A stretch of DNA of 64,000 bases. It comes from Bacteroidota bacterium. Lineage in GTDB: Bacteria; Bacteroidota; Rhodothermia; Rhodothermales; JAHQVL01. The position numbers were made by a program, and so were the translations under genes. Position 1 is the first letter of the stretch; the number at the start of each line of letters is the position of its first letter. The notes beneath the pieces were generated by a model. The model was given only the letters and a program-made list of their open reading frames with translations, did no database searches and was not told where the DNA came from. Below, piece after piece: positions 1 to 64,000 of this stretch. The stretch is from NCBI GenBank assembly GCA_039111535.1, contig JBCCIM010000008.1:2984-66983 (forward strand), read 5' to 3'.

Positions 1-2
1 AC

Positions 3-1454
3 TACCCCGCCGGCACCCGCCTGTTTGCTGTTAACGCCACGGATGGCACGGCAATCACTGCTTTCGGTGAGAACGGCAGCATTAGTATGGGCGACAACCT
101 CAGTCGTGATATCGGCGACAAAACAGTGAGTCTGACCACTCCGCCTGTAATTTTTGAAGACCTGCTCATCGCCGGCTCCTCGGTATCCGACAACAACAAC
201 ACGCTACCCAATCCCCCGGGCGATATCCGGGCGTTCAACCTCCACACGGGTGAACTGGCATGGACCTTCCACGTGATCCCGCATCCAGGAGAATTTGGTT
301 ATGACACATGGCCCCCCGACGCATGGAGTACTGTTGGTGCTGCCAACTCCTGGGCCGGCATGGCCCTCGACGAGGAGCGCGGTATCGTGTACGCACCGAC
401 AAGTTCACCCGCCCCGGAGCACAGCGGCGGCGTGCGCCCCGGAATGAATCTGTTTGGTAATTCCATCCTCGCGTTGGACGCACGGACCGGCGAGCGGGTC
501 TGGCACTTCCAGGTTGTTCACCATGACATCTGGGACTACGATGTTGCTGCCCCGCCCAATCTTGTTACGTTTGAGCACGATGGCGTCACCTACGACGCAG
601 TGGCGCAAACAACCAAAGTAGGGATGCTGTTTGTATTGGACCGCGATACAGGTGAACCGATATTCGACATTGAAGAACGCCCTGTGCCGCAAACAACGAT
701 GCCGGATGAGCAAACCTGGCCCACGCAGCCGTTTACCACAGAAATCCCACCATATACAAAGCACGGTTTTACCGAAGCCGATATCACGGATATAAATCCC
801 GAAGCAACTGCATATGTAAAAGAAACCTACTTTGATAAATTTGGGCCAGCGGTCATCTTCCAGCCCCCAACTACGCAGGGGATGTTCATGATGCCGCAGT
901 TTAATGGGGGGTCTGATTGGGGAGGCGCTGCTTTCGACCCTGAAACGGGCATCCTCTACATCAACTCGAGCGAAGAGCCCGAGGCCATCACCATGCTGCC
1001 GGCACCGCCTGATGCCAAACACGACCTGCCATTCGAGGCCAGCGGCCACGATGAAATCTACGACCCAGAAGGCTTCCCGGTATCAAAACCGCCCTGGGGG
1101 CTCTTAAACGCTATCGATCTAACGCAGGGTGACTTTGCCTGGCGCGCTACCCTTGGCACGTATCCAGAACTGGAAGCACGCGGCTTTCCACCAACGGGTA
1201 CGTTCAATTTCGGCGGCCCTATTGTCACGAAAGGGGGCCTCGTATTCATCGGCGCTACCCGCGATGAGCGCTTCCGGGCCTTTGACAAAGCTACTGGAGA
1301 AGTACTCTGGGAATTCCAACTGCCTTATGCCGGCTACGCAACCCCAGCAACCTACATGGTTGACGGCAAGCAGTATGTTGTCATTGCCGCAGCCGGCGGT
1401 GGTATTCCTGGCACCGAATCAGGCGATGTGTACATGGCTTTTGCGCTGGAATAA
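3..1454 (+). CDS. PQQ-dependent (quinoprotein glucose dehydrogenase-like) beta-propeller enzyme, 5' truncated by window edge
   Basis: Frame is open from base 3 (YPAGTRLFAVNATDG...) into the 87..1454 ORF. Motifs GDIRAFNLHTGELAW, WHFQVVHHDIWDYD, PPWG, GGPIVTKGGLVFIG and YMVDGKQYVVIAAAGG are typical of PQQ glucose/quinate dehydrogenases. Confidence 0.9.
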   Translation, partial: YPAGTRLFAVNATDGTAITAFGENGSISMGDNLSRDIGDKTVSLTTPPVIFEDLLIAGSSVSDNNNTLPNPPGDIRAFNLHTGELAWTFHVIPHPGEFGYDTWPPDAWSTVGAANSWAGMALDEERGIVYAPTSSPAPEHSGGVRPGMNLFGNSILALDARTGERVWHFQVVHHDIWDYDVAAPPNLVTFEHDGVTYDAVAQTTKVGMLFVLDRDTGEPIFDIEERPVPQTTMPDEQTWPTQPFTTEIPPYTKHGFTEADITDINPEATAYVKETYFDKFGPAVIFQPPTTQGMFMMPQFNGGSDWGGAAFDPETGILYINSSEEPEAITMLPAPPDAKHDLPFEASGHDEIYDPEGFPVSKPPWGLLNAIDLTQGDFAWRATLGTYPELEARGFPPTGTFNFGGPIVTKGGLVFIGATRDERFRAFDKATGEVLWEFQLPYAGYATPATYMVDGKQYVVIAAAGGGIPGTESGDVYMAFALE

Positions 1455-1482
1455 TGCTATTTACTCAATCCCTCAACTGGCC

Positions 1483-2262
1483 TTAGCCCCGCGTTTTGCG
1501 CCGGCGCTCACGCAACTTGGCCTCCGCTTCCTGTAGCGCATCAGGGAGGTCAAGTTGCGCCTCTGTAGTATTGGGTTCAGCATCTGGGTCTTCCAGCTCC
1601 ACCATGTCCTCCAACACACTAACCAGCTTTTTTGCAGCGCGTTCTTTTCGTTTAACGATGCCACTAAAAACAGCATAGGCACCGAGCAACCCCAGTGTCA
1701 GACAGATGGAAGCCAGCATAAATGCGAGGCCGGGATACCCATTTCCCAGGGCAACAATGGCCGGCATCAAACTGAGCATCGTGGCCGGCAAAAAAGTGGC
1801 CAACACCACGCGCGGATAGGTCCAGAACATGCGCACCTTTGTCTGCCCATTTTGAGGCAGCACGGTTACCTGGAGACTGGAACGCTCACTCGTATGCGTC
1901 CATTCCAGGGACTTCCCCACCTGCCCAGACCGCCCGACCATCCCAAACGCCTCGCCAATTTGGGCAATCACTTCGGGATACCTCGACTCATCAACCTCGC
2001 CAGGAATGACACGTTCGATATGCATCGAGGTAGGGACATTGATCAACCGCTTCCTCTTGCCAGGCTGTTCACCCCGCTCCATCTCTCCTGCCGCGGCAGC
2101 AATCATTTTGGGGTCAAACCCGGCTTCTGACGCAATCTCTTGCAACTCTTCCAATGAAAGCCCAAGCGTTTCTTCCGGACTCTCCGTAGCCTGCATTTCG
2201 CCGGCACGCTTGAGAATTGCGCTAACTTCCTGATCGCTGTACAGGCGGGATTTCGGCATCAA
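1483..2262 (-). CDS. hypothetical membrane protein (N-terminal helical domain, two C-terminal TM helices)
   Basis: 259-aa ORF; N-terminal YSDQEVSAILKRA...LSLEELQEIASEAG helical motif, two hydrophobic segments near the C-terminus; convergent with the PQQ gene. Confidence 0.75.
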   Translation of the reverse strand: MMPKSRLYSDQEVSAILKRAGEMQATESPEETLGLSLEELQEIASEAGFDPKMIAAAAGEMERGEQPGKRKRLINVPTSMHIERVIPGEVDESRYPEVIAQIGEAFGMVGRSGQVGKSLEWTHTSERSSLQVTVLPQNGQTKVRMFWTYPRVVLATFLPATMLSLMPAIVALGNGYPGLAFMLASICLTLGLLGAYAVFSGIVKRKERAAKKLVSVLEDMVELEDPDAEPNTTEAQLDLPDALQEAEAKLRERRRKTRG

Positions 2263-2347
2263 ATAATCTCGACTACTGGCTTTTAAACAACGTGTATTCC
2301 TAGTTTACCCGCTGATCCTAACGAATTCAACTGAATCTGTAAATTAC

Positions 2348-3163
2348 ATGAAGCAGTTTGAGCATCAAAATATCATAGTAACCGGCAGCACCAGTGGCGT
2401 TGGAGAAGCTACGGCCCGTTTATTTGCGGCACGCGGTGCTAGCGGCATCTTGATTACGGGCCGGCACGAAGGCAGAGGCCAAAAGGTAGCCAACGACTTG
2501 CAAGCTGCCGGCTGCAACGCTGTTTTTGTTAAAGCAGACCTGGAGCATGTCGCGGACTGCAAGCGCATCGTCTCGGCGGCTGAGGAAGCGTTTGACAAAA
2601 TACACGTACTGGTCAATGCAGCAGCACTCACCGCTCGCGGCTCCATATTCGACTCTTCTGTTGAGCTATGGGACAAAATGATGGCGATCAATATGCGGGC
2701 GCCGTTTCTCCTTATGCAAGGCTGCATCGCAAACATGCGCCAACACAAAATAGAAGGCGCAATTGTAAATGTCTTAAGCGTTGCTGCCCACGGTGGTCAA
2801 CCCTTTATCGGTACCTATTCCGCTTCGAAAGGTGGCCTCGCGGTGTTCACCAAAAATACGGCGTACGCAACGATGCGATACCGCATCCGGATTAACGGCT
2901 TAATGCTGGGGTGGACTGACACACCTTGGGAGCATGATATTCAGATGAAATACCACACCGATGATCTGGATTGGCTCAGCAAAGCGGAGGCAGATTTACC
3001 TTTTGGCCGGCTGATCAAACCGGAAGAAGCCGCGCGCACCATTGCCTGGATGGCTTCAAGTGAATCCGGTATGATGACTGGTTCGCTGATCGATTTTGAC
3101 CAGAGTGTCCTGGGCGCCGGCAACGTTTCACGGCCAGTTGAAGGAGAATTGGGCACCTCTTAA
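2348..3163 (+). CDS. SDR family oxidoreductase
   Basis: TGSTSGVG Rossmann motif, VNAA, catalytic YSASK. Confidence 0.92.
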   Translation: MKQFEHQNIIVTGSTSGVGEATARLFAARGASGILITGRHEGRGQKVANDLQAAGCNAVFVKADLEHVADCKRIVSAAEEAFDKIHVLVNAAALTARGSIFDSSVELWDKMMAINMRAPFLLMQGCIANMRQHKIEGAIVNVLSVAAHGGQPFIGTYSASKGGLAVFTKNTAYATMRYRIRINGLMLGWTDTPWEHDIQMKYHTDDLDWLSKAEADLPFGRLIKPEEAARTIAWMASSESGMMTGSLIDFDQSVLGAGNVSRPVEGELGTS

Positions 3164-3250
3164 CCATTCGAGGTACGTATTCCCCCTTATTACCGTGTAT
3201 ATTTACACAACCCACCTGTATTCTTGACCATCAACAAAACGGAGTAGTTT

Positions 3251-4048
3251 ATGTCCTTTAGTATCAAAAAATGGCCATCTGTCACCAGGGTATTGCTTGC
3301 ACTGGTGTGCGTGATCCTTGCCGGCTGTTCGGGTGGTGTCCAGCTTACCAGCAACAAGCTGGACCGGGAGGTAGCCATTGATGGCGTTGAGACAGAATGG
3401 ATGGGGGCCTTGACCGTTGTACCCAAAGAAGACTTCTCCGTAGGCCTGCTCAATGATGATGAGCACCTCTACATCTCATTCATTACCGGCTCACCTAAAG
3501 TCCAGCAGCAAATTGTCATGCAAGGGCTCATGATATGGTTTGATCGCGAAGGCGGTAAAGGCAAAAGCGTCGGTATCAAATTTCCGATTGGCCTTTTCTC
3601 TTCTGACATCAACCTGAATACAGCAGCGCTCGAACAAAGTCCGGAGTTGATCGAAAGCTATTTCAATGAGTCGCTCAGCCACTTTGAGTTGTTTGACTCA
3701 GCAAAAGAACCAGGCGCAAAATATACGCGGCAGGAGTTATCGGGCCTTGAAATGAATGCCAATCTCGAAAATGGCTCTTTTGTGTATGAGTTAAAAATCC
3801 CCCTTACGGGCGACCACGCCTATACAGTTAGCCCTTACACGGGCAATCAGTTGGGAATTATCATCGAAGCACCGAAGCTGGATGAAGAGGAGATCGTAGA
3901 ACAAATTGAAGCAGCTGATCGCGGTTCGGCAACCAGAGGCGGTGGACTTGTTGGCAATACAGGCTATTATGGCAACGCACTATTAGGCGCGAGCATGGGA
4001 GGTGCCACCAACTTCAAATATAAAACAACCATGTTGCTGGCAGACTAA
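3251..4048 (+). CDS. hypothetical lipoprotein, possibly CBM9/DOMON-like beta-sandwich
   Basis: Lipobox ILAG-C after a hydrophobic stretch; 'VAIDGVETEW' resembles the IDG..dEW start of CBM9/DOMON-like domains (inference). Confidence 0.7.
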   Translation: MSFSIKKWPSVTRVLLALVCVILAGCSGGVQLTSNKLDREVAIDGVETEWMGALTVVPKEDFSVGLLNDDEHLYISFITGSPKVQQQIVMQGLMIWFDREGGKGKSVGIKFPIGLFSSDINLNTAALEQSPELIESYFNESLSHFELFDSAKEPGAKYTRQELSGLEMNANLENGSFVYELKIPLTGDHAYTVSPYTGNQLGIIIEAPKLDEEEIVEQIEAADRGSATRGGGLVGNTGYYGNALLGASMGGATNFKYKTTMLLAD

Positions 4049-4097
4049 TTTTTTACGCTTTGCAAGACGCCTCCGCACTGCATCTTTAAAACAGAAG

Positions 4098-4131
4098 AAG
4101 CCGTACAGCAAACACTGTACGGCTTTCTTTC
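4098..4131 (+). terminator. intrinsic terminator after lipoprotein gene
   Basis: Perfect 11-bp stem AAGCCGTACAG/CTGTACGGCTT, 6-nt loop, followed by TCTTTC. Confidence 0.7.
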
Positions 4132-4178
4132 TAGCTCTGACCAGGTCATGGACCTGACATATCGCCAAATGGGTACGT

Positions 4179-4472
4179 GCGCCCGACCCACTGAAACACA
4201 CGCACCCAATTTGGCAAAAGGCCCGAGGGGAAGATGTCCGCGCCCGACCCACTCAAACGCTTTCATCCAGCCTCGGATGTAAAAGGTCCGAGGGTTTAAA
4301 TGTCTGCGCCCGACCCACTCTAACGCACACATTGACCTCGGATGGAAAAGGTCCGAGGGGAAGATGATTGCGCCCGACCCACGTAAACGCGCACACCGAC
4401 CTCGGATGGAAAGAGGTCCGAGGGGAGATGATTGCGTCCGACCCACGTAAACGCGCGCACCATCCTCGGATG
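4179..4472. repeat. tandem array of five ~61-66 bp units (last one partial) with an internal hairpin; REP/BIME-like
   Basis: GCG(C/T)CCGACCCAC recurs at 4179, 4240, 4306, 4370, 4434. Units 2-4 carry CCTCGGA-N9/10-TCCGAGG; unit 1 has a degenerate version and unit 5 only the left arm. Confidence 0.9.
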
Positions 4473-4688
4473 TTAGTAAGGAAAACAACCAGGGAGCTTG
4501 TCTGACCCTAAAGACGTGCGCCACATGTTGTTTGAGATTTCCGTATCCCAATTCCTAGAATTTCAATTCGATCAAAGAGCAGCTGAATCCAGTTCTTTTC
4601 ATCAGCATCTGTCCACAATAGAATCGAACTTTGTGCCATTTGCAGGATCAGGGCGTGCCAGAATTTTCAAATGGTATATCTCGCACAC

Positions 4689-4726
4689 AAAAAAACGCCC
4701 TTTTTGGCATCAAAAAAGGCGTTTTT
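4689..4726 (-). terminator. intrinsic terminator for the minus-strand coiled-coil/OmpA operon (possibly bidirectional)
   Basis: AAAAACGCC-C-TTTTTG GCAT CAAAAA-A-GGCGTTTTT; on the minus strand the stem is fully paired with one G-U and is followed by a U tract. Confidence 0.7.
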
Positions 4727-4899
4727 AGAAAAAAAGGAATTTATCTTTACCGGCGAGTCAAGCAAATTTACACAGGCAAATTGACTGTATTATTTTGCAA
4801 CATTCCAATTTCACCGACAATCCACTGTATAAAAAAAGGACAAAACAGTGTTTGATTTTACGCTTCCACAAGGCGCTAAACACAGCATTTATGCCGTGA

Positions 4900-6732
4900 T
4901 TATTGCAGCACTACATCAAAGGTAACGCTACGATTCAGTGCGCGCTGGGCTTCTGAAGTCTCTGTGCCCGGTATAAGTTGATCGCCCTCACCAACGGCAG
5001 AAAACAAGCCGGCCGGCATGCCTCGGGCAACAAGGGCATCCCGTACGATACGAGCACGTGCGGCACTCAAGAGGGCATTGGTGTTTGGATTTCCTTCAGC
5101 ACTGGTATACCCTCTCAACAATACAGCAAGCTGCTGATTACGCGCAGCGCTAATCGTCTGAAGTGTTTCCAGCGCATCATAGACGCTATCGATCTGCTGT
5201 AATTCTGCGCTGTTTAACACGGCAGACCCTTGGCCAAACTGTACAGTTGCTGCTTCTATGGCTTCAATTGCTGCCTGGAGATCTGCATCAAGTGTGGACA
5301 CCACGCGGCTGTCGTCATATCCCGAGAATCCAAGGATAAAGGGAGATTTTTCTCTTGCGTTTTCAATCCATGAATTGGTGGCCGTCCCTGCGACATATAA
5401 TGTATCTTTCTCCAACATGAACGCAATAGACTCGGGCGCCCTCAGTTGGTTTGTAGCGCGCTTTATAATAATCAATGAATCAAGTGCCAGATAAGACTCC
5501 CACATACCGACAACCCTGTCCTGGGGAAAAGCAGATGGCAACAAAGAATCTGGATGCACCGCCATCGGGTCTTTGAGTCCTTCAACAATAAATTGCCCTT
5601 TTTCCCACGACGTCTGGGTGACAACAAGTCCCGGTTCATTGCGCAATGTTTCGAGGTACTCGTTCCAAAGCAGGTAATTGCGAAACCCCCATATCAACCA
5701 CACTGAAAGCAGCAACAGCAGCACGCCGGCGACGAACCAGAGTCGGTATGGGTTGCGGTCTTTGCGTTTATACTTTTCCAGCAAGCCGGCACGCATCAGG
5801 GGCAGCACGGGGGTCAATTGCTCTGTATCTCCCTCAAAATCATCGAGCAAGTGTCCATATTGCAAATGGATTGCTTCAATGATTTCTTTGAGCGTCAGAT
5901 TCAAATCACCCGCAGGAATGCCACGTACTACAGCTGCAAGCACAGCGTCCGGCCCCGGCTCCATCAATACTGTCAGTTCGCCAATCTTAATCGTTTCGAG
6001 AACATCCTCCCGTTCAGCACCCAGTGAATCCCGCACAAAATCCTGGATCGCACTCAACATACTCGAAACCAGGTCACTGTCTTTTACATCAACAGTTTCA
6101 GCAAAAAGGTGTTGTATCAGGATGCCACTTCGCTTGTCAATAAGGAAAAGCTGCTCAACTCGGTAATTTAGCGTATGCGCTAGCATTACCTCAGAGAACG
6201 ATCGCCCCGACCGTGCAGCTTCCATGCGCCACTTGAAGCTCTGAAACGACAGGCTATGCTCCATGGTGCGGTTCATGGAATCGATAACAGAGCGGAGTGC
6301 TTCCGCAATACTGCGTCGAATTGCAGGGCCAATTACGGGGAAAATAGCATCAGCAAACGGCTTTGGGTCGCGCCGTATGGAGATGCGAAGGGTCTCCTCT
6401 ATTGTAGGACCAAGTGCATTGGCCAATTGGGCGTTATCCTTGTTATGATAGGCAATAGCTCCAGGGAGCACCCGGCCCATTGCATCCACCTGTCCTTCTT
6501 CTTCAAACTGGGCAACAGAACTGAGGCGCTGCTGCAGGCCTTCAATTTGTTTGCCTTCACTCCCGATCAGCAGTCGACGTAGCTCATCCATGTCGCGGTC
6601 ACGGCTCTGTGTCCGATCTGGCTCACTTGCACGCTGCCCATTGGGCTGTGCTCCATTAGCCGGCGCTTCATGGTCAGAAGCAGCGGAAGTATCATCCGCA
6701 TTGGTGGGGTTATTTGAAGAATCTTCAGTCAT
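4900..6732 (-). CDS. trans-envelope OmpA/MotB-family protein: cytoplasmic helical region + longin-like domain, one TM helix, periplasmic region ending in an OmpA-like peptidoglycan-binding domain
   Basis: 610 aa; GGAGGT SD before ATG; TM LWFVAGVLLLLLSVWLIWGF (aa 331-350); C-terminal OmpA motifs VQFGQGSA, LRGYTSAEG, LSAARARIVRDAL, NRSVTF. Confidence 0.88.
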   Translation of the reverse strand: MTEDSSNNPTNADDTSAASDHEAPANGAQPNGQRASEPDRTQSRDRDMDELRRLLIGSEGKQIEGLQQRLSSVAQFEEEGQVDAMGRVLPGAIAYHNKDNAQLANALGPTIEETLRISIRRDPKPFADAIFPVIGPAIRRSIAEALRSVIDSMNRTMEHSLSFQSFKWRMEAARSGRSFSEVMLAHTLNYRVEQLFLIDKRSGILIQHLFAETVDVKDSDLVSSMLSAIQDFVRDSLGAEREDVLETIKIGELTVLMEPGPDAVLAAVVRGIPAGDLNLTLKEIIEAIHLQYGHLLDDFEGDTEQLTPVLPLMRAGLLEKYKRKDRNPYRLWFVAGVLLLLLSVWLIWGFRNYLLWNEYLETLRNEPGLVVTQTSWEKGQFIVEGLKDPMAVHPDSLLPSAFPQDRVVGMWESYLALDSLIIIKRATNQLRAPESIAFMLEKDTLYVAGTATNSWIENAREKSPFILGFSGYDDSRVVSTLDADLQAAIEAIEAATVQFGQGSAVLNSAELQQIDSVYDALETLQTISAARNQQLAVLLRGYTSAEGNPNTNALLSAARARIVRDALVARGMPAGLFSAVGEGDQLIPGTETSEAQRALNRSVTFDVVLQ

Positions 6733-6792
6733 GCTACCTCCTATTATAGCGCAACAAACGCTAAGGAGCTATGATAACGGCACACTAGCGCC

Positions 6793-7383
6793 TTATTCTG
6801 CTGCGCCGTTGGGCGCAATTTCATTTGCGAGACTGGTCAGCATGTCAGCAAACTTGCCGCGATACAGCGCACTTTGCTCCAGCTTCAATAGTGCCTGACG
6901 TAATTCCTCAGATAGGTCCTGCATATTTTCCTGCAGGTTTTGCTCAATTTCAGCGCGTTCTTCTTTCATTGCATTTTTGAACGCGGTATCCACGCTATCG
7001 AGGCGAGATTCCTGTACGGCCTTAAAGGCATCCATCGTTTCGCTCACTTTACCCAGCTCCTTTTTAAGAGCGTCTCGCTGGTTTTCGCGGTTATTGGTCT
7101 CTTTGCCCAATAATTCGAGCATTTCATCAAACTGCGCTTTAAACCGTTCTTCCATTGCCTCCAGTTGCCCGCCCACATCTGTACGGAGGGTATCGAGTGT
7201 TTTGGCCACTCTGCCTTCGAGCGCATGCATACGCTCCTCATATACTTTTATCTGTTCGCCAAAAAGTATACTGCGGACTTTTTCGAGTTCACCCATGTGC
7301 GTGTTGGTCGTTTCTCCGGGGTCTTCTTGAATGACAGTTGACAGCTCAGATTCGTCTGTCGGCTTACCGTTATTTGTAGCCAT
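6793..7383 (-). CDS. coiled-coil protein, co-oriented with the OmpA-family gene
   Basis: 196 aa, E/K/L/A/Q-rich heptad pattern across most of its length; 60-bp gap to the OmpA gene. Confidence 0.85.
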   Translation of the reverse strand: MATNNGKPTDESELSTVIQEDPGETTNTHMGELEKVRSILFGEQIKVYEERMHALEGRVAKTLDTLRTDVGGQLEAMEERFKAQFDEMLELLGKETNNRENQRDALKKELGKVSETMDAFKAVQESRLDSVDTAFKNAMKEERAEIEQNLQENMQDLSEELRQALLKLEQSALYRGKFADMLTSLANEIAPNGAAE

Positions 7384-7412
7384 AAAGAGAGATGAATAAA
7401 AAGAGGACGCAA

Positions 7413-7453
7413 TTGATCAAATATATTGATCTTTTTGCTTTCTCAATGAGAAA
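7413..7453. promoter_or_regulatory. two adjacent inverted repeats in the divergent control region
   Basis: GATCAA-ATATA-TTGATC (7415-7431) and TTTCTCA-A-TGAGAAA (7439-7453), 30-70 bp upstream of the coiled-coil gene start. Confidence 0.4.
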
Positions 7454-7884
7454 AAAGCGTAGCAATGGCTGAAAATAACGCGTTTTTCGATTTAAATTGC
7501 AGAATTACCCATTTTCAGCTGCGGCATAAGGCACCTTTGCGTCAAATAAAGGTTCCAATACACTTAGCTTATGCTTATATAACAAAACCTGGCATTAGCT
7601 TTCGTCGATTGCGCGGGTACACGTGTACGTGCAACCATGAGGCGCAAACAGGCCTTATTTCATGTATCGCCTGACGAAGCGGGTTTATTTAAGTGACATC
7701 GTCACGTTTATCATGAATTTCTAACCCCTGTTGCAAAAAGTTTTTTATTCCGACAATTTGTTTTATTTTGCTACAGCATTTTGCGACACGGCCCACCTCC
7801 CTGTTGGATAATTAAAAAATGCACGCAGTCAGGAAAACAATAGCATATCCTGTTCAAGCTTCAGGTCCCCTACAGTATTAAACC

Positions 7885-8379
7885 ATGAAGAAGAAAATTT
7901 GTATGCTGGGCACGTTTGCAGTGGGCAAAACAAGTCTGGTACGTCGTTATGTACAGGGGATATTCTCTGACAAATACCTGACAACTATGGGTGCCAAGGT
8001 CGACAAAAAAATTGTCGATTTTGAGGGTAAAAGCATCAATTTGATGCTCTGGGACCTGAATGGCGAGGACCGATTCCAGGGATTATCGATGAACTACGTC
8101 CGGGGAACTGCCGGCTACCTGCTCGTCATCGACAGCACGCGCCGCTCTTCTTTCGAAGCAGCGCATTTACTGCAGCAAAAAGTTGAGCAAGAGTTGGGTC
8201 CCCTGCCTTTCATCGTTGTTTTCAACAAGACGGATTTGAAGACCCCATGGGAGAATCAGGACCGTGAAATACGCCAGCTTGAAGAAAGTGGCTGGACAAT
8301 CATGTACACCAGTGCCAAAACGGGCACGGGAGTTGAAGAGGTCTTCGAAACCCTCACACAAATGATTATGAACGCGTAG
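7885..8379 (+). CDS. Rab/Ras-like small GTPase (prokaryotic Rup type), single domain
   Basis: 164 aa with G1 GTFAVGKT, G2 YLTT, G3 WDLNGE, G4 NKTD, G5 TSAK; no C-terminal Cys lipidation tail. Confidence 0.93.
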   Translation: MKKKICMLGTFAVGKTSLVRRYVQGIFSDKYLTTMGAKVDKKIVDFEGKSINLMLWDLNGEDRFQGLSMNYVRGTAGYLLVIDSTRRSSFEAAHLLQQKVEQELGPLPFIVVFNKTDLKTPWENQDREIRQLEESGWTIMYTSAKTGTGVEEVFETLTQMIMNA

Positions 8380-8500
8380 TTTTTTGGTTTCTCCTTGCAA
8401 ACACACTTAGCAGGTATTTCGGTCGCCCAGGTATTAGCGACCAAACGCCCTTTCAATATGCAGGACTGAAACCATTGAATTGAAACCTGCGGTAAATACC

Positions 8501-9637
8501 ATGTCAGCCATCCTTGCCAGGTTATTCTCCGATCTTGATATAGCTGTACTGGAGCGAGCCAAGGATGGTACGTTCAGCATGCTAAGCGGCACGCCGCCGT
8601 GGCTCAAAAACCTCTGGCCGGCCACCGAATCCAGCTCTGAAGGACTCAACCCTGGCGATGTTTTTTATTTCCTGGAAGACTTCCTCGACCGTAACGAAGA
8701 TTTTTGGCGTGCACCTACCAATGACCGCCGTGCGTCGGGTGTTTGGACGGAAAACACGCCCGACGGAAAAGAACAACTGCTCGAAGCAACGGCCATCTAT
8801 ATTGAAGATACCCCGCTGTTGCTCATCAGAATACCCCATCACCAGCAAGTCTGGCCCATTTTCCAGCAAGCACGCGAGCAACGCCTCGAATATGAGCAGT
8901 TGATTGACGAAATCAACAAGCGCGAAGTGCTACTGCACTGTATTGTACACGACTTGTCGAATCCGCTTGCAAGCATTAAAGGCAGCCTGAACCTGCTGCA
9001 GTCGGAGGATATGGTGGAGTCAGACGGGGACGAACTCTTGAGCATTGGCCTGCGCCAGGCGGCAAAAATGCAAAACCTGATCCGCAGCATTCTAACAACT
9101 TTTGCAAACGAAGTGCGTCCGCTTGTCCCGACACTTATTGGTACAGACATCGCACCTGACCTGCGTTCTTGTGCACAAGAAGTCGTAAAATCGCTCCAGG
9201 CTACGGCCAGTCTCAAAGGCATTCAGGTACAACTTACCGACACCACAGCCACCTCACCATTCAAAGTAGTGGGTGAGGCAGAGCGACTCGAACGTGTGCT
9301 ATACAATTTGCTTGCAAACGCTATCCGTCATTCAGCCAACGGTCAAACCGTATCTGTTGACGTTTTTGATGACGGCGAATTTATCCACGCTAATGTAACG
9401 GACCAGGGCGCCGGCGTCCCCGAAGATCTGATTGAAGGGTTATTCGACAGGTTCTCTCAGGGAAAAGACAAAACAGGGCAAGTTGGACTGGGCCTCTATT
9501 TCTGCAAAATTACCATTGAAGGCTGGGGCGGGACGATCGGATATGCACATGGCGAATCTGGCGGTGCCCGGTTCTGGTTTCGGCTTCCGAAGCCTGTCGA
9601 GCACGAAGACACAACGCCTGAAATCCAACATACCTGA
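8501..9637 (+). CDS. cytoplasmic sensor histidine kinase (N-terminal PAS-like domain, HisKA, HATPase)
   Basis: H-box VHDLSNPL, N-box NLLANAIRHS, DQGAG, LFDRF, GLGLYF; no TM segment. ATG at 8501 preferred over TTG at 8480. Confidence 0.92.
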   Translation: MSAILARLFSDLDIAVLERAKDGTFSMLSGTPPWLKNLWPATESSSEGLNPGDVFYFLEDFLDRNEDFWRAPTNDRRASGVWTENTPDGKEQLLEATAIYIEDTPLLLIRIPHHQQVWPIFQQAREQRLEYEQLIDEINKREVLLHCIVHDLSNPLASIKGSLNLLQSEDMVESDGDELLSIGLRQAAKMQNLIRSILTTFANEVRPLVPTLIGTDIAPDLRSCAQEVVKSLQATASLKGIQVQLTDTTATSPFKVVGEAERLERVLYNLLANAIRHSANGQTVSVDVFDDGEFIHANVTDQGAGVPEDLIEGLFDRFSQGKDKTGQVGLGLYFCKITIEGWGGTIGYAHGESGGARFWFRLPKPVEHEDTTPEIQHT

Positions 9638-9720
9638 TGCCTGTTAGCGGCTGCTTAGTTGCACCATTTGAACACCAGGTTGACCCCAAATTTTTTACTG
9701 TATCTACTTAAGAGCCACAC

Positions 9721-11202
9721 ATGTCATTTCGCATTTTCATCGTTGACGACGACCCTGAATACAGCGCCCTGCTGCAGTTTCAACTGCGGAAAATTGAGCA
9801 GGTCGAAATCAAAACCTTTAGCCAGGGTGAAGAGGTCGTTGACTGCCTGGACCAACAGCCGCATCTCGTGCTGCTTGACCTGGTTATGCCGGGGCAAGGT
9901 GGCCTCGAAACCCTGCGCCAAATCAAATTGGCTGCACCAAAGTTGCCCGTCATTGTGGTTTCGTCCCAATCAGTAGTTAGCGTTGCACTTGAGGCGCTTA
10001 AACTTGGCGCCTACGATTACATTACCAAAGGCCACGACGACACAGTCAAAATTAACCGGCTTGCGGCTCAAATCGCTGAACGGACCAAACTCACCCAGGA
10101 AGTTAGCATGTTACGCGAACAGCTTCGCGTGCCACAAGGCATTCCTGGCATGATTGGAGAAAGCGTCAGCATGGGCAAAGTATTCAGGCTCATTAACAAG
10201 ACGCTTGTTGGTGACCTCTCTGTGGCTATTGTTGGGGAAAGCGGAACGGGTAAAGAACTGGTTGCCCATACCATCCACTATAATTCTTCCAGGAAACGCC
10301 AGGCTTTTGTTGTTGTCAACTGCGCGGCAATCCCGCGGGAGTTGATGGAGAGTGAATTCTTCGGCCACGAAAAAGGCTCATTCACCGGCGCCTATACGCG
10401 TAAAACGGGTAAATTTGAGCAGGCCAACCAGGGTACCATCTTTCTCGACGAAATTGGAGAATTGAATCTTGACCTGCAGGCAAAACTGCTGCGCGTGCTG
10501 CAAAACCAGGAAGTTCAACGTGTAGGCAGCAATGAAACCATACGGGTAGATGTGCGCGTCGTTTGTGCTACCAACCGTGACATCGTATCGATGATTCACG
10601 AAGGCAAATTCAGGGAAGACTTGTATTACCGACTCTTTCAGTTCCCGATCAACCTGCCCCCGCTACGCGAACGCGACCAGGACAACCTCTTGCTGGCCAG
10701 CTTTTTCAGAAATGACTTCCTGAAACGCCACAAAGACGTGCAGCCCCGCGAGTTTTCTGCTGCCAGCCGGCGCAAAATCCTTGAATACGCGTGGCCAGGG
10801 AATGTAAGACAGCTTAAAAATGCTGTAGAACGCGCCCTGCTCATTTCCGACACGGATGAAATAATCCCTGATGACCTGATGCTGGACGCCATACTGCTTA
10901 CCAAGCGTCCAACTGCAGCATCTCCCCACCCCGCTGTAGCAGCTTCAGATGTACAGATGGCAGGCGGTGGGCATGCAAACGGTAGCGGTGTTGCTGGTAA
11001 CCCTATTGGCACAATCCAGACGGTAACCGACCCCAAAGACATCATGCCGCTTGAAGACCTGAAACGCATGGCTGTTTTACAAGCGTACAAGCTTTGCAAA
11101 GGCAACGTAGACCAGACTTCGCTCCGGCTTGGTGTAACCCGGTCTACTATCTACCGATTGTTAGAGAAATACAAACAGGAAGGCGTAGAGCTCGAAACCT
11201 GA
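9721..11202 (+). CDS. sigma-54-dependent response regulator (REC-AAA+-Fis HTH, NtrC family)
   Basis: IVDDD / LLDLVMP receiver, Walker A GESGTGKE, GSFTGA loop, FLDEIGE, DLYYRL, C-terminal LGVTRSTIYRLL. Confidence 0.95.
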   Translation: MSFRIFIVDDDPEYSALLQFQLRKIEQVEIKTFSQGEEVVDCLDQQPHLVLLDLVMPGQGGLETLRQIKLAAPKLPVIVVSSQSVVSVALEALKLGAYDYITKGHDDTVKINRLAAQIAERTKLTQEVSMLREQLRVPQGIPGMIGESVSMGKVFRLINKTLVGDLSVAIVGESGTGKELVAHTIHYNSSRKRQAFVVVNCAAIPRELMESEFFGHEKGSFTGAYTRKTGKFEQANQGTIFLDEIGELNLDLQAKLLRVLQNQEVQRVGSNETIRVDVRVVCATNRDIVSMIHEGKFREDLYYRLFQFPINLPPLRERDQDNLLLASFFRNDFLKRHKDVQPREFSAASRRKILEYAWPGNVRQLKNAVERALLISDTDEIIPDDLMLDAILLTKRPTAASPHPAVAASDVQMAGGGHANGSGVAGNPIGTIQTVTDPKDIMPLEDLKRMAVLQAYKLCKGNVDQTSLRLGVTRSTIYRLLEKYKQEGVELET

Positions 11203-11225
11203 TTTCCTGCCCTGACTTTGACGAC

Positions 11226-11260
11226 AAAAGGGGATGTACACTGCTGTACATCCCCTTTTT
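11226..11260. terminator. bidirectional intrinsic terminator
   Basis: Perfect 15-bp stem AAAAGGGGATGTACA-CTGC-TGTACATCCCCTTTT between convergent genes. Confidence 0.85.
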
Positions 11261-11329
11261 AATTTTGGTACACTGCCCGATTCACGCGGTCAGCATAAAT
11301 TTCGATCTAACTGTGCTAAGGGCACCACG

Positions 11330-11566
11330 CTATGATTCTGCCGGCTGCTCAGCCTCAGTAAAAACACCAGTGCTTTGCTTCTGCGGCCCAATGAACTGAT
11401 AGGTAGCGTGCTCTGGCCCGCCCTCAGGCACGTGGTAAGTTGTATACTCACCATCTTCAAACATAGATAAAGGCAACATAGCACCACGCAATAACCACCC
11501 GACAATAAAGCCGAGAAAAGCGGTTACCAGCAAAAAGAAAAGGAGTTGTCCGGTCAAATATATCAT
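11330..11566 (-). CDS. small membrane protein with one N-terminal TM helix
   Basis: GAGAGG SD then ATG at 11566; MIYLTGQLLFFLLVTAFLGFIVGWLLRG followed by a short polar tail (78 aa). Confidence 0.65.
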   Translation of the reverse strand: MIYLTGQLLFFLLVTAFLGFIVGWLLRGAMLPLSMFEDGEYTTYHVPEGGPEHATYQFIGPQKQSTGVFTEAEQPAES

Positions 11567-11880
11567 AATAATCCTCTCATTGTAGCTGAATCGGAAAAGC
11601 GCCATGTAGCACATTTACAATCCTTGTCCAGGGGATTGGCAACCGCAACAGCCGGCATTTACATCACATACAGCCGGCAAGTTGTCAGCAGAGAATAATT
11701 GATGTCTACGTCTCTTAAAAAGACTGTGGGAAGCCTGTAAAAACCCATTATGCAGATATCATACCACATTGTTTTCTAGCGACTTACATAAACGCATAAG
11801 CATATATCTTTCCTATTTTGACCACGGCACTGTCAATAATTGAACACAAATTCGCGACATCGCAGGGCAACTGTATAAAT

Positions 11881-11921
11881 AAAAAACCGGATGCCGGCAC
11901 GCTAAGCCCGACACCCGGTTT
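11881..11921 (-). terminator. intrinsic terminator downstream of mscS
   Basis: Minus-strand AAACCGGGUGUCGG...CCGGCAUCCGGUUUUUU, long stem with G-U pairs plus U tract. Confidence 0.6.
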
Positions 11922-11966
11922 CACAGCCTGGCTGTTTACCAGCGCAATATCAAAATAGTATCCACC

Positions 11967-12791
11967 TTAGTTTGAACGCAGGATCGCACCATCGATGTGA
12001 ACATCCGTCTGCGGGAATGGGATGCCGATATTGGCAGCGTCCAAACCATTCTTAACCGCTTTCGTCAGCTCATCTTTAACGGCCAGGTAATCAGCCGAAT
12101 TGCACCATACGCGTGCTTCCCAATCGATAGAAGATCCACCGAGACTTACGAGGTACGCCTGCACCCCAAGATCAGAGATCCGGCCTTGAACACCAGAACA
12201 GGCAGCTTCGATCACGCGGCGCGTTTCGTCGAGATCAGCGCTATAATCTGTACCCACCGCTACATCAACACGGCGGGTGTCGTGGAATGTCATATTCTCA
12301 ATGGTGGCGCCAAAAACAGAGCCATTTGGCACAATGATGCGCCGGTTGTCTGGGGTATTCAGGTTTGTGGTGAAGAGTTCAATTTCGTCTACCACACCCG
12401 TTACGCCGCCAACAGATACCAGATCTCCCACCTTGAACGGCCGGAAAACGAGCAGCATGATGCCGGCAGAGAAGTTCGACAACGTACCCTGGAATGCCAT
12501 ACCAATGGCAAAGCCGGCAGCAGCCAAAATTGCAGCAAAACTGGCAGTTTCAATGCCAACCCGCGCCAATACGGCAATGATACCAACAACCAGCACAGCA
12601 TAACGCGCCATGTTGGAGAAAAATTTTGTCAGCGTAATGTCGACATTCGCGCGCTCCAATCCTTTTCGCACAAGCCTTCTTGCCCATCCAGCTGCGATAA
12701 AGACGACAAACAGCAACAACAAGGCAGTCACTGCGGGGATCAAATATTCCTGCACGAGGACGGTGATATTCTCAGGTGTAAGCCAGTCCAT
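11967..12791 (-). CDS. mscS: small-conductance mechanosensitive channel
   Basis: Three TM helices, AIGMAFQGTLSNFSAG, RPFKVGDLV, NRRIIVPNG, IGIPFPQTDVH. Confidence 0.93.
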   Translation of the reverse strand: MDWLTPENITVLVQEYLIPAVTALLLLFVVFIAAGWARRLVRKGLERANVDITLTKFFSNMARYAVLVVGIIAVLARVGIETASFAAILAAAGFAIGMAFQGTLSNFSAGIMLLVFRPFKVGDLVSVGGVTGVVDEIELFTTNLNTPDNRRIIVPNGSVFGATIENMTFHDTRRVDVAVGTDYSADLDETRRVIEAACSGVQGRISDLGVQAYLVSLGGSSIDWEARVWCNSADYLAVKDELTKAVKNGLDAANIGIPFPQTDVHIDGAILRSN

Positions 12792-13046
12792 TCTAAAGTA
12801 TGATTTAGGTGATTAATAATGCCAAAGGCGGGTACAAGAGATGTGTCCAAATTGTGTACCACAGGGCGTTTAAACACGCAAAACGACCTTGCTAGCCAAA
12901 ATAGGTACTACGAGTGTCTGATTTTGCGACAATTCAAAAAATATTTTCAGACAGCCACCCTGATTTAAGAAATATGGAATTTGGTCGATGCATTCAGCAT
13001 CACCACCCTCCCTACCCGTTGTTTCCATCTTTCTGCTGCTTCGCTC

Positions 13047-13457
13047 ATGAATATTCTGATCGTCGTTGAGACCTATTTTGTAGCCCGAATTCTGCGTGAG
13101 CGTCTGGAAGAGCTAGGATATTCGGAAATTATGCTCGCCACGAGCGCTCCGGAAGCTGTCCAACATCTCCGCGTAACAAGCATCGACCTTATCATCGTTG
13201 ATGCAGAATGGCTCAAGCCGGGGATCGACATTCATGCCTTTCTTACCAGCATTCGTAAGTCGGATGAAGTAAAGAGTATTCCGATTCTGATGTGCTCTTC
13301 CAAAAACAAAACGGAAGATGTTAAAATGGCCCTGAACGCCGGCGCCAGCAGCTACCTGCTCAAGCCCTACAACGAAGAGGCCCTGAAAGAACATCTGGAT
13401 GGTATCTTCGGTGTCGAAGAACTGGAAATCCCTGAAGAAACCGAAGCAGCGGCCTGA
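13047..13457 (+). CDS. single-domain CheY-like response regulator (atypical acidic pocket)
   Basis: MNILIVVETY..., IIVDAEW, LMCSS, YLLKPY; ATG at 13047 preferred to the upstream TTG at 12981. Confidence 0.85.
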   Translation: MNILIVVETYFVARILRERLEELGYSEIMLATSAPEAVQHLRVTSIDLIIVDAEWLKPGIDIHAFLTSIRKSDEVKSIPILMCSSKNKTEDVKMALNAGASSYLLKPYNEEALKEHLDGIFGVEELEIPEETEAAA

Positions 13458-13475
13458 CGAACCTCCCGATAAATC

Positions 13476-13510
13476 CAGCGTAAGGTAGCTACACCACCGA
13501 CTTTACGCTG
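13476..13510. promoter_or_regulatory. nested inverted repeat immediately upstream of copA
   Basis: CAGCGTAA (13476-83) / TTACGCTG (13503-10) enclosing the palindrome GTAGCTAC (13485-92); ends 4 nt before the ATG. Confidence 0.45.
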
Positions 13511-13514
13511 AACC

Positions 13515-15977
13515 ATGCGTACCCAAAACGAAGCGTTAGCGCCCGACGCTGCCGGCCATACAGAGATCGTCCTGCCCGTAGCAGGCATGGAGTGTGCCGC
13601 CTGTGCTGTTCGAATAGAAAAGCAGCTTTCGAAGCGCCCCGATGTATTCTTCGCTCAGGTAAACCTCGCCAACAACCAGGCGCGCGTTGCCTATAACAGC
13701 CTGCACGCCAGCCTCCAGGATCTCGTCGATACCGTGGAAAAAACGGGTTTTTCTATCCCGCATACGGTTACCCGGATCTCCCTCACTGACGGCGAGCACA
13801 CACAACAAAAACTTCAGACAATCCTGGAAGGTGTACCGGGCTTACTGGGCATATCACTACCCGAAGCTGCAGGCGCTCAACATCCAACCAGCGTTGATAT
13901 TGCCCACATCGCCGATCTGTATCCTGCAGAAGAGCTTCGGCGGCGTCTGGCCAGCCACGGCCTCACCGACCTGGCAGACACTACGCCAGCATCCCCTGCA
14001 CCAGACACGGGCACCACGCATTACACCAGGCTCCGCAATCGGTTTGCTAGTGCTGCGCTGCTCAGCCTGCCGGTTGTGATTATTTCGATGTCGCATGAGG
14101 CCATAACCTTTACAGGGGTAAATTTCTGGCTGTTTGCGCTGACCACACCCGTTGTACTCTGGGCCGGCGGGCCATTTTTTGCTACCGCGCTCCGCCTCCT
14201 GCGCTACCGAACGGCAGATATGAACTCGCTGATTGCGCTCGGTGTTGGCGCTGCATACATCTACAGCACAGCAACTACGTTTTGGCCAGCCAGGTTTATG
14301 GCTGAAACCGGCCGCCATCCCGATGTTTACTTTGAAGCCGCAGCGGTTATCATCACGTTGGTCTTGCTCGGCCGGCTGCTCGAGGCCCGGGCAAAACAAA
14401 AAACTAACGCCTCCCTCGCCCAACTACTTGCCCTGCAACCGTCCACAGCGGTTGTCATCGAAGACGGCATTGAACTTACGTTGCCGTTGACACAAGTCAC
14501 CGTAGGCATGCAGGTGCTCGTGCGACCAGGAGAACGTATCCCGCTTGATGGTAAAATTGTTGATGGTGCATCTGCGGTCGATGAAAGCATGATTACTGGC
14601 GAGCCGTTGCCAGTTGACAAGCTGATGGGTGATACTGTTGTCGGCGGCACGCTTAATCGTACTGGGGCGTTTGTCTTCGAAGTACAACGGGTTGGACAGG
14701 AGACTACGCTGCAACAAATTGTTCGCCTGGTAAAAGATGCTCAGGGCCACAAAGCACCTATCCAGAAACTGGCAGATATCGTTGCCGGCGTTTTTGTACC
14801 AGCCGTACTGGTTATCGCGATACTCACTTTTGCGACGTGGTACCTGTTTACCCAATCACTGGCCCTGTCTCTTGTAGCTTTTGTCTCCGTACTGATCATC
14901 GCCTGCCCCTGCGCGCTCGGCCTTGCAACACCAACGGCTGTAATGGTGGCTACAGGCAAAGCAGCTGAGTACGGGATCCTGATCAAAGGCGGCGACACCC
15001 TTGAGAAGCTGCCAAAAATTTCCAAAATAGTACTGGATAAAACAGGCACCTTAACGGCCGGCAATCCGCGTTTAGTGGCCTTCGAGGCGGTAGGTACCCA
15101 CCTCACACCCGCACGCATCTTACAACTTGCCGGCTCGGCAGAACAGCGATCAGAACACCCGCTTGCGCAGGCTGTACTGGCTTATGTGGAAGCACAGGGG
15201 GTAGAATTACTGCCTGTCACCACCTTCAACAGTGTAACTGGCTCAGGCATAGAGGCAACGGTTGACCATACAACCATCCATATTGGAAATGCCGATTACA
15301 TCAGCAGCAGACATATTGCTTCAGATGGCTGGCAGCAGGCTTATGCTGAGGCACAGACCGCGGGTCACACAGCCATTCTTGTTGCCATTGATGGCGTTGT
15401 TGCAGGCGTTATGTCGATCAGTGACGCACTTCGCCCCTCAACTGAAGCAGGGATTGCAGCTATTCGATCGCAGGGTATTGCAGTGGCCATGCTAACAGGA
15501 GACCAGGAGGTCACGGCCCACGCCATTGCTGCAGAAGCAGGTATTGAAGAAGTCTACGCCGGCGTCAAGCCATCAGAAAAAGCAGCCCATGTTTTATCGA
15601 TGCAACAGGCAGGTGATGTTGTAGCCATGGTCGGCGATGGAATCAACGATGCGCCGGCACTTGCAACAGCCGACCTTGGCATTGCCATTGGTGCCGGTAC
15701 TGATGTAGCTATCGAAACCAGCGACATTACGCTTATGCGGGACGATATCAAAACCGTCTCACAGGCCATTTCGATTGCACGACAGGCCATGCGAACCATC
15801 AAACAAAACCTGTTCTTTGCCTTTATCTATAATGTGATTGGCATCCCCATCGCAGCCGGCGTCTTGTTTCCGATATGGGGCATCACCCTCAACCCGATGA
15901 TTGCCTCAGCTGCGATGGCGTTTTCGAGTGTTTCCGTTATCACCAACAGCTTGCGACTGCGTCGCTGGCAACCTTAA
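13515..15977 (+). CDS. copA: Cu(I)-translocating P1B-1 ATPase
   Basis: [17 protein letters not shown] in TM, DKTGT phosphorylation site, SEHPLA, GDGIND, YN and MAFSS motifs. Confidence 0.95.
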
Positions 15978-15988
15978 CGCTAAAGATT

Positions 15989-16198
15989 ATGAGCACACAA
16001 AAAGAAACCATACACATTGATGGCATGAGCTGTGGACATTGCGTGTCTACGGTCAAAAACGCTTTAGAAGCTACTGCCGGCGTTGATGTGGAGCACGTAG
16101 AAATTGGCAAAGCGCAGGTACAGTTCGACACCACGCAGGTTTCTGCGGCGCAGCTTGCCTCAGTTGTGGAAGACCTCGGCTTTGAAGTAAAAGCCTGA
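15989..16198 (+). CDS. copZ: copper chaperone (HMA domain)
   Basis: MSTQKETIHIDGMSCGHCV, 69 aa, 11 nt after the copA stop. Confidence 0.92.
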   Translation: MSTQKETIHIDGMSCGHCVSTVKNALEATAGVDVEHVEIGKAQVQFDTTQVSAAQLASVVEDLGFEVKA

Positions 16199-16219
16199 GT
16201 ACCAACGCAAGGTACTCAG
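16195..16219. terminator. hairpin between convergent copZ and SDR genes
   Basis: Perfect 9-bp stem CTGAGTACC-AACGCAA-GGTACTCAG; weak U tract. Confidence 0.5.
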
Positions 16220-16229
16220 TTGTAAAAGA

Positions 16230-16931
16230 TCAAATATCGCCTTGCTGTGGGCGCAGGACGATCTCTTCTACAACGGTACGGTCTGACATATGATAGATGT
16301 CGAGCACTGCCTTGGCAATGTCTGTTGCCGGCATGAACCGTTCTTCTGGTAATTCAACACCATCCCAACTCGGCGTTAGTGTCGCACCGGGCAACAGGGT
16401 CGTTACCCGAATCCCTGTATTACGCGTTTCTTCGCGCACACTGCGTGCAAGGCCAAGTAGTCCGTGTTTGGCTGCGCAATACGCAGCACCGCCCGGGTAG
16501 GCTTTCAAGGCAGCAACGGAGGCCATATAGAAAATAGCGCCACTGTTGCGATCCAGCATCGGTTTGAGGAATTGCTGCGTCACACTGAAGGCGCTGACAA
16601 GATTCACATCTACTTGCTGCCGAAACGAAGCCAGCGTGGTTTCAAGCAGCGAACCCGGCTGAAAAACGCCGGCATTGTTGACCAGCACATCGGGCGCTCC
16701 CCACTTTTCCATGACAGCTAGAGCCATAGCGGCCACAGCAGCTTCATCGGTCACATCACACGGAAAAGCGGCAGCATCCGCACCCCGTGCGCTACAGGCC
16801 TTTACCACCTGCACCAGCTTTTCCTCATTGCGGGCAACCAGCGCAATGCGAGCATCTGCCTCCTGTGCAAATGCCTCGGCAATGGCACGGCCTATTCCCT
16901 GGCTTGCGCCGGTTACAACAAATACTGGCAT
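16230..16931 (-). CDS. SDR oxidoreductase, probable sepiapterin reductase (Chlorobium type)
   Basis: TGASQGIG, NNAG, YCAAK; C-terminus RTVVEEIVLRPQQGDI; start is 1 nt after the folE stop (TAA-T-ATG). Confidence 0.8.
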   Translation of the reverse strand: MPVFVVTGASQGIGRAIAEAFAQEADARIALVARNEEKLVQVVKACSARGADAAAFPCDVTDEAAVAAMALAVMEKWGAPDVLVNNAGVFQPGSLLETTLASFRQQVDVNLVSAFSVTQQFLKPMLDRNSGAIFYMASVAALKAYPGGAAYCAAKHGLLGLARSVREETRNTGIRVTTLLPGATLTPSWDGVELPEERFMPATDIAKAVLDIYHMSDRTVVEEIVLRPQQGDI

Positions 16932-16932
16932 A

Positions 16933-17556
16933 TTACCTGGCTCCTATCAGTCGCATAAATTCAAAACGGGTGGCATCTTTGTGGAATTCACCACTTACAC
17001 AACTGGTCGTTGTCAGGGAATTCTGTTTCTCCGCACCACGCATCATCATGCACAAGTGTTGTGCTTCAATGACCACGGCAACACCAAGCGGCTTGAGCAC
17101 GCGGTCAATGGCTTCACGTATCTGGAGCGTTAACCGTTCCTGTACCTGTAGCCGGCGCGCAAAAACATCCACAACACGTGGAATTTTGCTTAATCCAACA
17201 ATTTTGCCATTCGGAATATAGGCCACATGCGCCTTCCCAAAAAAGGGCAGCATATGATGTTCGCACAGCGAATAAACTTCGATGTCTTTAACAACAATCA
17301 TTTCGCTGTAGCTTTCCTCAAACAGGGCTTTGCGTAGCACTTCGTCCGGATCCATCTGGTATCCATGCGTCAGGAACTGGTAAGCTTTTGCGACCCGTTC
17401 CGGTGTTTTGAGCAGCCCCTCCCTTGCTACATCTTCCCCCAGGTCCGTAATGATCTCTTTTACCTGGCCGGCAAGACGATCCGTCACCTCTTCATTGTAA
17501 TGGTCTTCACGTCTGTAAAGCACTTCGCGTTTGTTATTTGCTTTTTTCGCTGCCAT
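16933..17556 (-). CDS. folE: GTP cyclohydrolase I (type IA)
   Basis: [51 protein letters not shown]. Confidence 0.97.
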
Positions 17557-17764
17557 CTATTTCAGTATTGTTTGATGCAAACCAGAGATTTGAAGACACG
17601 ATCGATGTGTTTACGTATCGCTGTGCTTCTGTTTTGCGCTATTCCGGTCCTGGTAAAGACGCTAAGAAAGCGCATCAATCGGCATTCAATTTGATCCTAA
17701 ATTCGCATGTTTGTCTAATCAGTATTCACCAGATGAGTAATAAGGCATGTGATAGACGCTGATC

Positions 17765-18178
17765 TTATTCGCCGCGGTATTCAGCCATATTGCGCTCGGT
17801 TTCAAACAACCGGATGCAATGTAGCTTGCCAGCAGGCAGAGCTTCTTCAAGTTGCTGCCAGATCGCCACTACAAAATTCTCCGTAGAAGGCATGATCCCA
17901 TGCATGAAGTCAACATCTATGTTCAGGTTTGCGTGGTCCACTTTATCAACAACACGTTCTGCCATTACCTTTTTGAGCAAACCAAGGTCAATTACATATC
18001 CGGTTTCGGGGTCCGGCTCGCCGGCTACCGTTACTTCGAGGAGATAATTGTGACCATGCCAATTGGGGTTATTACACTTCCCAAACATATCCCGATTCCA
18101 CGCATCCGATTTGTTCGGATTGTGCAGACGGTGTGCTGCATTAAAGTGCGCTTTACGCGTTACATAAACGAGTGGCAT
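17765..18178 (-). CDS. 6-pyruvoyl-tetrahydropterin synthase, PTPS-II (animal-like) subtype
   Basis: FNAAHRL, C-X5-HGH motif (CNNPNWHGHNY), DHANLN, STEN, LFETERN. Confidence 0.9.
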   Translation of the reverse strand: MPLVYVTRKAHFNAAHRLHNPNKSDAWNRDMFGKCNNPNWHGHNYLLEVTVAGEPDPETGYVIDLGLLKKVMAERVVDKVDHANLNIDVDFMHGIMPSTENFVVAIWQQLEEALPAGKLHCIRLFETERNMAEYRGE

Positions 18179-18383
18179 ATCCTTCGCTGAAGCAAGAATT
18201 AGATGTTATCAGAACGCCTCTGTACCTACGCTACACTAGTGGGTTTCAAACTGGGCCACATCTATTACACATCAAGCGATAAACTACACACAGGGCACGT
18301 CTTGCCGGATCCCGCGTACAATCCTCTTTTGTTACCGTACCGCATGCCATCGGGGTACGCTCACATTACACCTCAAGCGCTAC

Positions 18384-18728
18384 ATGGCAGAAAAAACGCT
18401 TTTCGAAAAAATTGCAGACCGGGAAATCCCCGCAGATCTCGTCTATGAAGATGACCTGTGTATCGCATTTCGCGATATTCATCCGCAGGCACCCACACAC
18501 ATTCTAATTGTACCCAGAAAACCTATCCCAACGCTCGACGCTCTTGAACCGGCAGATGAACAACTGGTGGGACACCTTTTTCTGGTTGCAAAAAAGATTG
18601 CGAAGCAGGAAGGCCTGACCAATGGGTATCGGACCGTTTTTAACTGCGGTGAGGAAGCAGGACAAACCGTTTTCCATATCCACCTGCACTTGCTTGGCGG
18701 CCGGCCGCTGGCGTGGCCTCCGGGTTAA
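18384..18728 (+). CDS. hinT: histidine triad nucleotide-binding protein
   Basis: TLFEKI, PQAPTHILIVP, HIHLHLLGG. Confidence 0.95.
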   Translation: MAEKTLFEKIADREIPADLVYEDDLCIAFRDIHPQAPTHILIVPRKPIPTLDALEPADEQLVGHLFLVAKKIAKQEGLTNGYRTVFNCGEEAGQTVFHIHLHLLGGRPLAWPPG

Positions 18729-18731
18729 TTT

Positions 18732-20795
18732 TTGCTCCGCTGCATGTCCTTCTTTGTAAACCCCTCACAATCAATAACACGACAACTGACCTGGTTGCTC
18801 TGTACGTGTGCGGTTTACTTACTGTTTACAGCGCCTGCAATTGCCCAAAACCAGCAACAACTCGCTACGGGATTTGAGCGCGATGTAAACCGCTATCGGT
18901 GGACAGCCGACTTGCAACTCAGGCAGCAAATCAAAAACTGGCAGTTTGACGCCACAAACAGGTTCTCGTCCGACGCCTTTATCCTGTTCAATAACCTGCT
19001 AAGTTTTAGAGATGAAAACCAGCTGTCGTGGATGCTCGACAGGCAGGAAGACAAACTATCTGCGATTCCGCGCTTTAAAGGCCGGCTGGCATGGTACAGC
19101 CAGAGCCGGGTCCTTTCGCAAGAGATCTATGCATTTACCACGTTAAAGCTACTCGATGTCTTGGCTTTTGAACCCGCTGTAGGCTTTGCTATGGATCAGC
19201 GTCCCGGCGCAAATCGGGAAGATGGGCGCGCCCCGTTGCAATCTGACGCTGGCCCTGCCTTTGGTGGCCAACTTCGCTTCTTGCCAGACAAAAACAGTGC
19301 ATCCAACATCGCCATTGAAGCCGGCGGCAACCTCCAACTTATTAACCCGAGGCGTGGGCGTTCCATGCGCATGAAAGGGCAGGCAGAACGACTCTTTGCA
19401 GAAACCAGACTTGGCTCTACCTTCTCCTACTCGAACGCGCGCCGCGATGCCTACCAGGCCATCTCATTCCTGAACCGCGACACCGATACCAACCTGCTTT
19501 CCCAAACCATTGAAGCAACCACAAGCGATACCCTTTTTGTTGGATTGGAGCTGGAATCACCCCTTACCAAATCCCTCAAACTTACAAGCAACATAGATTT
19601 CACGGCCAACAACCGTAAAATCCGAACCTTTCAAGCGCCAGACCAATCCATCTTTTTTGATACCGACTTTAACCGAAGAACAGTTGATGCAGAAGTTGGG
19701 CTACTCTACGAAACGCGCCGGCTTGTCTCTCATCTGACCATGCTCGGCGGCGCTGAATTTGAGCAGCGGCAACTTGCCAACCGGGATGAGCTCCCCCCCG
19801 TCCAGGCAACGCAAAAAGGCGATCTCCTTGAGCAAGCTGACTACGACCGCAGCTTTTTCACCCTCCGCCTCCGCAACCAGATTGCCCTTACACCAAAGCT
19901 GGACCTCCGCACCGAAAGCACTGCCAATATCCTCCGCCACGACACCCCACTCTCAAACCAGGACGACCGGGACGAGGCCTTCTTCAACGGGTTGTTGGGC
20001 ATGCAGTACAGGATCAGCCCCTACCTCCAGGCTAATATGAACGTGTTTGGCTCTTACTACCACACGGTATACCTGAAAGCCCGCCGCTCTGCTGAAAACA
20101 ATGTGCAACGCACCCTTCGCCTCCGCCCTACCATAATCTGGACGCCAGCGCAGGCCACCTATTTCCGCGTCACTTCAGAAGTGAGGGCAACGTACACCGT
20201 AGACGACTTTGTATTGGAGGGCCGGCGCCCAACCGACCAGTCGGCCCGTGAACTGCGATATGAATCTGAATACAAACAGGATCTGGGAGAAGGTTTTCAC
20301 TTACACGTAACCGGTGGATTTAGCGATCTTCGGCTTGGGCGTTTTTTGCAGGATTCTTTTGCAGAAATACCTTTTGACACCTTGCAGACTTACAGTGGGT
20401 GGGTACGCATTCGCTCAGAAGGCCGGCTTAACAGCGAGTTGGGTGTCCGGGTATTTACAAGAACTGATTTTGAACGCGCCAATACGGTGCGCTACCGCCG
20501 TATCGACGAAAATGGAAATTTTGTGGTTGACGAAACCGGCGCCGTTTTGCGCAGCACCGTTACCCGACAGGGCCGGCGATGGATTGAGCAGATAGGGCCT
20601 ACGTTTGCCCTCGTGTTGCCCATGCGGCGCGCATCAGCAATCAGGCTCGATGGTTGGCTCAATTTTCAACGCATCAGACAAACGCTCTATGGTGATTTGC
20701 CCGAGGAACTCGCAGATCACATCCAGCGTGAAGCCCAACGGGGTACCCTGAAAACAATCCCGAATGTGGCACTGTCTGTTATATGGAATTTATAA
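18732..20795 (+). CDS. hypothetical exported protein, likely outer-membrane beta-barrel
   Basis: Signal peptide ending PAIA-Q, alternating hydrophobic/aromatic strands, C-terminal VALSVIWNL; in operon with hinT and coaE. Confidence 0.7.
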   Translation: MLRCMSFFVNPSQSITRQLTWLLCTCAVYLLFTAPAIAQNQQQLATGFERDVNRYRWTADLQLRQQIKNWQFDATNRFSSDAFILFNNLLSFRDENQLSWMLDRQEDKLSAIPRFKGRLAWYSQSRVLSQEIYAFTTLKLLDVLAFEPAVGFAMDQRPGANREDGRAPLQSDAGPAFGGQLRFLPDKNSASNIAIEAGGNLQLINPRRGRSMRMKGQAERLFAETRLGSTFSYSNARRDAYQAISFLNRDTDTNLLSQTIEATTSDTLFVGLELESPLTKSLKLTSNIDFTANNRKIRTFQAPDQSIFFDTDFNRRTVDAEVGLLYETRRLVSHLTMLGGAEFEQRQLANRDELPPVQATQKGDLLEQADYDRSFFTLRLRNQIALTPKLDLRTESTANILRHDTPLSNQDDRDEAFFNGLLGMQYRISPYLQANMNVFGSYYHTVYLKARRSAENNVQRTLRLRPTIIWTPAQATYFRVTSEVRATYTVDDFVLEGRRPTDQSARELRYESEYKQDLGEGFHLHVTGGFSDLRLGRFLQDSFAEIPFDTLQTYSGWVRIRSEGRLNSELGVRVFTRTDFERANTVRYRRIDENGNFVVDETGAVLRSTVTRQGRRWIEQIGPTFALVLPMRRASAIRLDGWLNFQRIRQTLYGDLPEELADHIQREAQRGTLKTIPNVALSVIWNL

Positions 20796-20843
20796 CCGTG
20801 TTTGCGCCGGACACCGTGCTAAAGCTGGGCTAGAGACTACATT

Positions 20844-21473
20844 ATGACTCCTTCATCTGAAGAAATTTTTTTACTGGGTGTTACCGGCGGCATTGGCAGC
20901 GGTAAATCGATGGTTTGTCGTTTTTTCGCGGAGCGCGGTGCCCATGTTGTGTACGCTGATGCAGCTGCAAAAGCACTCATGGTGTCCAATGAAGCCGTAC
21001 GTGCAGACATCATCGAAGCCTTTGGAAAAGCCAGTTACCATGCAGATGGTAGCCTCAACCGTGCGCACCTGGCCAGCCAGGTTTTTGGAGATGATGCAGC
21101 TGTCGCTCGCATCAACAGCATCGTACATCCACGGATGGCCGATGTGCTGATAGAAGCGAGGGATGTGGCGATGGCGGCCGGCAAAAAACTGCTCGTCTAC
21201 GAGGCGGCGCTGATATACGAATCGGGTAGTGCGGACCGACTGGATGCGGTTGCAGTCGTACACACCCCACTGGTACTCAGGCTACAGCGCGTGATGGCCC
21301 GCGACGAAGCAACTGAAGCCCAGGTCAAAAAGCGCATGGATCACCAGCTACCCCCCGAAACCTTGCTTGAAAAAGCAGATTATGTTTTGCACAACGACGG
21401 ATCTATAGCGCACCTGGAGGCCCAGGTTGACGCGTTATACCACACCATTCTCCAGCTACAAAATACGAACTGA
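20844..21473 (+). CDS. coaE: dephospho-CoA kinase
   Basis: GVTGGIGSGKS P-loop, DAD-like ADA, LNRAHLA..VF, IVHP, LIYE. Confidence 0.95.
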   Translation: MTPSSEEIFLLGVTGGIGSGKSMVCRFFAERGAHVVYADAAAKALMVSNEAVRADIIEAFGKASYHADGSLNRAHLASQVFGDDAAVARINSIVHPRMADVLIEARDVAMAAGKKLLVYEAALIYESGSADRLDAVAVVHTPLVLRLQRVMARDEATEAQVKKRMDHQLPPETLLEKADYVLHNDGSIAHLEAQVDALYHTILQLQNTN

Positions 21474-21734
21474 TGCGCGACAAATTGATTTCTTCTTGCG
21501 AGATCTGTGAAGACACCCCAAAAACAGAACACATCGGGCCTTGGTTGATTTAAGTAAATCAGCGCTTATTCTTTGCACCCCAGTATATAAAAAACAGTAT
21601 ATTTAGCCCATTCAAGCAACAGTACGGGCTACCTGAAGCATATCTGCGGTCATCAACGAGCACCCTGTTCCATTCCATTTTTGTTCTAACAAGCAGAAAT
21701 TCAGATACCCTGCTTGCCAATCGTCAATCAAGTT

Positions 21735-22985
21735 ATGCACCTTTGTCTTTTTGAAGACCACGAAGTATATCATCTCTCGCCTATCGCCCAAACACGCGGC
21801 GTATACCTGATTCGGACTGGCGCGCTGAACAATCTTGTGAGGTTATGGGAAACGTTTGACCGTCCGAAGCTGTCGCTGCACGCCCGTACGGAAATTGAGG
21901 AAATTGTGCGCAGCCAGACCGGGCTTCCGGTAAACGAAGGCGAAGACGAAAAAGGGTATTTGTTTGTCAATGGCAGAATTACGGTGCTGCCTATTCAGTT
22001 GGTAGCTCGCCTCGCCCGAAAATCTTCCAAAAAGAAAAAAGCGAAAGTTTTTATGCAGCAGGGCATTGTGGTTGCTGCATGGGCGCCCGACATGAAGTCG
22101 CTCAAGTTTGACGGCCCGATTGATGCATCCACGTTTGAAGGCCTGCCAACGGAAGAAGTAACGGGCGTTGAGATGATTGGCCGGCTGTGGCATCTGGTAG
22201 ATGGTCTGCAGGCGCGGCTTGAACAGGACCTTGCCCGTCTATCGCGCAACTACAAACCTGAAACGCCACCGCAGGTACACGCATCGGTCACGCTGTACAA
22301 CCCTGAGTCCATCTTCATCGGACCAGATGTTGAAATTGCACCCGGCGCAATTATTACCGCTGCAGACGGGCCGGTTTTCATTGCCCGTGGTGTCAAAATT
22401 ATGGAAGGTGCTATTGTAAAAGGGCCCATCTACCTGGGCAAGCGTAGCACAGTAAAGGCCCGCGCCGAGATTTCGCGGAGCGCCATTGGCCCCATATGCA
22501 AAGCCGGCGGGGAAGTTACCGACGTTATCATGCAATCCTTCTCGAACAAAGCCCACGAAGGCTTTCTCGGACATGCCTACCTTGGTTCATGGTGTAATAT
22601 TGGCGCCGGCACCAATGCCTCCAACCTGCGCAACGACTACAACGACGCGACACTGTTTAATGAACATCTCAATGCGTTCGAACCTACGGGCCGGCAATTC
22701 CTCGGTCTCATCATGGCTGATTACTGCAAGATTGGGATCAGTTCCATGGTAAATACGGCATCGGTATTCGGGGTTGGTTGTAATTTGTTTGGGAGCGAAT
22801 TTCTGCCGCGCCACCTCCCCTCATTTAGTTGGGGAAGCCCTCACACCGGTTTTGAACCTTACCGATTGGATAAAGCCTACGAATCTATCGAGCGGTTGAT
22901 GGCGCGTCGGGCCAGAACCCTTTCTGATGTCACCAAAAGACAGTTGGAAGTGATTTTCAACAACGCACAAGCGCCGGCCCTGTAA
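21735..22985 (+). CDS. putative sugar nucleotidyltransferase with hexapeptide repeats (Bacteroidota GlmU-like family)
   Basis: LFED..VYHLSP..TR..Y.IRTG N-terminus, left-handed beta-helix repeats, SNKAHEGFLGHAYLGSWCNIGAGTNASNL. Confidence 0.85.
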   Translation: MHLCLFEDHEVYHLSPIAQTRGVYLIRTGALNNLVRLWETFDRPKLSLHARTEIEEIVRSQTGLPVNEGEDEKGYLFVNGRITVLPIQLVARLARKSSKKKKAKVFMQQGIVVAAWAPDMKSLKFDGPIDASTFEGLPTEEVTGVEMIGRLWHLVDGLQARLEQDLARLSRNYKPETPPQVHASVTLYNPESIFIGPDVEIAPGAIITAADGPVFIARGVKIMEGAIVKGPIYLGKRSTVKARAEISRSAIGPICKAGGEVTDVIMQSFSNKAHEGFLGHAYLGSWCNIGAGTNASNLRNDYNDATLFNEHLNAFEPTGRQFLGLIMADYCKIGISSMVNTASVFGVGCNLFGSEFLPRHLPSFSWGSPHTGFEPYRLDKAYESIERLMARRARTLSDVTKRQLEVIFNNAQAPAL

Positions 22986-23016
22986 ACAGACGTTTGCTAT
23001 TGGCCCAGTGTACGAA

Positions 23017-24753
23017 CTAACTGACCACTTTCATTACAATCATGGTGAGGTCATCGCTGAGTTGTGTTTCGCTGCCTGTAAAATCAACAATGGCAGTACG
23101 TACAGCGTTTAGGATGTGCTGTGCAGATTCGTTCTGGTGTTCGCGCAGAATTGCTTCGAGTCGGTCTTCGTGAAACTCCTCCTCTTCCGGGCTCATGGCC
23201 TCCGTAACCCCATCGGTAAAAGAAACGAGAATATCCCCCGGCAACAGGTCTACGCTTCCGCGTTTATACGGCATATCTTGCATTACACCGAGCAAGAGCC
23301 CTCCTTCTTCAAGCAGTTCGAGTGCACCATCTTTCCGGAGAAGCATGGGCGGATTATGGCCGGCGTTTACATATTCGAAGCGGCGCGTTTCCGGGTGATA
23401 TAGTCCAGTAAAAGCCGTAATGAACTTGTCAAAGCTGGTATTCTGGCAGATAACGCGGTTCATATGGCCGATAAACTCTTCCATGGTGAGGTCCATTGGC
23501 ACCATGGTATGCAAACAGGCCTGCAGGTTTGCCATGAGCAGTGCAGCCGGCACACCTTTGCCGGTCACATCTGCAATTGCAATCAGGATGCTACCATTTT
23601 GCTGGGCAACCAGGTCAAAGTAATCGCCGCCTACATGCCGGCTTGGCAGGGCGAGCGAGGCCATCTGTAAGCCAGAAACTTCCGGCGTCTCCCGCGGCAA
23701 CAGACGCTCCTGAATATCACGCGCAAGCCGCATCTCTTCTTCCAGGCGCTCCTTTTCGATCTGCTGTTCTACGAGATAGCTGTTCTGAATCGATACAAAC
23801 GCCAGGTTACCGAGGGCATAGAGCAGATCGATGTCATCCGGCTGGTAAGCCTGCCCGGTCATTTTGGGACCAAGGCAAAGAATAGCGCTTGTTTCATTTT
23901 TATGCTGAATAGGCAGAATGAGCGCAAGGCCTTCGTCACATAGCGGGCGCCATTCTTCGGGTGCTTCAGCAGGGTTCTCAAACTGTAATTCTTTTTTAAG
24001 GCCAGCGAGGTTATCCAATACCTGTGCAGAGCACACTTCCTTTTTCACCCCTTGTGAAGCCACAACCTGAAGCATTGAGGTTTCATCCTCATCGTCTCCA
24101 CTTCGCTTGAGCAGAAACAGGTGTTTATTGACCAACATCTGCCCCATCAGCGCAAAGGCAAGTAATTTGACGAGTTTCTCGCGATCCACCGTTGAGTTGA
24201 ATTCCTGTGACAGATCAAACAGGGTGTTCAACTGCTGTACTTTGCCATCCAGCTCTCGATTGGTATGCTGGAGTTCTTCAACCATGAGCGAGTTGAGCAC
24301 CGAGGCAGACGACATATTGACCAGCGACAGGATGAACTCCAACTCTTCGGGATCAAATGCCTTTCCTGTTGCTTTCGGCCCGAGACCAATCAAACCGATT
24401 TTTCGATGGCCAAAGGCAACGGGCAACAGCATGACAATCTGGTGCCGGGCCAGTTCTTCGGGAATGTCATCTGCACCAATCAGTTCACCGGAATGTAATT
24501 CATCAAGCCTGATTTTTGCGCCGGCGTCGATGTCGGGCAGCCCTTTCACTTTGAGCACATGGTAACATCCTTCGTCTTCCTTGTACAGCAACGCTACCCC
24601 GCGGGTTACGAGCAGTTTGCTCATCGCGGTAAGGAGCAAATTGTTCAGGATAAATTCCAGATCAAGAGACGAGCTCAGCATCTGGCTCGTTTCATACAGG
24701 GCCCGCAAATCGTGGCGGGTTGTCCGTTGCTCGTGTGAGGTACTTCCGGGCAT
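23017..24753 (-). CDS. GAF-domain PP2C/SpoIIE (RsbU-like) serine phosphatase
   Basis: Two GAF-like segments; ARDIQERLLP, GGDYFD, IADVTGKG, NAGHNPP, FTDGVTEA, DDLTMIV. Confidence 0.92.
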   Translation of the reverse strand: MPGSTSHEQRTTRHDLRALYETSQMLSSSLDLEFILNNLLLTAMSKLLVTRGVALLYKEDEGCYHVLKVKGLPDIDAGAKIRLDELHSGELIGADDIPEELARHQIVMLLPVAFGHRKIGLIGLGPKATGKAFDPEELEFILSLVNMSSASVLNSLMVEELQHTNRELDGKVQQLNTLFDLSQEFNSTVDREKLVKLLAFALMGQMLVNKHLFLLKRSGDDEDETSMLQVVASQGVKKEVCSAQVLDNLAGLKKELQFENPAEAPEEWRPLCDEGLALILPIQHKNETSAILCLGPKMTGQAYQPDDIDLLYALGNLAFVSIQNSYLVEQQIEKERLEEEMRLARDIQERLLPRETPEVSGLQMASLALPSRHVGGDYFDLVAQQNGSILIAIADVTGKGVPAALLMANLQACLHTMVPMDLTMEEFIGHMNRVICQNTSFDKFITAFTGLYHPETRRFEYVNAGHNPPMLLRKDGALELLEEGGLLLGVMQDMPYKRGSVDLLPGDILVSFTDGVTEAMSPEEEEFHEDRLEAILREHQNESAQHILNAVRTAIVDFTGSETQLSDDLTMIVMKVVS

Positions 24754-24806
24754 GGGCCTCTTTAGGGTACGTGTGGTGTGGTCGCGCGTGTGCGTATCAG
24801 GGTAAA

Positions 24807-25301
24807 CTACTTTTCGTCCAGGTGAACCACCTCGACTTGTTTGGCTTTGCCTGCCTCAATTTTTAGTCGTAAACAGGTTTTGACCTGGTGAAATCCCTGC
24901 CGGCCTGCAGCGCCAGGATTAATATACAGCATATTGCCGAGTGACTTTACGCGTTCTACCCGCAAAATATGGCTGTGTCCACAGATAAAGATGTCGGGAG
25001 GCTCAACGGCCAACTGTTTGTCCATGTTTCGCTGCCAAGCTTTCTGATGGCCTGCGATGTGTGTCATCCAGAACTTCAAGCCGGCATACTTGATCCGCAT
25101 GTGTTTCTCTGTACGGTGCCGAATGTCTTGTCCATCAACGTTTCCCCATACAGCCCGGGTAGGCGCAAGGGCTTCAAGCTGGTCGAGAATGCTGGTTGTA
25201 CCAATATCTCCGGCGTGCAAAATCAGGTCTACACCACTGAGATAGTCAGGAATTGCGGGATGGAAATAACCGTGGGTATCAGAGAGAATACCTATGAGCA
25301 T
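24807..25301 (-). CDS. metallophosphoesterase (YfcE/MJ0936 family)
   Basis: ILSDTHG, ILHAGDI, VWGNVD, ICGHSH, INPGAAG; ATG at 25301. Confidence 0.92.
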   Translation of the reverse strand: MLIGILSDTHGYFHPAIPDYLSGVDLILHAGDIGTTSILDQLEALAPTRAVWGNVDGQDIRHRTEKHMRIKYAGLKFWMTHIAGHQKAWQRNMDKQLAVEPPDIFICGHSHILRVERVKSLGNMLYINPGAAGRQGFHQVKTCLRLKIEAGKAKQVEVVHLDEK

Positions 25302-25312
25302 CAAATAGCGCC

Positions 25313-26377
25313 TTATCGCAACATAAATCGAACACCAACCTGCCGGCGGGAGCGCGGCCAGTTTCCTTCGCCAGGCACCCACTGCCTGAGAGGCAGCCCA
25401 ATGTAAGGCATAATCTTAAATCCGGGCCGATGAAACTCGATGCCTGATCGCGCCCAAATTACGCCGCCTACATAATCTTTCGACGTTGTAATTTCTTTTT
25501 TGAAAGAAGTTGCGGCATCTAGATTTAATGCCCCAAGCAAAGGTTGCTCGTAAGACGTTTCGAGCAAGTCATAGTTGCCGGCTTGCCCAAGAACCGAGAC
25601 AAAAATATTACTACCGGCCGGATCTAGGCGGAAGTTATAGCCAAACATCATGTGGACTTCCCATCCCAGCGCACGGGTGTAAATCACATCAAGGTTGTTG
25701 CGTTGGCTTGAAAAAGGTCCGGTGCCATGCAGTACAAATCCGGTTGAAAGCCCTGGCTCAGCCAGCACCCACTGCTCATATCCAAGACGCACGCGGCGAA
25801 TGCCAAATGCAAAGTTGGTTGATGCCAGTGGCGATACCAGGTTTGAAGAAAGCCAGGCGATATCAATTTGAGGAAATCCTACCCGGCCGCCAAAAGAAGG
25901 GTCAACAGCGAGCCGCAGTGCATACGAGCGCACATCGCTGTGCTCGTAATATTTGAATACCAGCCAACTGAGCGATAAGCCACGGCGCGTACTGTTGCCA
26001 GCAGCATCCACAACCGCGCTCAAATCAAGTCGTTTAGAGAATTGGTAATCCAACCTGAAACTAAGGCCCAGCGGGTTGGGCTCAACCACCTGCAGCTCTT
26101 CACCTTGCAGGGACCCGGCATTGCGATACGCCACTTCAGCGGTGAGGGCATAGCCTCCATAAAACTCGCGTTGTGATTCTTCGCCGCGGTATAACTGATC
26201 GTACTGGAGGAAAGGACGTTGGGCAAAAGCGTGCGCCGGCATCAGCAAATACAATACGCCCAGCATTGGAAGAAGCAATGCCTGTCTTGAAACGCAAAAA
26301 TAGCGCTTCCCATGGCGCTCCGAGCGCCACGCTGAGCTCGTATGTGTCGGAATGGGATGCATTTGGACTGCCAGCAC
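25313..26377 (-). CDS. hypothetical exported protein, probable outer-membrane beta-barrel; true start likely downstream (MLGVLYLLMPAHAFA-Q)
   Basis: Signal-like segment ending AHAFA-Q; alternating aromatic strands; C-terminal QVGVRFMLR. Confidence 0.65.
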   Translation of the reverse strand: MLAVQMHPIPTHTSSAWRSERHGKRYFCVSRQALLLPMLGVLYLLMPAHAFAQRPFLQYDQLYRGEESQREFYGGYALTAEVAYRNAGSLQGEELQVVEPNPLGLSFRLDYQFSKRLDLSAVVDAAGNSTRRGLSLSWLVFKYYEHSDVRSYALRLAVDPSFGGRVGFPQIDIAWLSSNLVSPLASTNFAFGIRRVRLGYEQWVLAEPGLSTGFVLHGTGPFSSQRNNLDVIYTRALGWEVHMMFGYNFRLDPAGSNIFVSVLGQAGNYDLLETSYEQPLLGALNLDAATSFKKEITTSKDYVGGVIWARSGIEFHRPGFKIMPYIGLPLRQWVPGEGNWPRSRRQVGVRFMLR

Positions 26378-26472
26378 AAGTTTAAGCGGCAGGAATCCAT
26401 GGGCGCAGCCGGGAATTGCGCTAATGGAATGGGGGACCCTGTAAAATACAAAACTTTTGTGAAGAACGAAAG

Positions 26473-27159
26473 CTAGAGCAAAATCGTTTCCCCAGGAGCC
26501 AAAACTTTTGTCTCAAAACCTTTATCAGCCATGCCACCTTCCCATTCTGGCATATCAATTTCGATGGGCGGGAAGGTGTTATAATGCATCGGAATGCTGA
26601 GCTTGGGCTTAAGCAAAGATGCTGCGCGGATGGCACCTTGCGGTCCCATTGTAAAACAATCACCCACCGGCATCAGCGCCACATCAATGGCGTGTTCTTC
26701 GCCAATCCAGGCCATTTCAGCAAATGGGCCCGTATCACCGAGGTTGTAGATACACTTCCCTGCTATATGCAAAACAAGCCCATTGGGGCATCCGCCGTAG
26801 GTCCCATCGGGGAAAGAAGAAGAGTGGGTGGCCTGTACAAAGGTCACTTTCCCCCAATCGAAAGTCCAACTCCCCCCGGTATTCATTGCGTGAACGCGTG
26901 GGTGGTTGTGGTTGCGTTTTATGTATTCACAGATCTCATAATTCGCAACCAGTAAAGCCCCGGTACGCAGTGCAATCGGGGCTGTATCTCCCCAATGGTC
27001 ACCATGCGCGTGCGTAAGCAGAATAACATCAGGATTTAAATCTTCTGCTTTCACAACAGAAGCAGCGAGGGGATTGCCTGTAATGAACGGGTCAAACAAC
27101 AACGTTACATCGTCTGTTTTCAGCTGGAATGCAGAGTGGCCAAAATAAGTAAGTTCCAT
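26473..27159 (-). CDS. metal-dependent hydrolase, metallo-beta-lactamase fold (UPF0173-like)
   Basis: YFGHSAF, DPFITGNP, THAHGDH, HSSS, GDTG, PMHYNTFP. Confidence 0.92.
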   Translation of the reverse strand: MELTYFGHSAFQLKTDDVTLLFDPFITGNPLAASVVKAEDLNPDVILLTHAHGDHWGDTAPIALRTGALLVANYEICEYIKRNHNHPRVHAMNTGGSWTFDWGKVTFVQATHSSSFPDGTYGGCPNGLVLHIAGKCIYNLGDTGPFAEMAWIGEEHAIDVALMPVGDCFTMGPQGAIRAASLLKPKLSIPMHYNTFPPIEIDMPEWEGGMADKGFETKVLAPGETILL

Positions 27160-27204
27160 GATACGTATCGGATTCAGGAGTAAGATTGGACAGGATTGAA
27201 GCGC

Positions 27205-28176
27205 TTATTGGGACCACGACGTTGGTTCGCGATCCCATCGATGTGCCTTCAGCTGTGTATGCAGCGCTTGTGCCAGGGGTCCTTTTTCGCTGGCTGCCAT
27301 ATTTGCTTCAACGTGTCGTAATTTACGCATTCCCGGAATAATAGTACTAACACTTTGGTTATTGAGAATGAAGCGGAGGGCCATTTCCGGCATATCCATG
27401 TCTCCTGGCACCAACGGACGCAGGGCTTCAGCCCGATCTACGCTTGCATGCAAGTTCTCCGGTACAAAATAGGTATTGCGCCAATCTCCCTCTGGCCAGG
27501 TTGTTTCTTTGGTTAGAATGCCTGTCAGGGTCCCTTCATCAAATGGTACACGCGCAATGACGGCAACATCCTTTTCCTCACACGCCGGAAAAAGCTCATC
27601 TTCCGGGTTTTGGTCGAAAATATTGTAGATCACTTGCACAGCATCCACTGCGCCGCTGCGAACGGCGGCAATCCCATTCCAGGTTTCCCAGCGGTTCAAA
27701 CTGATCCCAACTGCACCAATCATACCCCGCGCTTTCAGGTCCTCCATTTTACGCAGCCACCGTTCATCTGAGAGCCAGTGGTCTTCCCACACGTGAAACT
27801 GCATCAGGTCAATACACTCCAGGCCGGTGTTTTTCAGGCTGTCTACAACGTATTCCTCGATATGCGCAGGCGGATAACAATCGTCCAATGAGAACTCGCG
27901 CCGGCTGGGCCAGGTGAAGTTCTTGGCGGGAATTTTAGATGCCGTATATAGTTTCCTGTCTGAATTTGAACGCACCAATTCGCCAAGCAGTTTTTCGCTA
28001 TGTCCTTCGCCATACGCCCAGGCGGTATCAAAGAAATTACACCCTAACGCTACCGCATGATTGAGTGACTTCAATGATTCCCTGTCGTCAGATCCTTTCC
28101 AACCGCCCATGCCCCACATCCCGTAGCCAACTTCGCTAACCTGCCATCCCGTGCGTCCAAACCTTCTGTATTTCAT
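27205..28176 (-). CDS. aldo/keto reductase
   Basis: RRFGRTGWQVSEVGYG, FFDTAWAYGEGHSE, IDLMQFH, STIIPGM. Confidence 0.93.
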   Translation of the reverse strand: MKYRRFGRTGWQVSEVGYGMWGMGGWKGSDDRESLKSLNHAVALGCNFFDTAWAYGEGHSEKLLGELVRSNSDRKLYTASKIPAKNFTWPSRREFSLDDCYPPAHIEEYVVDSLKNTGLECIDLMQFHVWEDHWLSDERWLRKMEDLKARGMIGAVGISLNRWETWNGIAAVRSGAVDAVQVIYNIFDQNPEDELFPACEEKDVAVIARVPFDEGTLTGILTKETTWPEGDWRNTYFVPENLHASVDRAEALRPLVPGDMDMPEMALRFILNNQSVSTIIPGMRKLRHVEANMAASEKGPLAQALHTQLKAHRWDREPTSWSQ

Positions 28177-28371
28177 TAATATGCTCTGGGTTTATCCTGG
28201 CCCGGGATACTGCTGCAGGACCAGCGTCGTAGAAGATAATTTTCACCCAAGGTACAGCCAAAGCGGGATACAAAAAATGGGCTGGGCGCCGGCGATTGGA
28301 AATCATCACCGGGACCCAGCCCCTCATACAAACAGATACTGCTACGTTCCGTTTACTTGAACGCCAGCACG

Positions 28372-28839
28372 TTAATTCACGCGTGGCTGTGCGCCACCAC
28401 CACGGCCACCGCGACCGCCGAACTCCGAACGCCTGCGCTCACGCATTTCTGCCTGAATTTTTGTGTATTTCTCCATTTCCTCCTCCGACAACACGGCAGC
28501 CAGTTTTTCATTGGTACGGCTTGTCAGTTCATTCATCTCTTCCCGCATCGCCTGACGCGCATTACGGTCCTGCCCCTGGAAACCCGAAAAAATGGTTGTC
28601 CGCTCTTTTGCCTCTTCCGATAAGATGCCCCGCACCAACTCAGATTTTTCATCGGGCAATGCCAGCGCTGTGACCAACTCTTCTACCTGGGCTTTCATCC
28701 GCTCTTCCATGTTCGCACCACCACCCCGCTCGCCCCGTTGGGCAAAAGCAGACAACGTACCTGCCAGAAGTAGCATCACACAAAGCGTTAGTGTTTTGAG
28801 TGCTTTACCCATTGTTTGATTTAAAGCTAAAGTTTTCAT
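28372..28839 (-). CDS. small periplasmic helical protein (Spy/CpxP-like)
   Basis: Signal peptide ending SAFA-Q; charged helical core; VLSEEEMEKY resembles the LTxxQ motif; Gly/Arg-rich tail. Confidence 0.7.
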   Translation of the reverse strand: MKTLALNQTMGKALKTLTLCVMLLLAGTLSAFAQRGERGGGANMEERMKAQVEELVTALALPDEKSELVRGILSEEAKERTTIFSGFQGQDRNARQAMREEMNELTSRTNEKLAAVLSEEEMEKYTKIQAEMRERRRSEFGGRGGRGGGAQPRVN

Positions 28840-28935
28840 CTTGGTTACCCGTTCAATTTTTTACCGTAGGCCGTAGTAAGATATTCACGCCACTAAGACG
28901 AACAATGTACCTCTTGCATTCCAAAATGGACAGGT

Positions 28936-31458
28936 TTAGAAATTAAACTTTCTGCCAATCGAGAATTGGAGGCCCCAGGATGAAGCACCGGAACTGCTGC
29001 TGCCGGCTGGCGGCACATAGCGATCCAGGTTTCGACCATAAACTATTTCCAGTAGGCCTAGCATCGGAAGTTGGGCGCGCATGCCAAAGCCGGCCGACCG
29101 GAGCAGCCCCTTCACGCTAACCGCTTCAGCATCGTTCCACGTATTGGCAGCATCAAAAAAGGCATAGGGCATTAGCTGCAACTGGGGTTGCTGAACAGCC
29201 ATCCAGCGAAATTCAGACGTGTACTTGGTCAGAAAACGGGCACCCGTTACATTTTCCTCTGTTGGGTCCTCGAAAGCGCCCAAGGGATATCCGCGCAGGT
29301 ACACTACATCGGTCCCAAGAATAGGCGTAGTGCCCAAGCCTTGCGCATCCAGCGGCGATCCGCCAAGCACAAAGCGCTCAAAGTTTACAGGCTGGCCATT
29401 AAGTGCGCCAATGTACCCCAATTCTGTACCCGCATTAAGCGAAAGCCGACCGTTGCTGGTGAGCGGTAAATTCCAACTCGACTGAAACCGCCACTTGTGG
29501 TACTGTACAAATCCATCTACAGGCAGCCCGACTTCACCAGAGAGCCGGTGATGCACGCCCCGCGAAGCAAAAATGGGATGGTTGGTTGTGTTGTGACTGA
29601 TAAACTGCGTTAATGCCAGTTGCTGGTTTTTCCCTTGCGGCAGCTCTTCATAGATGCTGTTTTTGAAAGATCGGTATTCGACAGACGTGCCAATGTCAAA
29701 AAACGGACTGGGCCACCGGAGCCGGCGGTCGTGGAATAGGCGTGTAGCAAACGTATTGAAGCTACCGGTCAAATCAGACGCAACGGCTGCGCCAGCGATG
29801 TGGGTATACGATACATCAAAGCCCAGCGGCGCCGGCTTGCCCCTGAACCATGGCTCTGTGAAATTGAATCCGTACTGCTGGTAATTCGCGCCGTTTGCCT
29901 GCACGTTGAAACCAATTTGCTGCCCATCGCCTGACGGCAACGGTTGCCATGCGCCTTTTTGCAGGGCTTTTTGCAGCGAGAAATTGTTGAATGCCATGTT
30001 AACGCCCAGCACCAGACCAAACTGCCCCACGCTGCCCGTGATCTGGGGACGTGGGAAATTGGCCTCTTCGATGTCGTAGCGCAGGTTAACCCGTTTATTT
30101 TCATCGTCAACGGTTACGCCTGGTCCTTGCTTGAGGGTTTGCTGGCTCACGTGCCCTGATTGCATCAGCCGGCGAATCGACTCCTGAATAGCGGCCCGGC
30201 TGAACTGCTCACCAGGAATGCTATACAGTTCGCGCCGCACAACGTGGTCGTTCGTCGTGTGATTGCCTGTAATTTCAATATCACCAAAAACGTACGGCTC
30301 TCCTTCCTGTACTTCAAAAACAAGATCAAGTTTGTTGCCGGCCACCACCGTGATACTGGGCTGCACCCCAAACCGCATATAGCCCAGGTTCATGTAGCGG
30401 CTGGATACATCCCGACTCCCTCCATTTCCATACAGATTTTCTTCTAGTTTCGAGAGATTGTATACGTCGCCGGGCGCCACATCCAGCCATACATTCAAGG
30501 CCTCGTCCGCAAACAGTGTATTGCCTTCCCAGGTAACCGAATTGATGGTATACCGGGGGCCCTCGAATACGGTCAATGCAACATTGAGGCCTGGTTTGTC
30601 TGCATCAGACACCAGCCATACCGAATCACTCAGCACCCGGGCATCATAAAATCCTTTCCCATGGAGAAAGGTGAGTACCCGCTCCTGGTCCATTTTAAAT
30701 TGCTTTTCGTCAAACCGTCCCTTGTCCCAAAATTTCCACCAAGTACGCTGCGAAGTTTCCATGGCGCGCCGGATCTCACGATCACTCACTTCCTCGTTGC
30801 CTTCGATGGAGATGTTTTTAATGCGTACTACTGGCCCCGTCGAGATGTTGAACTCGATGTCAACGGTACCATCTTCTTTTGGTGTCTGGACAGCTTCAAC
30901 CTCTGCCAAATGGTACCCTTTTTCGCGCAGCTCGCGTTTGATGGTCCAGCGGGCACGATCAATGTCTGCCGGCCTTACAGTTGCGGTAAAATGCAGCGGT
31001 AGTAATCGGCGAAGGTGTTTCTCTTCTTTGGGTGAGATGCCAGTAAAGTGGTAACGGTCCAGTTTGGGGTAGGGAATCACATGAATTTCTACATGCAAAC
31101 CATCGGTAGAATCCGCCTTTCTGATCTCCACATGTGAAAACTGTTCTAGCCGGTAAATGGCGCGTATGGCAACAGCAAATGCAGGGTCATTGGGCAGCAC
31201 CACACGCTGCCCTTTTCGGAGTCCGCTTGCGCTCAAGAGGAAGTTCTTGAGGCGCTCGTCGTCAATGCCAGAAACCGTGATGCGCTCAATTTCTGAAGGC
31301 GGAACGGAGGTGTAACCCGTTTGCGCAACAGGTTGTGCAACCGGTTGGGCAATGAGCATCGGAGGAGATACCGCCGGCAGTGCCAGAAACGCTATCGTAA
31401 GCAGGAAAACGCTAAATACGTGCATGCAAAGACGTCTTAGAATGGTTGTTTGATACAA
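28936..31458 (-). CDS. bamA: Omp85-family outer-membrane protein assembly factor (five POTRA + barrel), possibly a paralog
   Basis: POTRA starts (IERITVSG, LDRYHFTG, IKNISIEGN, INSVTWEGN, FGDIEITGN), VVRREL, loop-6 YLRGY, C-terminal FSIGRKFNF. Confidence 0.88.
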   Translation of the reverse strand: MYQTTILRRLCMHVFSVFLLTIAFLALPAVSPPMLIAQPVAQPVAQTGYTSVPPSEIERITVSGIDDERLKNFLLSASGLRKGQRVVLPNDPAFAVAIRAIYRLEQFSHVEIRKADSTDGLHVEIHVIPYPKLDRYHFTGISPKEEKHLRRLLPLHFTATVRPADIDRARWTIKRELREKGYHLAEVEAVQTPKEDGTVDIEFNISTGPVVRIKNISIEGNEEVSDREIRRAMETSQRTWWKFWDKGRFDEKQFKMDQERVLTFLHGKGFYDARVLSDSVWLVSDADKPGLNVALTVFEGPRYTINSVTWEGNTLFADEALNVWLDVAPGDVYNLSKLEENLYGNGGSRDVSSRYMNLGYMRFGVQPSITVVAGNKLDLVFEVQEGEPYVFGDIEITGNHTTNDHVVRRELYSIPGEQFSRAAIQESIRRLMQSGHVSQQTLKQGPGVTVDDENKRVNLRYDIEEANFPRPQITGSVGQFGLVLGVNMAFNNFSLQKALQKGAWQPLPSGDGQQIGFNVQANGANYQQYGFNFTEPWFRGKPAPLGFDVSYTHIAGAAVASDLTGSFNTFATRLFHDRRLRWPSPFFDIGTSVEYRSFKNSIYEELPQGKNQQLALTQFISHNTTNHPIFASRGVHHRLSGEVGLPVDGFVQYHKWRFQSSWNLPLTSNGRLSLNAGTELGYIGALNGQPVNFERFVLGGSPLDAQGLGTTPILGTDVVYLRGYPLGAFEDPTEENVTGARFLTKYTSEFRWMAVQQPQLQLMPYAFFDAANTWNDAEAVSVKGLLRSAGFGMRAQLPMLGLLEIVYGRNLDRYVPPAGSSSSGASSWGLQFSIGRKFNF

Positions 31459-31617
31459 CCCAACGCTTCACGCGGCAACTGGCAAGAGTCGCATTAAAAG
31501 CCACACATCGGGTTATACAGGATGAGCCACGTGTGTAACCACGCGGGGGCATGGTTCACTCCTGTTTTCCCTAAACGGCTAATGCGTTGCTTTTATTGTT
31601 TAAATCTGGCGGGTAAC

Positions 31618-32754
31618 TCAGTCTACGCCGTGCAGGGTCTCTTTGATCAGCATATCAACCACAACCTTGAGCGCTTGCTGGTGGTCAGCGCCGGCAGACT
31701 TCGCCTCCTGATACGCTTTTAACTGCCAGTGCGCACTGGTGCCTTGCCCAAGGATTGTACGGGCATGACGAACTTCTGCAACGCAATCAAAAAACTCGGC
31801 GTCTTCCTGGATATGGTCGAGCAACTCGTCAAGCAGTCTTGCATACGGCGTGATGGTGCCATGACCGTAATCAATCAATCCTTTTTCAAAGCCATAACGC
31901 TGCGCGCGCCACCGGTTTTCGTTGAGCAGCAAGTTGGCATAGGTGCGCCAACGCTGGTTGTTTACACGGAGACGGTACAGCATCCGGAGCCAGCAGCGGT
32001 AAAGGGCCGCGATGCAGATGCCATCTTCCAAATGGGTGCAGATGTCAGCCACGCGCATCTCCAGCGTAGGGAAGCGCATGCTCGGGCGGATGTCCCACCA
32101 AACCTTGGAGCTATCTTCAATAACGCCAGCATCCACCAGCACATCGACATGCCGATGGTATTCGGCGAAACTTGCAAAGTGTTCTGGGAGCCCGGTACGG
32201 GGCAGTTCATTCCAAACAGCGATGCGATATGACATCAAGCCCGTGTTATCGCCCTCCCAAAACGGAGAAGATGTACTAATCGCCAGCAGATGGGGCAGGA
32301 TATAGCGCGTCTGGTCCATCATGTCGATGCGCAGGTCATCGTCTTCAATCCCTACGTGTACGTGCATCCCGCTAATTACCATGCGGCGGGCAACAGCCTG
32401 CATGTCGCGTGCGAGAATGGCGTATCGGTCTTTATCGGTGTGCTTCTGACTCTCTGTGCTTGTAAAAGGATGGGTAGAGGCCGCGATGATGGCCAGTCCA
32501 TGGCTTTGTGCAACATCGGAGACTGCGCGGCGCAGGCGCGACAATTCGCCGCGGGCTTCATCAAAGGTATTGCAAACCCGGGTACCCACTTCTATCTGCG
32601 ACTGAAAGAATTCGGGGGTTACCTGTTTTTCGAGAATGTCTTCGCACTCAGATAACATGGAAGGCGGCGCTTCCCGAATCAGGTTGCCTGTTGCCTGATC
32701 TACGAGGAGGTATTCTTCTTCAATACCAACACTAAAACTGGGTTCTTTCAGCAT
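31618..32754 (-). CDS. ybdK: carboxylate-amine ligase, glutamate--cysteine ligase family 2
   Basis: SVGIEEEY, PEFFQSQIEVGT, ISGMHVHVG, SSPFWEG, WWDIRP, TLEMRVAD; ATG at 32754. Confidence 0.92.
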   Translation of the reverse strand: MLKEPSFSVGIEEEYLLVDQATGNLIREAPPSMLSECEDILEKQVTPEFFQSQIEVGTRVCNTFDEARGELSRLRRAVSDVAQSHGLAIIAASTHPFTSTESQKHTDKDRYAILARDMQAVARRMVISGMHVHVGIEDDDLRIDMMDQTRYILPHLLAISTSSPFWEGDNTGLMSYRIAVWNELPRTGLPEHFASFAEYHRHVDVLVDAGVIEDSSKVWWDIRPSMRFPTLEMRVADICTHLEDGICIAALYRCWLRMLYRLRVNNQRWRTYANLLLNENRWRAQRYGFEKGLIDYGHGTITPYARLLDELLDHIQEDAEFFDCVAEVRHARTILGQGTSAHWQLKAYQEAKSAGADHQQALKVVVDMLIKETLHGVD

Positions 32755-32969
32755 GGACTCACAGGGTCTTGTTTGATACACACCGTGCTTCACCCTCGAT
32801 CGACGATGCGTAGCACAGAACTGGCTGGGGGAATAAATTTGGGTTAAGATACTGTTTTTTAAGAATTGTGCACAGCTGGGGTACTTGCCGGCGCTTCAAT
32901 TGCTTATTTGAGGCAACCTCGCGCCGTTGTCCTCATCAGCATGTAACCTGTTAGCCCCGTGTACAAAAT

Positions 32970-34184
32970 CTAATCGGCAGTATCAAAACTGACCGCATGG
33001 TCATCCAGTGCATTCCAGATGCCCCAGTAGATATCGTAGCTATTTTCTTTGTCAGAGTCGCTATTCAAAATCATTACCCTCCCAGTAAGGGTCTCTGAAT
33101 CAAAGAACATCAGGGTGTTTACCCCGGGGTCGCCACCGCTGTGTCCGATGTCATTGTACGCCAGATGCTTTTCGATGAACAGGCCGGCGTTAAATCCTTC
33201 TCGCCCGTCCAACTGCGTATCGCTCAACTGTGATGCAAACAGCGCTTCATACCCTTCCGAAGACAGCAACAGACCTCGGCCATTGTACCCCTGTATGAGT
33301 TCGGACAGGAAAAGACCAAGGTCCGTACTCGAAGAAATGAGCGCACCATCAGGATAGGACAGGATGGTGTAATACGGCAGTTCTTTATCGTCGAGGTACA
33401 GCTTTGAATAAGACGCCATGTCTACGTCTTCAAACCGCCAGCCGGTTGCAGACATACCAAGCGGTTCAAAAATATGCTGGGTGGTAAACGCATGAAATGG
33501 CATCTCGGCAGCTAACTCAATAACAAGCGCGCACAAAGCCGTCCCGATGTTGCTGTACTCAAACAGCGCCCCGGGCGCCCTGTCGGCGTACATACTGTCT
33601 GCATACCACACCTCTCCTGCTTGCAGGAGTTTACGCAGGTAATCGGCCAACGGCATCCATGCAGAGGAAGGGTTTTGGTAATACGACTTGTAGCGTTCCT
33701 GCAGCGCAGGCCCGATCGGTACATCGTCTTTGTTGATGTAGTCGGTTTCCAGGTATGTATCCCCATCAACAATTGAGCTGGTATGGGTAGCCAGGTGCCG
33801 CAGCGTGATGGGGACTTCCGGGTGCTTTGGGTTTGCGACAGTAAACGGCAGGTAATCACCTATCGGATCATCAAGGTCAAGCAGATTCAACTCCTGGGCT
33901 TTTAACAACGCTACGCCAACAAACACTTTGGAGACAGAAGCAATGTTGATGATTGTCTCTTCTGTATAGGGCCGGCCGGCCGCAACATCTGCAAAACCAA
34001 AACCACGGTTGTACAGCAGCCCATCTTCGTTTACAACAGCAACCGAGAACCCTCTATAAACATCTGCCTCGTACAGGCTGTCAAGCCTTGCTGTTAAAGA
34101 TTGCGACGTTGAATCAGGGACCTTGTTTTCTTTCTGGCAGGAAAACAGGAGCAACAACACGAGGACCAGCAGGCCTTTGTTCAT
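32970..34184 (-). CDS. serine hydrolase lipoprotein (class C beta-lactamase / PBP-like)
   Basis: Lipobox LFS-C, SVSK, LATHTSS, YSN, GHSGG; ATG at 34184. Confidence 0.88.
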   Translation of the reverse strand: MNKGLLVLVLLLLFSCQKENKVPDSTSQSLTARLDSLYEADVYRGFSVAVVNEDGLLYNRGFGFADVAAGRPYTEETIINIASVSKVFVGVALLKAQELNLLDLDDPIGDYLPFTVANPKHPEVPITLRHLATHTSSIVDGDTYLETDYINKDDVPIGPALQERYKSYYQNPSSAWMPLADYLRKLLQAGEVWYADSMYADRAPGALFEYSNIGTALCALVIELAAEMPFHAFTTQHIFEPLGMSATGWRFEDVDMASYSKLYLDDKELPYYTILSYPDGALISSSTDLGLFLSELIQGYNGRGLLLSSEGYEALFASQLSDTQLDGREGFNAGLFIEKHLAYNDIGHSGGDPGVNTLMFFDSETLTGRVMILNSDSDKENSYDIYWGIWNALDDHAVSFDTAD

Positions 34185-34331
34185 ATAACATCTGTGGGTG
34201 AGAATCGATAACAACTGTGGCAACACAACGGCCTCAAATGCCAAATGTTACAACCGGCTCACGCGTTATCTCTTGCAGGCGAAGCGCAGGTTCTATCTGC
34301 CATACAGGCTCATTTTATGAACCTGCCTGTT

Positions 34332-37025
34332 TCAACCGTTTCTTAACGTCTTCGTGGGATTTGCCAGGGTAGCTTTGATGGTATGATAGCTCACCGTTAA
34401 CCAGGCCAGCACCAGTGTTAGCGCGCCGGCGATCAGGAGTGTTTGCCAGCTTATGGCAATTCGGTATGCAAACCCATTTAACCAGACATGCATGGCATAA
34501 AATGCTACTGGCGCACTTAATACAAAAGCGATAACAACCAATAGCGTAAAGTCCTTCGACACCAGAAAAAGCACATTCGTATGTGATGCGCCCAACACTT
34601 TCCTGATGCCAATTTCTTTGGTACGCTTTGCCACCATATAACTTGCTAGCCCCAATAGCCCCAGGCATCCTATCACTATGGCAAGTAGCGTAAAGTAGCC
34701 GATCAAACGGCCAAATTGGGCATCTGCCTGGTACATTTGATCGTATTGGCTGTCAAGGAAACTGTATGTGAACGGATATGCGGGAGACAGGGTAGTCATG
34801 GTCTCTTGAAGAAAACCAAGCGTGCGGATTATGTCCTCTGTGCCGGCTTTAACGAACACACGTGAATAATCACCGGGGTCAAGATACAGGGCAAGCGGCG
34901 CCACTTTCTGGCGAAATGACTGAAAATTAAAATCTCTCATTACACCAACAATATGGTGATCTGTGCCATTCAGCGTAAGGGACCGCCCTACAGCCTCATT
35001 CCATCCGAGTTGTTTTCTCAGCGTTTCATTGATCAGTAAACCCTGTTTTTGGTCAGTAACAATGGCGGCTGAAAAGTCGCGGCCTTCTGTTAGATCAACC
35101 CCAAACATGTCCAGATATCCGTAATGGATATTTGAATGGTATACGGAAACCTCCTGCCCCTCTGCAGCGCCTTGCCACGCGCGCGTATCAGATTGCGCAT
35201 CGATGTAGATTGGATCATGGTGAGACGCAGAGACCGACAATACGCTGGCATCTGCTTGCAAGGCCTCCTTCACTGTGGTGATTCGTCCCCGCAAGTTCGG
35301 ATCGTTGATTTCAATAGAAATGACCTGTTCTCGATCAATCCCTGTCTCTGCTCCCTGAATAAAGCTTAATTGCTGCCAAATGACGAGGGTACCAATGATG
35401 AGTACAATCGTGATCGAGAACTGAACAACCACAAGCACATTGCGCACACGGTAGCGGGCCAGGTATTGGCTTAATTTTCCCTTCATCATATGAACAGGAT
35501 GCAGCATTGAAAGCCGAAATGCGGGATAACTACCAGCAAGTATGCCTACACCAAGCCCAATGGCAACCAACAGGACCAAGAGCATGCTGTTGTCTGCCAG
35601 GGAAATACTACGGGAAGTCAACGTGTTGAATGCCGGCAATAGCACAACGAGGAGCACCAGCGCGAGGATAAGTGCAAGGATGGCCGGCAAAAGCGCCTCT
35701 CCCATAAACTGGCCGATGAGTTGCTTTCGGCTCGCCCCAATCGCTTTTCTAACCCCAAATTCTCTGGCACGAACCAGCGAGCGGGCAATTGAAAGGTTAA
35801 CGTAATTTATACCGGCAACAAGCAATACGAGCAACGCAATGCCCAGAAAAAGAAATACGTACCTGATATCTCCGTTTGCCCCAAACTCGGAATTGATAGT
35901 AGACCGCAAATGAATGTCGGTCAGTGCCTGCGGGAAATGAGATACAATTTCTTCCGGATGATTTTCTGCGGACGCATCTGGTGCCAGGTGTTGTTTTGCA
36001 ACAACGGCAAGCTTGCTTTTAAAATGCTCCAGTGAAAACCCGGAATGTAATGCTGCATACGTGAAGTAATTGCTATTATCCCATTGGTCGATATGCCTGG
36101 CATAGTCAGCTGACGACGACATGGATATTATGTAATCGAAAGATAGATGGGTATTTGCTGGTATGTCAGCCATAACGCCCACCACTTGCATATCAACGCC
36201 GACAGGTGGTGGTGTTGACCACCAGGGTGCAGAAGGCGTAAAGGTCAACAATTGCCCAATGGGATTGGCCGCACCAAAGTATTTCTGCGCTAAAGACGCA
36301 GTAAGTATAACGGTATTAGGGTCAGTGAGTGCTTTACCTCGATCTCCTTGTATGATGGGAAAGCTGAATACATCGAAGAATTGTGGGGTCGCATAAATGC
36401 CATTTTCGTAAAACTGCTTTCCATCGTGTGTGAGCAGTGCTTTAACTTTACGCAACTGGGTTGCAACGTCGACTTCGGGAAACGCTTCTTCCAGTGCTCT
36501 TAAAAGCGGAGCCGGCGTATCTGTATACTGGTTGCTGCCGAGGTAGTAACCCGTCGGATCTACTTCTGCGACTCTATAAATACGGTCTGCTTTTTCGTGG
36601 AAGTCGTCGTAGCCAAATTCGTATCTGACAAACAGGCTAATCAGGATAAAGCACGTTAACCCGATTGCAAATCCGAATATGTTAATAAACCCATAAACGC
36701 GCTCTTTTTTGAGGGTACGCAGCGCTGTTTTGAGGTAGCTTTTGAGCATCGACACACGCCAACTGAGCTCCGGAAGCAGCCGCCGTTCGCGTTTCACTTT
36801 GCCCCAGAATACTTTCTGGTATTCTCGTTCAACGTTACCGTACGAACCCGTGCGTTTGATAGCAATCTGGAATGCCTCCTGTACAGAGGTGCCGGCATCA
36901 ACAAGTGTTTTAATTCTTTCGCGCAAACCATTCTCCAGCTCTTCAATGTCTTCTGCTGAGAATGCCGCGTTCACCTCGTACGGGCGCCGCCAAACTGCCA
37001 GAGATTTTTCTAGATCGAAAGCCAT
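34332..37025 (-). CDS. MacB/FtsX-like duplicated ABC transporter permease with N-terminal prefix domain
   Basis: N-terminal DIEELENGLRERI prefix, LKSYLKTALR, REFGVRKAIGASR and RTKEIGIRKVLGAS repeats, TIKATLANP. Confidence 0.92.
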   Translation of the reverse strand: MAFDLEKSLAVWRRPYEVNAAFSAEDIEELENGLRERIKTLVDAGTSVQEAFQIAIKRTGSYGNVEREYQKVFWGKVKRERRLLPELSWRVSMLKSYLKTALRTLKKERVYGFINIFGFAIGLTCFILISLFVRYEFGYDDFHEKADRIYRVAEVDPTGYYLGSNQYTDTPAPLLRALEEAFPEVDVATQLRKVKALLTHDGKQFYENGIYATPQFFDVFSFPIIQGDRGKALTDPNTVILTASLAQKYFGAANPIGQLLTFTPSAPWWSTPPPVGVDMQVVGVMADIPANTHLSFDYIISMSSSADYARHIDQWDNSNYFTYAALHSGFSLEHFKSKLAVVAKQHLAPDASAENHPEEIVSHFPQALTDIHLRSTINSEFGANGDIRYVFLFLGIALLVLLVAGINYVNLSIARSLVRAREFGVRKAIGASRKQLIGQFMGEALLPAILALILALVLLVVLLPAFNTLTSRSISLADNSMLLVLLVAIGLGVGILAGSYPAFRLSMLHPVHMMKGKLSQYLARYRVRNVLVVVQFSITIVLIIGTLVIWQQLSFIQGAETGIDREQVISIEINDPNLRGRITTVKEALQADASVLSVSASHHDPIYIDAQSDTRAWQGAAEGQEVSVYHSNIHYGYLDMFGVDLTEGRDFSAAIVTDQKQGLLINETLRKQLGWNEAVGRSLTLNGTDHHIVGVMRDFNFQSFRQKVAPLALYLDPGDYSRVFVKAGTEDIIRTLGFLQETMTTLSPAYPFTYSFLDSQYDQMYQADAQFGRLIGYFTLLAIVIGCLGLLGLASYMVAKRTKEIGIRKVLGASHTNVLFLVSKDFTLLVVIAFVLSAPVAFYAMHVWLNGFAYRIAISWQTLLIAGALTLVLAWLTVSYHTIKATLANPTKTLRNG

Positions 37026-37030
37026 GATAT

Positions 37031-37150
37031 TATATCGATATACGCGGTTGTAGCCTTCACAGATGCGCCAGCGCGCCCAAACATCAACATACTTGCGCCA
37101 GCTTATACCTGGATGATACAGGTAATTTAGACAATTACACCTGGATCATC
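37031..37150. promoter_or_regulatory. 12-bp perfect palindrome and a long imperfect inverted repeat in the divergent permease/hydrolase promoter
   Basis: TATATCGATATA at 37031-37042; GATGATACAGGTAATT (37112-27) / AATTACACCTGGATCATC (37133-50). Confidence 0.4.
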
Positions 37151-37296
37151 AAGCCATACAAACTCAAGAGCGACTAAAACTGGAGCGTATTGCGTCTTGC
37201 CTGTACATAGCTGATCTTTTTTCATGCAACTTACGTAGGGGTATGCTAAACACAGCGCGCCCAAGCACCTGGCCTGGTAAAGTTAAAAACCATTTC

Positions 37297-38436
37297 ATGA
37301 AACAGATCTTCCTTTTACTTGCTGCTTTTGTAGTGGCTGCCTGTACGCAACCAACCCCGCAACAGGCCCCAGAACCCATATCCGACATCCCGCTTGGTGA
37401 AAACCAGGAAACTGCAATAAGCAATCTGATGGAGACCCACAAAGCCCCATCACTTGCCATTGGAATCATTAAAAATGGCGTACTTACGGGCACAAGGTAC
37501 TTTGGCGAACAGGCACCCGGCGTCCCTTTGTCTGCACAGTCCATGTTCAACACCGCGTCCGTTCACAAAGCAATTACTGCAGAGACGGTCATACGGCTCG
37601 TTGAAAAGGGGCTGATCAATCTGGATGAACCACTGTCACCGCATTATGTGCATCCGGATATCGCAGCAGACCCCAGGCATGAAAAGCTGACACCACGCAT
37701 CGTACTGACCCACAAAACGGGATTTCGCAATTGGCCTTATGAATATGATGATGGCAAGCTGGCTTTCGACAACGATCCCGGAGAAGCCTACGGCTATTCT
37801 GGCATAGGCTTCATGATTCTTGCGCGCGCCATTGAGGCGAAACTGGAAAAGCCTTGGCCGCAGATTGTGCGGGAAGAAATTTACAACCCGCTTGGCATGG
37901 TAGAGGCGACTACCATCCAGGAGCCGTGGATGGCCGGCAACTATGTCATTCCGGTTGATGAAAAAGGAGCGTTTAAAACTGATTTTGAACTGGCTTATGG
38001 CTATTGGAATGCTGCTGATGACCTCTACATAACCGTAAAAGACATGGCTAAATTCCTGATTGCCGTTCTGAAGAATCAGGGTATAAGCGACGCGCTGGCC
38101 GCGGAGCGCATACGCGTGCAAAGTGACCTCACAAATAACCCGATATGGGGATGTGATGGCGTTGTTGACCCCTGCCCCGCACCATACGGTCACGGCCTCG
38201 GCTGGTTTGTGTTTGGCTATGACGGCAATATCAATGTGCAGCATGGCGGCAATGACCGGTCTGAAGCTGCCATCGCCTATATCGAATTGCAGACGGGCGA
38301 TGGCGCCATAGTCTTTGTCAATTCACCACAAGGGGTATTGCTGTGGCCCAAGGTCGTGGAAATTGTGGATGAGCAGCAGCAGTTTACGCCGGTGTTCAAT
38401 CATATTATTGCCAAGTTTTTGACGCCTGAGGAGTGA
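37297..38436 (+). CDS. serine hydrolase lipoprotein (beta-lactamase family)
   Basis: Lipobox VAA-C, SVHK, LTHKTG, YSG, QHGG; ATG at 37297. Confidence 0.88.
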   Translation: MKQIFLLLAAFVVAACTQPTPQQAPEPISDIPLGENQETAISNLMETHKAPSLAIGIIKNGVLTGTRYFGEQAPGVPLSAQSMFNTASVHKAITAETVIRLVEKGLINLDEPLSPHYVHPDIAADPRHEKLTPRIVLTHKTGFRNWPYEYDDGKLAFDNDPGEAYGYSGIGFMILARAIEAKLEKPWPQIVREEIYNPLGMVEATTIQEPWMAGNYVIPVDEKGAFKTDFELAYGYWNAADDLYITVKDMAKFLIAVLKNQGISDALAAERIRVQSDLTNNPIWGCDGVVDPCPAPYGHGLGWFVFGYDGNINVQHGGNDRSEAAIAYIELQTGDGAIVFVNSPQGVLLWPKVVEIVDEQQQFTPVFNHIIAKFLTPEE

Positions 38437-38506
38437 GGAGTGAGGAGTGAGGAGTGAGGAGTGAGGAGTGAGGAGTGAGGAGTGAGGAGTGAGGAGTGAG
38501 GAGTGA
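38427..38506. repeat. perfect heptamer microsatellite (TGAGGAG)x11 + TGA
   Basis: Directly visible; the first unit encodes the end of the hydrolase (PEE) and the stop codon TGA is the start of unit 2. Confidence 0.97.
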
Positions 38507-38603
38507 AATTTAGTTTTTTGGGGGGGCTTTAGGCGAAAAGAGTGCAGAAAGGCGTCTGCAGTTGGCAAATTCATCCTTTCTTTTCCTTTTGCTTTTTTTG
38601 ACT

Positions 38604-39674
38604 TCAATCTACAAAACACGTCAGGACATCTTCTTCAAAATAAGGGGGCTGGTTGACCCAGAAAATGTAGTTAACCTTGAGGAAATCTTTAGCAAAGGCG
38701 TGGAGTAAGGGCACAATGTTGTTGCGTGCTTTGTCGCTCTGTTCGCTGTAGTCCAGGTCTGCGCCAGTTTGACCGGCATAGTTGCCATCTTGTATGGCAA
38801 TGCCAATCGGCACCGAATAGTCACCTTCGTGCATAAACCGCAACGGGTGGTTCAATTGTGCTTTGCGCTGTACCATCAAATCCGGCGCGCCGAGGCCAAC
38901 GCCAATTTCTTGACCATAAGCATAAATGCTGCTGAGATATCCTTTATCATCCCACGGCAGCCATTCTCCGGGCACAAAGTTGGCGTACTGCATGGTCGTT
39001 GAAGTTGGGAAAGCCTTTTTGAGCGCCAGCATGTTGGCTTTTAATCCTGCAACATATTTTTCTTCGGTGAAACCATCACCTGGATCTTCTCCAATCTCAA
39101 TGGCGGTCTCTTGCAGGTTAATACCCTCAATTTTTCCATCAAACGCCTCCCCAAAAGCCTGGAGAAAACGCGCAAATTCCACACGGACCTTTTCACTCCA
39201 TCTTTTTGCTACCCATCCCCCCGGCTGGCCATCCGCATAGTACTGTGCCACAACGCCGCCATCGTACACATCCGAAAGCAGGTAATTGGGCACTGCTTTG
39301 TATTTGGGATAAAACGTCACATCTTGCAATTGCACAAACAGTTTTTTGCCGTGCTTTTTAAGGTAATTCAGGTCTTTTTCTACCATTGAAAAATCGTATC
39401 TCCCTTTCCGAGGTTCTAGCTCCTTCCAGGAATACATGATTTGTGCACCCTGAAACTGTGCATTTGCAAGGAATGCATGGTTGATGATCTTTTTTCGATC
39501 TTTCGAGAAATAGACAAAATGCTGGATGTTATCAGCAGGAATTGGGCAAGTAGCCAATAGATAGGCCTTGTAAGCATCTCTGTACTGCTCCGCAGGGTTT
39601 TCCCAATCTTGCGCAGCACTGATTTGACTGGATACGGCAAAAAACAGTAAAAGCAGCGTTACCTGTTTTATCAT
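38604..39674 (-). CDS. secreted protein, probable clan GH-A-like TIM-barrel glycoside hydrolase of uncertain family
   Basis: Signal peptide ending ISAA-Q; YSWKELEPRKGRYDFS resembles the W..lEP..G.YDFS motif of GH35/GH42/GH5-type enzymes; GINLQET candidate acid/base. Confidence 0.6.
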   Translation of the reverse strand: MIKQVTLLLLFFAVSSQISAAQDWENPAEQYRDAYKAYLLATCPIPADNIQHFVYFSKDRKKIINHAFLANAQFQGAQIMYSWKELEPRKGRYDFSMVEKDLNYLKKHGKKLFVQLQDVTFYPKYKAVPNYLLSDVYDGGVVAQYYADGQPGGWVAKRWSEKVRVEFARFLQAFGEAFDGKIEGINLQETAIEIGEDPGDGFTEEKYVAGLKANMLALKKAFPTSTTMQYANFVPGEWLPWDDKGYLSSIYAYGQEIGVGLGAPDLMVQRKAQLNHPLRFMHEGDYSVPIGIAIQDGNYAGQTGADLDYSEQSDKARNNIVPLLHAFAKDFLKVNYIFWVNQPPYFEEDVLTCFVD

Positions 39675-39746
39675 GGGTATGGGAGCGTGTTTTGATTCTT
39701 TGAGATTGCTTTGCCGATTCAGCATGCAGAGCGCTGTAGTATTCGT

Positions 39747-40235
39747 CTAACACAGGTCTGATTCACTACACGGTGTTGCCTTTCGGGTCACATTTGCTGT
39801 ATCCAGATACCGGCGCATGTGATGTACTGCGCCGGCGTCATTGAATTCCATCACCAGGATGGTTCGCCCGGTAAAATCTACCAACTCATCGCGCCGTACA
39901 TATTGTGAGGATTCAATGTATTCAACGATGGCCACATTTGTGCCCATTGTGATGCTTTCAATGCCCAGTCTAAATTCAAATTTGACCCGGGTCGACTCCA
40001 GGTGTGTACTGCGTATTTTTTCCTTTCCATCCAGCGTTACGCCATACACAACGTGAACGTCACTGACGTCTTCCGTCAGGAAAGCAAGATAAGCTTCAAC
40101 ATCTGCGGCCGTTTTATCCGGCTGTCCTGCAGCTTCTTTTGCCAGCACAAAAGCCTGCACACGCATTGCATCTACCTGGGCCAGCACAGGGCTTGCAAAA
40201 ATAGCAAAGATCATAATCAGGAGCAGGGGTTTCAT
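39747..40235 (-). CDS. exported NTF2/SnoaL-like protein
   Basis: Signal peptide ending VLA-Q; AYLAFLTEDV, GKEKIR, ILVMEFNDAGAVHHMRRY. Confidence 0.75.
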   Translation of the reverse strand: MKPLLLIMIFAIFASPVLAQVDAMRVQAFVLAKEAAGQPDKTAADVEAYLAFLTEDVSDVHVVYGVTLDGKEKIRSTHLESTRVKFEFRLGIESITMGTNVAIVEYIESSQYVRRDELVDFTGRTILVMEFNDAGAVHHMRRYLDTANVTRKATPCSESDLC

Positions 40236-40418
40236 GTATATCCTTCAAAAAGCGTGTGATATGCTAACGAACAAGAGAAAGACGTACGACACACAGCAGA
40301 GTTGCTGATCAAATACGGGGCCCGCCTGCGTTAAATTTTTTTGGTTGCCGTATTCTTTGGATCATTAACATCCATAGCAAGATCTCACACGTTCTGAATC
40401 GCAAACACACCGCTGACA

Positions 40419-40967
40419 TTGCCGTCAATTTATCCTACCTTACGAGCCCTGCGTACCATTCCCGCGATTATCGAACCTACTTTCATGCTTGAACCAGACC
40501 TATCCGGCGAGCCGGCGTGGATGCCCATTATCCCACCCAGCCTCCTCACGCAGGAAAACTCTTTCATTTCCGGAGACCCCACGGGCAATCGCTTGCGGTT
40601 GCGGTACTATTATGATGAAGCCAGTACACAAGTTATAGCCCGTACCTGGTTTGGACCGGGCGCAGAAGGTCCCCCCCGACATGCACACGGTGGCAGTGTT
40701 GCCGCAGTGCTCGATGAAGCCATGGGCATGGCGGCCCTGTATGCCGGCCATACAGTTGTCGCAGCCAACATATCCATCAATTACCTGAAGATGGTGCCGC
40801 TCGAAACCGTTGCCTCAGCCATCGCGCAGGTAACCCGTGTAGCCGGCAAAAAAATTTACACAGAAGCCAGACTTGTAGGCACCAATGGCACCGTTTTATC
40901 GCGAGGGGAAGGCCTCTTCATAACAATTCCCTTCAACAAAATAGCAACCCTTGCAGAGCCAGAATAA
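40419..40967 (+). CDS. PaaI-family hotdog thioesterase
   Basis: EGPPRHAHGGSVAAVLDEAMG, ANISINYLKMVP, GEGLFI. Confidence 0.88.
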   Translation: MPSIYPTLRALRTIPAIIEPTFMLEPDLSGEPAWMPIIPPSLLTQENSFISGDPTGNRLRLRYYYDEASTQVIARTWFGPGAEGPPRHAHGGSVAAVLDEAMGMAALYAGHTVVAANISINYLKMVPLETVASAIAQVTRVAGKKIYTEARLVGTNGTVLSRGEGLFITIPFNKIATLAEPE

Positions 40968-41104
40968 AGTCTGCGTTTCAGCGCTCCCCCCCTTTGCTTT
41001 AAGACGGAATTGTAGCAACATCTATTTTCGTTCATTGAAAGATAACGTGCATGATTTTACGCTGCCGATCATCCGTTCAGGCATAAAAATCGTCCATTCA
41101 ATCC

Positions 41105-41125
41105 ATTCTTAAGGCCATTAAGAAT
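41105..41125. promoter_or_regulatory. perfect inverted repeat upstream of susC
   Basis: ATTCTTAA-GGCCA-TTAAGAAT, about 195 bp before the susC start. Confidence 0.4.
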
Positions 41126-41319
41126 TCGATTCAAAATAGATGGATGTTAACGCTTACTTTATATATTAAGACAATAGTTCCCCTGAGCATCTGAACAACA
41201 TTGGGAAATATGGGTCCAGGACACCCCCATTAGGAAGCCACCGTTTCCAGGACTCTCCAGCAGGTATGCGCTGCTTTGTTGGGATGTGATGGGATTATGA
41301 ATCACTCACGGAAAACACA

Positions 41320-44265
41320 ATGAACAAAATTCTGAAAATGATTTTTGTGTTGTTTGCTATACCCCTTATGGCATCAGCACAAGACGCTTCCTTGTCGGGT
41401 CTTATTACCGACGGAGAAACTGGCAATGCGTTGCCAGGCGCCAGTGTATTGCTTGTCGATACTGAATTGGGTGCCGCAACTTCTATTGACGGTCGTTATG
41501 AAATCAACGGGATCACACCCGGTGATTATACGCTGCAAGTTACGTTCATCGGGTATGAGACCTCTCAGACACCGGTAACAATAGCTGCCGGCGAGAACGA
41601 GCTGGATATTGTGCTCACGCCAGATTTCACAGGCCTTGAAGAGGTCGTTGTGACAGGCATTGCATCTGCAACCTCAAAAGCACGGGCAGAAGTTGCAGTT
41701 TCTTCTGTAAGTACAGAGAAACTGCTCGAGCAAAATGCTTACCAGGACGTTTCCCAACTCCTAAACGGCAAGATCGCCGGGGTAAGTGTACAGCCTTCTT
41801 CTGGTAACGTTGGTGGTGGTATCCGCTTCAACATGCGTTCAAGCACAGGCCTCAATGGTGATGGCCAGCCTGTAATTTATGTTGATGGCATCCGTATCGA
41901 CGCTACTGAAATTGGTGGCCTGGGTGCAGGCGGACAGGATGTTTCGCTGCTCGCAAGCCTCAATCCGGAAGAAATTGAAACCGTAGAAGTACTCAAAGGC
42001 CCTGCTGGTGCAGCGCTTTATGGTACCAGCGGCTCGAACGGTGTTGTACTTATCACCACCAAACGTGGCAAGTTGTCTGGCGATGACCGTCCGTTTACGG
42101 TCAACTACAAAGGCGTAAGGGGTACAAACTCTCAGTTTGACGAGTACGACCGCTTTACAGCCGGCGCTCCGGAAACAGCCAACGCATTCTTCCGCGATGG
42201 CGACATCGAACAGCACACCCTTAGCTTCTCAGGCGGTTCAGAACGTGTACGCTACTTCACGTCGTATGACAACCGCATGGAAGAAGGCCATATCCGCAAC
42301 AACAAACAGGAGCGCCAGAGCTTCCGGGCTAACTTTGAAGCATTCCCGATCAAAGATCTGACTGTTCGCGCCAACGCCGGCTACGTCCGCAACGACATCA
42401 GCCGCCCGCAGAACGATAACAACCTGTTTGGCTACCTCGGCAACACACTACTGGCAAGCAGCCCGTTTGTGTTCACCGATAGCTCAGCCATTGAGGCGCT
42501 GCAAAACATCCAGCGGATCGCCCGTTTCTCAGGTATCGTTGAGGCAGAGTACTCGCCGATTGAAAACCTGACGCTGCGTGCGTCTGTTGGATTTGACGGT
42601 ACAGACCTGCGGAACGACGAAACAAGACCCTCTAACTTTGCCTACTCTAGTACAGTTAATGGCCGTCGCTCTGTATTCAGCCGTCGGAATGAGCAGTACA
42701 CGTACGACTTCAACGCACGGTACGGCTACAAAATCAGCGATAAGCTGAGCGCAACCACAATTGTAGGTACGCAGTCTTTCAACCGGATCAACCGCAACTT
42801 CAACTTCTCCAAAGAGAACTTCTCTACAGAGTTGATTACCAACATCGGTGCCGGTGCTGACTTCAGAAGCTCAGACGAGAACTTCCTGCACACCAGGGAA
42901 TCCGGTATCTATGCACAGCAGGAATTTGCCTTCAACAACTACCTGTTTGCCACGGTAGGCGCCCGCCAGGACTTTGCAAGCTCCGTTGGTGCCGGCGCGC
43001 CGAGCATCTTCTACCCGAAAGCAAGTTTTGCCCTTCGCGTAGACGAGCTCGCAACAATGCCAACAGCGATCAACTTCTTCAAAGTTCGCGCTGCATACGG
43101 CGAAACCGGACAGCTACCGGGTAACCTCGACAAGTCATTTGTCCGCTGGCAGGCTGAATCTTCAGGCTACGGCACCGGGGCTGTAACCAGCTTTATCGGC
43201 AACATCGACATCGAACCTGAGCGCATCAAAGAATTTGAAGCCGGCATTGAGCTTGGCATGCTGAACAACCGGATTGGTCTCGACCTGACAGGTTACATTC
43301 AGAAAGCCCAGGACTCTATCATCGACTTCAACAACCCACCGTCTTCAGGCCTGACCGTTTCTGCGGTACCGTTTAACGTAGGTGCTTCTACCGGTAAAGG
43401 TATCGAAGCCAGCCTTTCTGTTGACGTGATTCGCCAGCGGAATCTGGGTATCGACTTTGGCGTCATCTGGAACTACCAGGACAACGAAGTGGATGACCTC
43501 GGTGGTGCACAGCCTATTTTCAGTGGCTTTGACACCAACGTAATCAAAGAAGGCCTGCCGCGCGATGCGTTCTACACCTGGGCCTCACGTGCTACGTTCA
43601 ACGATGACGGTTCTTATGCCGGTGCTGAACTGACCACGACCGATGAAGATGGAGATGGCTCACCTGACCGTGCTTTCTTTGGCGTGCCATACGCTGAGCA
43701 CAACGGCTCATTCAGCCTGAACATTCGCGTATTGCGCGACATCACCATCAGCGGCCTCCTCGACTGGTCTCTGGGCAACAAGGTGTATAACAACACCCAC
43801 CTGTTCAGCCGGCGCTTTGGCGCGTTCCAGGAACGCAACATTGCACTCGTCCAGATTGGTGATGTAATGCCTGAAGATGTTGGCCTCGAAGATCAAGGCT
43901 TCAGCGCACTTACTGTCGGATCTGATGAGTACCGCGCAGCAGCTGAAACCGTTGCACGGACAGAATTCAGCCTCCAGGGCGTGGATCTCGATGGCAACTG
44001 GATTGAAGATGCAGACTTTATCAAGCTGCGTGAAATCAGCGTACGCTACGACTTTACGAACCTCATTCGCAGAGTCAACGCCAACCGCTTTATCAGAAGC
44101 GCAAGCTTTACGCTTTCTGCAAGAAATCTGTGGATGTCGACCAAGTACAGTGGATTGGACCCAGAAGTTAACTTCACGGGCGCCCTTAGCAGCACCCGTT
44201 CTTCTGACTTCCTGACGCTGCCACAGCCGCGTGTGATTTATGGCGCCATCAGTATTGGCCTCTAA
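41320..44265 (+). CDS. susC: SusC/RagA-family TonB-dependent transporter
   Basis: N-terminal carboxypeptidase-regulatory-like domain, LEEVVVTG, plug signature LNPEEIETVEVLKGPAGAALYG..GSNGVVLITTKRG, C-terminal PQPRVIYGAISIGL. Confidence 0.95.
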   Translation: MNKILKMIFVLFAIPLMASAQDASLSGLITDGETGNALPGASVLLVDTELGAATSIDGRYEINGITPGDYTLQVTFIGYETSQTPVTIAAGENELDIVLTPDFTGLEEVVVTGIASATSKARAEVAVSSVSTEKLLEQNAYQDVSQLLNGKIAGVSVQPSSGNVGGGIRFNMRSSTGLNGDGQPVIYVDGIRIDATEIGGLGAGGQDVSLLASLNPEEIETVEVLKGPAGAALYGTSGSNGVVLITTKRGKLSGDDRPFTVNYKGVRGTNSQFDEYDRFTAGAPETANAFFRDGDIEQHTLSFSGGSERVRYFTSYDNRMEEGHIRNNKQERQSFRANFEAFPIKDLTVRANAGYVRNDISRPQNDNNLFGYLGNTLLASSPFVFTDSSAIEALQNIQRIARFSGIVEAEYSPIENLTLRASVGFDGTDLRNDETRPSNFAYSSTVNGRRSVFSRRNEQYTYDFNARYGYKISDKLSATTIVGTQSFNRINRNFNFSKENFSTELITNIGAGADFRSSDENFLHTRESGIYAQQEFAFNNYLFATVGARQDFASSVGAGAPSIFYPKASFALRVDELATMPTAINFFKVRAAYGETGQLPGNLDKSFVRWQAESSGYGTGAVTSFIGNIDIEPERIKEFEAGIELGMLNNRIGLDLTGYIQKAQDSIIDFNNPPSSGLTVSAVPFNVGASTGKGIEASLSVDVIRQRNLGIDFGVIWNYQDNEVDDLGGAQPIFSGFDTNVIKEGLPRDAFYTWASRATFNDDGSYAGAELTTTDEDGDGSPDRAFFGVPYAEHNGSFSLNIRVLRDITISGLLDWSLGNKVYNNTHLFSRRFGAFQERNIALVQIGDVMPEDVGLEDQGFSALTVGSDEYRAAAETVARTEFSLQGVDLDGNWIEDADFIKLREISVRYDFTNLIRRVNANRFIRSASFTLSARNLWMSTKYSGLDPEVNFTGALSSTRSSDFLTLPQPRVIYGAISIGL

Positions 44266-44310
44266 ACCTCACGTTTAGTCCATCCATAGACAACGAAATT
44301 ATATAGCATC

Positions 44311-45516
44311 ATGAATAGATTATTTACCCTTCTGATCGCAGCCCTGTTGCTCCCCCTTGCAGGGTGTGACACCTACGTTGAAGACGTAGATCTGCCGATC
44401 GATAGCATCGACGACTCGCAGCTGAATGATGAAACCCAGGTGGAATTCATTATCAAAGGTGTGCAGTCCCGTTTCTCAACAACCTACGACCGTATCGCCG
44501 TGTTTGCCGGCGGACTCTCTGACGAATTATTCTTCGACCAGAACGTCCCGAACGCAACCTTCCCGAGCTTTCAGGAAATTGACATCGGTGATATCACATT
44601 TGCCAACAACTCCAATGACGGTCTTTACAACGACCTCGGTGAGTTGCGTTTCTTTGCAGACAACATGCTTGCACGTTTGGCTGACGTAGAATTTGAAAAT
44701 GCAGACCTCCGTACAGAAGCTGAGTTTACAGCCCAGTTATACGGTGGACTTGCGCGGTATTTCTACGCAACCTACTACGGCCTCGACAAGCGTGAAGGTG
44801 GTGGTGTAATTACGGAAGATCCGACCAATCCGGCTCCTTTCACACCATCAGCTGCCATGTTCGACCTTGCCCTGGATAAACTGAACAGCGCAAGAGCACT
44901 GGCGGATGAATACCATACCCGTGTTATCAACACAGTTATCGCACGCATCCACCTGATCGAAGGCAACTATGGTGAAGCTAGAACCGCTGCCAATGCCGGC
45001 ATGATGGACGGTGACGCACCATTCAGCTCGCTGCACTCCGTGGAAAGCACAAACTACTACTACTCGCAGGCCGGCGTAGGCCGTAACCAGTGGGTAGCAG
45101 ATTTCCGCTTCCTCGAGTACCAGATTGCTGATGCTGCTGAAGCCGGCCGCCTGCCACTGGAAGAGATCACAGGTAATGACGGTACGCTTTACTACCGCCA
45201 GGGCTTGTATCCAAACCAGGATTCGCCCCTGCCATTTGCAACATGGCAGGAAAACAGCCTGATGCTTGCTGAGCTGGACATCCGTGACGGCGCAGGTGGG
45301 TTGGATCACATTAACGCTGTGCGCGCAAGCCACGGCCTGGCAGATCTCGCAGCTGCAGACATGGACGTGCTGATTGAAGAGCGCGACAAAGAGCTCTTCA
45401 CGATGGGCCTCCGCCTGGTTGACCAGCGCCGTATGGACCTCTGGCATCTCGGCGACGATACCTGGTGGTATCTGCCGATCACCCAGAACGAGCGCAACAT
45501 CAATGAAAACTTCTAG
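44311..45516 (+). CDS. susD: SusD/RagB-family surface lipoprotein
   Basis: Lipobox LAG-C, LSDEL, IEERDKELFTMGLRLVDQRR, LPITQNERNIN; immediately after susC. Confidence 0.92.
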   Translation: MNRLFTLLIAALLLPLAGCDTYVEDVDLPIDSIDDSQLNDETQVEFIIKGVQSRFSTTYDRIAVFAGGLSDELFFDQNVPNATFPSFQEIDIGDITFANNSNDGLYNDLGELRFFADNMLARLADVEFENADLRTEAEFTAQLYGGLARYFYATYYGLDKREGGGVITEDPTNPAPFTPSAAMFDLALDKLNSARALADEYHTRVINTVIARIHLIEGNYGEARTAANAGMMDGDAPFSSLHSVESTNYYYSQAGVGRNQWVADFRFLEYQIADAAEAGRLPLEEITGNDGTLYYRQGLYPNQDSPLPFATWQENSLMLAELDIRDGAGGLDHINAVRASHGLADLAAADMDVLIEERDKELFTMGLRLVDQRRMDLWHLGDDTWWYLPITQNERNINENF

Positions 45517-45566
45517 CGATAAAAACGCCTAGCAGTTGATTGTTGTCAATACAACCGTTGTAAACC

Positions 45567-45601
45567 AAAGAGGCTGCTTCAACCGAAGCAGCCTCTTTTT
45601 T
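45567..45601 (+). terminator. intrinsic terminator after susD
   Basis: Perfect 14-bp stem AAAGAGGCTGCTTC-AACC-GAAGCAGCCTCTTT followed by more T. Confidence 0.88.
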
Positions 45602-45689
45602 ATGTGAATCACTGGCCGATAATCCTCGTACATGAATTAGTGATTGTTTAACAACCTGATGCACGTCATCCAAGACCGTTCGGAAAGTT

Positions 45690-47897
45690 ATGGAACATCC
45701 GTTACAACGTTGTTGGCTTTATCTCCTTTCCAGCCTTGCGCTGTGCATCACGTTTTATCAACCTGCGGCTGCCCAGGCAACCTACCAGGAACCCCTCATC
45801 AACCAGGCCATTGCAGCCATCCAACGGGGCGTTACCGACCCTGCTATTGATTCGCTGGCTGTTTATGTTGCAGCATCACCCGGTGCAGCATCCGCAATTC
45901 ATGGCCCCCTTTCGTACTGGCTCGGCAAAGCCCATCTGGATGCTGGCCAACCCGACGAGGCCATCAACATCTGGCGGTCCGGCATTCTGGCCATGAATGA
46001 CGCCGACTCGTTTGATCACCGGCTTGGACTTACATTTCTTAACGCTGTTTTTGCATACGGCAGCAGCCAGCACTATGCGCTTGGCACCGCGGTATACGAG
46101 CGTCTTTTGGCAGATGTGGGCCGGCCTGTGTCTTCACTCTTCCAGACCGCCTTTACACCTTACCTGGAAGCCATTGCGTTCATTCTCCCTACAGCCCAAC
46201 GCGAGGCATGGCAATTGGATAACGGCTGGCAGGCATCAGCAGCTACAGCTGCAAATCTTTGGTGGCGCAGCAAAGACCCGGCGCCGGCTACGCGAAATAA
46301 CGAACTCCTCGAAGAACACCTCGAACGCGTTGCCTATGCCATGGCCAATTACCGCTTTAGAGACCAGTTTGACGACCGTGGCGCCGTCTACATTCGTCTA
46401 GGGCCACCCACGCGCACTACATCGATCCAGTTCGACAAATCCAATTTTCGCAATAAAGTGCTCGACCAGAATCTGACAATCACTGAGTCGGATTTCCCAG
46501 GAAACGAATTCTGGTTCTATGCGCACATTGATAATGCAGCGCAGTTTCTCTTTCACGATACCAGCGGCCTCTACAGACTCGGACAAACCCGCAATCTGTT
46601 GCCCTCTTCGCTGCGTTCAGGACTGGGTAACTCTACCCGTGGCAAAGCAAAAGCCCGTGCCATGGTCCGCACCCTCGAAGAAATATACAAACAACTTTCG
46701 CTCTACCACCCAACGTTTGCCACGCGCTACACCGATGTGGCCGCATTCTCAAGCTTGCTCGACGATGCAGACATAGCCTCTCAATTAAACGCCGCACAGC
46801 AGAGCGAAGATGAGTCCGTTGAATCGCTGGGAAATGCCCTCAACGCAGACTTGCTGGCCAATAGTCGGGCAAGCGGGATCGCAGACGCCGGCATGCCGGG
46901 CAGCGCATTCAACCCAAATCGGCCTGACCTTTTTGTCAACCACACCATGGCGGCTTACAAAGTGGAAGATGACATGCTGGCGGTGCAACGCGAAGACTAT
47001 GTCCCGCAAGTGCGTACCAATGTTTTCGACGCCATCGCACCGCTTCCGCTGTACTTCCGTACGGCGCGTTTTCTCGAAGAAGATGGTACAACCCGGACTG
47101 AAATCTATTGGCGGCCGGCGGCCAATGCCCTGGCGCTAGACAACACCTCGCAAGACAAGGTAGAACTCGCCGGCATTACACCCGACGATTACCTGATTGT
47201 AACCTCTGTTGTACAAAAAACACCAGATTATCTCGACCGCCAAATTGCACATGACCGCGCGATGTTACCAGGGATCGCCACCGGGCTCGACGTATCGCTG
47301 CCGACACAAACCGTCTCAACAACGGGTGACTTGGGGCTATACCACCTGGCGCTTCAGATAGACATGTACGCCGCAAACATCGAAGATGGGCAACTACGCA
47401 AAATCGGACCACATGTAAAAGCCAATACCTATCAACAGGATTCGCTCAACGCGCTGCCATCAGACACGGGGACATTGACCATGAGCGACCTCAAGCCTAT
47501 GATTTTGCCGGCCAGCATTCAGGAAATGCCCGATATAGACGAAGAAATTATCCAACTGTCTCTCGTTGACCCTTCGCCTGTAATTGACGGGCAGACACCA
47601 CTGGTACTCTATTTTGAGGTATACAACTTACAAAACAACGCATCAGGCCGTACACAGTTTGACGTCAAATATGAAATCAACAGCCCCAAACGACGCGGAT
47701 TGTTTAGGAAAGCCGGGACAGACAAAACAACCTTTACATCCACTATCGAAGGCAACACAGCCAAAAGCGAAGAATTCCTCGTACTGGATTTGAGCGACCA
47801 GCGAAAAGCTGGCCCGCTGAACATCACGGTAGAAATTTTCGACCACACCACCCAGCAAACTGTATCGCGTCAGATTGCATACGAAATCAAACCCTAA
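45690..47897 (+). CDS. exported GWxTD-domain protein (namesake motif degenerate)
   Basis: WW..KDP.PAT.NNELLEEHLERVAYA...DDRGAVYIRLGPP is the GWxTD domain pattern; signal peptide ending PAAA-Q. Confidence 0.8.
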   Translation: MEHPLQRCWLYLLSSLALCITFYQPAAAQATYQEPLINQAIAAIQRGVTDPAIDSLAVYVAASPGAASAIHGPLSYWLGKAHLDAGQPDEAINIWRSGILAMNDADSFDHRLGLTFLNAVFAYGSSQHYALGTAVYERLLADVGRPVSSLFQTAFTPYLEAIAFILPTAQREAWQLDNGWQASAATAANLWWRSKDPAPATRNNELLEEHLERVAYAMANYRFRDQFDDRGAVYIRLGPPTRTTSIQFDKSNFRNKVLDQNLTITESDFPGNEFWFYAHIDNAAQFLFHDTSGLYRLGQTRNLLPSSLRSGLGNSTRGKAKARAMVRTLEEIYKQLSLYHPTFATRYTDVAAFSSLLDDADIASQLNAAQQSEDESVESLGNALNADLLANSRASGIADAGMPGSAFNPNRPDLFVNHTMAAYKVEDDMLAVQREDYVPQVRTNVFDAIAPLPLYFRTARFLEEDGTTRTEIYWRPAANALALDNTSQDKVELAGITPDDYLIVTSVVQKTPDYLDRQIAHDRAMLPGIATGLDVSLPTQTVSTTGDLGLYHLALQIDMYAANIEDGQLRKIGPHVKANTYQQDSLNALPSDTGTLTMSDLKPMILPASIQEMPDIDEEIIQLSLVDPSPVIDGQTPLVLYFEVYNLQNNASGRTQFDVKYEINSPKRRGLFRKAGTDKTTFTSTIEGNTAKSEEFLVLDLSDQRKAGPLNITVEIFDHTTQQTVSRQIAYEIKP

Positions 47898-48109
47898 CGT
47901 ATACTTCTACAACCTGACAAAACAGCCACACCTCTCTATTTCTTCTTGAAAGGCTGGTAACAACTGCGCATGTTAGCTGTCGAAGCAAGGGACGACATTA
48001 AAGCCATCACAAACACCCTGTGACATCGTCATATTGGTTTTTGGTCGATGGTTTTAGATATTCGGACTTGTTTACCAATCGACAAAGAACCATTAAGCGC
48101 GAAGTACAC

Positions 48110-48442
48110 ATGGATACCTATTACAAGCCTGAGCACCTCCCCAAGTTTGGCACCATTGCCGAAGGCAACAAAGAACTGGCCGATGCCTTCTTTGCTTACT
48201 ATGGAAAAGTATTTGAAGACGGCGCCCTGACAGCGCGGGAAAAAGCATTGATTGCCCTTGCGGTTGCGCACACGATTCAGTGCCCCTACTGCATCGACGC
48301 CTACACATCCGGATCTTTGGAAAAAGGCGCCGACCTGGAGCAGATGACAGAAGCTGTACACGTTGCCACCGCGATTCGAGGCGGCGCATCGCTCGTCCAC
48401 GGGATTCAGATGCTAGACAAGGTTAAAGATATGACCATGTAG
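48110..48442 (+). CDS. AhpD/CMD-family peroxidase-like protein associated with arsenosugar radical SAM genes
   Basis: GALTAREKALIALAVAHTIQCPYCIDAY, IRGGASLVHG; ATG at 48110. Confidence 0.88.
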   Translation: MDTYYKPEHLPKFGTIAEGNKELADAFFAYYGKVFEDGALTAREKALIALAVAHTIQCPYCIDAYTSGSLEKGADLEQMTEAVHVATAIRGGASLVHGIQMLDKVKDMTM

Positions 48443-48609
48443 TGTGTAACAGACCTCCTGTTGAGCACACAAAAATGCTTAAGACTGTTTATAACAAACG
48501 GTAAGTGCTGTGTCATTACAGCCTGTATTTTACCGCATACTGGCAGAAGAGGGACGCGGTAATCCCGCAGCCGCCTGTCAGTCCCCACCAAACACGTCAC
48601 AATGTTTTT

Positions 48610-49755
48610 ATGAGTAACGCTGCAGACGACATGATTCCGTTGACGCTCGCTGGCGACGGAGCCTCTGTAAATATCGAAGGACCGCGGACAACAACAAGCC
48701 TCCGGTTCAGAAGATCACCCCTGGCGAGTCCGGAAGAGCAAATCCGACAATTGGAGGCTGTAGATTTGGCAGTTGGTCCAACCCAGTCGGGCAACTTCTT
48801 TGCGGACGTTTCGCACAGCGGCTGGCCCACCCTCAAGCCGGCGCAGTTGGACATTTTTCAGATCAACCTCGGCAAACTCTGCAACATGACGTGCCGGCAC
48901 TGCCATGTTGACTCTGGTCCAGATCGAACAAAAGAGAACATGGACCGCGCTACCGTTGATGCCTGCATCGAAGCCATCGAGAAATCGGGCGCCCATACGG
49001 TAGACTTGACGGGTGGCGCACCCGAATTAAATCCGAATTTCGAGTACCTCGTTGATCGTGTTACGCAGATGGGCAAACACGTGATCGACCGATGCAACCT
49101 CACCATTCTTACGGTCAGGCGCTACCAACACTTGCCCGCCTGGTTTGCCAAGCGTGGGGTTGAAGTGGTTTGCTCACTGCCCCACTACCGCAAATTGGGC
49201 ACGGACGCCCAGCGAGGTGACGGCACCTATGAAAAGTCGCTCAAAGCATTGAAAATGCTCAATGAGGTTGGCTACGGCCAGGGTGATCCCAGGCGAAAGC
49301 TGACGCTGGTAACCAATCCGGTTGGTGCTTTTTTGGCCGGCAACCAGGCTTCGCTGGAGACCGAGTGGAAAGATGCGCTTAAGAAAAACCACGATGTTTC
49401 GTTTGATACCCTGATTGCCTTGAACAACATGCCTATGTCCAGATACCTGGAATGGCTGCTGGAAAAAGGCAAACTGGACGAGTATATGCACAGGCTGCTA
49501 GACGCATTCAATCCTTCCACCATTGCCGGCCTGATGTGCCGCAACACCCTCTCGGTGTCATGGGATGGAAAAATGTACGACTGTGACTTTAATCAGCAGC
49601 TCGAAATGGAAATAGATTTCCCAGGCGAAGAACGGCTTCACGTGCGTGATTTTGATCTCGACAAATGGCTGCAGCACAACATCCGTACGGAGCGCCATTG
49701 TTATGGATGCACCGCCGGCGCCGGAAGCAGTTGTGGTGGTGCCATCACAGAGTAA
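48610..49755 (+). CDS. arsS: arsenosugar biosynthesis radical SAM protein
   Basis: QINLGKLCNMTCRHCHV (CxxxCxxC), DLTGGAPELNP, DRCNLT, NNMP, LMCRNTLSVSWDG..YDCDFNQ, HCYGCTAGAGSSCGG. Confidence 0.88.
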   Translation: MSNAADDMIPLTLAGDGASVNIEGPRTTTSLRFRRSPLASPEEQIRQLEAVDLAVGPTQSGNFFADVSHSGWPTLKPAQLDIFQINLGKLCNMTCRHCHVDSGPDRTKENMDRATVDACIEAIEKSGAHTVDLTGGAPELNPNFEYLVDRVTQMGKHVIDRCNLTILTVRRYQHLPAWFAKRGVEVVCSLPHYRKLGTDAQRGDGTYEKSLKALKMLNEVGYGQGDPRRKLTLVTNPVGAFLAGNQASLETEWKDALKKNHDVSFDTLIALNNMPMSRYLEWLLEKGKLDEYMHRLLDAFNPSTIAGLMCRNTLSVSWDGKMYDCDFNQQLEMEIDFPGEERLHVRDFDLDKWLQHNIRTERHCYGCTAGAGSSCGGAITE

Positions 49756-49829
49756 GCACCACTGATTCGCGGCTACAGTTCGTGTAGCCCATTCCCCGAA
49801 ATGCAAGTAATGAGATAAGGTTAACCACC

Positions 49830-50900
49830 ATGGAAGTAACAAAAGCAACCGCAAACGGCCACGTTGAAGCCGGCGTAAAAAACTATTATGGCCAGGTGCT
49901 TGAAAGCAAAGACGACCTGAAAACCAGCGCCTGTTGCGCGCCGGATGCGGTCCCCGAGCATCACAAACCCATCCTCGCCCAACTCGAAGACGAAATCCTG
50001 GCGCGTTTCTATGGGTGCGGCTCCCCTATCCCGCTTGCACTGGAAGGATATACCGTACTCGACCTGGGTTGCGGCACCGGACGCGATGCTTACCTGGTGT
50101 CCAAACTGGTCGGTGAAGCAGGGTCTGTCATTGGTATAGATATGACCGAAGAACAACTCGCGGTGGCAAATAAATACGAGCAAATTCAGGCCGAGAAATT
50201 TGGGTATAGCACACCCAATACAAGTTTCAGGCTCGGCTACATAGAAGACCTCAAGGCTGCCGGCATCGAAGATAATTCTGTTGATGTGGTGATTTCCAAC
50301 TGCGTCATCAACTTGTCTACCGACAAGAAAAAAGTGTTTTCCGAGATTCTACGTGTCCTCAAAGAAGGCGGCGAACTGTACTTTTCAGATATTTTTGCAG
50401 ATCGCCGCATCCCCAAAGATGTTGCTGACGACCCGGTACTGCGGGGCGAATGTCTGGGTGGTGCGATGTATATCGAAGACTTCCGCCGCATGATGTTTGA
50501 CCTTGGCATCAAAGACTTCCGCGTTGTGGCACAGCATACGGTCGAAGTTGAGGACCAGGCCCTTGCAGACAAACTGGGCAACACTAAATTTACGTCGCTC
50601 ACCATTCGCGCCTTTAAGCTGGCAAGTATCGAAGACCGCTGCGAAGACTACGGCCAGGTTGCGTATTACAAGGGCGGCATGACAGCCTCCGAACACAGTT
50701 TTGAACTGGACGATCACCACCTGTTTGAAAAAGGCCGGCCCATGCTTGTGTGCGGCAACTCAGCCGCGATGGTGCAGGACACCCGTTTCGGCAAATACTT
50801 CACCATAACCGGAGACCGCACCACACACTTCGGGTTATTCGATTGTGGTGACGCTACCGTTTCTGTCGACGCTGAAAACGCTGCCGTCTCTTGCTGCTGA
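49830..50900 (+). CDS. arsM: As(III) S-adenosylmethionine methyltransferase, AS3MT-like
   Basis: YYGQVL...DLKTSACC, RFYGCG, LDLGCGTGRD, ISNCV, GECLGGA, HFGLFDC. Confidence 0.88.
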   Translation: MEVTKATANGHVEAGVKNYYGQVLESKDDLKTSACCAPDAVPEHHKPILAQLEDEILARFYGCGSPIPLALEGYTVLDLGCGTGRDAYLVSKLVGEAGSVIGIDMTEEQLAVANKYEQIQAEKFGYSTPNTSFRLGYIEDLKAAGIEDNSVDVVISNCVINLSTDKKKVFSEILRVLKEGGELYFSDIFADRRIPKDVADDPVLRGECLGGAMYIEDFRRMMFDLGIKDFRVVAQHTVEVEDQALADKLGNTKFTSLTIRAFKLASIEDRCEDYGQVAYYKGGMTASEHSFELDDHHLFEKGRPMLVCGNSAAMVQDTRFGKYFTITGDRTTHFGLFDCGDATVSVDAENAAVSCC

Positions 50901-50902
50901 AA

Positions 50903-50967
50903 ACAGGTTCAAAGTTGAAAGTTAAGGTATTTGCTAACATTCAACATTTAACTTTTAACCTTCAACT
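50903..50967. repeat. degenerate inverted heptamer repeats between convergent genes
   Basis: Left arm AAAGTTG AAAGTTA AGGT; right arm AACATTC AACATTT AACTTTT AACCTTC AACT (reverse complement is (A/G)AA(A/G/T)GTT units). Confidence 0.6.
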
Positions 50968-51781
50968 AATAAAGCGCCATGTCGAACATGCGGCGGTGCT
51001 TTCTTGTGAGGGGGTGTTGCGGCCCGAGGAGGTTGAAAATTGCGATGACGGCTTTGCGTGAGCCATCGTCGTCGTAGTAGCGGTTTTGCTGGATTACGCT
51101 GATGAACTTTTCCAGCGCAGCATCCCACTCGTTGTTTAGCAGATGGATGGTTGCTTCGAGATATGCAGCTTTGCCATTCTCTTCCGGCATCGCTTCCCCG
51201 GTAGCAGACAGGCTCGCGAGCCTGCTCAGGGTTTTAATGCTCTCTACCACATCAAGCGTACTGGCTGCATTTGTCGGTAAAGACGCGATCAATGCGCCGG
51301 CAGCAGAGAGATCGCTTTGGGCGGTTACTTGCGCCAGTAATACGATGGCCGGTATATGGTCAGGATCTTGTGCCAATACTGACTCTAGCATCGCTTTGCC
51401 GCCAGCAGTATCGCCGGCCTGAATGGCAGCCTCCGCAGTCTGAAAAAGCCTGGCATCTTCCGTAGGAATTGATTCATCAAGCCACTTGCGCACCGCGTGT
51501 TCGGGTAAGGCACCGGTAAACTCATTTACCACATTACCATCGACAAACAGCTTGACCGCAGGTATCCCTTTTATACCATACTGGCCAGAAATATGCTGGT
51601 GCTCATCCGTGTTTACTTTGATCAGTTTCCAGCGATCAGCATGCTCTGTAGCGAGTTTTTCAAGTACAGGTCCTAACGCCCGGCATGGTCCGCACCAAGG
51701 TGCCCAGAAATCTACCAAAACCGGTTGCTGATGGCTTGCCTCAATCACATCACGCTGAAAATCTGCTACTTCGTACGCCAT
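50966..51781 (-). CDS. thioredoxin with C-terminal TPR domains (CnoX/YbbN-like)
   Basis: VDFWAPWCGPC, GIKGIPAVKLF, C-terminal helical repeats ending RKAVIAIFNLLG...RKHRRMFDMALY. Confidence 0.9.
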   Translation of the reverse strand: MAYEVADFQRDVIEASHQQPVLVDFWAPWCGPCRALGPVLEKLATEHADRWKLIKVNTDEHQHISGQYGIKGIPAVKLFVDGNVVNEFTGALPEHAVRKWLDESIPTEDARLFQTAEAAIQAGDTAGGKAMLESVLAQDPDHIPAIVLLAQVTAQSDLSAAGALIASLPTNAASTLDVVESIKTLSRLASLSATGEAMPEENGKAAYLEATIHLLNNEWDAALEKFISVIQQNRYYDDDGSRKAVIAIFNLLGPQHPLTRKHRRMFDMALY

Positions 51782-51967
51782 ATTTTAGTCAATTTATTTA
51801 TAAGGGCCGAACTTATTGGCTGCTAAGATTTAGCAATAAAAAGAGGTCTAAAAAATTAACTTGACGCAAAGGGCTCCTTCGCTATCGCTGAGGGTTCAGC
51901 TTTGGGTCCGTTCAATTTTGATGTTTCAGACAAAGACCAGTTTGTTGTCTTATTAATATTTACATAG

Positions 51968-53107
51968 ATGTTTATGCTACCGTCATGGAGCCGTTCAGGA
52001 TTCAGCCTGGCGATACTTTTGTCCGCTTTTTTCTTTACCGCATGCCAGCCGGCGCCACCGCCCGAGCCGGAAGCCCCGGCCTACGACCGCGCAAGCGATA
52101 TTATGCGTTATGACGGCGAAGACCACATCCGTAACATTCGCCAGCTCACGTTTGGCGGCAACAACGCCGAAGCATACTGGAGCGAAGATGGAGAACAGTT
52201 GGTATTCCAAAGCGACTGGGATCAGATTAACGGCCAGGGCTGTGATCAGATTTTTGTAATGAATGCTGATGGTAGCAAACTTGCCAACGGAGAAACCTAT
52301 CAACTGGCCTCTACGGGTAAAGGCCGTACAACGTGTAGCTACTTTATGCCTGATGGTCGCATTGTTTATGCTTCCACACATGAAAGCGACCCTGCATGCC
52401 CTGCTCCTGTAATGTTTAACCAGGGCCGCTATGTTTGGCCGATCTACGACTCGTACGATATTTATACCGCAACAACAGACGGTACAGATACACAGCTGCT
52501 CATCGATGGAGAGGGTTATGACGCCGAAGCTACCGTCTCACCGGATGGCAAATATGTCATCTTCACGTCTACGCGCTCAGGTGACCTGGAATTGTACCGG
52601 TATGAAATAGCAACGGCTGAGGTGCTACAGCTCACCGATACCCTCGGCTACGACGGTGGCGCTTTCTTTTCTCGTGACAGCAAAAAAATTGTCTGGCGTG
52701 CCAGCCGGCCTGAAGGTGAAGCAGCTGAGACGTACCAGGCCCTCCTGAAAGATGGCTTTGTCGAACCTAGCGCGCTCAACATTTTCATTGCCGACATCGA
52801 CGGCACCAATGTCCAGCAAATCACCGACCTACCTGGCGCAAACTGGGCACCGTTTTTTCATCCAGATGGCGAGCGGGTGCTCTTTACCTCCAATCATCAT
52901 TCGATGGAGCAGGGCGGCCGCCTGTTTGACATCTTTATGATCAATGCTGATGGCTCAGATCTGAAACAGCTGACCCATTCGGGCACCTTCGATGCCTTCC
53001 CCATGTTTTCCCTTGATGGCAAGCAGCTCGTCTTTGCTTCAAACAGAAACGAAGCCGGCGAGGACTCTCGTGAAACCAATGTTTTTGTGGCCGACTGGGT
53101 TGACTAG
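51968..53107 (+). CDS. TolB-like beta-propeller lipoprotein (PD40 repeats)
   Basis: Lipobox FTA-C; repeated QLT..G.N/Y AE/DG..S.DG..LVF.S motifs. Confidence 0.85.
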   Translation: MFMLPSWSRSGFSLAILLSAFFFTACQPAPPPEPEAPAYDRASDIMRYDGEDHIRNIRQLTFGGNNAEAYWSEDGEQLVFQSDWDQINGQGCDQIFVMNADGSKLANGETYQLASTGKGRTTCSYFMPDGRIVYASTHESDPACPAPVMFNQGRYVWPIYDSYDIYTATTDGTDTQLLIDGEGYDAEATVSPDGKYVIFTSTRSGDLELYRYEIATAEVLQLTDTLGYDGGAFFSRDSKKIVWRASRPEGEAAETYQALLKDGFVEPSALNIFIADIDGTNVQQITDLPGANWAPFFHPDGERVLFTSNHHSMEQGGRLFDIFMINADGSDLKQLTHSGTFDAFPMFSLDGKQLVFASNRNEAGEDSRETNVFVADWVD

Positions 53108-53128
53108 GCTTATATCTGGTTCTTTTTC

Positions 53129-53162
53129 AGGGCAGTGTCAATTACCGGCACTGCCCTTTTTT
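53129..53162 (+). terminator. intrinsic terminator
   Basis: AGGGCAGTG/CACTGCCCT 9-bp stem followed by a T run. Confidence 0.75.
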
Positions 53163-53296
53163 ACGGATGCTATTTTTGCCGGCCAGTCTTCTCCCCTTTC
53201 TGGAGCAATCCCATCCCGTGATACCGGCCTCAGTTCATATCCAGCCCCGTCCTTTCACCCCAAATTCACCATTTCCCATGCTGGTTAAATTTATTT

Positions 53297-53310
53297 TTAG
53301 CTGAAACTAA
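53297..53310. promoter_or_regulatory. candidate DtxR/MntR-type operator
   Basis: TTAG-CTGAAA-CTAA within an AT-rich tract 55 bp upstream of troA. Confidence 0.4.
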
Positions 53311-53365
53311 CTTTCTATTCTGATCGTACGTTCAGAACATTTAACAAAAGGGCACACACGCAACT

Positions 53366-54334
53366 ATGGTGGATATGTACAATCAAAATCAGCGCGCTAA
53401 TCAGTTTGTACTAGCTTTGGTCATGTTGCTGCTTTTTACAGGCTGTCAACCATCGGATACAGGTGATACGGTAAAGGACTTTTCGAGCAGGAAAATCAAA
53501 ATTGTCGCGACAACCAGCATGATTGCTGATCTTGTCACCGAAATCGGCGGTGACCGCGTAGAGGTTGCAGGGCTCATGGGCCCGGGTGTTGACCCCCCTC
53601 TCTACAAAGCAAGCGAAGGCGACGTACTCAAAATGGCCGGCGCAGACCTGGTTGTTTACAACGGACTCCATCTTGAAGGCAAAATGACCGAGGTGTTCGA
53701 GCAGATGGCAAAACGCAGCATCCCAACCCTTGCCGTGGCCCAGGATGCGGTACCTGACTCTTTGCGCTTAATGTCGGCAACCTATGCCGGCAATTTTGAT
53801 CCACACGTATGGTTTGATGTGACCCTGTGGCAGCAAGTGGCAGACCACGTGCATGTTGTGCTTGGTGAACTGAGCCCGACCCATCAAGCAATTTTTGCAG
53901 CCAACGCGGCGCAATACATTGAGCAGCTGGAAGCACTGCACACGTACGTTACCACCCAGGCCGCTGCCATCCCGGCATCAAGCCGCGTGCTAATTACCTC
54001 ACACGACGCCTTTGGATATTTTGGCCGCGCCTATGGATTTGACGTACATGCGCTGCAAGGCTTGAGCACAACCACGGAGGCCGGCACTGCTGACGTGCAA
54101 GAGCTTGCAGACTTCGTCGCTACAAACCGGATCCCGGCCATGTTTGTAGAATCTTCGGTATCACCGCGGGGGATTGAGGCCGTTAAGGCAGCTGTGGGCG
54201 CACGAGACTTTGAAGTACAAATTGGTGGCTACCTCTATTCAGATGCACTCGGCGACCCTGAAAGCCCCGAAGGTACCTACATCGGTACTGTTCGATACAA
54301 CATCGACACGATTGTAGCAGGATTGAAGCAGTGA
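53366..54334 (+). CDS. troA: Mn/Zn/Fe ABC transporter substrate-binding lipoprotein
   Basis: Lipobox FTG-C, VATTSMIAD, GVDP(P)LY, YNGLHLEG, DPHVWFD, TSHDAFGYF, SDALG. Confidence 0.9.
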   Translation: MVDMYNQNQRANQFVLALVMLLLFTGCQPSDTGDTVKDFSSRKIKIVATTSMIADLVTEIGGDRVEVAGLMGPGVDPPLYKASEGDVLKMAGADLVVYNGLHLEGKMTEVFEQMAKRSIPTLAVAQDAVPDSLRLMSATYAGNFDPHVWFDVTLWQQVADHVHVVLGELSPTHQAIFAANAAQYIEQLEALHTYVTTQAAAIPASSRVLITSHDAFGYFGRAYGFDVHALQGLSTTTEAGTADVQELADFVATNRIPAMFVESSVSPRGIEAVKAAVGARDFEVQIGGYLYSDALGDPESPEGTYIGTVRYNIDTIVAGLKQ

Positions 54335-54391
54335 GCATGCGTACAGCACTTGCCCACACACTGCCTGCCTGAACAAATAGCTCCAGAAACC

Positions 54392-55150
<759 letters not shown>

Positions 55151-55151
55151 T

Positions 55152-56279
55152 ATGTTTGCGCTGTTTTCGGATTATACGTTTCAGGTTGTAGCCCTCGGGG
55201 CGGCATTGCTTGGTGTTGTGAGCGGTGCCCTTGGTACGTTTGCCGTTTTACGAAAACAGAGTTTACTCGGAGACGCTATTTCTCATGCCGCCCTGCCCGG
55301 CATCGCGCTTGCGTTTCTCATCACCGGCACCAAATCCGCACTTGGCCTGATGCTGGGCGCCATGGCAGCCGGCCTTATTGCTACCCTCCTCGTTTCGTCA
55401 ATTTCAATTTCCACCCGGGTTTCTTACGACAGCGCCCTGGGCACCATTTTATCGGTATTTTTTGGCTTCGGATTGGTGTTGCTCACTGTTATTCAGAAAA
55501 TGCCCAACGCCAATCAGGCCGGTTTGAGCACTTTCCTCTTCGGCCAGGCAGCTGCCCTTGTGATTGAAGAAGTGGTAACCATGTGCATCTTTGGTGCAAT
55601 TGCACTCACGCCTACGTTGCTCTTCTGGAAAGAATTCAAATTACTGGCATTCGACCCGGAGTACGGGCAGAGCCTCGGTATGCCCATTCGGTATCTCGAC
55701 ATTTTGCTCACCTCACTCCTCGTGGTCGCCATTGTAATCGGCTTGCAAACGGTAGGGGTTGTGCTGATGAGCGCAATGATTATTGCACCGGCAGTTGCTG
55801 CCCGGCAGTGGACAAACAGGCTGGGCATCATGGTGTCGCTCAGTGCACTTTTTGGCGCACTGGCTGGTGTCTTAGGCGCCTTCTTCAGCAGCACCATCAC
55901 CCACTTGCCAACGGGGCCTACCATTGTGCTGGTTATCAGCGGAATTGTGGTTATCTCTCTTTTTCTTGCGCCTAATCGCGGCCTGCTGTGGCGCTGGCTG
56001 CGAAACCGCAGAAATGCACAACAGCTCAAACTCGACGCGGTATTGCTGGATGTGTATGCGCTGGCAGCACAACATACACCCATGACACACCCGCATGCTG
56101 AGGCGGTGCTCAACGTGATGAATGAGATGTCAGCAAAAACGGAACGCAGCCTCGAGCGGTTATCCGAACTGGGCCTTGTAGAAAAGGTACGCACCGGCGA
56201 CTGGTCACTCACTGCACGTGGACAAACGTATGTTGAGCAGTTGATGAAAGATCGATTTAAAACGGAAAGTACGGCATGA
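55152..56279 (+). CDS. troC: metal ABC transporter permease with C-terminal winged-helix-like tail
   Basis: SLLGDAISHAALPG, LFGQAA, KEFKLLAFDP, GLQTVGVVLM; about 95-aa soluble tail. Confidence 0.9.
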   Translation: MFALFSDYTFQVVALGAALLGVVSGALGTFAVLRKQSLLGDAISHAALPGIALAFLITGTKSALGLMLGAMAAGLIATLLVSSISISTRVSYDSALGTILSVFFGFGLVLLTVIQKMPNANQAGLSTFLFGQAAALVIEEVVTMCIFGAIALTPTLLFWKEFKLLAFDPEYGQSLGMPIRYLDILLTSLLVVAIVIGLQTVGVVLMSAMIIAPAVAARQWTNRLGIMVSLSALFGALAGVLGAFFSSTITHLPTGPTIVLVISGIVVISLFLAPNRGLLWRWLRNRRNAQQLKLDAVLLDVYALAAQHTPMTHPHAEAVLNVMNEMSAKTERSLERLSELGLVEKVRTGDWSLTARGQTYVEQLMKDRFKTESTA

Positions 56280-57385
56280 CGCAGCCGCAACTTGAAATAC
56301 AATTGATTGCCATCGTGGTCGCAGCTGCCTGTGCGCTACCGGGCGTCTTTCTTGTGCTGAGAAAAATGGCCATGATGAGTGATGCCATCAGCCACGCTAT
56401 TTTGCCAGGCATCGTCATCGCATTTTTTATCACCAGCGACCTGAATGCGCCGTTGCTTATCTTGGCGGCAGCGATGATGGGCGTGTTAACGGTAGTGCTT
56501 GTAGAGCTCATTTACCGGACAAAACTCGTCAAAGAAGATGCAGCCATCGGGCTTGTTTTCCCGGCTTTGTTCAGTATTGGCGTGATTCTGATCGCTCAAT
56601 ATGCCGGCGATGTGCACCTCGACACAGATGCCGTCCTGCTTGGCGAGCTTGCCTTTGCGCCTTTTGACCGGCTCACCATTGGCGGCGCAGACGTCGGACC
56701 GCGAGCGTTCTGGGTGATGTCTGTCATTTTACTCCTAAACATAGGGTTCATCACCCTGTTCTATAAAGAACTGAAGCTGGCCACTTTTGACGCCGGACTT
56801 GCAGCAGCCCTTGGTTTTCTCCCCGGAGCCTTGCACTATGGCTTAATGGCCCTGGTATCGGTTACAGCTGTTGGTGCCTTTGATGCGGTCGGGTCAATCC
56901 TTGTTGTCGCGCTGATGGTTGGGCCGGCGGCAACAGCCAATTTACTAACGGACAAACTGACACGGCTCATCAGCCTGAGCCTGGTTATTGGTATTGGAGA
57001 TGCGATTGCTGGCTACTGGCTCGCTCACTTTTTTGATACGTCAATTGCCGGTAGCATGGCAACTGTTGTAGGCTTCTCGTTCGTTCTGGCCCTGATGTTT
57101 GCGCCAAACCAGGGCGTCGTTTCCGTACTGCGCAGGCGTCGGTTACAGCGATTAAACTTCGCTGCAAAAATGCTGACAATCCACCTGGCAAACCACGAAG
57201 GCACTCCCGACGAACAGCGCGAAAATCAGATCGACCACCTGGAGGACCACCTTACCTGGGATGCTGTATTTGCCACACGCATCGTCAAGTTTTCGGAGCA
57301 GCGAGGCCTCGTAAAAACTGCTGGCAAACAGCTACAGCTTACAGATGCCGGCCGGGTGCTCGCAAGCGAGGCCGTTGTCAACTAG
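56276..57385 (+). CDS. troD: second metal ABC transporter permease with C-terminal winged-helix-like tail
   Basis: MMSDAISHAILPG, LLGELAFAP, YKELKLATFD, AFDAVGSILVV; ATGA overlap with troC; about 85-aa soluble tail. Confidence 0.9.
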   Translation: MTQPQLEIQLIAIVVAAACALPGVFLVLRKMAMMSDAISHAILPGIVIAFFITSDLNAPLLILAAAMMGVLTVVLVELIYRTKLVKEDAAIGLVFPALFSIGVILIAQYAGDVHLDTDAVLLGELAFAPFDRLTIGGADVGPRAFWVMSVILLLNIGFITLFYKELKLATFDAGLAAALGFLPGALHYGLMALVSVTAVGAFDAVGSILVVALMVGPAATANLLTDKLTRLISLSLVIGIGDAIAGYWLAHFFDTSIAGSMATVVGFSFVLALMFAPNQGVVSVLRRRRLQRLNFAAKMLTIHLANHEGTPDEQRENQIDHLEDHLTWDAVFATRIVKFSEQRGLVKTAGKQLQLTDAGRVLASEAVVN

Positions 57386-57403
57386 CAGTTAAATGCCCTG
57401 TAA

Positions 57404-58168
57404 CTAGGCTGTTTGCCGGTTGATATACGATACCAGTTCGGTGCTAATTACTTTGAACATGGCTTCAAGCGATGCAATAAGCGATGACGCTTTGGCATCA
57501 TCAAGGTTACCCTGCTTCCCAATGGATTCGAGTTGTTTGCAAATCAGGGCGGCATCGTTGGCGCCAAATGTAGCACTGCTGGATTTGAGCGTATGGGCTG
57601 CCCGCTCCAGCTCAGAAGCATTTCCGCCTTCATACGCGCCGCGAATATTGACCAGCAGTTCGCCTCCATCCTCAAGGAAATCACTGATGAGTCCGCTTGC
57701 AAAGTCAACGTCGTTGCCGAGCATTGCAATGAGCTCATCCAGCACCGTGAAGTTGATTACGGGTGCCGTTGACGCTTCTTCTTCAGCAGGTTCATCAGCT
57801 TTTGGTTTCACCGGGCATCGATCAAATGCTTCGTGCAAGTCTTCCATACGAATGGGCTTGCTGATATAGTCATTCATGCCGGCGGCTATACACCGCTCTC
57901 GGTCACCTTGCATAGCGTTTGCGGTGAGCGCTATGATGTATGGCCGCTCTGCTACGGGATATTTTTCGACAATGCGCCGGGTTGCTTCCAGGCCGTCCAT
58001 TTCGGGCATTTGCATATCCATCAGAATCACATCGTAATGCGCACGCTCCAATGCCGCCAGTGCTTCAACCCCGTTGTTCGCCACCTCTGCAGAGAATCCA
58101 ATTCTCTCCAGCATTCGCAAAGCCACCTTTTGATTTACCGGGTTATCTTCCGCTAATAGAATATGCAT
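57404..58168 (-). CDS. stand-alone receiver + Hpt phosphorelay protein
   Basis: ILLAEDNPVNQ, ILMDMQMPEMDG, LTANAM, YISKP; Hpt AHTLKSSS. Confidence 0.92.
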   Translation of the reverse strand: MHILLAEDNPVNQKVALRMLERIGFSAEVANNGVEALAALERAHYDVILMDMQMPEMDGLEATRRIVEKYPVAERPYIIALTANAMQGDRERCIAAGMNDYISKPIRMEDLHEAFDRCPVKPKADEPAEEEASTAPVINFTVLDELIAMLGNDVDFASGLISDFLEDGGELLVNIRGAYEGGNASELERAAHTLKSSSATFGANDAALICKQLESIGKQGNLDDAKASSLIASLEAMFKVISTELVSYINRQTA

Positions 58169-58664
58169 AAGAACCGCCTACAACTGGTCATTTGATAATC
58201 GATACGCTTGGTTACATATATCGACTTATCTTGCTGAAGCTTGAGACAGTATTTTCAGGTTGATGAATTCCGAATCCGACTGGCATTAATATGGTCAATT
58301 AGCAACTCCAACAACCTGTTTTGACGGGAGAGGGCTGTCTTAATATCTACCAACTTATTTAAACACTGACGGGCGACGATTTTCTGATGATAGGTGTGAG
58401 CAGAGATTTGCGCATCATCTTTTGCGGACGTTGTTGACCGCTTATGTGGAAATTCCTCATGTTCGATCATACTGCGCCCTGTTTAATAACCGCCGCACCC
58501 AAAGGGCGTCGGGAATCTCTTCATACCGACCCGTACAAGATCCGTAAAATCTAATCTATGATATAAGGTTATACCATGATATGCAGCATCTGCAAAGATG
58601 CCTGCCAACCTAACAGGGTACTAAAAAATGGAATGCAATACCCGTATCTGTCGTTTACGATAGC

Positions 58665-59072
58665 TTATTCTTCAGGGTTGTCAGGTGGATTCGCTTCCCT
58701 GTAGAACATTTCCTGCTCAAAAAATCTGATTAAAAAGTGCTGCACAAAGGCAGATTTTTTATTCAACCGGTAATAAACCGTCTGCGCGTCGCGCCGGTGG
58801 TCTACGAGGGCTTGCTTTTTGAGTTTTTTCAACTGCTGAGAAATAGCAGGTGATGTAAGTCTAAGAATGGAGGCCAGATCGTTTACGCGAACTTCCTCTT
58901 TACGCCACAGCAAATAAAGAATCGCCATCCGGGTAGGATTCCCAGCCGCGTTCATCATCCCTGTGAGGGTGCTTAATTGTGTGTTGCCTTCCAGCGTGCG
59001 CCGCAGTGCCTCCATCTGCCATGTTTCCATGCCCGAGCCACTGGCGTGCGTGCCATTTTTGTACTCTACCAT
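58665..59072 (-). CDS. ArsR/SmtB-family transcriptional regulator (cysteine-free)
   Basis: GNPTRMAILYLL, V.DLASIL..T.PAISQQLKKL, RRDAQTVYYRL. Confidence 0.88.
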   Translation of the reverse strand: MVEYKNGTHASGSGMETWQMEALRRTLEGNTQLSTLTGMMNAAGNPTRMAILYLLWRKEEVRVNDLASILRLTSPAISQQLKKLKKQALVDHRRDAQTVYYRLNKKSAFVQHFLIRFFEQEMFYREANPPDNPEE

Positions 59073-59323
59073 AGGTATCCACTCATCGTTTAGAGGTTAT
59101 GGCTCATCTATCGGCAAATTTGTCCGTTATTAAAGCCAACGATGAGAAATCCCGGATCACCCTGGTTTCTCTGTTGCTCGTTTGTCGCCAAACAGGCTGT
59201 TTTTATACCGTTTTAGGCATTCTTAAGCATTGCATAACCCACCTGTGTAGTTAAAAAAAATCCTGTCAATGCTTGCATAATCGATAAAGTAAGCAGCGCT
59301 TCGGCAAGTTTTTCCATGCATTT

Positions 59324-59809
59324 TCACGCTGCGTTGCCGGCCTTTTTAAGCTGCCTGATCCGCCTGTCGAGGCTTTCCCGCTCCACATCTTCCAGGAGAA
59401 CCCCTGCCAACAACGTATTGATGGCCTCAGGGTGTTCTGCTGCCCGCCCTTGTTGCAAATTAACATACCTGAACGTCGTCCACTGTACGGCCTTGATTTT
59501 ATTGGCGTCCTTGTCAAACATCACACCCTCTACCACCAGACTACGATTGGAAAAGTGGAGCAAACCCGTTTGGATGCTCACCGTCTCACCAAGCGCCGCC
59601 GGCCGCAAGTAAGCAATTTCATGCCGGCCAACAAACCAGTTTTCGTTCGATAGCCGGGCGTGCTCGTATAAATCAAATGCGTAGTAGTCCCGCAAGTGGT
59701 CCTCGCGGGCATTGATGAAGTAGGTGATAAAGCTCGCGTTGTTCAGGTGGCCAAATGCGTCACAATCCTGAAAACGCACAACTGTTTTACTCATTGGGTG
59801 TTTTTCCAT
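59324..59809 (-). CDS. acyl-CoA thioesterase (4HBT/YbgC hotdog family)
   Basis: VRFQDCDAFGHLNNASFITYF..ARE, HEIAYLRPA; ATG at 59809. Confidence 0.9.
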   Translation of the reverse strand: MEKHPMSKTVVRFQDCDAFGHLNNASFITYFINAREDHLRDYYAFDLYEHARLSNENWFVGRHEIAYLRPAALGETVSIQTGLLHFSNRSLVVEGVMFDKDANKIKAVQWTTFRYVNLQQGRAAEHPEAINTLLAGVLLEDVERESLDRRIRQLKKAGNAA

Positions 59810-59819
59810 AATCAATTTA

Positions 59820-59833
59820 AGACCAATCGGTCT
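59820..59833. promoter_or_regulatory. TetR-type operator, copy upstream of thioesterase
   Basis: AGACC-AATC-GGTCT, identical to the copy at 60457-60470. Confidence 0.7.
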
Positions 59834-59854
59834 TTTTTTGTGGCAAAAAATTTT

Positions 59855-60448
59855 TTATCCAAGTACATTCCGGTCGACATAAGCAGCGAGGTGTGTCACA
59901 GCCCGCTGCATGTATACAGGGTCGTCATACAGTTTGCTCATGGTTAACGCGCCCTCCAGTGAAGCAAGCATGACAGCGGCAACCTGGTCTGGGTCCAGGT
60001 CCTGCTGTAGTTCGCTACGCGCTACCCCTTTTTCTACTGTGCTTCGGATGTACTGCTGCAATTCTTCCATGCCGGCCCGCGCGCGCTGCTGCAAGGCCGG
60101 AAACGTGTAAAGGCTATCTACGGCGGCGTTGTTTACCGGGCATCCCCCATCAACAGGCGGATCGGTTACATAGCGCGCCATGATCGCCAGAATAGCGTGC
60201 AACCGGGCGCCGGCTGTCTTCTTCCCTGTCAGTCCTTCTTTGAAACGCTCCCGAACTTTGCCCACCGCGTAATCAAATACGTCGAGCGCCAGTTGCTCCT
60301 TGCTAGCAAAGTGGTTGTAGATCCCGCCCTTTTTCAGGCCGGTTGCCTCCATAATCTGAGACAACGACACGCCGGCATACCCCTGCCTGTTAAACAAGCC
60401 AACAGTATGGGCCAAAATCTCTTGTCGTGTTTCTTCGCCTTTGGACAT
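59855..60448 (-). CDS. TetR/AcrR-family transcriptional regulator
   Basis: MSKGEETRQEIL..., LSQIMEATGLKKGGIYNHFASKEQL, GGCPVNN; ATG at 60448. Confidence 0.93.
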   Translation of the reverse strand: MSKGEETRQEILAHTVGLFNRQGYAGVSLSQIMEATGLKKGGIYNHFASKEQLALDVFDYAVGKVRERFKEGLTGKKTAGARLHAILAIMARYVTDPPVDGGCPVNNAAVDSLYTFPALQQRARAGMEELQQYIRSTVEKGVARSELQQDLDPDQVAAVMLASLEGALTMSKLYDDPVYMQRAVTHLAAYVDRNVLG

Positions 60449-60456
60449 CAGAAAAA

Positions 60457-60470
60457 AGACCAATCGGTCT
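60457..60470. promoter_or_regulatory. TetR-type operator, autoregulatory copy
   Basis: AGACC-AATC-GGTCT, 8 nt upstream of the tetR ATG. Confidence 0.7.
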
Positions 60471-60520
60471 GGTTTATTGTCATTCAAAACGATGCAACAC
60501 AGCTTGAAGTTTCGCCCAAC

Positions 60521-60554
60521 AAAAAAAGGAAGCCGTTTTACACAGCTCCCTTTT
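60521..60554 (-). terminator. intrinsic terminator after ccmF
   Basis: Minus-strand AAAAGGGAGC-loop-GCUUCCUUUUUUU. Confidence 0.7.
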
Positions 60555-60582
60555 CAAGATTCGTTTAGCCTTTCCCGCCCAA

Positions 60583-63027
60583 TCAGCCGCGGGCGCGTTG
60601 CAAGGCAAAGCGTTGATCCTGGATGCGGCGGGTCATCGAAATGAAGAAGCCAATCGAAAACAGAATGATGCCAATCCAAACCAGATTGATAAATGGTTTT
60701 TCGTAGGCCTGCACAACAACCCAGTCTTCTGAGCCAACTTTGGCCCCTTCTACGATGAAGTTGGCGCTGCCGCTGTTAACGTTCATGCCGGAGAAGGTAA
60801 CGGTAATGCCCCAATCCCCTACCCGATTCTGAATAAACTGTTGGCGGCCGTCTTCGAGTACCAGGTAAATAGGGCTCAGTTCGCGCACTTCGCCGGTTGC
60901 CTTGCTTGTCAGACTCAGGCGTGCAGCCACAGCGATGGCAACAGAATCTGGCACCAATTCAGAATCAACATCGACATTGAAATCCTGAAACGCGAGCACG
61001 TATTCGTCGTTGCCGAGTACCGTTGTCTCGTTTTTGGTAAGTGCTATCGACGTTGCTTCACCATCGGAAGGCGTGTTTGACTCGAGCATTACACTTGGTG
61101 TTACAGCAACAAATACATCGTGCTCGAAATACATTTGCACATCTGGATTCTGAATCCACTGCTCTTTGTTGCTCTGGTAAACCACGGGCTTCATGGTAAA
61201 CTCCCGGCCCCGCGTATCTACAAAATCGAGGATGTATTGCGGCCGGCCTTCTGTGTTGTAATCTTTACCGCGGTATGTCACCTGGTACCCTTCGACGTTG
61301 CGCGTTTCGCCTAGTGACACCACAAAGTTTTCGCGGTCGGTGCCAGCAAGTTCGCTGCCGGCAATCGGATTGTTGAATCCGCTCGAAGCGATGACCCCCA
61401 GCATCATAATCATAAAGCCGATGTGGGTAACGGCGCCGCCGGCAAGGCGCGCGTTGCCGCGCCCGATGCGCCACAACACCATGCTGTTACCGTATAGCGC
61501 AAAGAAGGTCACCAGCAGCAAAAGCAGCAGAAGAATGCTGTCGCCGTACTCACCCCAGAATCCGGTTATGCCGCCAAATACATTGGCACCCTGTGCCGTA
61601 ACACCTTCTGCAGCAGCGCGCACCGGGGTGGCAGTTTTTTCGATAAACGGGGTAAAAATCAATACCGCAATAGTACTGGCAAAGGACAGGACGATAGGCT
61701 TGAGCAACACCTTGTTCACATTCTCAACAGACATCTTGTGCCACCAGAACAACTGCCCAAGGCCGGCAAGGAAGATGAATGCAATAGAGAGCGGCAACGA
61801 CCACACGTTATAAAACTCAATAGGTACAGCTGAGGGATTATCGCGGAAGAGCCGGCCCAAAATGGGCGCGCTTGTCCCGAGTAAAATAACCAGTGCAATC
61901 CCGCTAAGCAGCAAGGCGCCCGAGAAAATCATAAACTCACGAGAGAGCATCTCAGGCTCTTTGCGGGGCGTGGGTAGGTTGTTGTAGCGGAGGCCAAATA
62001 AGCCAAAGCCAACAATAGCCATGGTCAAAATCCAAAGCAGTAGCTGGTTGTAGAGGCCCAGATCAACAAAGGAGTGCACAGACACATCTCCCAGAATACC
62101 ACTGCGCGTCAGGAAGGTTGAATACACCACCAGAATGTAAGCAGAGACACAGAGAAACAGCGCCGACTTGTGCGAGGCACCGCTTTTCTTCTGCACAATC
62201 ATCATGTGAATGGCTGCAACCCCGATGATCCACGGGACCAGCGACGAGTTCTCAACCGGATCCCATGCCCAGTAACCACCAAAAGAAAGCGTTTCATAGG
62301 CCCAGTAACCGCCCATTGCAATGCCGATGCCCAGCATCGCAACAGCAAAGATGGTCCAGGGCAGCGCCGGCCGGACCCATTCGGTGTACTTTTTGGTCCA
62401 GAGCGCCGAAATGGCAAAAGCAAATGGGGCAACCATAGAAGTAAAGCCCACAAACAGCATGGGCGGGTGGATTGCCATCCAGTAGTTTTGCAACAGATCG
62501 TTCAGGCCACTGCCGTCAGCAGGTATGTAGCCGACGGGCGTATTGGGGAATTTATCCCAGATGGTAAGGAAGGGCGTGGAGCCAATTTTGAGCTCACCAA
62601 ACTTTAATCCGACAATCATCGACACCAGAAAAACCTGGCAAAAAGAGACCACGGTCATTACAGGCTTCTCATAGGAGCCGGCCCAGCGGATGAGGGCCAC
62701 CCCCATAAAGCTCATCAACAAAATCCACAAGAGGAAAGACCCTTCCTGGCCGGCCCAAAAGGCAGACAACAGGAAATGCACAGGTAAATCATTGGAAGAT
62801 TCTTTCCAGACGTATGCGTATTGATATTGGTGCGTAAAAAAGAAATAAGACAAGATGACGCTGGCAACTGAAATACAGACCGTCATGGTAAACCATGAGC
62901 CACGTCCAATACGCCCCCAGGCTTCTGCCTGTACCGGATTTTTTACAGCAAGAAAATAGGCTACACCGGCCATGAAGCAGGATACAAAACCGGTAATGAT
63001 GAGCAGTTGACCTACAATTCCTAACAT
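60583..63027 (-). CDS. ccmF: cytochrome c heme lyase subunit CcmF (large Bacteroidota type)
   Basis: FWAGQEGSFLLW, GLNDLLQNYWMAIHPP, WWD-type FGGYWAWDPVEN, FLTRSGIL..SVHSF, KPFINLVW. Confidence 0.93.
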   Translation of the reverse strand: MLGIVGQLLIITGFVSCFMAGVAYFLAVKNPVQAEAWGRIGRGSWFTMTVCISVASVILSYFFFTHQYQYAYVWKESSNDLPVHFLLSAFWAGQEGSFLLWILLMSFMGVALIRWAGSYEKPVMTVVSFCQVFLVSMIVGLKFGELKIGSTPFLTIWDKFPNTPVGYIPADGSGLNDLLQNYWMAIHPPMLFVGFTSMVAPFAFAISALWTKKYTEWVRPALPWTIFAVAMLGIGIAMGGYWAYETLSFGGYWAWDPVENSSLVPWIIGVAAIHMMIVQKKSGASHKSALFLCVSAYILVVYSTFLTRSGILGDVSVHSFVDLGLYNQLLLWILTMAIVGFGLFGLRYNNLPTPRKEPEMLSREFMIFSGALLLSGIALVILLGTSAPILGRLFRDNPSAVPIEFYNVWSLPLSIAFIFLAGLGQLFWWHKMSVENVNKVLLKPIVLSFASTIAVLIFTPFIEKTATPVRAAAEGVTAQGANVFGGITGFWGEYGDSILLLLLLLVTFFALYGNSMVLWRIGRGNARLAGGAVTHIGFMIMMLGVIASSGFNNPIAGSELAGTDRENFVVSLGETRNVEGYQVTYRGKDYNTEGRPQYILDFVDTRGREFTMKPVVYQSNKEQWIQNPDVQMYFEHDVFVAVTPSVMLESNTPSDGEATSIALTKNETTVLGNDEYVLAFQDFNVDVDSELVPDSVAIAVAARLSLTSKATGEVRELSPIYLVLEDGRQQFIQNRVGDWGITVTFSGMNVNSGSANFIVEGAKVGSEDWVVVQAYEKPFINLVWIGIILFSIGFFISMTRRIQDQRFALQRARG

Positions 63028-63372
63028 GGATCTATAAAAAGATTACTGAGCGCTTGCTGGTTGAAGTACTACAGGGGGGTTGGGTTCCATTTTCACATCC
63101 GAATCCGAACGCGTTTCACATCCTCAAAAAACGCCATAAAAGCGGGTTTCGGCGTCCACTATAAGAAGGTCATTTCTTTTAATGCCGATGCCAGAGAATA
63201 AAACCGGCCGCCGGCTCAATTTCCTGAAATTTCGACATTGTAGTGCTCCCGCGCTAAACGCAGCGTTGTTGTACTTACTAGAGGGTAATAACCTATGCCC
63301 TATGTAACTTAAGGACTGCTTTTTCGACATACATAAAACTATACGGGCCTCTGTGCCCGGTCCTATCTATTA

Positions 63373-63414
63373 CAGGGCGGAGGCAACTTAGCAGTGGGGA
63401 ACTCCTCCGCCCTG
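63373..63414. other. GC-rich stem-loop in the ccmF/TauE divergent intergenic region
   Basis: Perfect 11-bp stem CAGGGCGGAGG / CCTCCGCCCTG with a 20-nt loop. Confidence 0.55.
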
Positions 63415-63509
63415 CACTTCTTCTGCGCCGTGCGTTTACGGTGCTACTGTAACTATTGGCCGGCGACACTTACTGAGTGAAAAGCCTGCCCACCGAATTG
63501 TAGCCAGTT

Positions 63510-64000
63510 ATGGACGCCCTCGAAGCCATTCACGGACTTGAATGGTTGTATCTGTTTATCATCCTTGTGGGCGCTGCGTTTGTACATGGGGGTATCGGCA
63601 TGGGCTTCCCGCTCGTTTTCACGGCCCTGGGTGCACTTGTGCTCGACGTCAAAACGGCCGTCTTTATCAGTCTGGTCCCAGCGATTCTCATCAACGTGCA
63701 ATGCCTGATGCATGGCCTGGAATGGCGTGCGTTGTTGTCCCGGTTTTCTCTGCTTGCAGCGTGCGCAGGTCTCGGTAGTATAGCCGGCACCAAAATTCTA
63801 TTGCTCGCCCCACCCGGCCCCATCAAGCTTGTACTGGTTGCGTCGATTGTTGTGTACCTCGTGCTCGACCGGCTGGGCACCGGCTCTTTCGGATGGATTC
63901 GGTCTCATCCAATGGCATCAGCTGTATTGCTTGGGCTGGTCGCCGGCGTTATCGGTGGAATCACAAATGCCATGGGGCCGGTCCTGGTGGTTTATTTCCT
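63510..64000 (+). CDS. TauE/SafE (sulfite exporter-like) membrane protein, 3' truncated; absent from the supplied ORF track
   Basis: My translation from ATG 63510 is open to the window end: MDALEAIHGLEWLYLFIILVGAAFVHGGIGMGFPLV...GLVAGVIGGITNAMGPVLVVYF, matching the TauE G..G.G / G..GG...GP pattern. Confidence 0.85.
   Translation, partial: MDALEAIHGLEWLYLFIILVGAAFVHGGIGMGFPLVFTALGALVLDVKTAVFISLVPAILINVQCLMHGLEWRALLSRFSLLAACAGLGSIAGTKILLLAPPGPIKLVLVASIVVYLVLDRLGTGSFGWIRSHPMASAVLLGLVAGVIGGITNAMGPVLVVYF

What the first reader, a model, noticed from the sequence alone, without database searches (positions are those of the whole stretch)
9..64000. GCCGGC behaves as a highly iterated palindrome (HIP-like) throughout the window
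Seen: by eye GCCGGC occurs at 9, 171, 354, 998, 1329, 1392, 1500, 1760, 1784, 2200, 2460, 2507, 3006, 3116 and 3320. That is 15 in 3.3 kb, against about 1 expected for a random hexamer at 50-55% GC. Other all-GC palindromes (GGCGCC, GCGCGC, CCGCGG) appeared only once or twice each in the same stretch. About 10 more copies lie in copA/copZ, and copies also occur in intergenic DNA (near 11653, 11674, 11893, 32887), so Ala-Gly codon pairs alone are unlikely to explain it. Established: cyanobacterial HIP1 (GCGATCGC) is the known case of a genome-wide iterated palindrome, and it is linked to DNA methyltransferases. Inference: this lineage may have an analogous methylation/repair- or recombination-driven HIP; I am not aware of one described in Rhodothermales.
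Basis: partly seen in the sequence, partly recalled or inferred. Interest (0 to 1): 0.65.

Follow-up and report, generated by a model that had tools for sequence, protein, structure and literature searches.

The report
Hyper-abundant GCCGGC palindrome, Rhodothermales family
An uncultured family of Rhodothermales bacteria fills about half of all positions its proteins allow, and its intergenic DNA, with the six-letter palindrome GCCGGC, much like the unexplained HIP1 palindrome of cyanobacteria but with no detectable DNA methyltransferase behind it.

Summary
The window has 151 GCCGGC against about 26 expected. The 6.6-Mb genome has 15,272 sites (1 per 432 bp), which makes GCCGGC its commonest hexamer by 2.4-fold. 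The signal is exactly this hexamer: flanks carry 0.02 bit or less, and every other NCCGGN is 7-9 times rarer.

It survives a synonymous-codon null in all three frames (3.4x, 5.5x, 3.5x) and in intergenic DNA (5-6x). About 47% of protein-permitted positions are occupied. The trait is shared by all 7 sampled family-mates (3 genera, 47-64% GC). It is absent from 23 other families of the order. Two of those carry real GCCGGC restriction-modification systems and avoid the site.

Sites are the most conserved hexamer between sister genomes (54% against a 24% mean). Between genera they are positionally independent. They are over-evenly spaced, and losses are compensated by nearby gains.

No C5 or N4 cytosine methyltransferase, Vsr, MutH, NgoMIV or NaeI homologue is conserved in the family. 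The HIP analogy therefore holds, but the proposed methyltransferase link is not supported.

The most likely cause is a weak per-site, density-limited fixation bias imposed by an unidentified protein that reads GCCGGC. This is a new variant of a known kind.

The parts
9..63947 (.). Array of 151 dispersed GCCGGC sites (first at 9-14, last at 63942-63947), mean spacing about 425 bp
   Evidence: 151 sites against 25.6 expected (0 of 100 shuffles reach 151); 135 lie in ORFs, in frames 82/27/26 against 23.2/4.5/6.7 expected, and 16 lie outside ORFs of 120 aa or more.
9..3325 (.).
   Evidence: all coordinates are exact; other all-GC palindromes occur 0-2 times each in bases 1-3400.
13515..15977 (+). 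copA (P-type ATPase) gene carrying 9 GCCGGC sites
   Evidence: E1-E2 ATPase, HMA and Hydrolase domains. (sites at 13551, 14163, 14371, 14784, 15057, 15129, 15558, 15653, 15855).
11651..11898 (.). Three intergenic sites (11651, 11673, 11893) between the NtrC-like gene (ends 11202) and the next large ORF (starts 11967)
   Evidence: outside all ORFs of 120 aa or more. Only ORFs under 100 aa overlap them.
32887..32892 (.). Intergenic site between ORFs 31618-32793 and 32970-34244
5008..5017 (.). Overlapping double site GCCGGCCGGC
   Evidence: sites at 5008 and 5012. Genome-wide, 131 such spacing-4 pairs exist.
33971..33980 (.). Second overlapping double site GCCGGCCGGC
   Evidence: sites at 33971 and 33975.

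Best explanation
GCCGGC is a highly iterated palindrome of an uncultured Rhodothermales family. SHOWN: it is maintained at the DNA level, independent of reading frame, coding status and gene. Existing sites are retained and new ones gained far more often than neutral synonymous turnover allows. Individual positions are interchangeable over long times. Local density is limited: neighbouring sites interfere over about 300-400 bp, and lost sites are replaced nearby. INFERRED: this is a weak per-site fixation bias. The odds of occupancy are about 6-7 times the codon expectation, so S is about 2 in Li-Bulmer terms. The bias saturates once a stretch of a few hundred bp already has a site. That pattern is what a tract-based DNA transaction would give, where one site per tract is enough. 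Candidates are uptake or homologous recombination of conspecific DNA (the USS/DUS and recent HIP1 logic), or a repair process. The site would be read directly by an unidentified, probably dimeric, sequence-specific protein rather than through cytosine methylation, because no cytosine methyltransferase, Vsr or MutH is conserved in the family. Which transaction it is, and which protein reads the site, are not shown.
For: Exact hexamer: flanks carry 0.02 bit or less, and GCCGGC counts 30,544 against 2,540-4,327 for every other NCCGGN. All frames and intergenic DNA are enriched: 3.4x, 5.5x and 3.5x against the synonymous shuffle, and 5.3-6.2x in intergenic DNA. Occupancy of permitted positions is 0.486/0.445/0.458 by frame against 0.136 expected. 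Distribution is uniform: 10-kb windows have mean 23.6 and variance 27.3, and per-gene occupancy is nearly binomial. The trait is limited to the clade: codon-aware O/E is 4.0, 2.2 and 2.2 in three genera of the family, against 0.84-1.12 in three outgroups. All 7 family-mates are enriched, against a median of about 1 in 23 other families. The force is still acting: between G000 and G001 (362 kb aligned, 77% identity) GCCGGC is the most conserved of 1,086 hexamer classes, at 54.2% against a mean of 24.2% (SD 6.2), with balanced turnover of 396 and 425 lineage-specific sites. In conserved Ala-Gly dipeptides, P(motif|motif) is 0.72 and P(motif|other) is 0.45, against a control of 0.24, while 4-fold site identity is only 0.42. 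Intergenic sites are conserved at 53% against 32% background. Sites are interchangeable: co-occupancy between G000 and G007 equals the product of occupancies, 145 observed against 143.4 expected, OR 1.09. Density is limited: occupancy rises from 0.26 at 6-15 bp from the nearest other site to 0.60 at 400-800 bp. The fraction of spacings under 100 bp falls below the thinning null with z = -13.7, -4.5 and -7.0 in G000, G001 and G007, against -0.2 to -1.5 in G004 and three outgroups. Compensatory turnover has z = 3.5, against -2.1 to +1.4 for 10 control hexamer sets. No methylation enzymes are conserved: PF00145, PF01555, Vsr, MutH, NgoMIV and NaeI are absent or not conserved in the family, and a local motif scan agrees. 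ComEC is present in every family member. Literature: HIP1 sites are conserved and quasi-periodic (PMC5861425 abstract), and HIP1 enhances transformation (abstracts of 10.1101/2024.09.10.611283 and PMC13756078).
Against: No reader protein was identified. ComEC is present in 30 of 31 genomes of the order, so it does not discriminate. A hexamer is a poor specificity tag compared with the 9-12-mer USS/DUS. Selection, biased conversion and biased repair all give the same fixation-bias signature, so the comparative data cannot separate them. Elhai's MMR model also predicts saturation. Interference is absent in genus g3 (G004), although that genome is enriched. The absence of methyltransferases rests on Pfam-level homology in MAGs that are 89-99% complete, so a novel methyltransferase fold would be missed. 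Methylation was not measured.
Confidence: 0.45

Rival explanations
1. Methyltransferase-dependent ratchet (Elhai 2015). A GCCGGC- or RCCGGY-specific m5C or N4 methyltransferase marks G-mC, and methyl-directed mismatch repair or very-short-patch repair preferentially fixes mutations that create the site, saturating at one site per repair tract.
For: This is the published model for the GCCGGC/RCCGGY excess in Oscillatoria PCC 10802, and it predicts saturation. The interference and compensation found here fit a tract-limited process.
Against: No PF00145 hit occurs in any of the 7 family-mates. PF01555 hits are sporadic and lie in unrelated ORFs. No Vsr or MutH is present (control genomes do ring). 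The only cytosine methyltransferases in this genome lie on a motif-poor, prophage-like contig. One-off neighbours show no specific depletion and no C>T hotspot beyond codon-position effects. Only GCCGGC is enriched, not the three RCCGGY forms seen in Oscillatoria.
Confidence: 0.15
2. Selection for binding sites of a nucleoid-associated or chromosome-organising protein, the chromosome-structure reading of HIP1 given by Xu et al. 2018.
For: The site is palindromic, which suits a dimeric binder. It is uniform over the genome, independent of gene and strand, conserved, and over-evenly spaced. PMC5861425 argues this for HIP1.
Against: The interference range of 300-400 bp is much longer than a protein footprint. 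Sites are individually interchangeable. Density differs about 2.6-fold between genera, 1.7 to 4.6 sites per kb. No candidate protein was found.
Confidence: 0.15
3. A Chi-like self marker. GCCGGC would attenuate a RecBCD/AddAB-type nuclease, so that motif-rich self DNA is repaired and motif-poor foreign DNA is degraded.
For: The word is over-represented in all frames. Putatively foreign islands and the prophage-like contig are depleted of it. A tract-based process would explain the density limit.
Against: All known Chi sequences are asymmetric and strand-oriented; a palindromic Chi has no precedent (my own knowledge). RecBCD/AddAB were not examined here.
Confidence: 0.08
4. A compositional by-product: codon usage, Ala-Gly/Pro-Ala dipeptide usage, or general GC-rich oligonucleotide bias.
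For: Raw O/E of about 2 in high-GC outgroups is fully explained by codon usage. Frame 0 (GCC-GGC) holds 55% of coding sites.
Against: The excess is 3.4-5.5x over synonymous shuffles in every frame and 5-6x in intergenic DNA. The codon-pair table shows 7,626 GCC-GGC against 182-1,148 for the 15 other Ala-Gly pairs, while the Gly-Ala table shows no outlier cell. Outgroups of equal or higher GC score 0.84-1.12.
Confidence: 0.02
5. A footprint of a restriction-modification system that targets GCCGGC.
For: GCCGGC is the NaeI/NgoMIV site, and such systems exist in this order.
Against: The two outgroup genomes that carry them show avoidance: G013 (NgoMIV plus C5-MTase) has O/E 0.49 and G018 (NaeI plus C5-MTase) has O/E 0.34. 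No family member has either enzyme.
Confidence: 0.02

Closest known systems
Alternate HIP RCCGGY/GCCGGC of the cyanobacterium Oscillatoria PCC 10802 (Elhai 2015, PMC4390886)
   Same: The same core word is highly over-represented genome-wide.
   Different: In Oscillatoria three of the four RCCGGY forms are enriched, the case is a single sporadic strain, and a DmtD m5C methyltransferase of matching specificity is present. Here only GCCGGC is enriched (7-9 times its siblings). The trait spans at least 3 genera of a deep family (BamA only 45-47% identical between genera). No cytosine methyltransferase is conserved.
HIP1 (GCGATCGC) of cyanobacteria
   Same: A palindrome that is hyper-abundant in all frames and in intergenic DNA, clade-wide, positionally conserved between related genomes and non-randomly spaced (PMC5861425 abstract).
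   Different: HIP1 is an octamer, 15-300-fold over-represented, and contains the targets of two orphan methyltransferases (DmtA, DmtC). The case here is a hexamer, 6-8-fold over-represented (4-fold codon-aware), in a different phylum, with no methyltransferase detected. HIP1 periodicity is reported at 10-90 kb; here I measured short-range evenness under 1 kb on a fragmented assembly.
DNA uptake sequences (USS of Pasteurellaceae, DUS of Neisseriaceae)
   Same: A family-specific word at about 1 per 0.4-1 kb, in all frames. I recall even spacing being reported for USS; I did not check that in a paper. Accumulation is thought to come from a weak uptake/recombination drive in which one site per fragment suffices. 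The even spacing and compensation seen here fit that logic.
   Different: USS and DUS are asymmetric 9-12-mers with extended consensus. Here the word is a bare palindromic hexamer with no flank information. Competence of these bacteria is unknown, and ComEC is universal in the order.
Dcm/Vsr effect on CCWGG in E. coli (very-short-patch repair bias)
   Same: It is a known way for a repair enzyme to inflate one short palindrome.
   Different: It requires a C5-MTase and Vsr, and both are absent from the family. From my own knowledge the effect in E. coli is modest, far below 6-fold.
Hyper-abundant AGGCCT of nanohaloarchaea
   Same: Another hexameric palindrome reported as clade-specific and frame-independent.
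   Different: Different word and a different domain of life. I did not test those notes.

Membership tests
Highly iterated palindrome (HIP) as a phenomenon | A palindromic word grossly over-represented genome-wide against Markov nulls | tested here: met
   15,272 sites; O/E 8.4, 6.0, 4.45 and 2.48 for orders 0-3; top hexamer by 2.4-fold.
Highly iterated palindrome (HIP) as a phenomenon | Excess independent of reading frame and present in non-coding DNA | tested here: met
   3.4x, 5.5x and 3.5x against synonymous shuffles; 5.3-6.2x in intergenic DNA.
Highly iterated palindrome (HIP) as a phenomenon | Sites conserved between related genomes beyond background (Xu et al. 2018 criterion) | tested here: met
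   54.2% conserved, rank 1 of 1,086 hexamer classes. Codon-aware retention 0.72 against 0.24. Intergenic 0.53 against 0.32. Decays to independence between genera.
Highly iterated palindrome (HIP) as a phenomenon | Clade-level phylogenetic distribution | tested here: met
   All 7 family-mates are enriched; 23 other families are not.
Highly iterated palindrome (HIP) as a phenomenon | Non-random (quasi-periodic or even) spacing | tested here: met
   Short-range evenness: z = -13.7, -4.5 and -7.0 in G000, G001 and G007; absent in outgroups. Long-range 10-90 kb periodicity was not testable on 355 contigs.
HIP1-type system with cognate orphan methyltransferase(s) | A conserved orphan cytosine methyltransferase whose target lies within the palindrome | tested here: not met
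   PF00145: 0 of 7 family-mates. PF01555: sporadic and not orthologous. The genome's only cytosine methyltransferases lie on a motif-poor, prophage-like contig.
HIP1-type system with cognate orphan methyltransferase(s) | The palindrome is methylated in vivo | not testable with these tools
Very-short-patch / methyl-directed repair bias | Vsr or a MutH-type nicking enzyme together with a C5-MTase | tested here: not met
   Vsr occurs only in outgroup G008. MutH occurs nowhere in the order, and the E. coli control rings.
Restriction-modification target (NaeI/NgoMIV/Cfr10I) | A cognate REase and MTase in the genome | tested here: not met
   NgoMIV occurs only in G013 and NaeI only in G018, both outgroups that avoid the site. 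The Bse634I search found nothing anywhere and had no positive control.
DNA uptake sequence (USS/DUS-like) | A family-specific, evenly spaced, frame-independent over-represented word | tested here: met
DNA uptake sequence (USS/DUS-like) | Preferential uptake or transformation of DNA carrying the word, and a specific receptor | not testable with these tools
   The organisms are uncultured. ComEC is present but universal in the order.
DNA uptake sequence (USS/DUS-like) | An asymmetric 9-12-nt core with extended flanking consensus | tested here: not met
   A palindromic hexamer whose flanks carry 0.02 bit or less.

The most novel reading that the evidence does not exclude
A methylation-independent highly iterated palindrome. 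A Rhodothermales family would have evolved a protein that reads bare GCCGGC during a tract-based DNA transaction, most plausibly uptake or recombination of conspecific DNA. That transaction would drive the word to about 50% of all available positions with local density homeostasis. It would be an independent, palindromic, hexameric counterpart of USS/DUS and HIP1. Its graded on/off lineages (g1 > g2 > g3 > 23 negative families) would make the responsible gene findable by phylogenetic profiling.
Probability: 0.3. Interest if true: 0.8.

Novelty: new variant of a known kind. Interest (0 to 1): 0.62.

Why it matters
The function of highly iterated palindromes has been open for some 30 years and has been studied almost only in cyanobacteria, where the link to methyltransferases confounds every explanation. 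This is a second, independent case in another phylum. It is stable across a deep family, it has clean negative sister families, and two natural controls show the opposite effect where true R-M systems target the same word. No cytosine methyltransferase is detectable. If that absence holds, methylation is not a general requirement for HIP formation. In that case the density-limited, compensatory turnover measured here points to a tract-based process. The graded strength across genera makes the responsible gene directly searchable by phylogenetic profiling. On the practical side, the word distinguishes native from recently acquired DNA in these MAGs, and it marks them in binning.

Tried and rejected
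1. RCCGGY instead of GCCGGC: rejected, because every other NCCGGN is 7-9 times rarer.

2. A longer core or a repeat element: rejected. Flanks carry 0.02 bit or less, and 8-mers have order-6 O/E of about 1.0.

3. A VSP-type signature, meaning specific depletion of deamination neighbours: not seen. One-off neighbours have O/E 0.70-1.28, and the substitution spectrum at lost sites follows codon position.

4. Motif-driven distortion of proteins (Ala-Gly over Gly-Ala, Pro-Ala over Ala-Pro): rejected, because outgroup G009 shows the same asymmetry. One result remains unexplained: motif-encoded Ala-Gly is conserved at the amino-acid level 81% of the time against 69% for other encodings.

5. Occupancy against the number of nearby permitted positions as a clean test of density homeostasis: rejected as evidence, because the outgroups show a similar negative trend.

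6. Weak enrichment (raw O/E about 2) in high-GC outgroups G020 and G028: explained by codon usage, with codon-aware O/E of 1.09-1.12.

7. Taxonomic placement through MacB (no relatives found) and CopA (promiscuous). BamA worked.

8. The Bse634I/Cfr10I search found nothing anywhere and had no positive control, so it is uninformative.

9. ComEC is universal in the order, so it is uninformative.

11. I did not annotate the low-occupancy genes with Pfam. By eye they include T9SS cargo, a SusC-like protein, a CHAT/TPR-like protein and a phage primase-like protein.

Full report
OBSERVATION

The window contains 151 sites against 25.6 +/- 5.3 in dinucleotide-preserving shuffles. Other all-GC palindromes occur 7-38 times in the window and 0-2 times in the first 3.4 kb. 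Nine sites lie in copA. The four 'intergenic' sites lie outside all ORFs of 120 aa or more.

The window is part of a 6.59-Mb assembly with 355 contigs and 51% GC. Genome-wide there are 15,272 sites, one per 432 bp. GCCGGC is the most frequent of all 4,096 hexamers by 2.4-fold. Its O/E is 8.4, 6.0, 4.45 and 2.48 under Markov orders 0-3.

WHAT EXACTLY IS ENRICHED

- Positions flanking the hexamer carry 0.02 bit or less. Octamers containing it have order-6 O/E of about 1.0.
- In the NCCGGN matrix GCCGGC counts 30,544 (both strands), and every other member counts 2,540-4,327.
- So the unit is the bare hexamer. It is not RCCGGY, not a longer word and not a repeat element.
- One-off neighbours are not specifically depleted (O/E 0.70-1.28).

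NOT A CODING ARTEFACT

I used 4,661 long ORFs as gene proxies and shuffled synonymous codons within each gene. This null is conservative, because the codon usage already contains the motif's own contribution.

- The excess is 3.4x in frame GCC-GGC, 5.5x in nGC-CGG-Cnn and 3.5x in nnG-CCG-GCn. Intergenic DNA shows 5.3-6.2x over an order-1 expectation.
- Of all positions where the encoded protein permits the word, 48.6%, 44.5% and 45.8% are occupied in the three frames, against 13.6% expected from codon usage in frame 0.
- The Ala-Gly codon-pair table has 7,626 GCC-GGC against 182-1,148 for each of the other 15 pairs. The Gly-Ala table shows no outlier cell.
- Density is nearly Poisson-uniform over the genome (10-kb windows: mean 23.6, variance 27.3).
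- Per-gene occupancy is almost binomial. It is flat along genes apart from a dip around start codons.
- A few motif-poor islands and contigs exist and look foreign.

WHO HAS IT

- Among 30 related genomes, all seven of the same family have GCCGGC as their top palindrome. They span three genera, 47-64% GC, and BamA only 45-47% identical between genera. The 23 other families of the order have a median O/E near 1.
- With the codon-aware null on 120-420 kb per genome, the values are 4.0 (G001), 2.2 (G007) and 2.2 (G004). Three outgroups give 0.84, 1.12 and 1.09.
- The raw O/E of about 2 in high-GC outgroups is therefore only codon usage.
- A further MAG, JTS-AC300 (locus L136), also shows the trait.
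- This differs from the cyanobacterial 'alternate HIPs', which Elhai describes as sporadic single strains.

IS THE FORCE STILL ACTING?

I aligned 362 kb between G000 and its congener G001 at 77% identity.

- GCCGGC is the most conserved of 1,086 hexamer classes, at 54.2% against a mean of 24.2% (SD 6.2). That is ahead of ATG-containing words and far ahead of compositional controls (GGCGCC 0.25, GCGCGC 0.15).
- Lineage-specific sites are balanced, 396 and 425.
- Within conserved Ala-Gly dipeptides the motif is retained with probability 0.72. The context-free retention of GCC times that of GGC is 0.24.
- Positions lacking the motif in G000 carry it in G001 with probability 0.45, although 4-fold sites are only 42% identical. 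The other two frames behave alike.
- Intergenic sites are conserved at 53% against 32% background.
- Retention and gain are therefore both strongly directional, and the system is at equilibrium.
- Inference: the odds of occupancy are about 6-7 times the mutational expectation. In the Li-Bulmer framework that corresponds to a weak per-site bias of S about 2 in this genus, about 1.4 in g2 and about 1.1 in g3.

ARE INDIVIDUAL SITES IMPORTANT?

Orthologous permitted positions were compared across genomes.

| Comparison | Odds ratio for co-occupancy | n |
|---|---|---|
| G000 vs G001 (same genus) | 3.3 | 994 |
| G000 vs G004 (genus g3) | 1.8 | 422 |
| G000 vs G007 (genus g2) | 1.09 (145 observed, 143.4 expected) | 388 |

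Over long times the positions are interchangeable. What is maintained is density, not particular sites.

DENSITY LIMITATION

- Occupancy of a permitted position rises from 0.26 when another site lies 6-15 bp away to 0.60 at 400-800 bp.
- Raw spacings under 100 bp are depleted (0.73-0.82 of geometric expectation), and spacings of 200-800 bp are in excess. Twelve control hexamers show no comparable pattern of short-spacing depletion with mid-range excess.
- Against a null that occupies permitted positions at random, the fraction of spacings under 100 bp is low by z = -13.7 (G000), -4.5 (G001) and -7.0 (G007). It is not low in G004 (-0.2) or three outgroups (-0.8 to -1.5).
- Between G000 and G001, a lineage-specific site's nearest lineage-specific neighbour within 200 bp belongs to the other lineage 62% of the time against 52% expected (z = 3.5). 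Ten control hexamer sets give z from -2.1 to +1.4.
- The variance of the per-window difference in lineage-specific sites is 0.64-0.81 of the independent expectation. Losses are therefore compensated by nearby gains.
- One further test, occupancy against local opportunity, I discard, because outgroups show the same trend.

ENZYMES

I searched G000 and the 30 relatives with Pfam models.

| Family | Result |
|---|---|
| C5-MTase (PF00145) | One hit in G000, none in the 7 family-mates |
| N4/N6-MTase (PF01555) | Sporadic hits in unrelated ORFs; three family-mates have none |
| Vsr (PF03852) | Only in outgroup G008, next to its C5-MTase |
| MutH (PF02976) | None; the E. coli control rings |
| NgoMIV (PF09015) | Only in outgroup G013, next to a C5-MTase |
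| NaeI (PF09126) | Only in outgroup G018, next to a C5-MTase |
| Bse634I (PF07832) | Nothing anywhere, no positive control |

- The single C5-MTase of G000, and an adjacent SPPY-type MTase, lie on contig C198. That contig is 12 kb long and has 0.73 sites per kb against 2.3 genome-wide. Their short co-directional neighbours look like a prophage.
- A local motif scan of all ORFs of 150 aa or more found no other cytosine-MTase-like protein. It found only an HsdM-like adenine enzyme, which is irrelevant to a word without A.
- The two outgroup genomes with true GCCGGC R-M systems avoid the site (O/E 0.49 and 0.34). This is a natural control showing what an R-M system does to this word in this order.
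A novel methyltransferase fold cannot be excluded, and methylation was not measured.

MECHANISM

Shown: a DNA-level, frame-blind, gene-blind bias towards GCCGGC that is still active, weak per site, exchangeable among positions, and saturating over about 300-400 bp with compensatory turnover.

Inferred: such saturation is expected when one site per processed tract suffices. That points to a tract-based transaction rather than to independent binding sites or site-autonomous repair. Candidates are uptake or recombination of conspecific DNA, or excision repair.

The uptake/recombination reading matches the USS/DUS logic. It also matches recent work in which HIP1 enhances transformation (abstracts of 10.1101/2024.09.10.611283 and PMC13756078). 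ComEC is present in every family member but also throughout the order, so it gives no discrimination. A hexamer is also a weak tag.

Elhai's MMR model predicts the same saturation but needs enzymes that are not found here. Nucleoid-protein and Chi-like readings remain possible. I put about 0.45 on the methylation-independent, tract-based bias as stated. I put 0.15 each on a hidden methyltransferase ratchet and on structural binding sites, less on the Chi-like reading, and about 0.02 each on composition and R-M.

COMPARISON AND NOVELTY

As a phenomenon this meets every sequence-level criterion of a HIP that I could test. It fails the one enzymatic criterion, a cognate orphan methyltransferase.

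The same word is known as an alternate HIP in one cyanobacterium. There it comes with DmtD, three enriched RCCGGY forms and no clade. I found no paper reporting this for Rhodothermales.

I treated it as a lead and re-derived both claims independently here. This report adds the following:
- the outgroup controls;
- the enzyme-negative result;
- the R-M avoidance contrast;
- the short-term against long-term conservation contrast;
- the compensatory turnover.

I class it as a new variant of a known kind.

LIMITS

- Gene calls are long-ORF proxies.
- The genomes are MAGs of 89-99% completeness.
- Relatives other than G001, G004, G007, G009, G020 and G028 were sampled at 3-41 kb each, mostly 20 kb.
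- Long-range periodicity, methylation and population polymorphism could not be tested.

Noticed in passing
G000 contig C198 (locus L001 277-2421), outside the window: A prophage-like 12-kb contig carries an SPPY-type N4/N6 DNA methyltransferase directly followed by a phage-type C5 cytosine methyltransferase (PCQPFS and ENV motifs). It is among the most GCCGGC-poor contigs, at 0.73 sites per kb against 2.3 genome-wide. Their specificities are unknown.
   Followed up: partly
Outgroup genomes G013:C32:1054-2930 (L146) and G018:C10:27039-28442 (L169): Complete NgoMIV-type and NaeI-type restriction-modification pairs, each a C5-MTase adjacent to the REase. These two genomes under-represent GCCGGC (O/E 0.49 and 0.34), which is classical restriction avoidance within the same order.
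   Followed up: partly
G000:C8:11-893, about 2.1 kb upstream of the window start: An 882-nt open frame of 66% GC in a 51% GC genome encodes an Arg/Pro/Ala/Gly-rich low-complexity product. It has 25 motif-permitted positions and only 1 is occupied. It is probably a spurious frame over an unusual GC-rich stretch, and I did not examine what that stretch is.
   Followed up: no
G000:C20:35000-45000 and G000:C16:6700-14900: Motif-poor islands. One is a 10-kb stretch of 41.8% GC with a single GCCGGC. The other holds three adjacent large secreted or TonB-receptor-like genes with occupancy of 1/9 to 1/18. Both are likely recently acquired DNA that has not yet ameliorated.
   Followed up: partly
window 5008-5017 and 33971-33980: Overlapping double sites GCCGGCCGGC. 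There are 131 such spacing-4 pairs genome-wide, which makes 4 bp by far the commonest short spacing.
   Followed up: partly
genome-wide metagene; for example window gene starts: Site density drops to 0.96 per kb in the 50 nt upstream of start codons and to 1.7 per kb in the first 50 nt of genes, against about 2.6 per kb inside genes. Occupancy in the first decile of genes is 0.38 against 0.46-0.49 elsewhere.
   Followed up: partly
G000 vs G001 alignment (362 kb): Ala-Gly dipeptides encoded by GCCGGC are conserved as Ala-Gly 81.3% of the time (347/427), against 68.9% (295/428) for Ala-Gly encoded otherwise. Either the DNA word adds constraint on the protein, or it accumulates at already constrained positions. 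I did not resolve which.
   Followed up: partly
G000:C153:9-1040 and C202:10309-11865; G001:C1:335790-338337: There are additional BamA-like paralogue fragments. The G001 copy contains 2 TGA and 4 TAA stops, so it is a pseudogene.
   Followed up: no

Follow-up and report, generated by a model that had tools for sequence, protein, structure and literature searches.

To our knowledge, the synthesis of biopterin by bacteria has been demonstrated experimentally only in a handful of species, among the cyanobacteria and the green sulfur bacteria. Chlorobium tepidum makes the L-threo form of tetrahydrobiopterin, the L-erythro form being that of animals and of C. limicola, and its pathway comprises GTP cyclohydrolase I, 6-pyruvoyl-tetrahydropterin synthase (PTPS), the sepiapterin reductase cSR (PDB entry 2BD0), and the pteridine glycosyltransferase CtPGT; the reductase gene does not lie within 6 kb of the genes for PTPS or FolE. 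The animal route (GCH1-PTS-SPR) ends with a reductase of the SPR family. The cyanobacterial tetrahydrobiopterin-glucoside pathway, as in Synechococcus PCC 7942, has a PTPS of type II (PTPS-II), found beside another COG0720 paralogue, and a glycosyltransferase, BGluT/PgtA (PMC5041015), and the use of pterin in bacteria is known to extend beyond hydroxylases (PMC3546692). Within the order Rhodothermales, Rhodothermus marinus has at least two PTPS genes, which differ in their conserved gene contexts, as far as the legend of one published figure goes (PMC5041015, Zallot et al. 2016, Figure 3 legend; Phillips et al. 2012); the figure itself shows the gene contexts that tie PTPS-I, -II, and -III to their pathways. 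Since R. marinus is named in that legend for its PTPS gene contexts, the operon described below is of a kind already described in related bacteria.

The locus that we have analyzed belongs to another member of the Rhodothermales, whose genome is twice the size of that of R. marinus, and it lies in a window of 64,000 nucleotides (the whole stretch of DNA under analysis). The three enzyme families that C. tepidum shares with this organism are encoded here by adjacent genes of one putative operon, whereas in C. tepidum the reductase gene stands apart; the animal genes, too, differ in this respect. The features of the locus, in window coordinates, are as follows.

16195..16219, no strand assigned: perfect 9-bp-stem hairpin between convergent copZ and the reductase gene; a terminator-like site on the minus strand, 11 nt past the reductase stop codon
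16230..16931, minus strand: NADP-type short-chain reductase (SDR), putative homologue of the Chlorobium-type sepiapterin reductase, 233 aa; best match PDB 2BD0
16933..17556, minus strand: predicted GTP cyclohydrolase I, FolE, 207 aa; TIGR00063, 256 bits
17557..17764, no strand assigned: spacer between PTPS and folE, 208 bp, not conserved
17765..18178, minus strand: predicted PTPS-II type 6-pyruvoyl-tetrahydropterin synthase, 137 aa; Pfam PTPS, 124 bits
18179..18383, no strand assigned: intergenic region upstream of both PTPS and the divergently oriented HIT gene; presumed, from position alone, to hold a promoter
18384..18728, plus strand: HIT-family (HinT-like) gene, a divergent conserved neighbor; NCBIfam purine nucleoside phosphoramidase, 140 bits, below the cut-off

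The original prediction placed three co-oriented genes here, with folE and SDR coupled, and the open reading frames bear this out. They follow one another on the minus strand (PTPS 18178..17765, folE 17556..16933, SDR 16931..16230), and at the folE/SDR junction, which reads AGG TAA T ATG, a single base separates the folE stop codon from the SDR start codon, with an AGGAG 9 nt upstream. We suppose that the three genes are co-transcribed and that the hairpin is likely a two-way terminator that ends the operon. Scans of the locus for sigma-70 and Bacteroidetes-type promoters, which took in the spacer and the region upstream of PTPS, gave no convincing consensus. A riboswitch or other RNA element in the spacer between PTPS and folE was considered and rejected: the 208 bp have no Rfam match, and their sequence and length vary within the genus, the unaligned gap being ~46-91 nt in two same-genus genomes whose DNA cannot be aligned with this spacer.

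The motif that had been read in PTPS (CNNPNWHGHNY) is indeed found at C35-H43, as C35-NNPNW-H41-G-H43, and it has the C-x5-HGH form that the published rule gives as the signature of PTPS-II (PMC5041015). The best PDB matches of the protein are the human (3I2B, E 3e-38) and rat (1B66, E 9e-38) enzymes, both aligned end to end without a gap, and the QueD structures in the same search reach only ~1e-8. Residues H16, H41, H43, C35, D81-H82, and E126 align with H23, H48, H50, C42, D88-H89, and E133 of the rat protein, which we take to be its catalytic and zinc residues; all seven such residues of animal PTPS (three zinc histidines, the cysteine, the Asp-His pair, and the glutamate) are retained. 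Identity to the C. tepidum PTPS is 46%. As in R. marinus, so far as the legend cited above describes it, and as in the cyanobacterial case, a second COG0720 paralogue occurs elsewhere in the genome, in a different gene context. Motif, residues, similarity to animal PTPS, and clustering with SDR together support the prediction that this protein is a PTPS-II (EC 4.2.3.12).

Judged from its sequence, the folE product is a genuine GTP cyclohydrolase I: its score with the equivalog model TIGR00063, 256 bits, exceeds the cut-off of 182, and it carries the Cys-His-Cys zinc site as CEHH at residue 98 and HLC at residue 167. It is also the single PF01227 match in the 6.6-Mb assembly and, as the sole GTP cyclohydrolase I of the genome, would supply folate synthesis via FolB as well.

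The assignment of SDR draws on several kinds of comparison. When the protein is set against characterized sepiapterin reductases, as had been proposed, it and cSR prove to be reciprocal best hits (149 bits versus 102) with ~38% identity (tblastn), and 2BD0 is the top sequence match in the PDB (E 7e-41, 143 bits; the next match, 108). The AlphaFold model (pLDDT 96.5) likewise has 2BD0 as its top Foldseek match (TM 0.97, rmsd 1.3 A). A glycine motif TGASQGIG (TGxxxGIG) together with R34 marks the protein as NADP-type, and the catalytic triad S138-Y151-K155 is present. W189 corresponds to W196 of cSR, a residue that forms part of the sepiapterin sandwich (PMC7520308), and it is invariant across a 59-sequence alignment. 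The other sandwich residue of cSR, Phe-99, has Pro-92 as its counterpart here; two residues before this proline stands Phe-90, which is invariant in all 21 SDR orthologues compared. The loop reads NNAG-V-F-Q-P in SDR and NNAG-V-G-R-F in cSR. The C-terminus, RTVVEEIVLRPQQGDI, contains a motif common to SDR and cSR. The ending given for the Chlorobium enzyme in the original prediction, RTVVEEIILRPTSGDI, is real, being present in the 2BD0 alignment and in the C. tepidum genome, yet the protein continues for three residues beyond it. In a phylogenetic tree, SDR and its relatives form a clade (99% SH-aLRT) beside the cSR clade of the Chlorobia; both fall inside a clade with 95% support, outside which five of the six paralogues of this genome are placed. 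The branches are long, and the tree does not resolve strict sisterhood between the two clades.

No animal SPR appears among the 60 PDB sequence matches listed for SDR (the best of 675) or among the Foldseek matches of its model listed down to rank 50. The description of the pathway as eukaryote-style thus stands for PTPS, which is animal-like, and not for the reductase; the first two enzymes and the chemistry would be those of the animal route, and the third is supported as a probable bacterial, Chlorobium-type sepiapterin reductase (EC 1.1.1.325) outside the animal SPR family. With that qualification, sequence, structure prediction, and comparative genomics all agree with the three gene assignments originally made. 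The stereochemistry of the product is a separate matter, on which sequence cannot tell L-erythro from L-threo. Since Phe-99 of cSR is not matched in position, the claim of an L-threo product finds no support in SDR, and the displaced phenylalanine could mean that its product isomer is unlike that of C. tepidum.

The adjacency of the three genes is not due to chance. In a synteny sample of 46 distinct genomes (45 from the Rhodothermales and one from a neighboring order), 32 have folE on the strand of SDR and less than 200 nt upstream of it, and 35 have PTPS no farther than 2.5 kb away. The order SDR-folE-PTPS is held in most families of the Rhodothermales, including a genome that we take to be Rhodothermus (SDR 67-68% identical). 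An SDR orthologue is present in 135 of 149 same-order genomes (~90%) and PTPS-II in 148 of the 149. PTPS-II is also present in each of five tested Bacteroidota genomes that have a reductase of the SDR or cSR clade, C. tepidum among them; elsewhere in the Bacteroidota, most members of the SDR clade do not adjoin PTPS or folE. In many Rhodothermales loci the trio is followed by the HIT gene, a gene for an outer-membrane protein, and coaE, in that order. The possibility of a pterin user encoded beside the operon was rejected, the only conserved neighbors being HIT, the outer-membrane protein, coaE, ribBA, and yajC.

We suggest, with a probability of about 80%, that PTPS, folE, and SDR are organized as an operon whose products build a tetrahydrobiopterin-type pterin de novo from GTP. 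FolE would convert GTP to 7,8-dihydroneopterin triphosphate; PTPS-II would eliminate the triphosphate and rearrange the side chain to yield 6-pyruvoyl-tetrahydropterin; and SDR, translationally coupled to folE, would reduce both carbonyls of the side chain with NADPH, giving tetrahydrobiopterin. The user is likely a long-form phenylalanine hydroxylase (PAH) encoded on another contig, with a pterin-4a-carbinolamine dehydratase (PCD) for recycling.

That no enzyme using tetrahydrobiopterin would be found in the window was part of the original prediction, and the window in fact contains no Biopterin_H or NOS domain. The same prediction left the consumer open among several candidates; this holds for the window, but other contigs of the genome supply candidates. 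The long PAH matches 7VGM (E 9e-124), its alignment shows the iron ligands H-x4-H and Glu, and it lies on a 4.6-kb contig whose end truncates it. The PCD (115 bits) is on another contig. The genome-wide search for users that had been recommended thus recovered PAH; it found no NOS and no CtPGT orthologue, the best match to CtPGT being partial, at 52 bits. C. tepidum, in contrast, has CtPGT, and the cyanobacterial pathway has BGluT/PgtA, whereas no glycosyltransferase is linked to the operon here. A PF13528 glycosyltransferase on another contig was rejected as a candidate pteridine glycosyltransferase: it is a member of the MJ1255 family without a PDB relative, and authentic CtPGT, a GT4 protein, does not match it. 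Homogentisate dioxygenase (HgmA) was not found in the genome, which argues against PAH as the entry to the classical catabolic route, and phenylalanine catabolism via homogentisate was rejected on this ground.

The link between PAH and the operon is weak. Across the order, a short PAH occurs in 98 of 151 genomes. Several genera keep the operon and have no PAH (aromatic amino acid hydroxylase in 0/7, 0/11, and 0/11 genomes), and some keep PAH and have no SDR of this type. Reciprocal-best-hit homologues of C. tepidum CtPGT are present in 18 of the 151 genomes, including 7/7 of one PAH-less genus; in these relatives the CtPGT-like genes have an SDR gene as a neighbor, together with GH130 and debranching-like genes, so that a role with pterin is suggested for them by the reciprocal best hits alone. 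The Rhodothermus-like genus, which differs from our genome in both family and genus, has a CtPGT-like GT4 and no PAH, whereas our genome has the long PAH and no such transferase. It is a puzzle that whole genera retain the operon with no recognizable pterin user.

Part of this pattern is what would be expected if the operon made a pterin other than tetrahydrobiopterin itself, either an intermediate in which reduction is incomplete (6-lactoyl- or 1'-oxo-2'-hydroxypropyl-tetrahydropterin) or else a modified, for example glycosylated, precursor that served in photoprotection, in signaling, or with an unknown enzyme rather than in phenylalanine hydroxylation. The genera that have SDR and PTPS and no hydroxylase, the CtPGT homologues of the PAH-less genus, and the absence of a phenylalanine at the Phe-99 position of SDR are all compatible with such a product. 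We nevertheless consider it unlikely for this organism: PAH and PCD are both in the genome and a CtPGT orthologue is not, SDR has an intact catalytic triad and pterin-pocket tryptophan, and enzymes of the cSR type reduce both carbonyls. For the Rhodothermales as a whole, we can entertain, tentatively, the possibility that the main role of the pterin is neither phenylalanine hydroxylation nor the known glycoside, and that it serves an undescribed pterin-dependent enzyme, signaling, or photoprotection. PTPS-II and SDR are retained, with neither an aromatic amino acid hydroxylase nor a CtPGT-like transferase, in three genera (11, 11, and 2 of the genomes sampled from the order). Two further points in favor are the genera that have a PAH and no SDR of this type, and the PAH of our own genome, a swapped-in long form that feeds no homogentisate pathway.

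Other explanations would remove either the pathway or its user. COG0720 proteins are often promiscuous and misannotated (PMC5041015), PTPS scores 69 bits with the QueD model TIGR03367 (below its cut-off of 89), and numerous FabG-like models match SDR, all below their cut-offs; PTPS might on these grounds be a QueD or a PTPS-III, and SDR an unrelated housekeeping ketoreductase that merely lies beside folE. QueD (PTPS-I) does share the fold, the zinc site, and the substrate dihydroneopterin triphosphate with our PTPS, but it has C-x3-HGH and works with QueC and QueE. Here the motif is neither C-x3-HGH nor the E-x2-HGH of PTPS-III, an enzyme that usually takes the place of FolB; a proline stands three positions before HGH, and the similarity to animal PTPS exceeds that to QueD by ~30 orders of magnitude. 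QueC was not found in this 97.6%-complete genome, and FolB is present, which makes a PTPS-III bypass unneeded; a role in queuosine or folate synthesis is therefore unlikely, and both were rejected. The coupling of SDR to folE, moreover, is kept in many families of the order, and we give the combined alternative almost no credence. It is also highly improbable that the contig bearing the long PAH is a contaminant, which would leave the organism without any pterin user. The contig is short and its end cuts the gene, whose only close relatives in a survey of the class (at most 71% identity) belong to another order; against this, the GC content and tetranucleotides of the contig are typical of the genome (72nd percentile), the long PAH and its HI0933-like neighbor recur together on a 739-kb contig of a same-genus genome, and estimated contamination is 0.06%. 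We rejected contamination, the composition being typical and the PAH native to the genus.

These findings leave the current understanding of the pathway unchanged. To judge in part from named homologues, the genes are probably present as well in two cultured species, R. marinus and Salinibacter ruber. Public records call the reductase only "SDR family oxidoreductase"; the name "Chlorobium-type sepiapterin reductase" would better annotate the gene in ~90% of the sampled Rhodothermales genomes, and an operon that extends across the order would offer a convenient system in which to study both the bacterial use of this cofactor and the choice between its erythro and threo forms.

The genes for PTPS, FolE and a short-chain reductase (SDR) lie on contig JBCCIM010000008.1, of which the window is part, in a 6.59-Mb assembly of 355 contigs (completeness 97.6%, contamination 0.06%) that named homologues assign to the Rhodothermales. 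The layout is as follows:

18178..17765, minus strand, PTPS, open reading frame with Pfam PTPS match
17556..16933, minus strand, folE, open reading frame, TIGR00063 equivalog
16931..16230, minus strand, SDR, open reading frame, homologue of Chlorobium tepidum sepiapterin reductase (cSR)
16195-16219, perfect hairpin between the SDR gene and the convergent copZ

The co-orientation and the folE-SDR coupling described in the original prediction are both plain in the sequence: the folE stop and SDR start are joined as TAA-T-ATG, with an AGGAG within the 3′ end of folE. We put the probability at about 80% that the trio encodes a tetrahydrobiopterin (BH4)-type biosynthesis pathway, the chemistry of which would be the textbook GTPCH-I/PTPS/SR route. 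This is an operon of an already known kind, correctly recognised, in a new genome; some 50 bacteria have been predicted to make BH4 from the co-occurrence of PTPS and SR (Zallot et al., PMC5041015). The spacer between PTPS and folE, 208 bp long, found no match in an Rfam search. Two genomes of the same genus have a shorter one that cannot be aligned with it, so this is no conserved element. Convergent to the SDR gene are genes for a CopA-like copper P-type ATPase (820 aa) and a small CopZ-like metallochaperone (MxCxxC), at 13515-16198, and the hairpin is common to both sides; the long copZ reading frame (15875-16198) probably has its true start at an internal ATG.

The PTPS (Pfam PTPS, 124 bits) carries C35-NNPNW-H41GH43, and the reading of C-x5-HGH as the mark of the BH4 type (PTPS-II) is as published, QueD having C-x3-HGH and the folate-bypass PTPS-III having E-x2-HGH (Zallot et al., PMC5041015). 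In a PDB sequence search the alignments to human (3I2B, E 3e-38) and rat PTPS (1B66) spanned the entire protein and had no gaps, whereas QueD structures reached only about 1e-8. Residues H16, C35, H41, H43, D81-H82 and E126 align with the zinc-binding and catalytic residues of rat PTPS at a constant offset of 7. A QueD role is further disfavored in that the assembly search returned no QueC, and a PTPS-III bypass would be superfluous in a genome that encodes FolB; neither role is needed or likely. FolE clears the TIGR00063 equivalog cut-off with its zinc site (CEHH/Cys) present and, as the sole PF01227 gene in the assembly, must supply both folate synthesis and the pterin branch.

Contig C234 encodes another COG0720 paralogue (125 aa, motif C-GPENIL-HSH, under every NCBIfam cut-off); the Figure 3 legend of Zallot et al. 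(PMC5041015) likewise lists Rhodothermus marinus among organisms with several PTPS genes, each in a conserved context of its own. The paralogue belongs to a row of four co-oriented genes (L002:547-3327, minus strand) with a BchC-like zinc dehydrogenase, a RibD-C-terminal-like pyrimidine reductase and a 312-aa protein that had no NCBIfam match. A pathway of pterin or deazaflavin type, so far uncharacterised, may be encoded here.

The expected resemblance of the SDR to the Chlorobium enzyme is borne out by comparison with characterised reductases: among all PDB sequences its best match is cSR (2BD0; E 7e-41, 143 bits, 35 bits over the next SDR), in a full-length alignment that includes the C-terminal motif on which that expectation rested. 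This type of reductase has reportedly been purified from C. tepidum and its structure solved. The cSR gene itself was found at L089:6068-6802 (minus strand), in a genome, presumably that of C. tepidum TLS, with the exact C-terminal motif; searched against the present genome, cSR retrieved the window SDR at 149 bits, with 102 for the next protein. A Foldseek search with the AlphaFold model (pLDDT 96.5) also ranks 2BD0 first (TM 0.97, rmsd 1.3 Å). A tree that took in six of this genome's own paralogues unites the SDRs of Rhodothermales with homologues of other Bacteroidota in one clade (99% support). Beside it stands the Chlorobia cSR clade (96%), and both fall within a 95%-support branch in which the exact sister order is not settled. 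Animal sepiapterin reductase is absent from the best 60 of 675 PDB sequence matches and from the listed Foldseek matches to rank 50, so that "eukaryote-style" suits the PTPS but not the reductase. The SDR carries the triad S138-Y151-K155, TGASQGIG and R34. In cSR, sepiapterin is reported to be held by Phe-99 and Trp-196 (PMC7520308). The Trp has an equivalent here, W189, invariant in a 59-sequence alignment; Phe-99 aligns to Pro-92, with a Phe two residues earlier in 21/21 orthologues, and the product isomer is therefore not predictable from sequence.

Across a 301-genome sample of the class, PTPS-II is present in 286 genomes, including 148 of the 149 from the same order; clear SDR orthologues (at least 49% identity) are present in 135 of those 149. 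Among 46 distinct genomes with flanking DNA, folE lies <200 nt upstream of the SDR gene in 32, and PTPS is no more than 2.5 kb away in 35; where clustered, the genes invariably run SDR < folE < PTPS. The usual neighbours are HIT, an outer-membrane protein, coaE, ribBA and yajC, and no pterin user is among the common ones. Beyond the class, members of this SDR clade mostly do not adjoin PTPS or folE; PTPS-II is nevertheless present in all five tested genomes with an SDR of this or the neighbouring cSR clade, C. tepidum included. In another Bacteroidota family (locus L105, G423:C1:1410700-1423500, positions 4984-7412), PTPS-folE-SDR is extended by an additional SDR in tandem, which groups with general paralogues, not with the cSR-like clade.

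The consumer of the pterin had been left open, and a candidate can now be named. A Biopterin_H protein, its N-terminus lost at the end of the 4.6-kb contig C310 (L003:616-2199, minus strand), matches a 592-aa "phenylalanine-4-hydroxylase" (7VGM) at E 9e-124; H-x4-H and Glu can be made out in the alignment. Contamination is rejected, and the gene is native: its contig has a composition typical of this genome, and the same long phenylalanine hydroxylase (PAH), with the same HI0933-like neighbour, occurs on a 739-kb contig of a same-genus genome. A gene for pterin-4a-carbinolamine dehydratase (PCD) is present; searches of the genome found no NOS, no homogentisate dioxygenase and no orthologue of the C. 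tepidum pteridine glycosyltransferase (CtPGT), the gene for which was located through its published primers (PMC5683033). An MJ1255/VC2487-family glycosyltransferase (PF13528; contig C15, L008:1486-2604, plus strand) has no solved relative; it was weighed as a pterin glycosyltransferase and dismissed. We give roughly even odds that PAH is the main pterin user here. Long (about 600 aa, 7VGM-like) in this genus, PAH is short (about 280 aa, PhhA-type) in sister genera, which are among the 98 of 151 order genomes with the short form; the class survey found the long form elsewhere only in other orders (best 71% identity). The genus thus seems to have swapped one for the other, in what looks like replacement by lateral transfer. 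Examples of these genes and of CtPGT-like genes are:

L057:7330-9141 (genome G326), minus strand, long PAH, same genus
L120:1486-2517, minus strand, CtPGT-like GT4
L115:1489-2592, plus strand, CtPGT-like GT4

Four genera keep the operon genes without PAH (0/7, 0/11, 0/11 and 0/2 genomes; 0/7, 0/13, 2/13 and 0/3 in their families). Reciprocal-best-hit CtPGT homologues, GT4 glycosyltransferases 38-52% identical to CtPGT, occur in 18 of 151 order genomes and in 7/7 of one PAH-less genus. They adjoin a GH130 phosphorylase, a debranching-enzyme-like gene and an SDR; with sugar-metabolism genes alongside, the acceptor is uncertain and a pterin role would be putative. The other three PAH-less genera (11, 11 and 2 genomes) retain PTPS-II and a cSR-like SDR, with no aromatic amino acid hydroxylase and no CtPGT-like gene; in one of them, g13, the SDR gene also stands apart from folE and PTPS. 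What remains of interest in this pathway is thus the isomer that it makes and the function that the pterin serves in lineages without a recognisable user.
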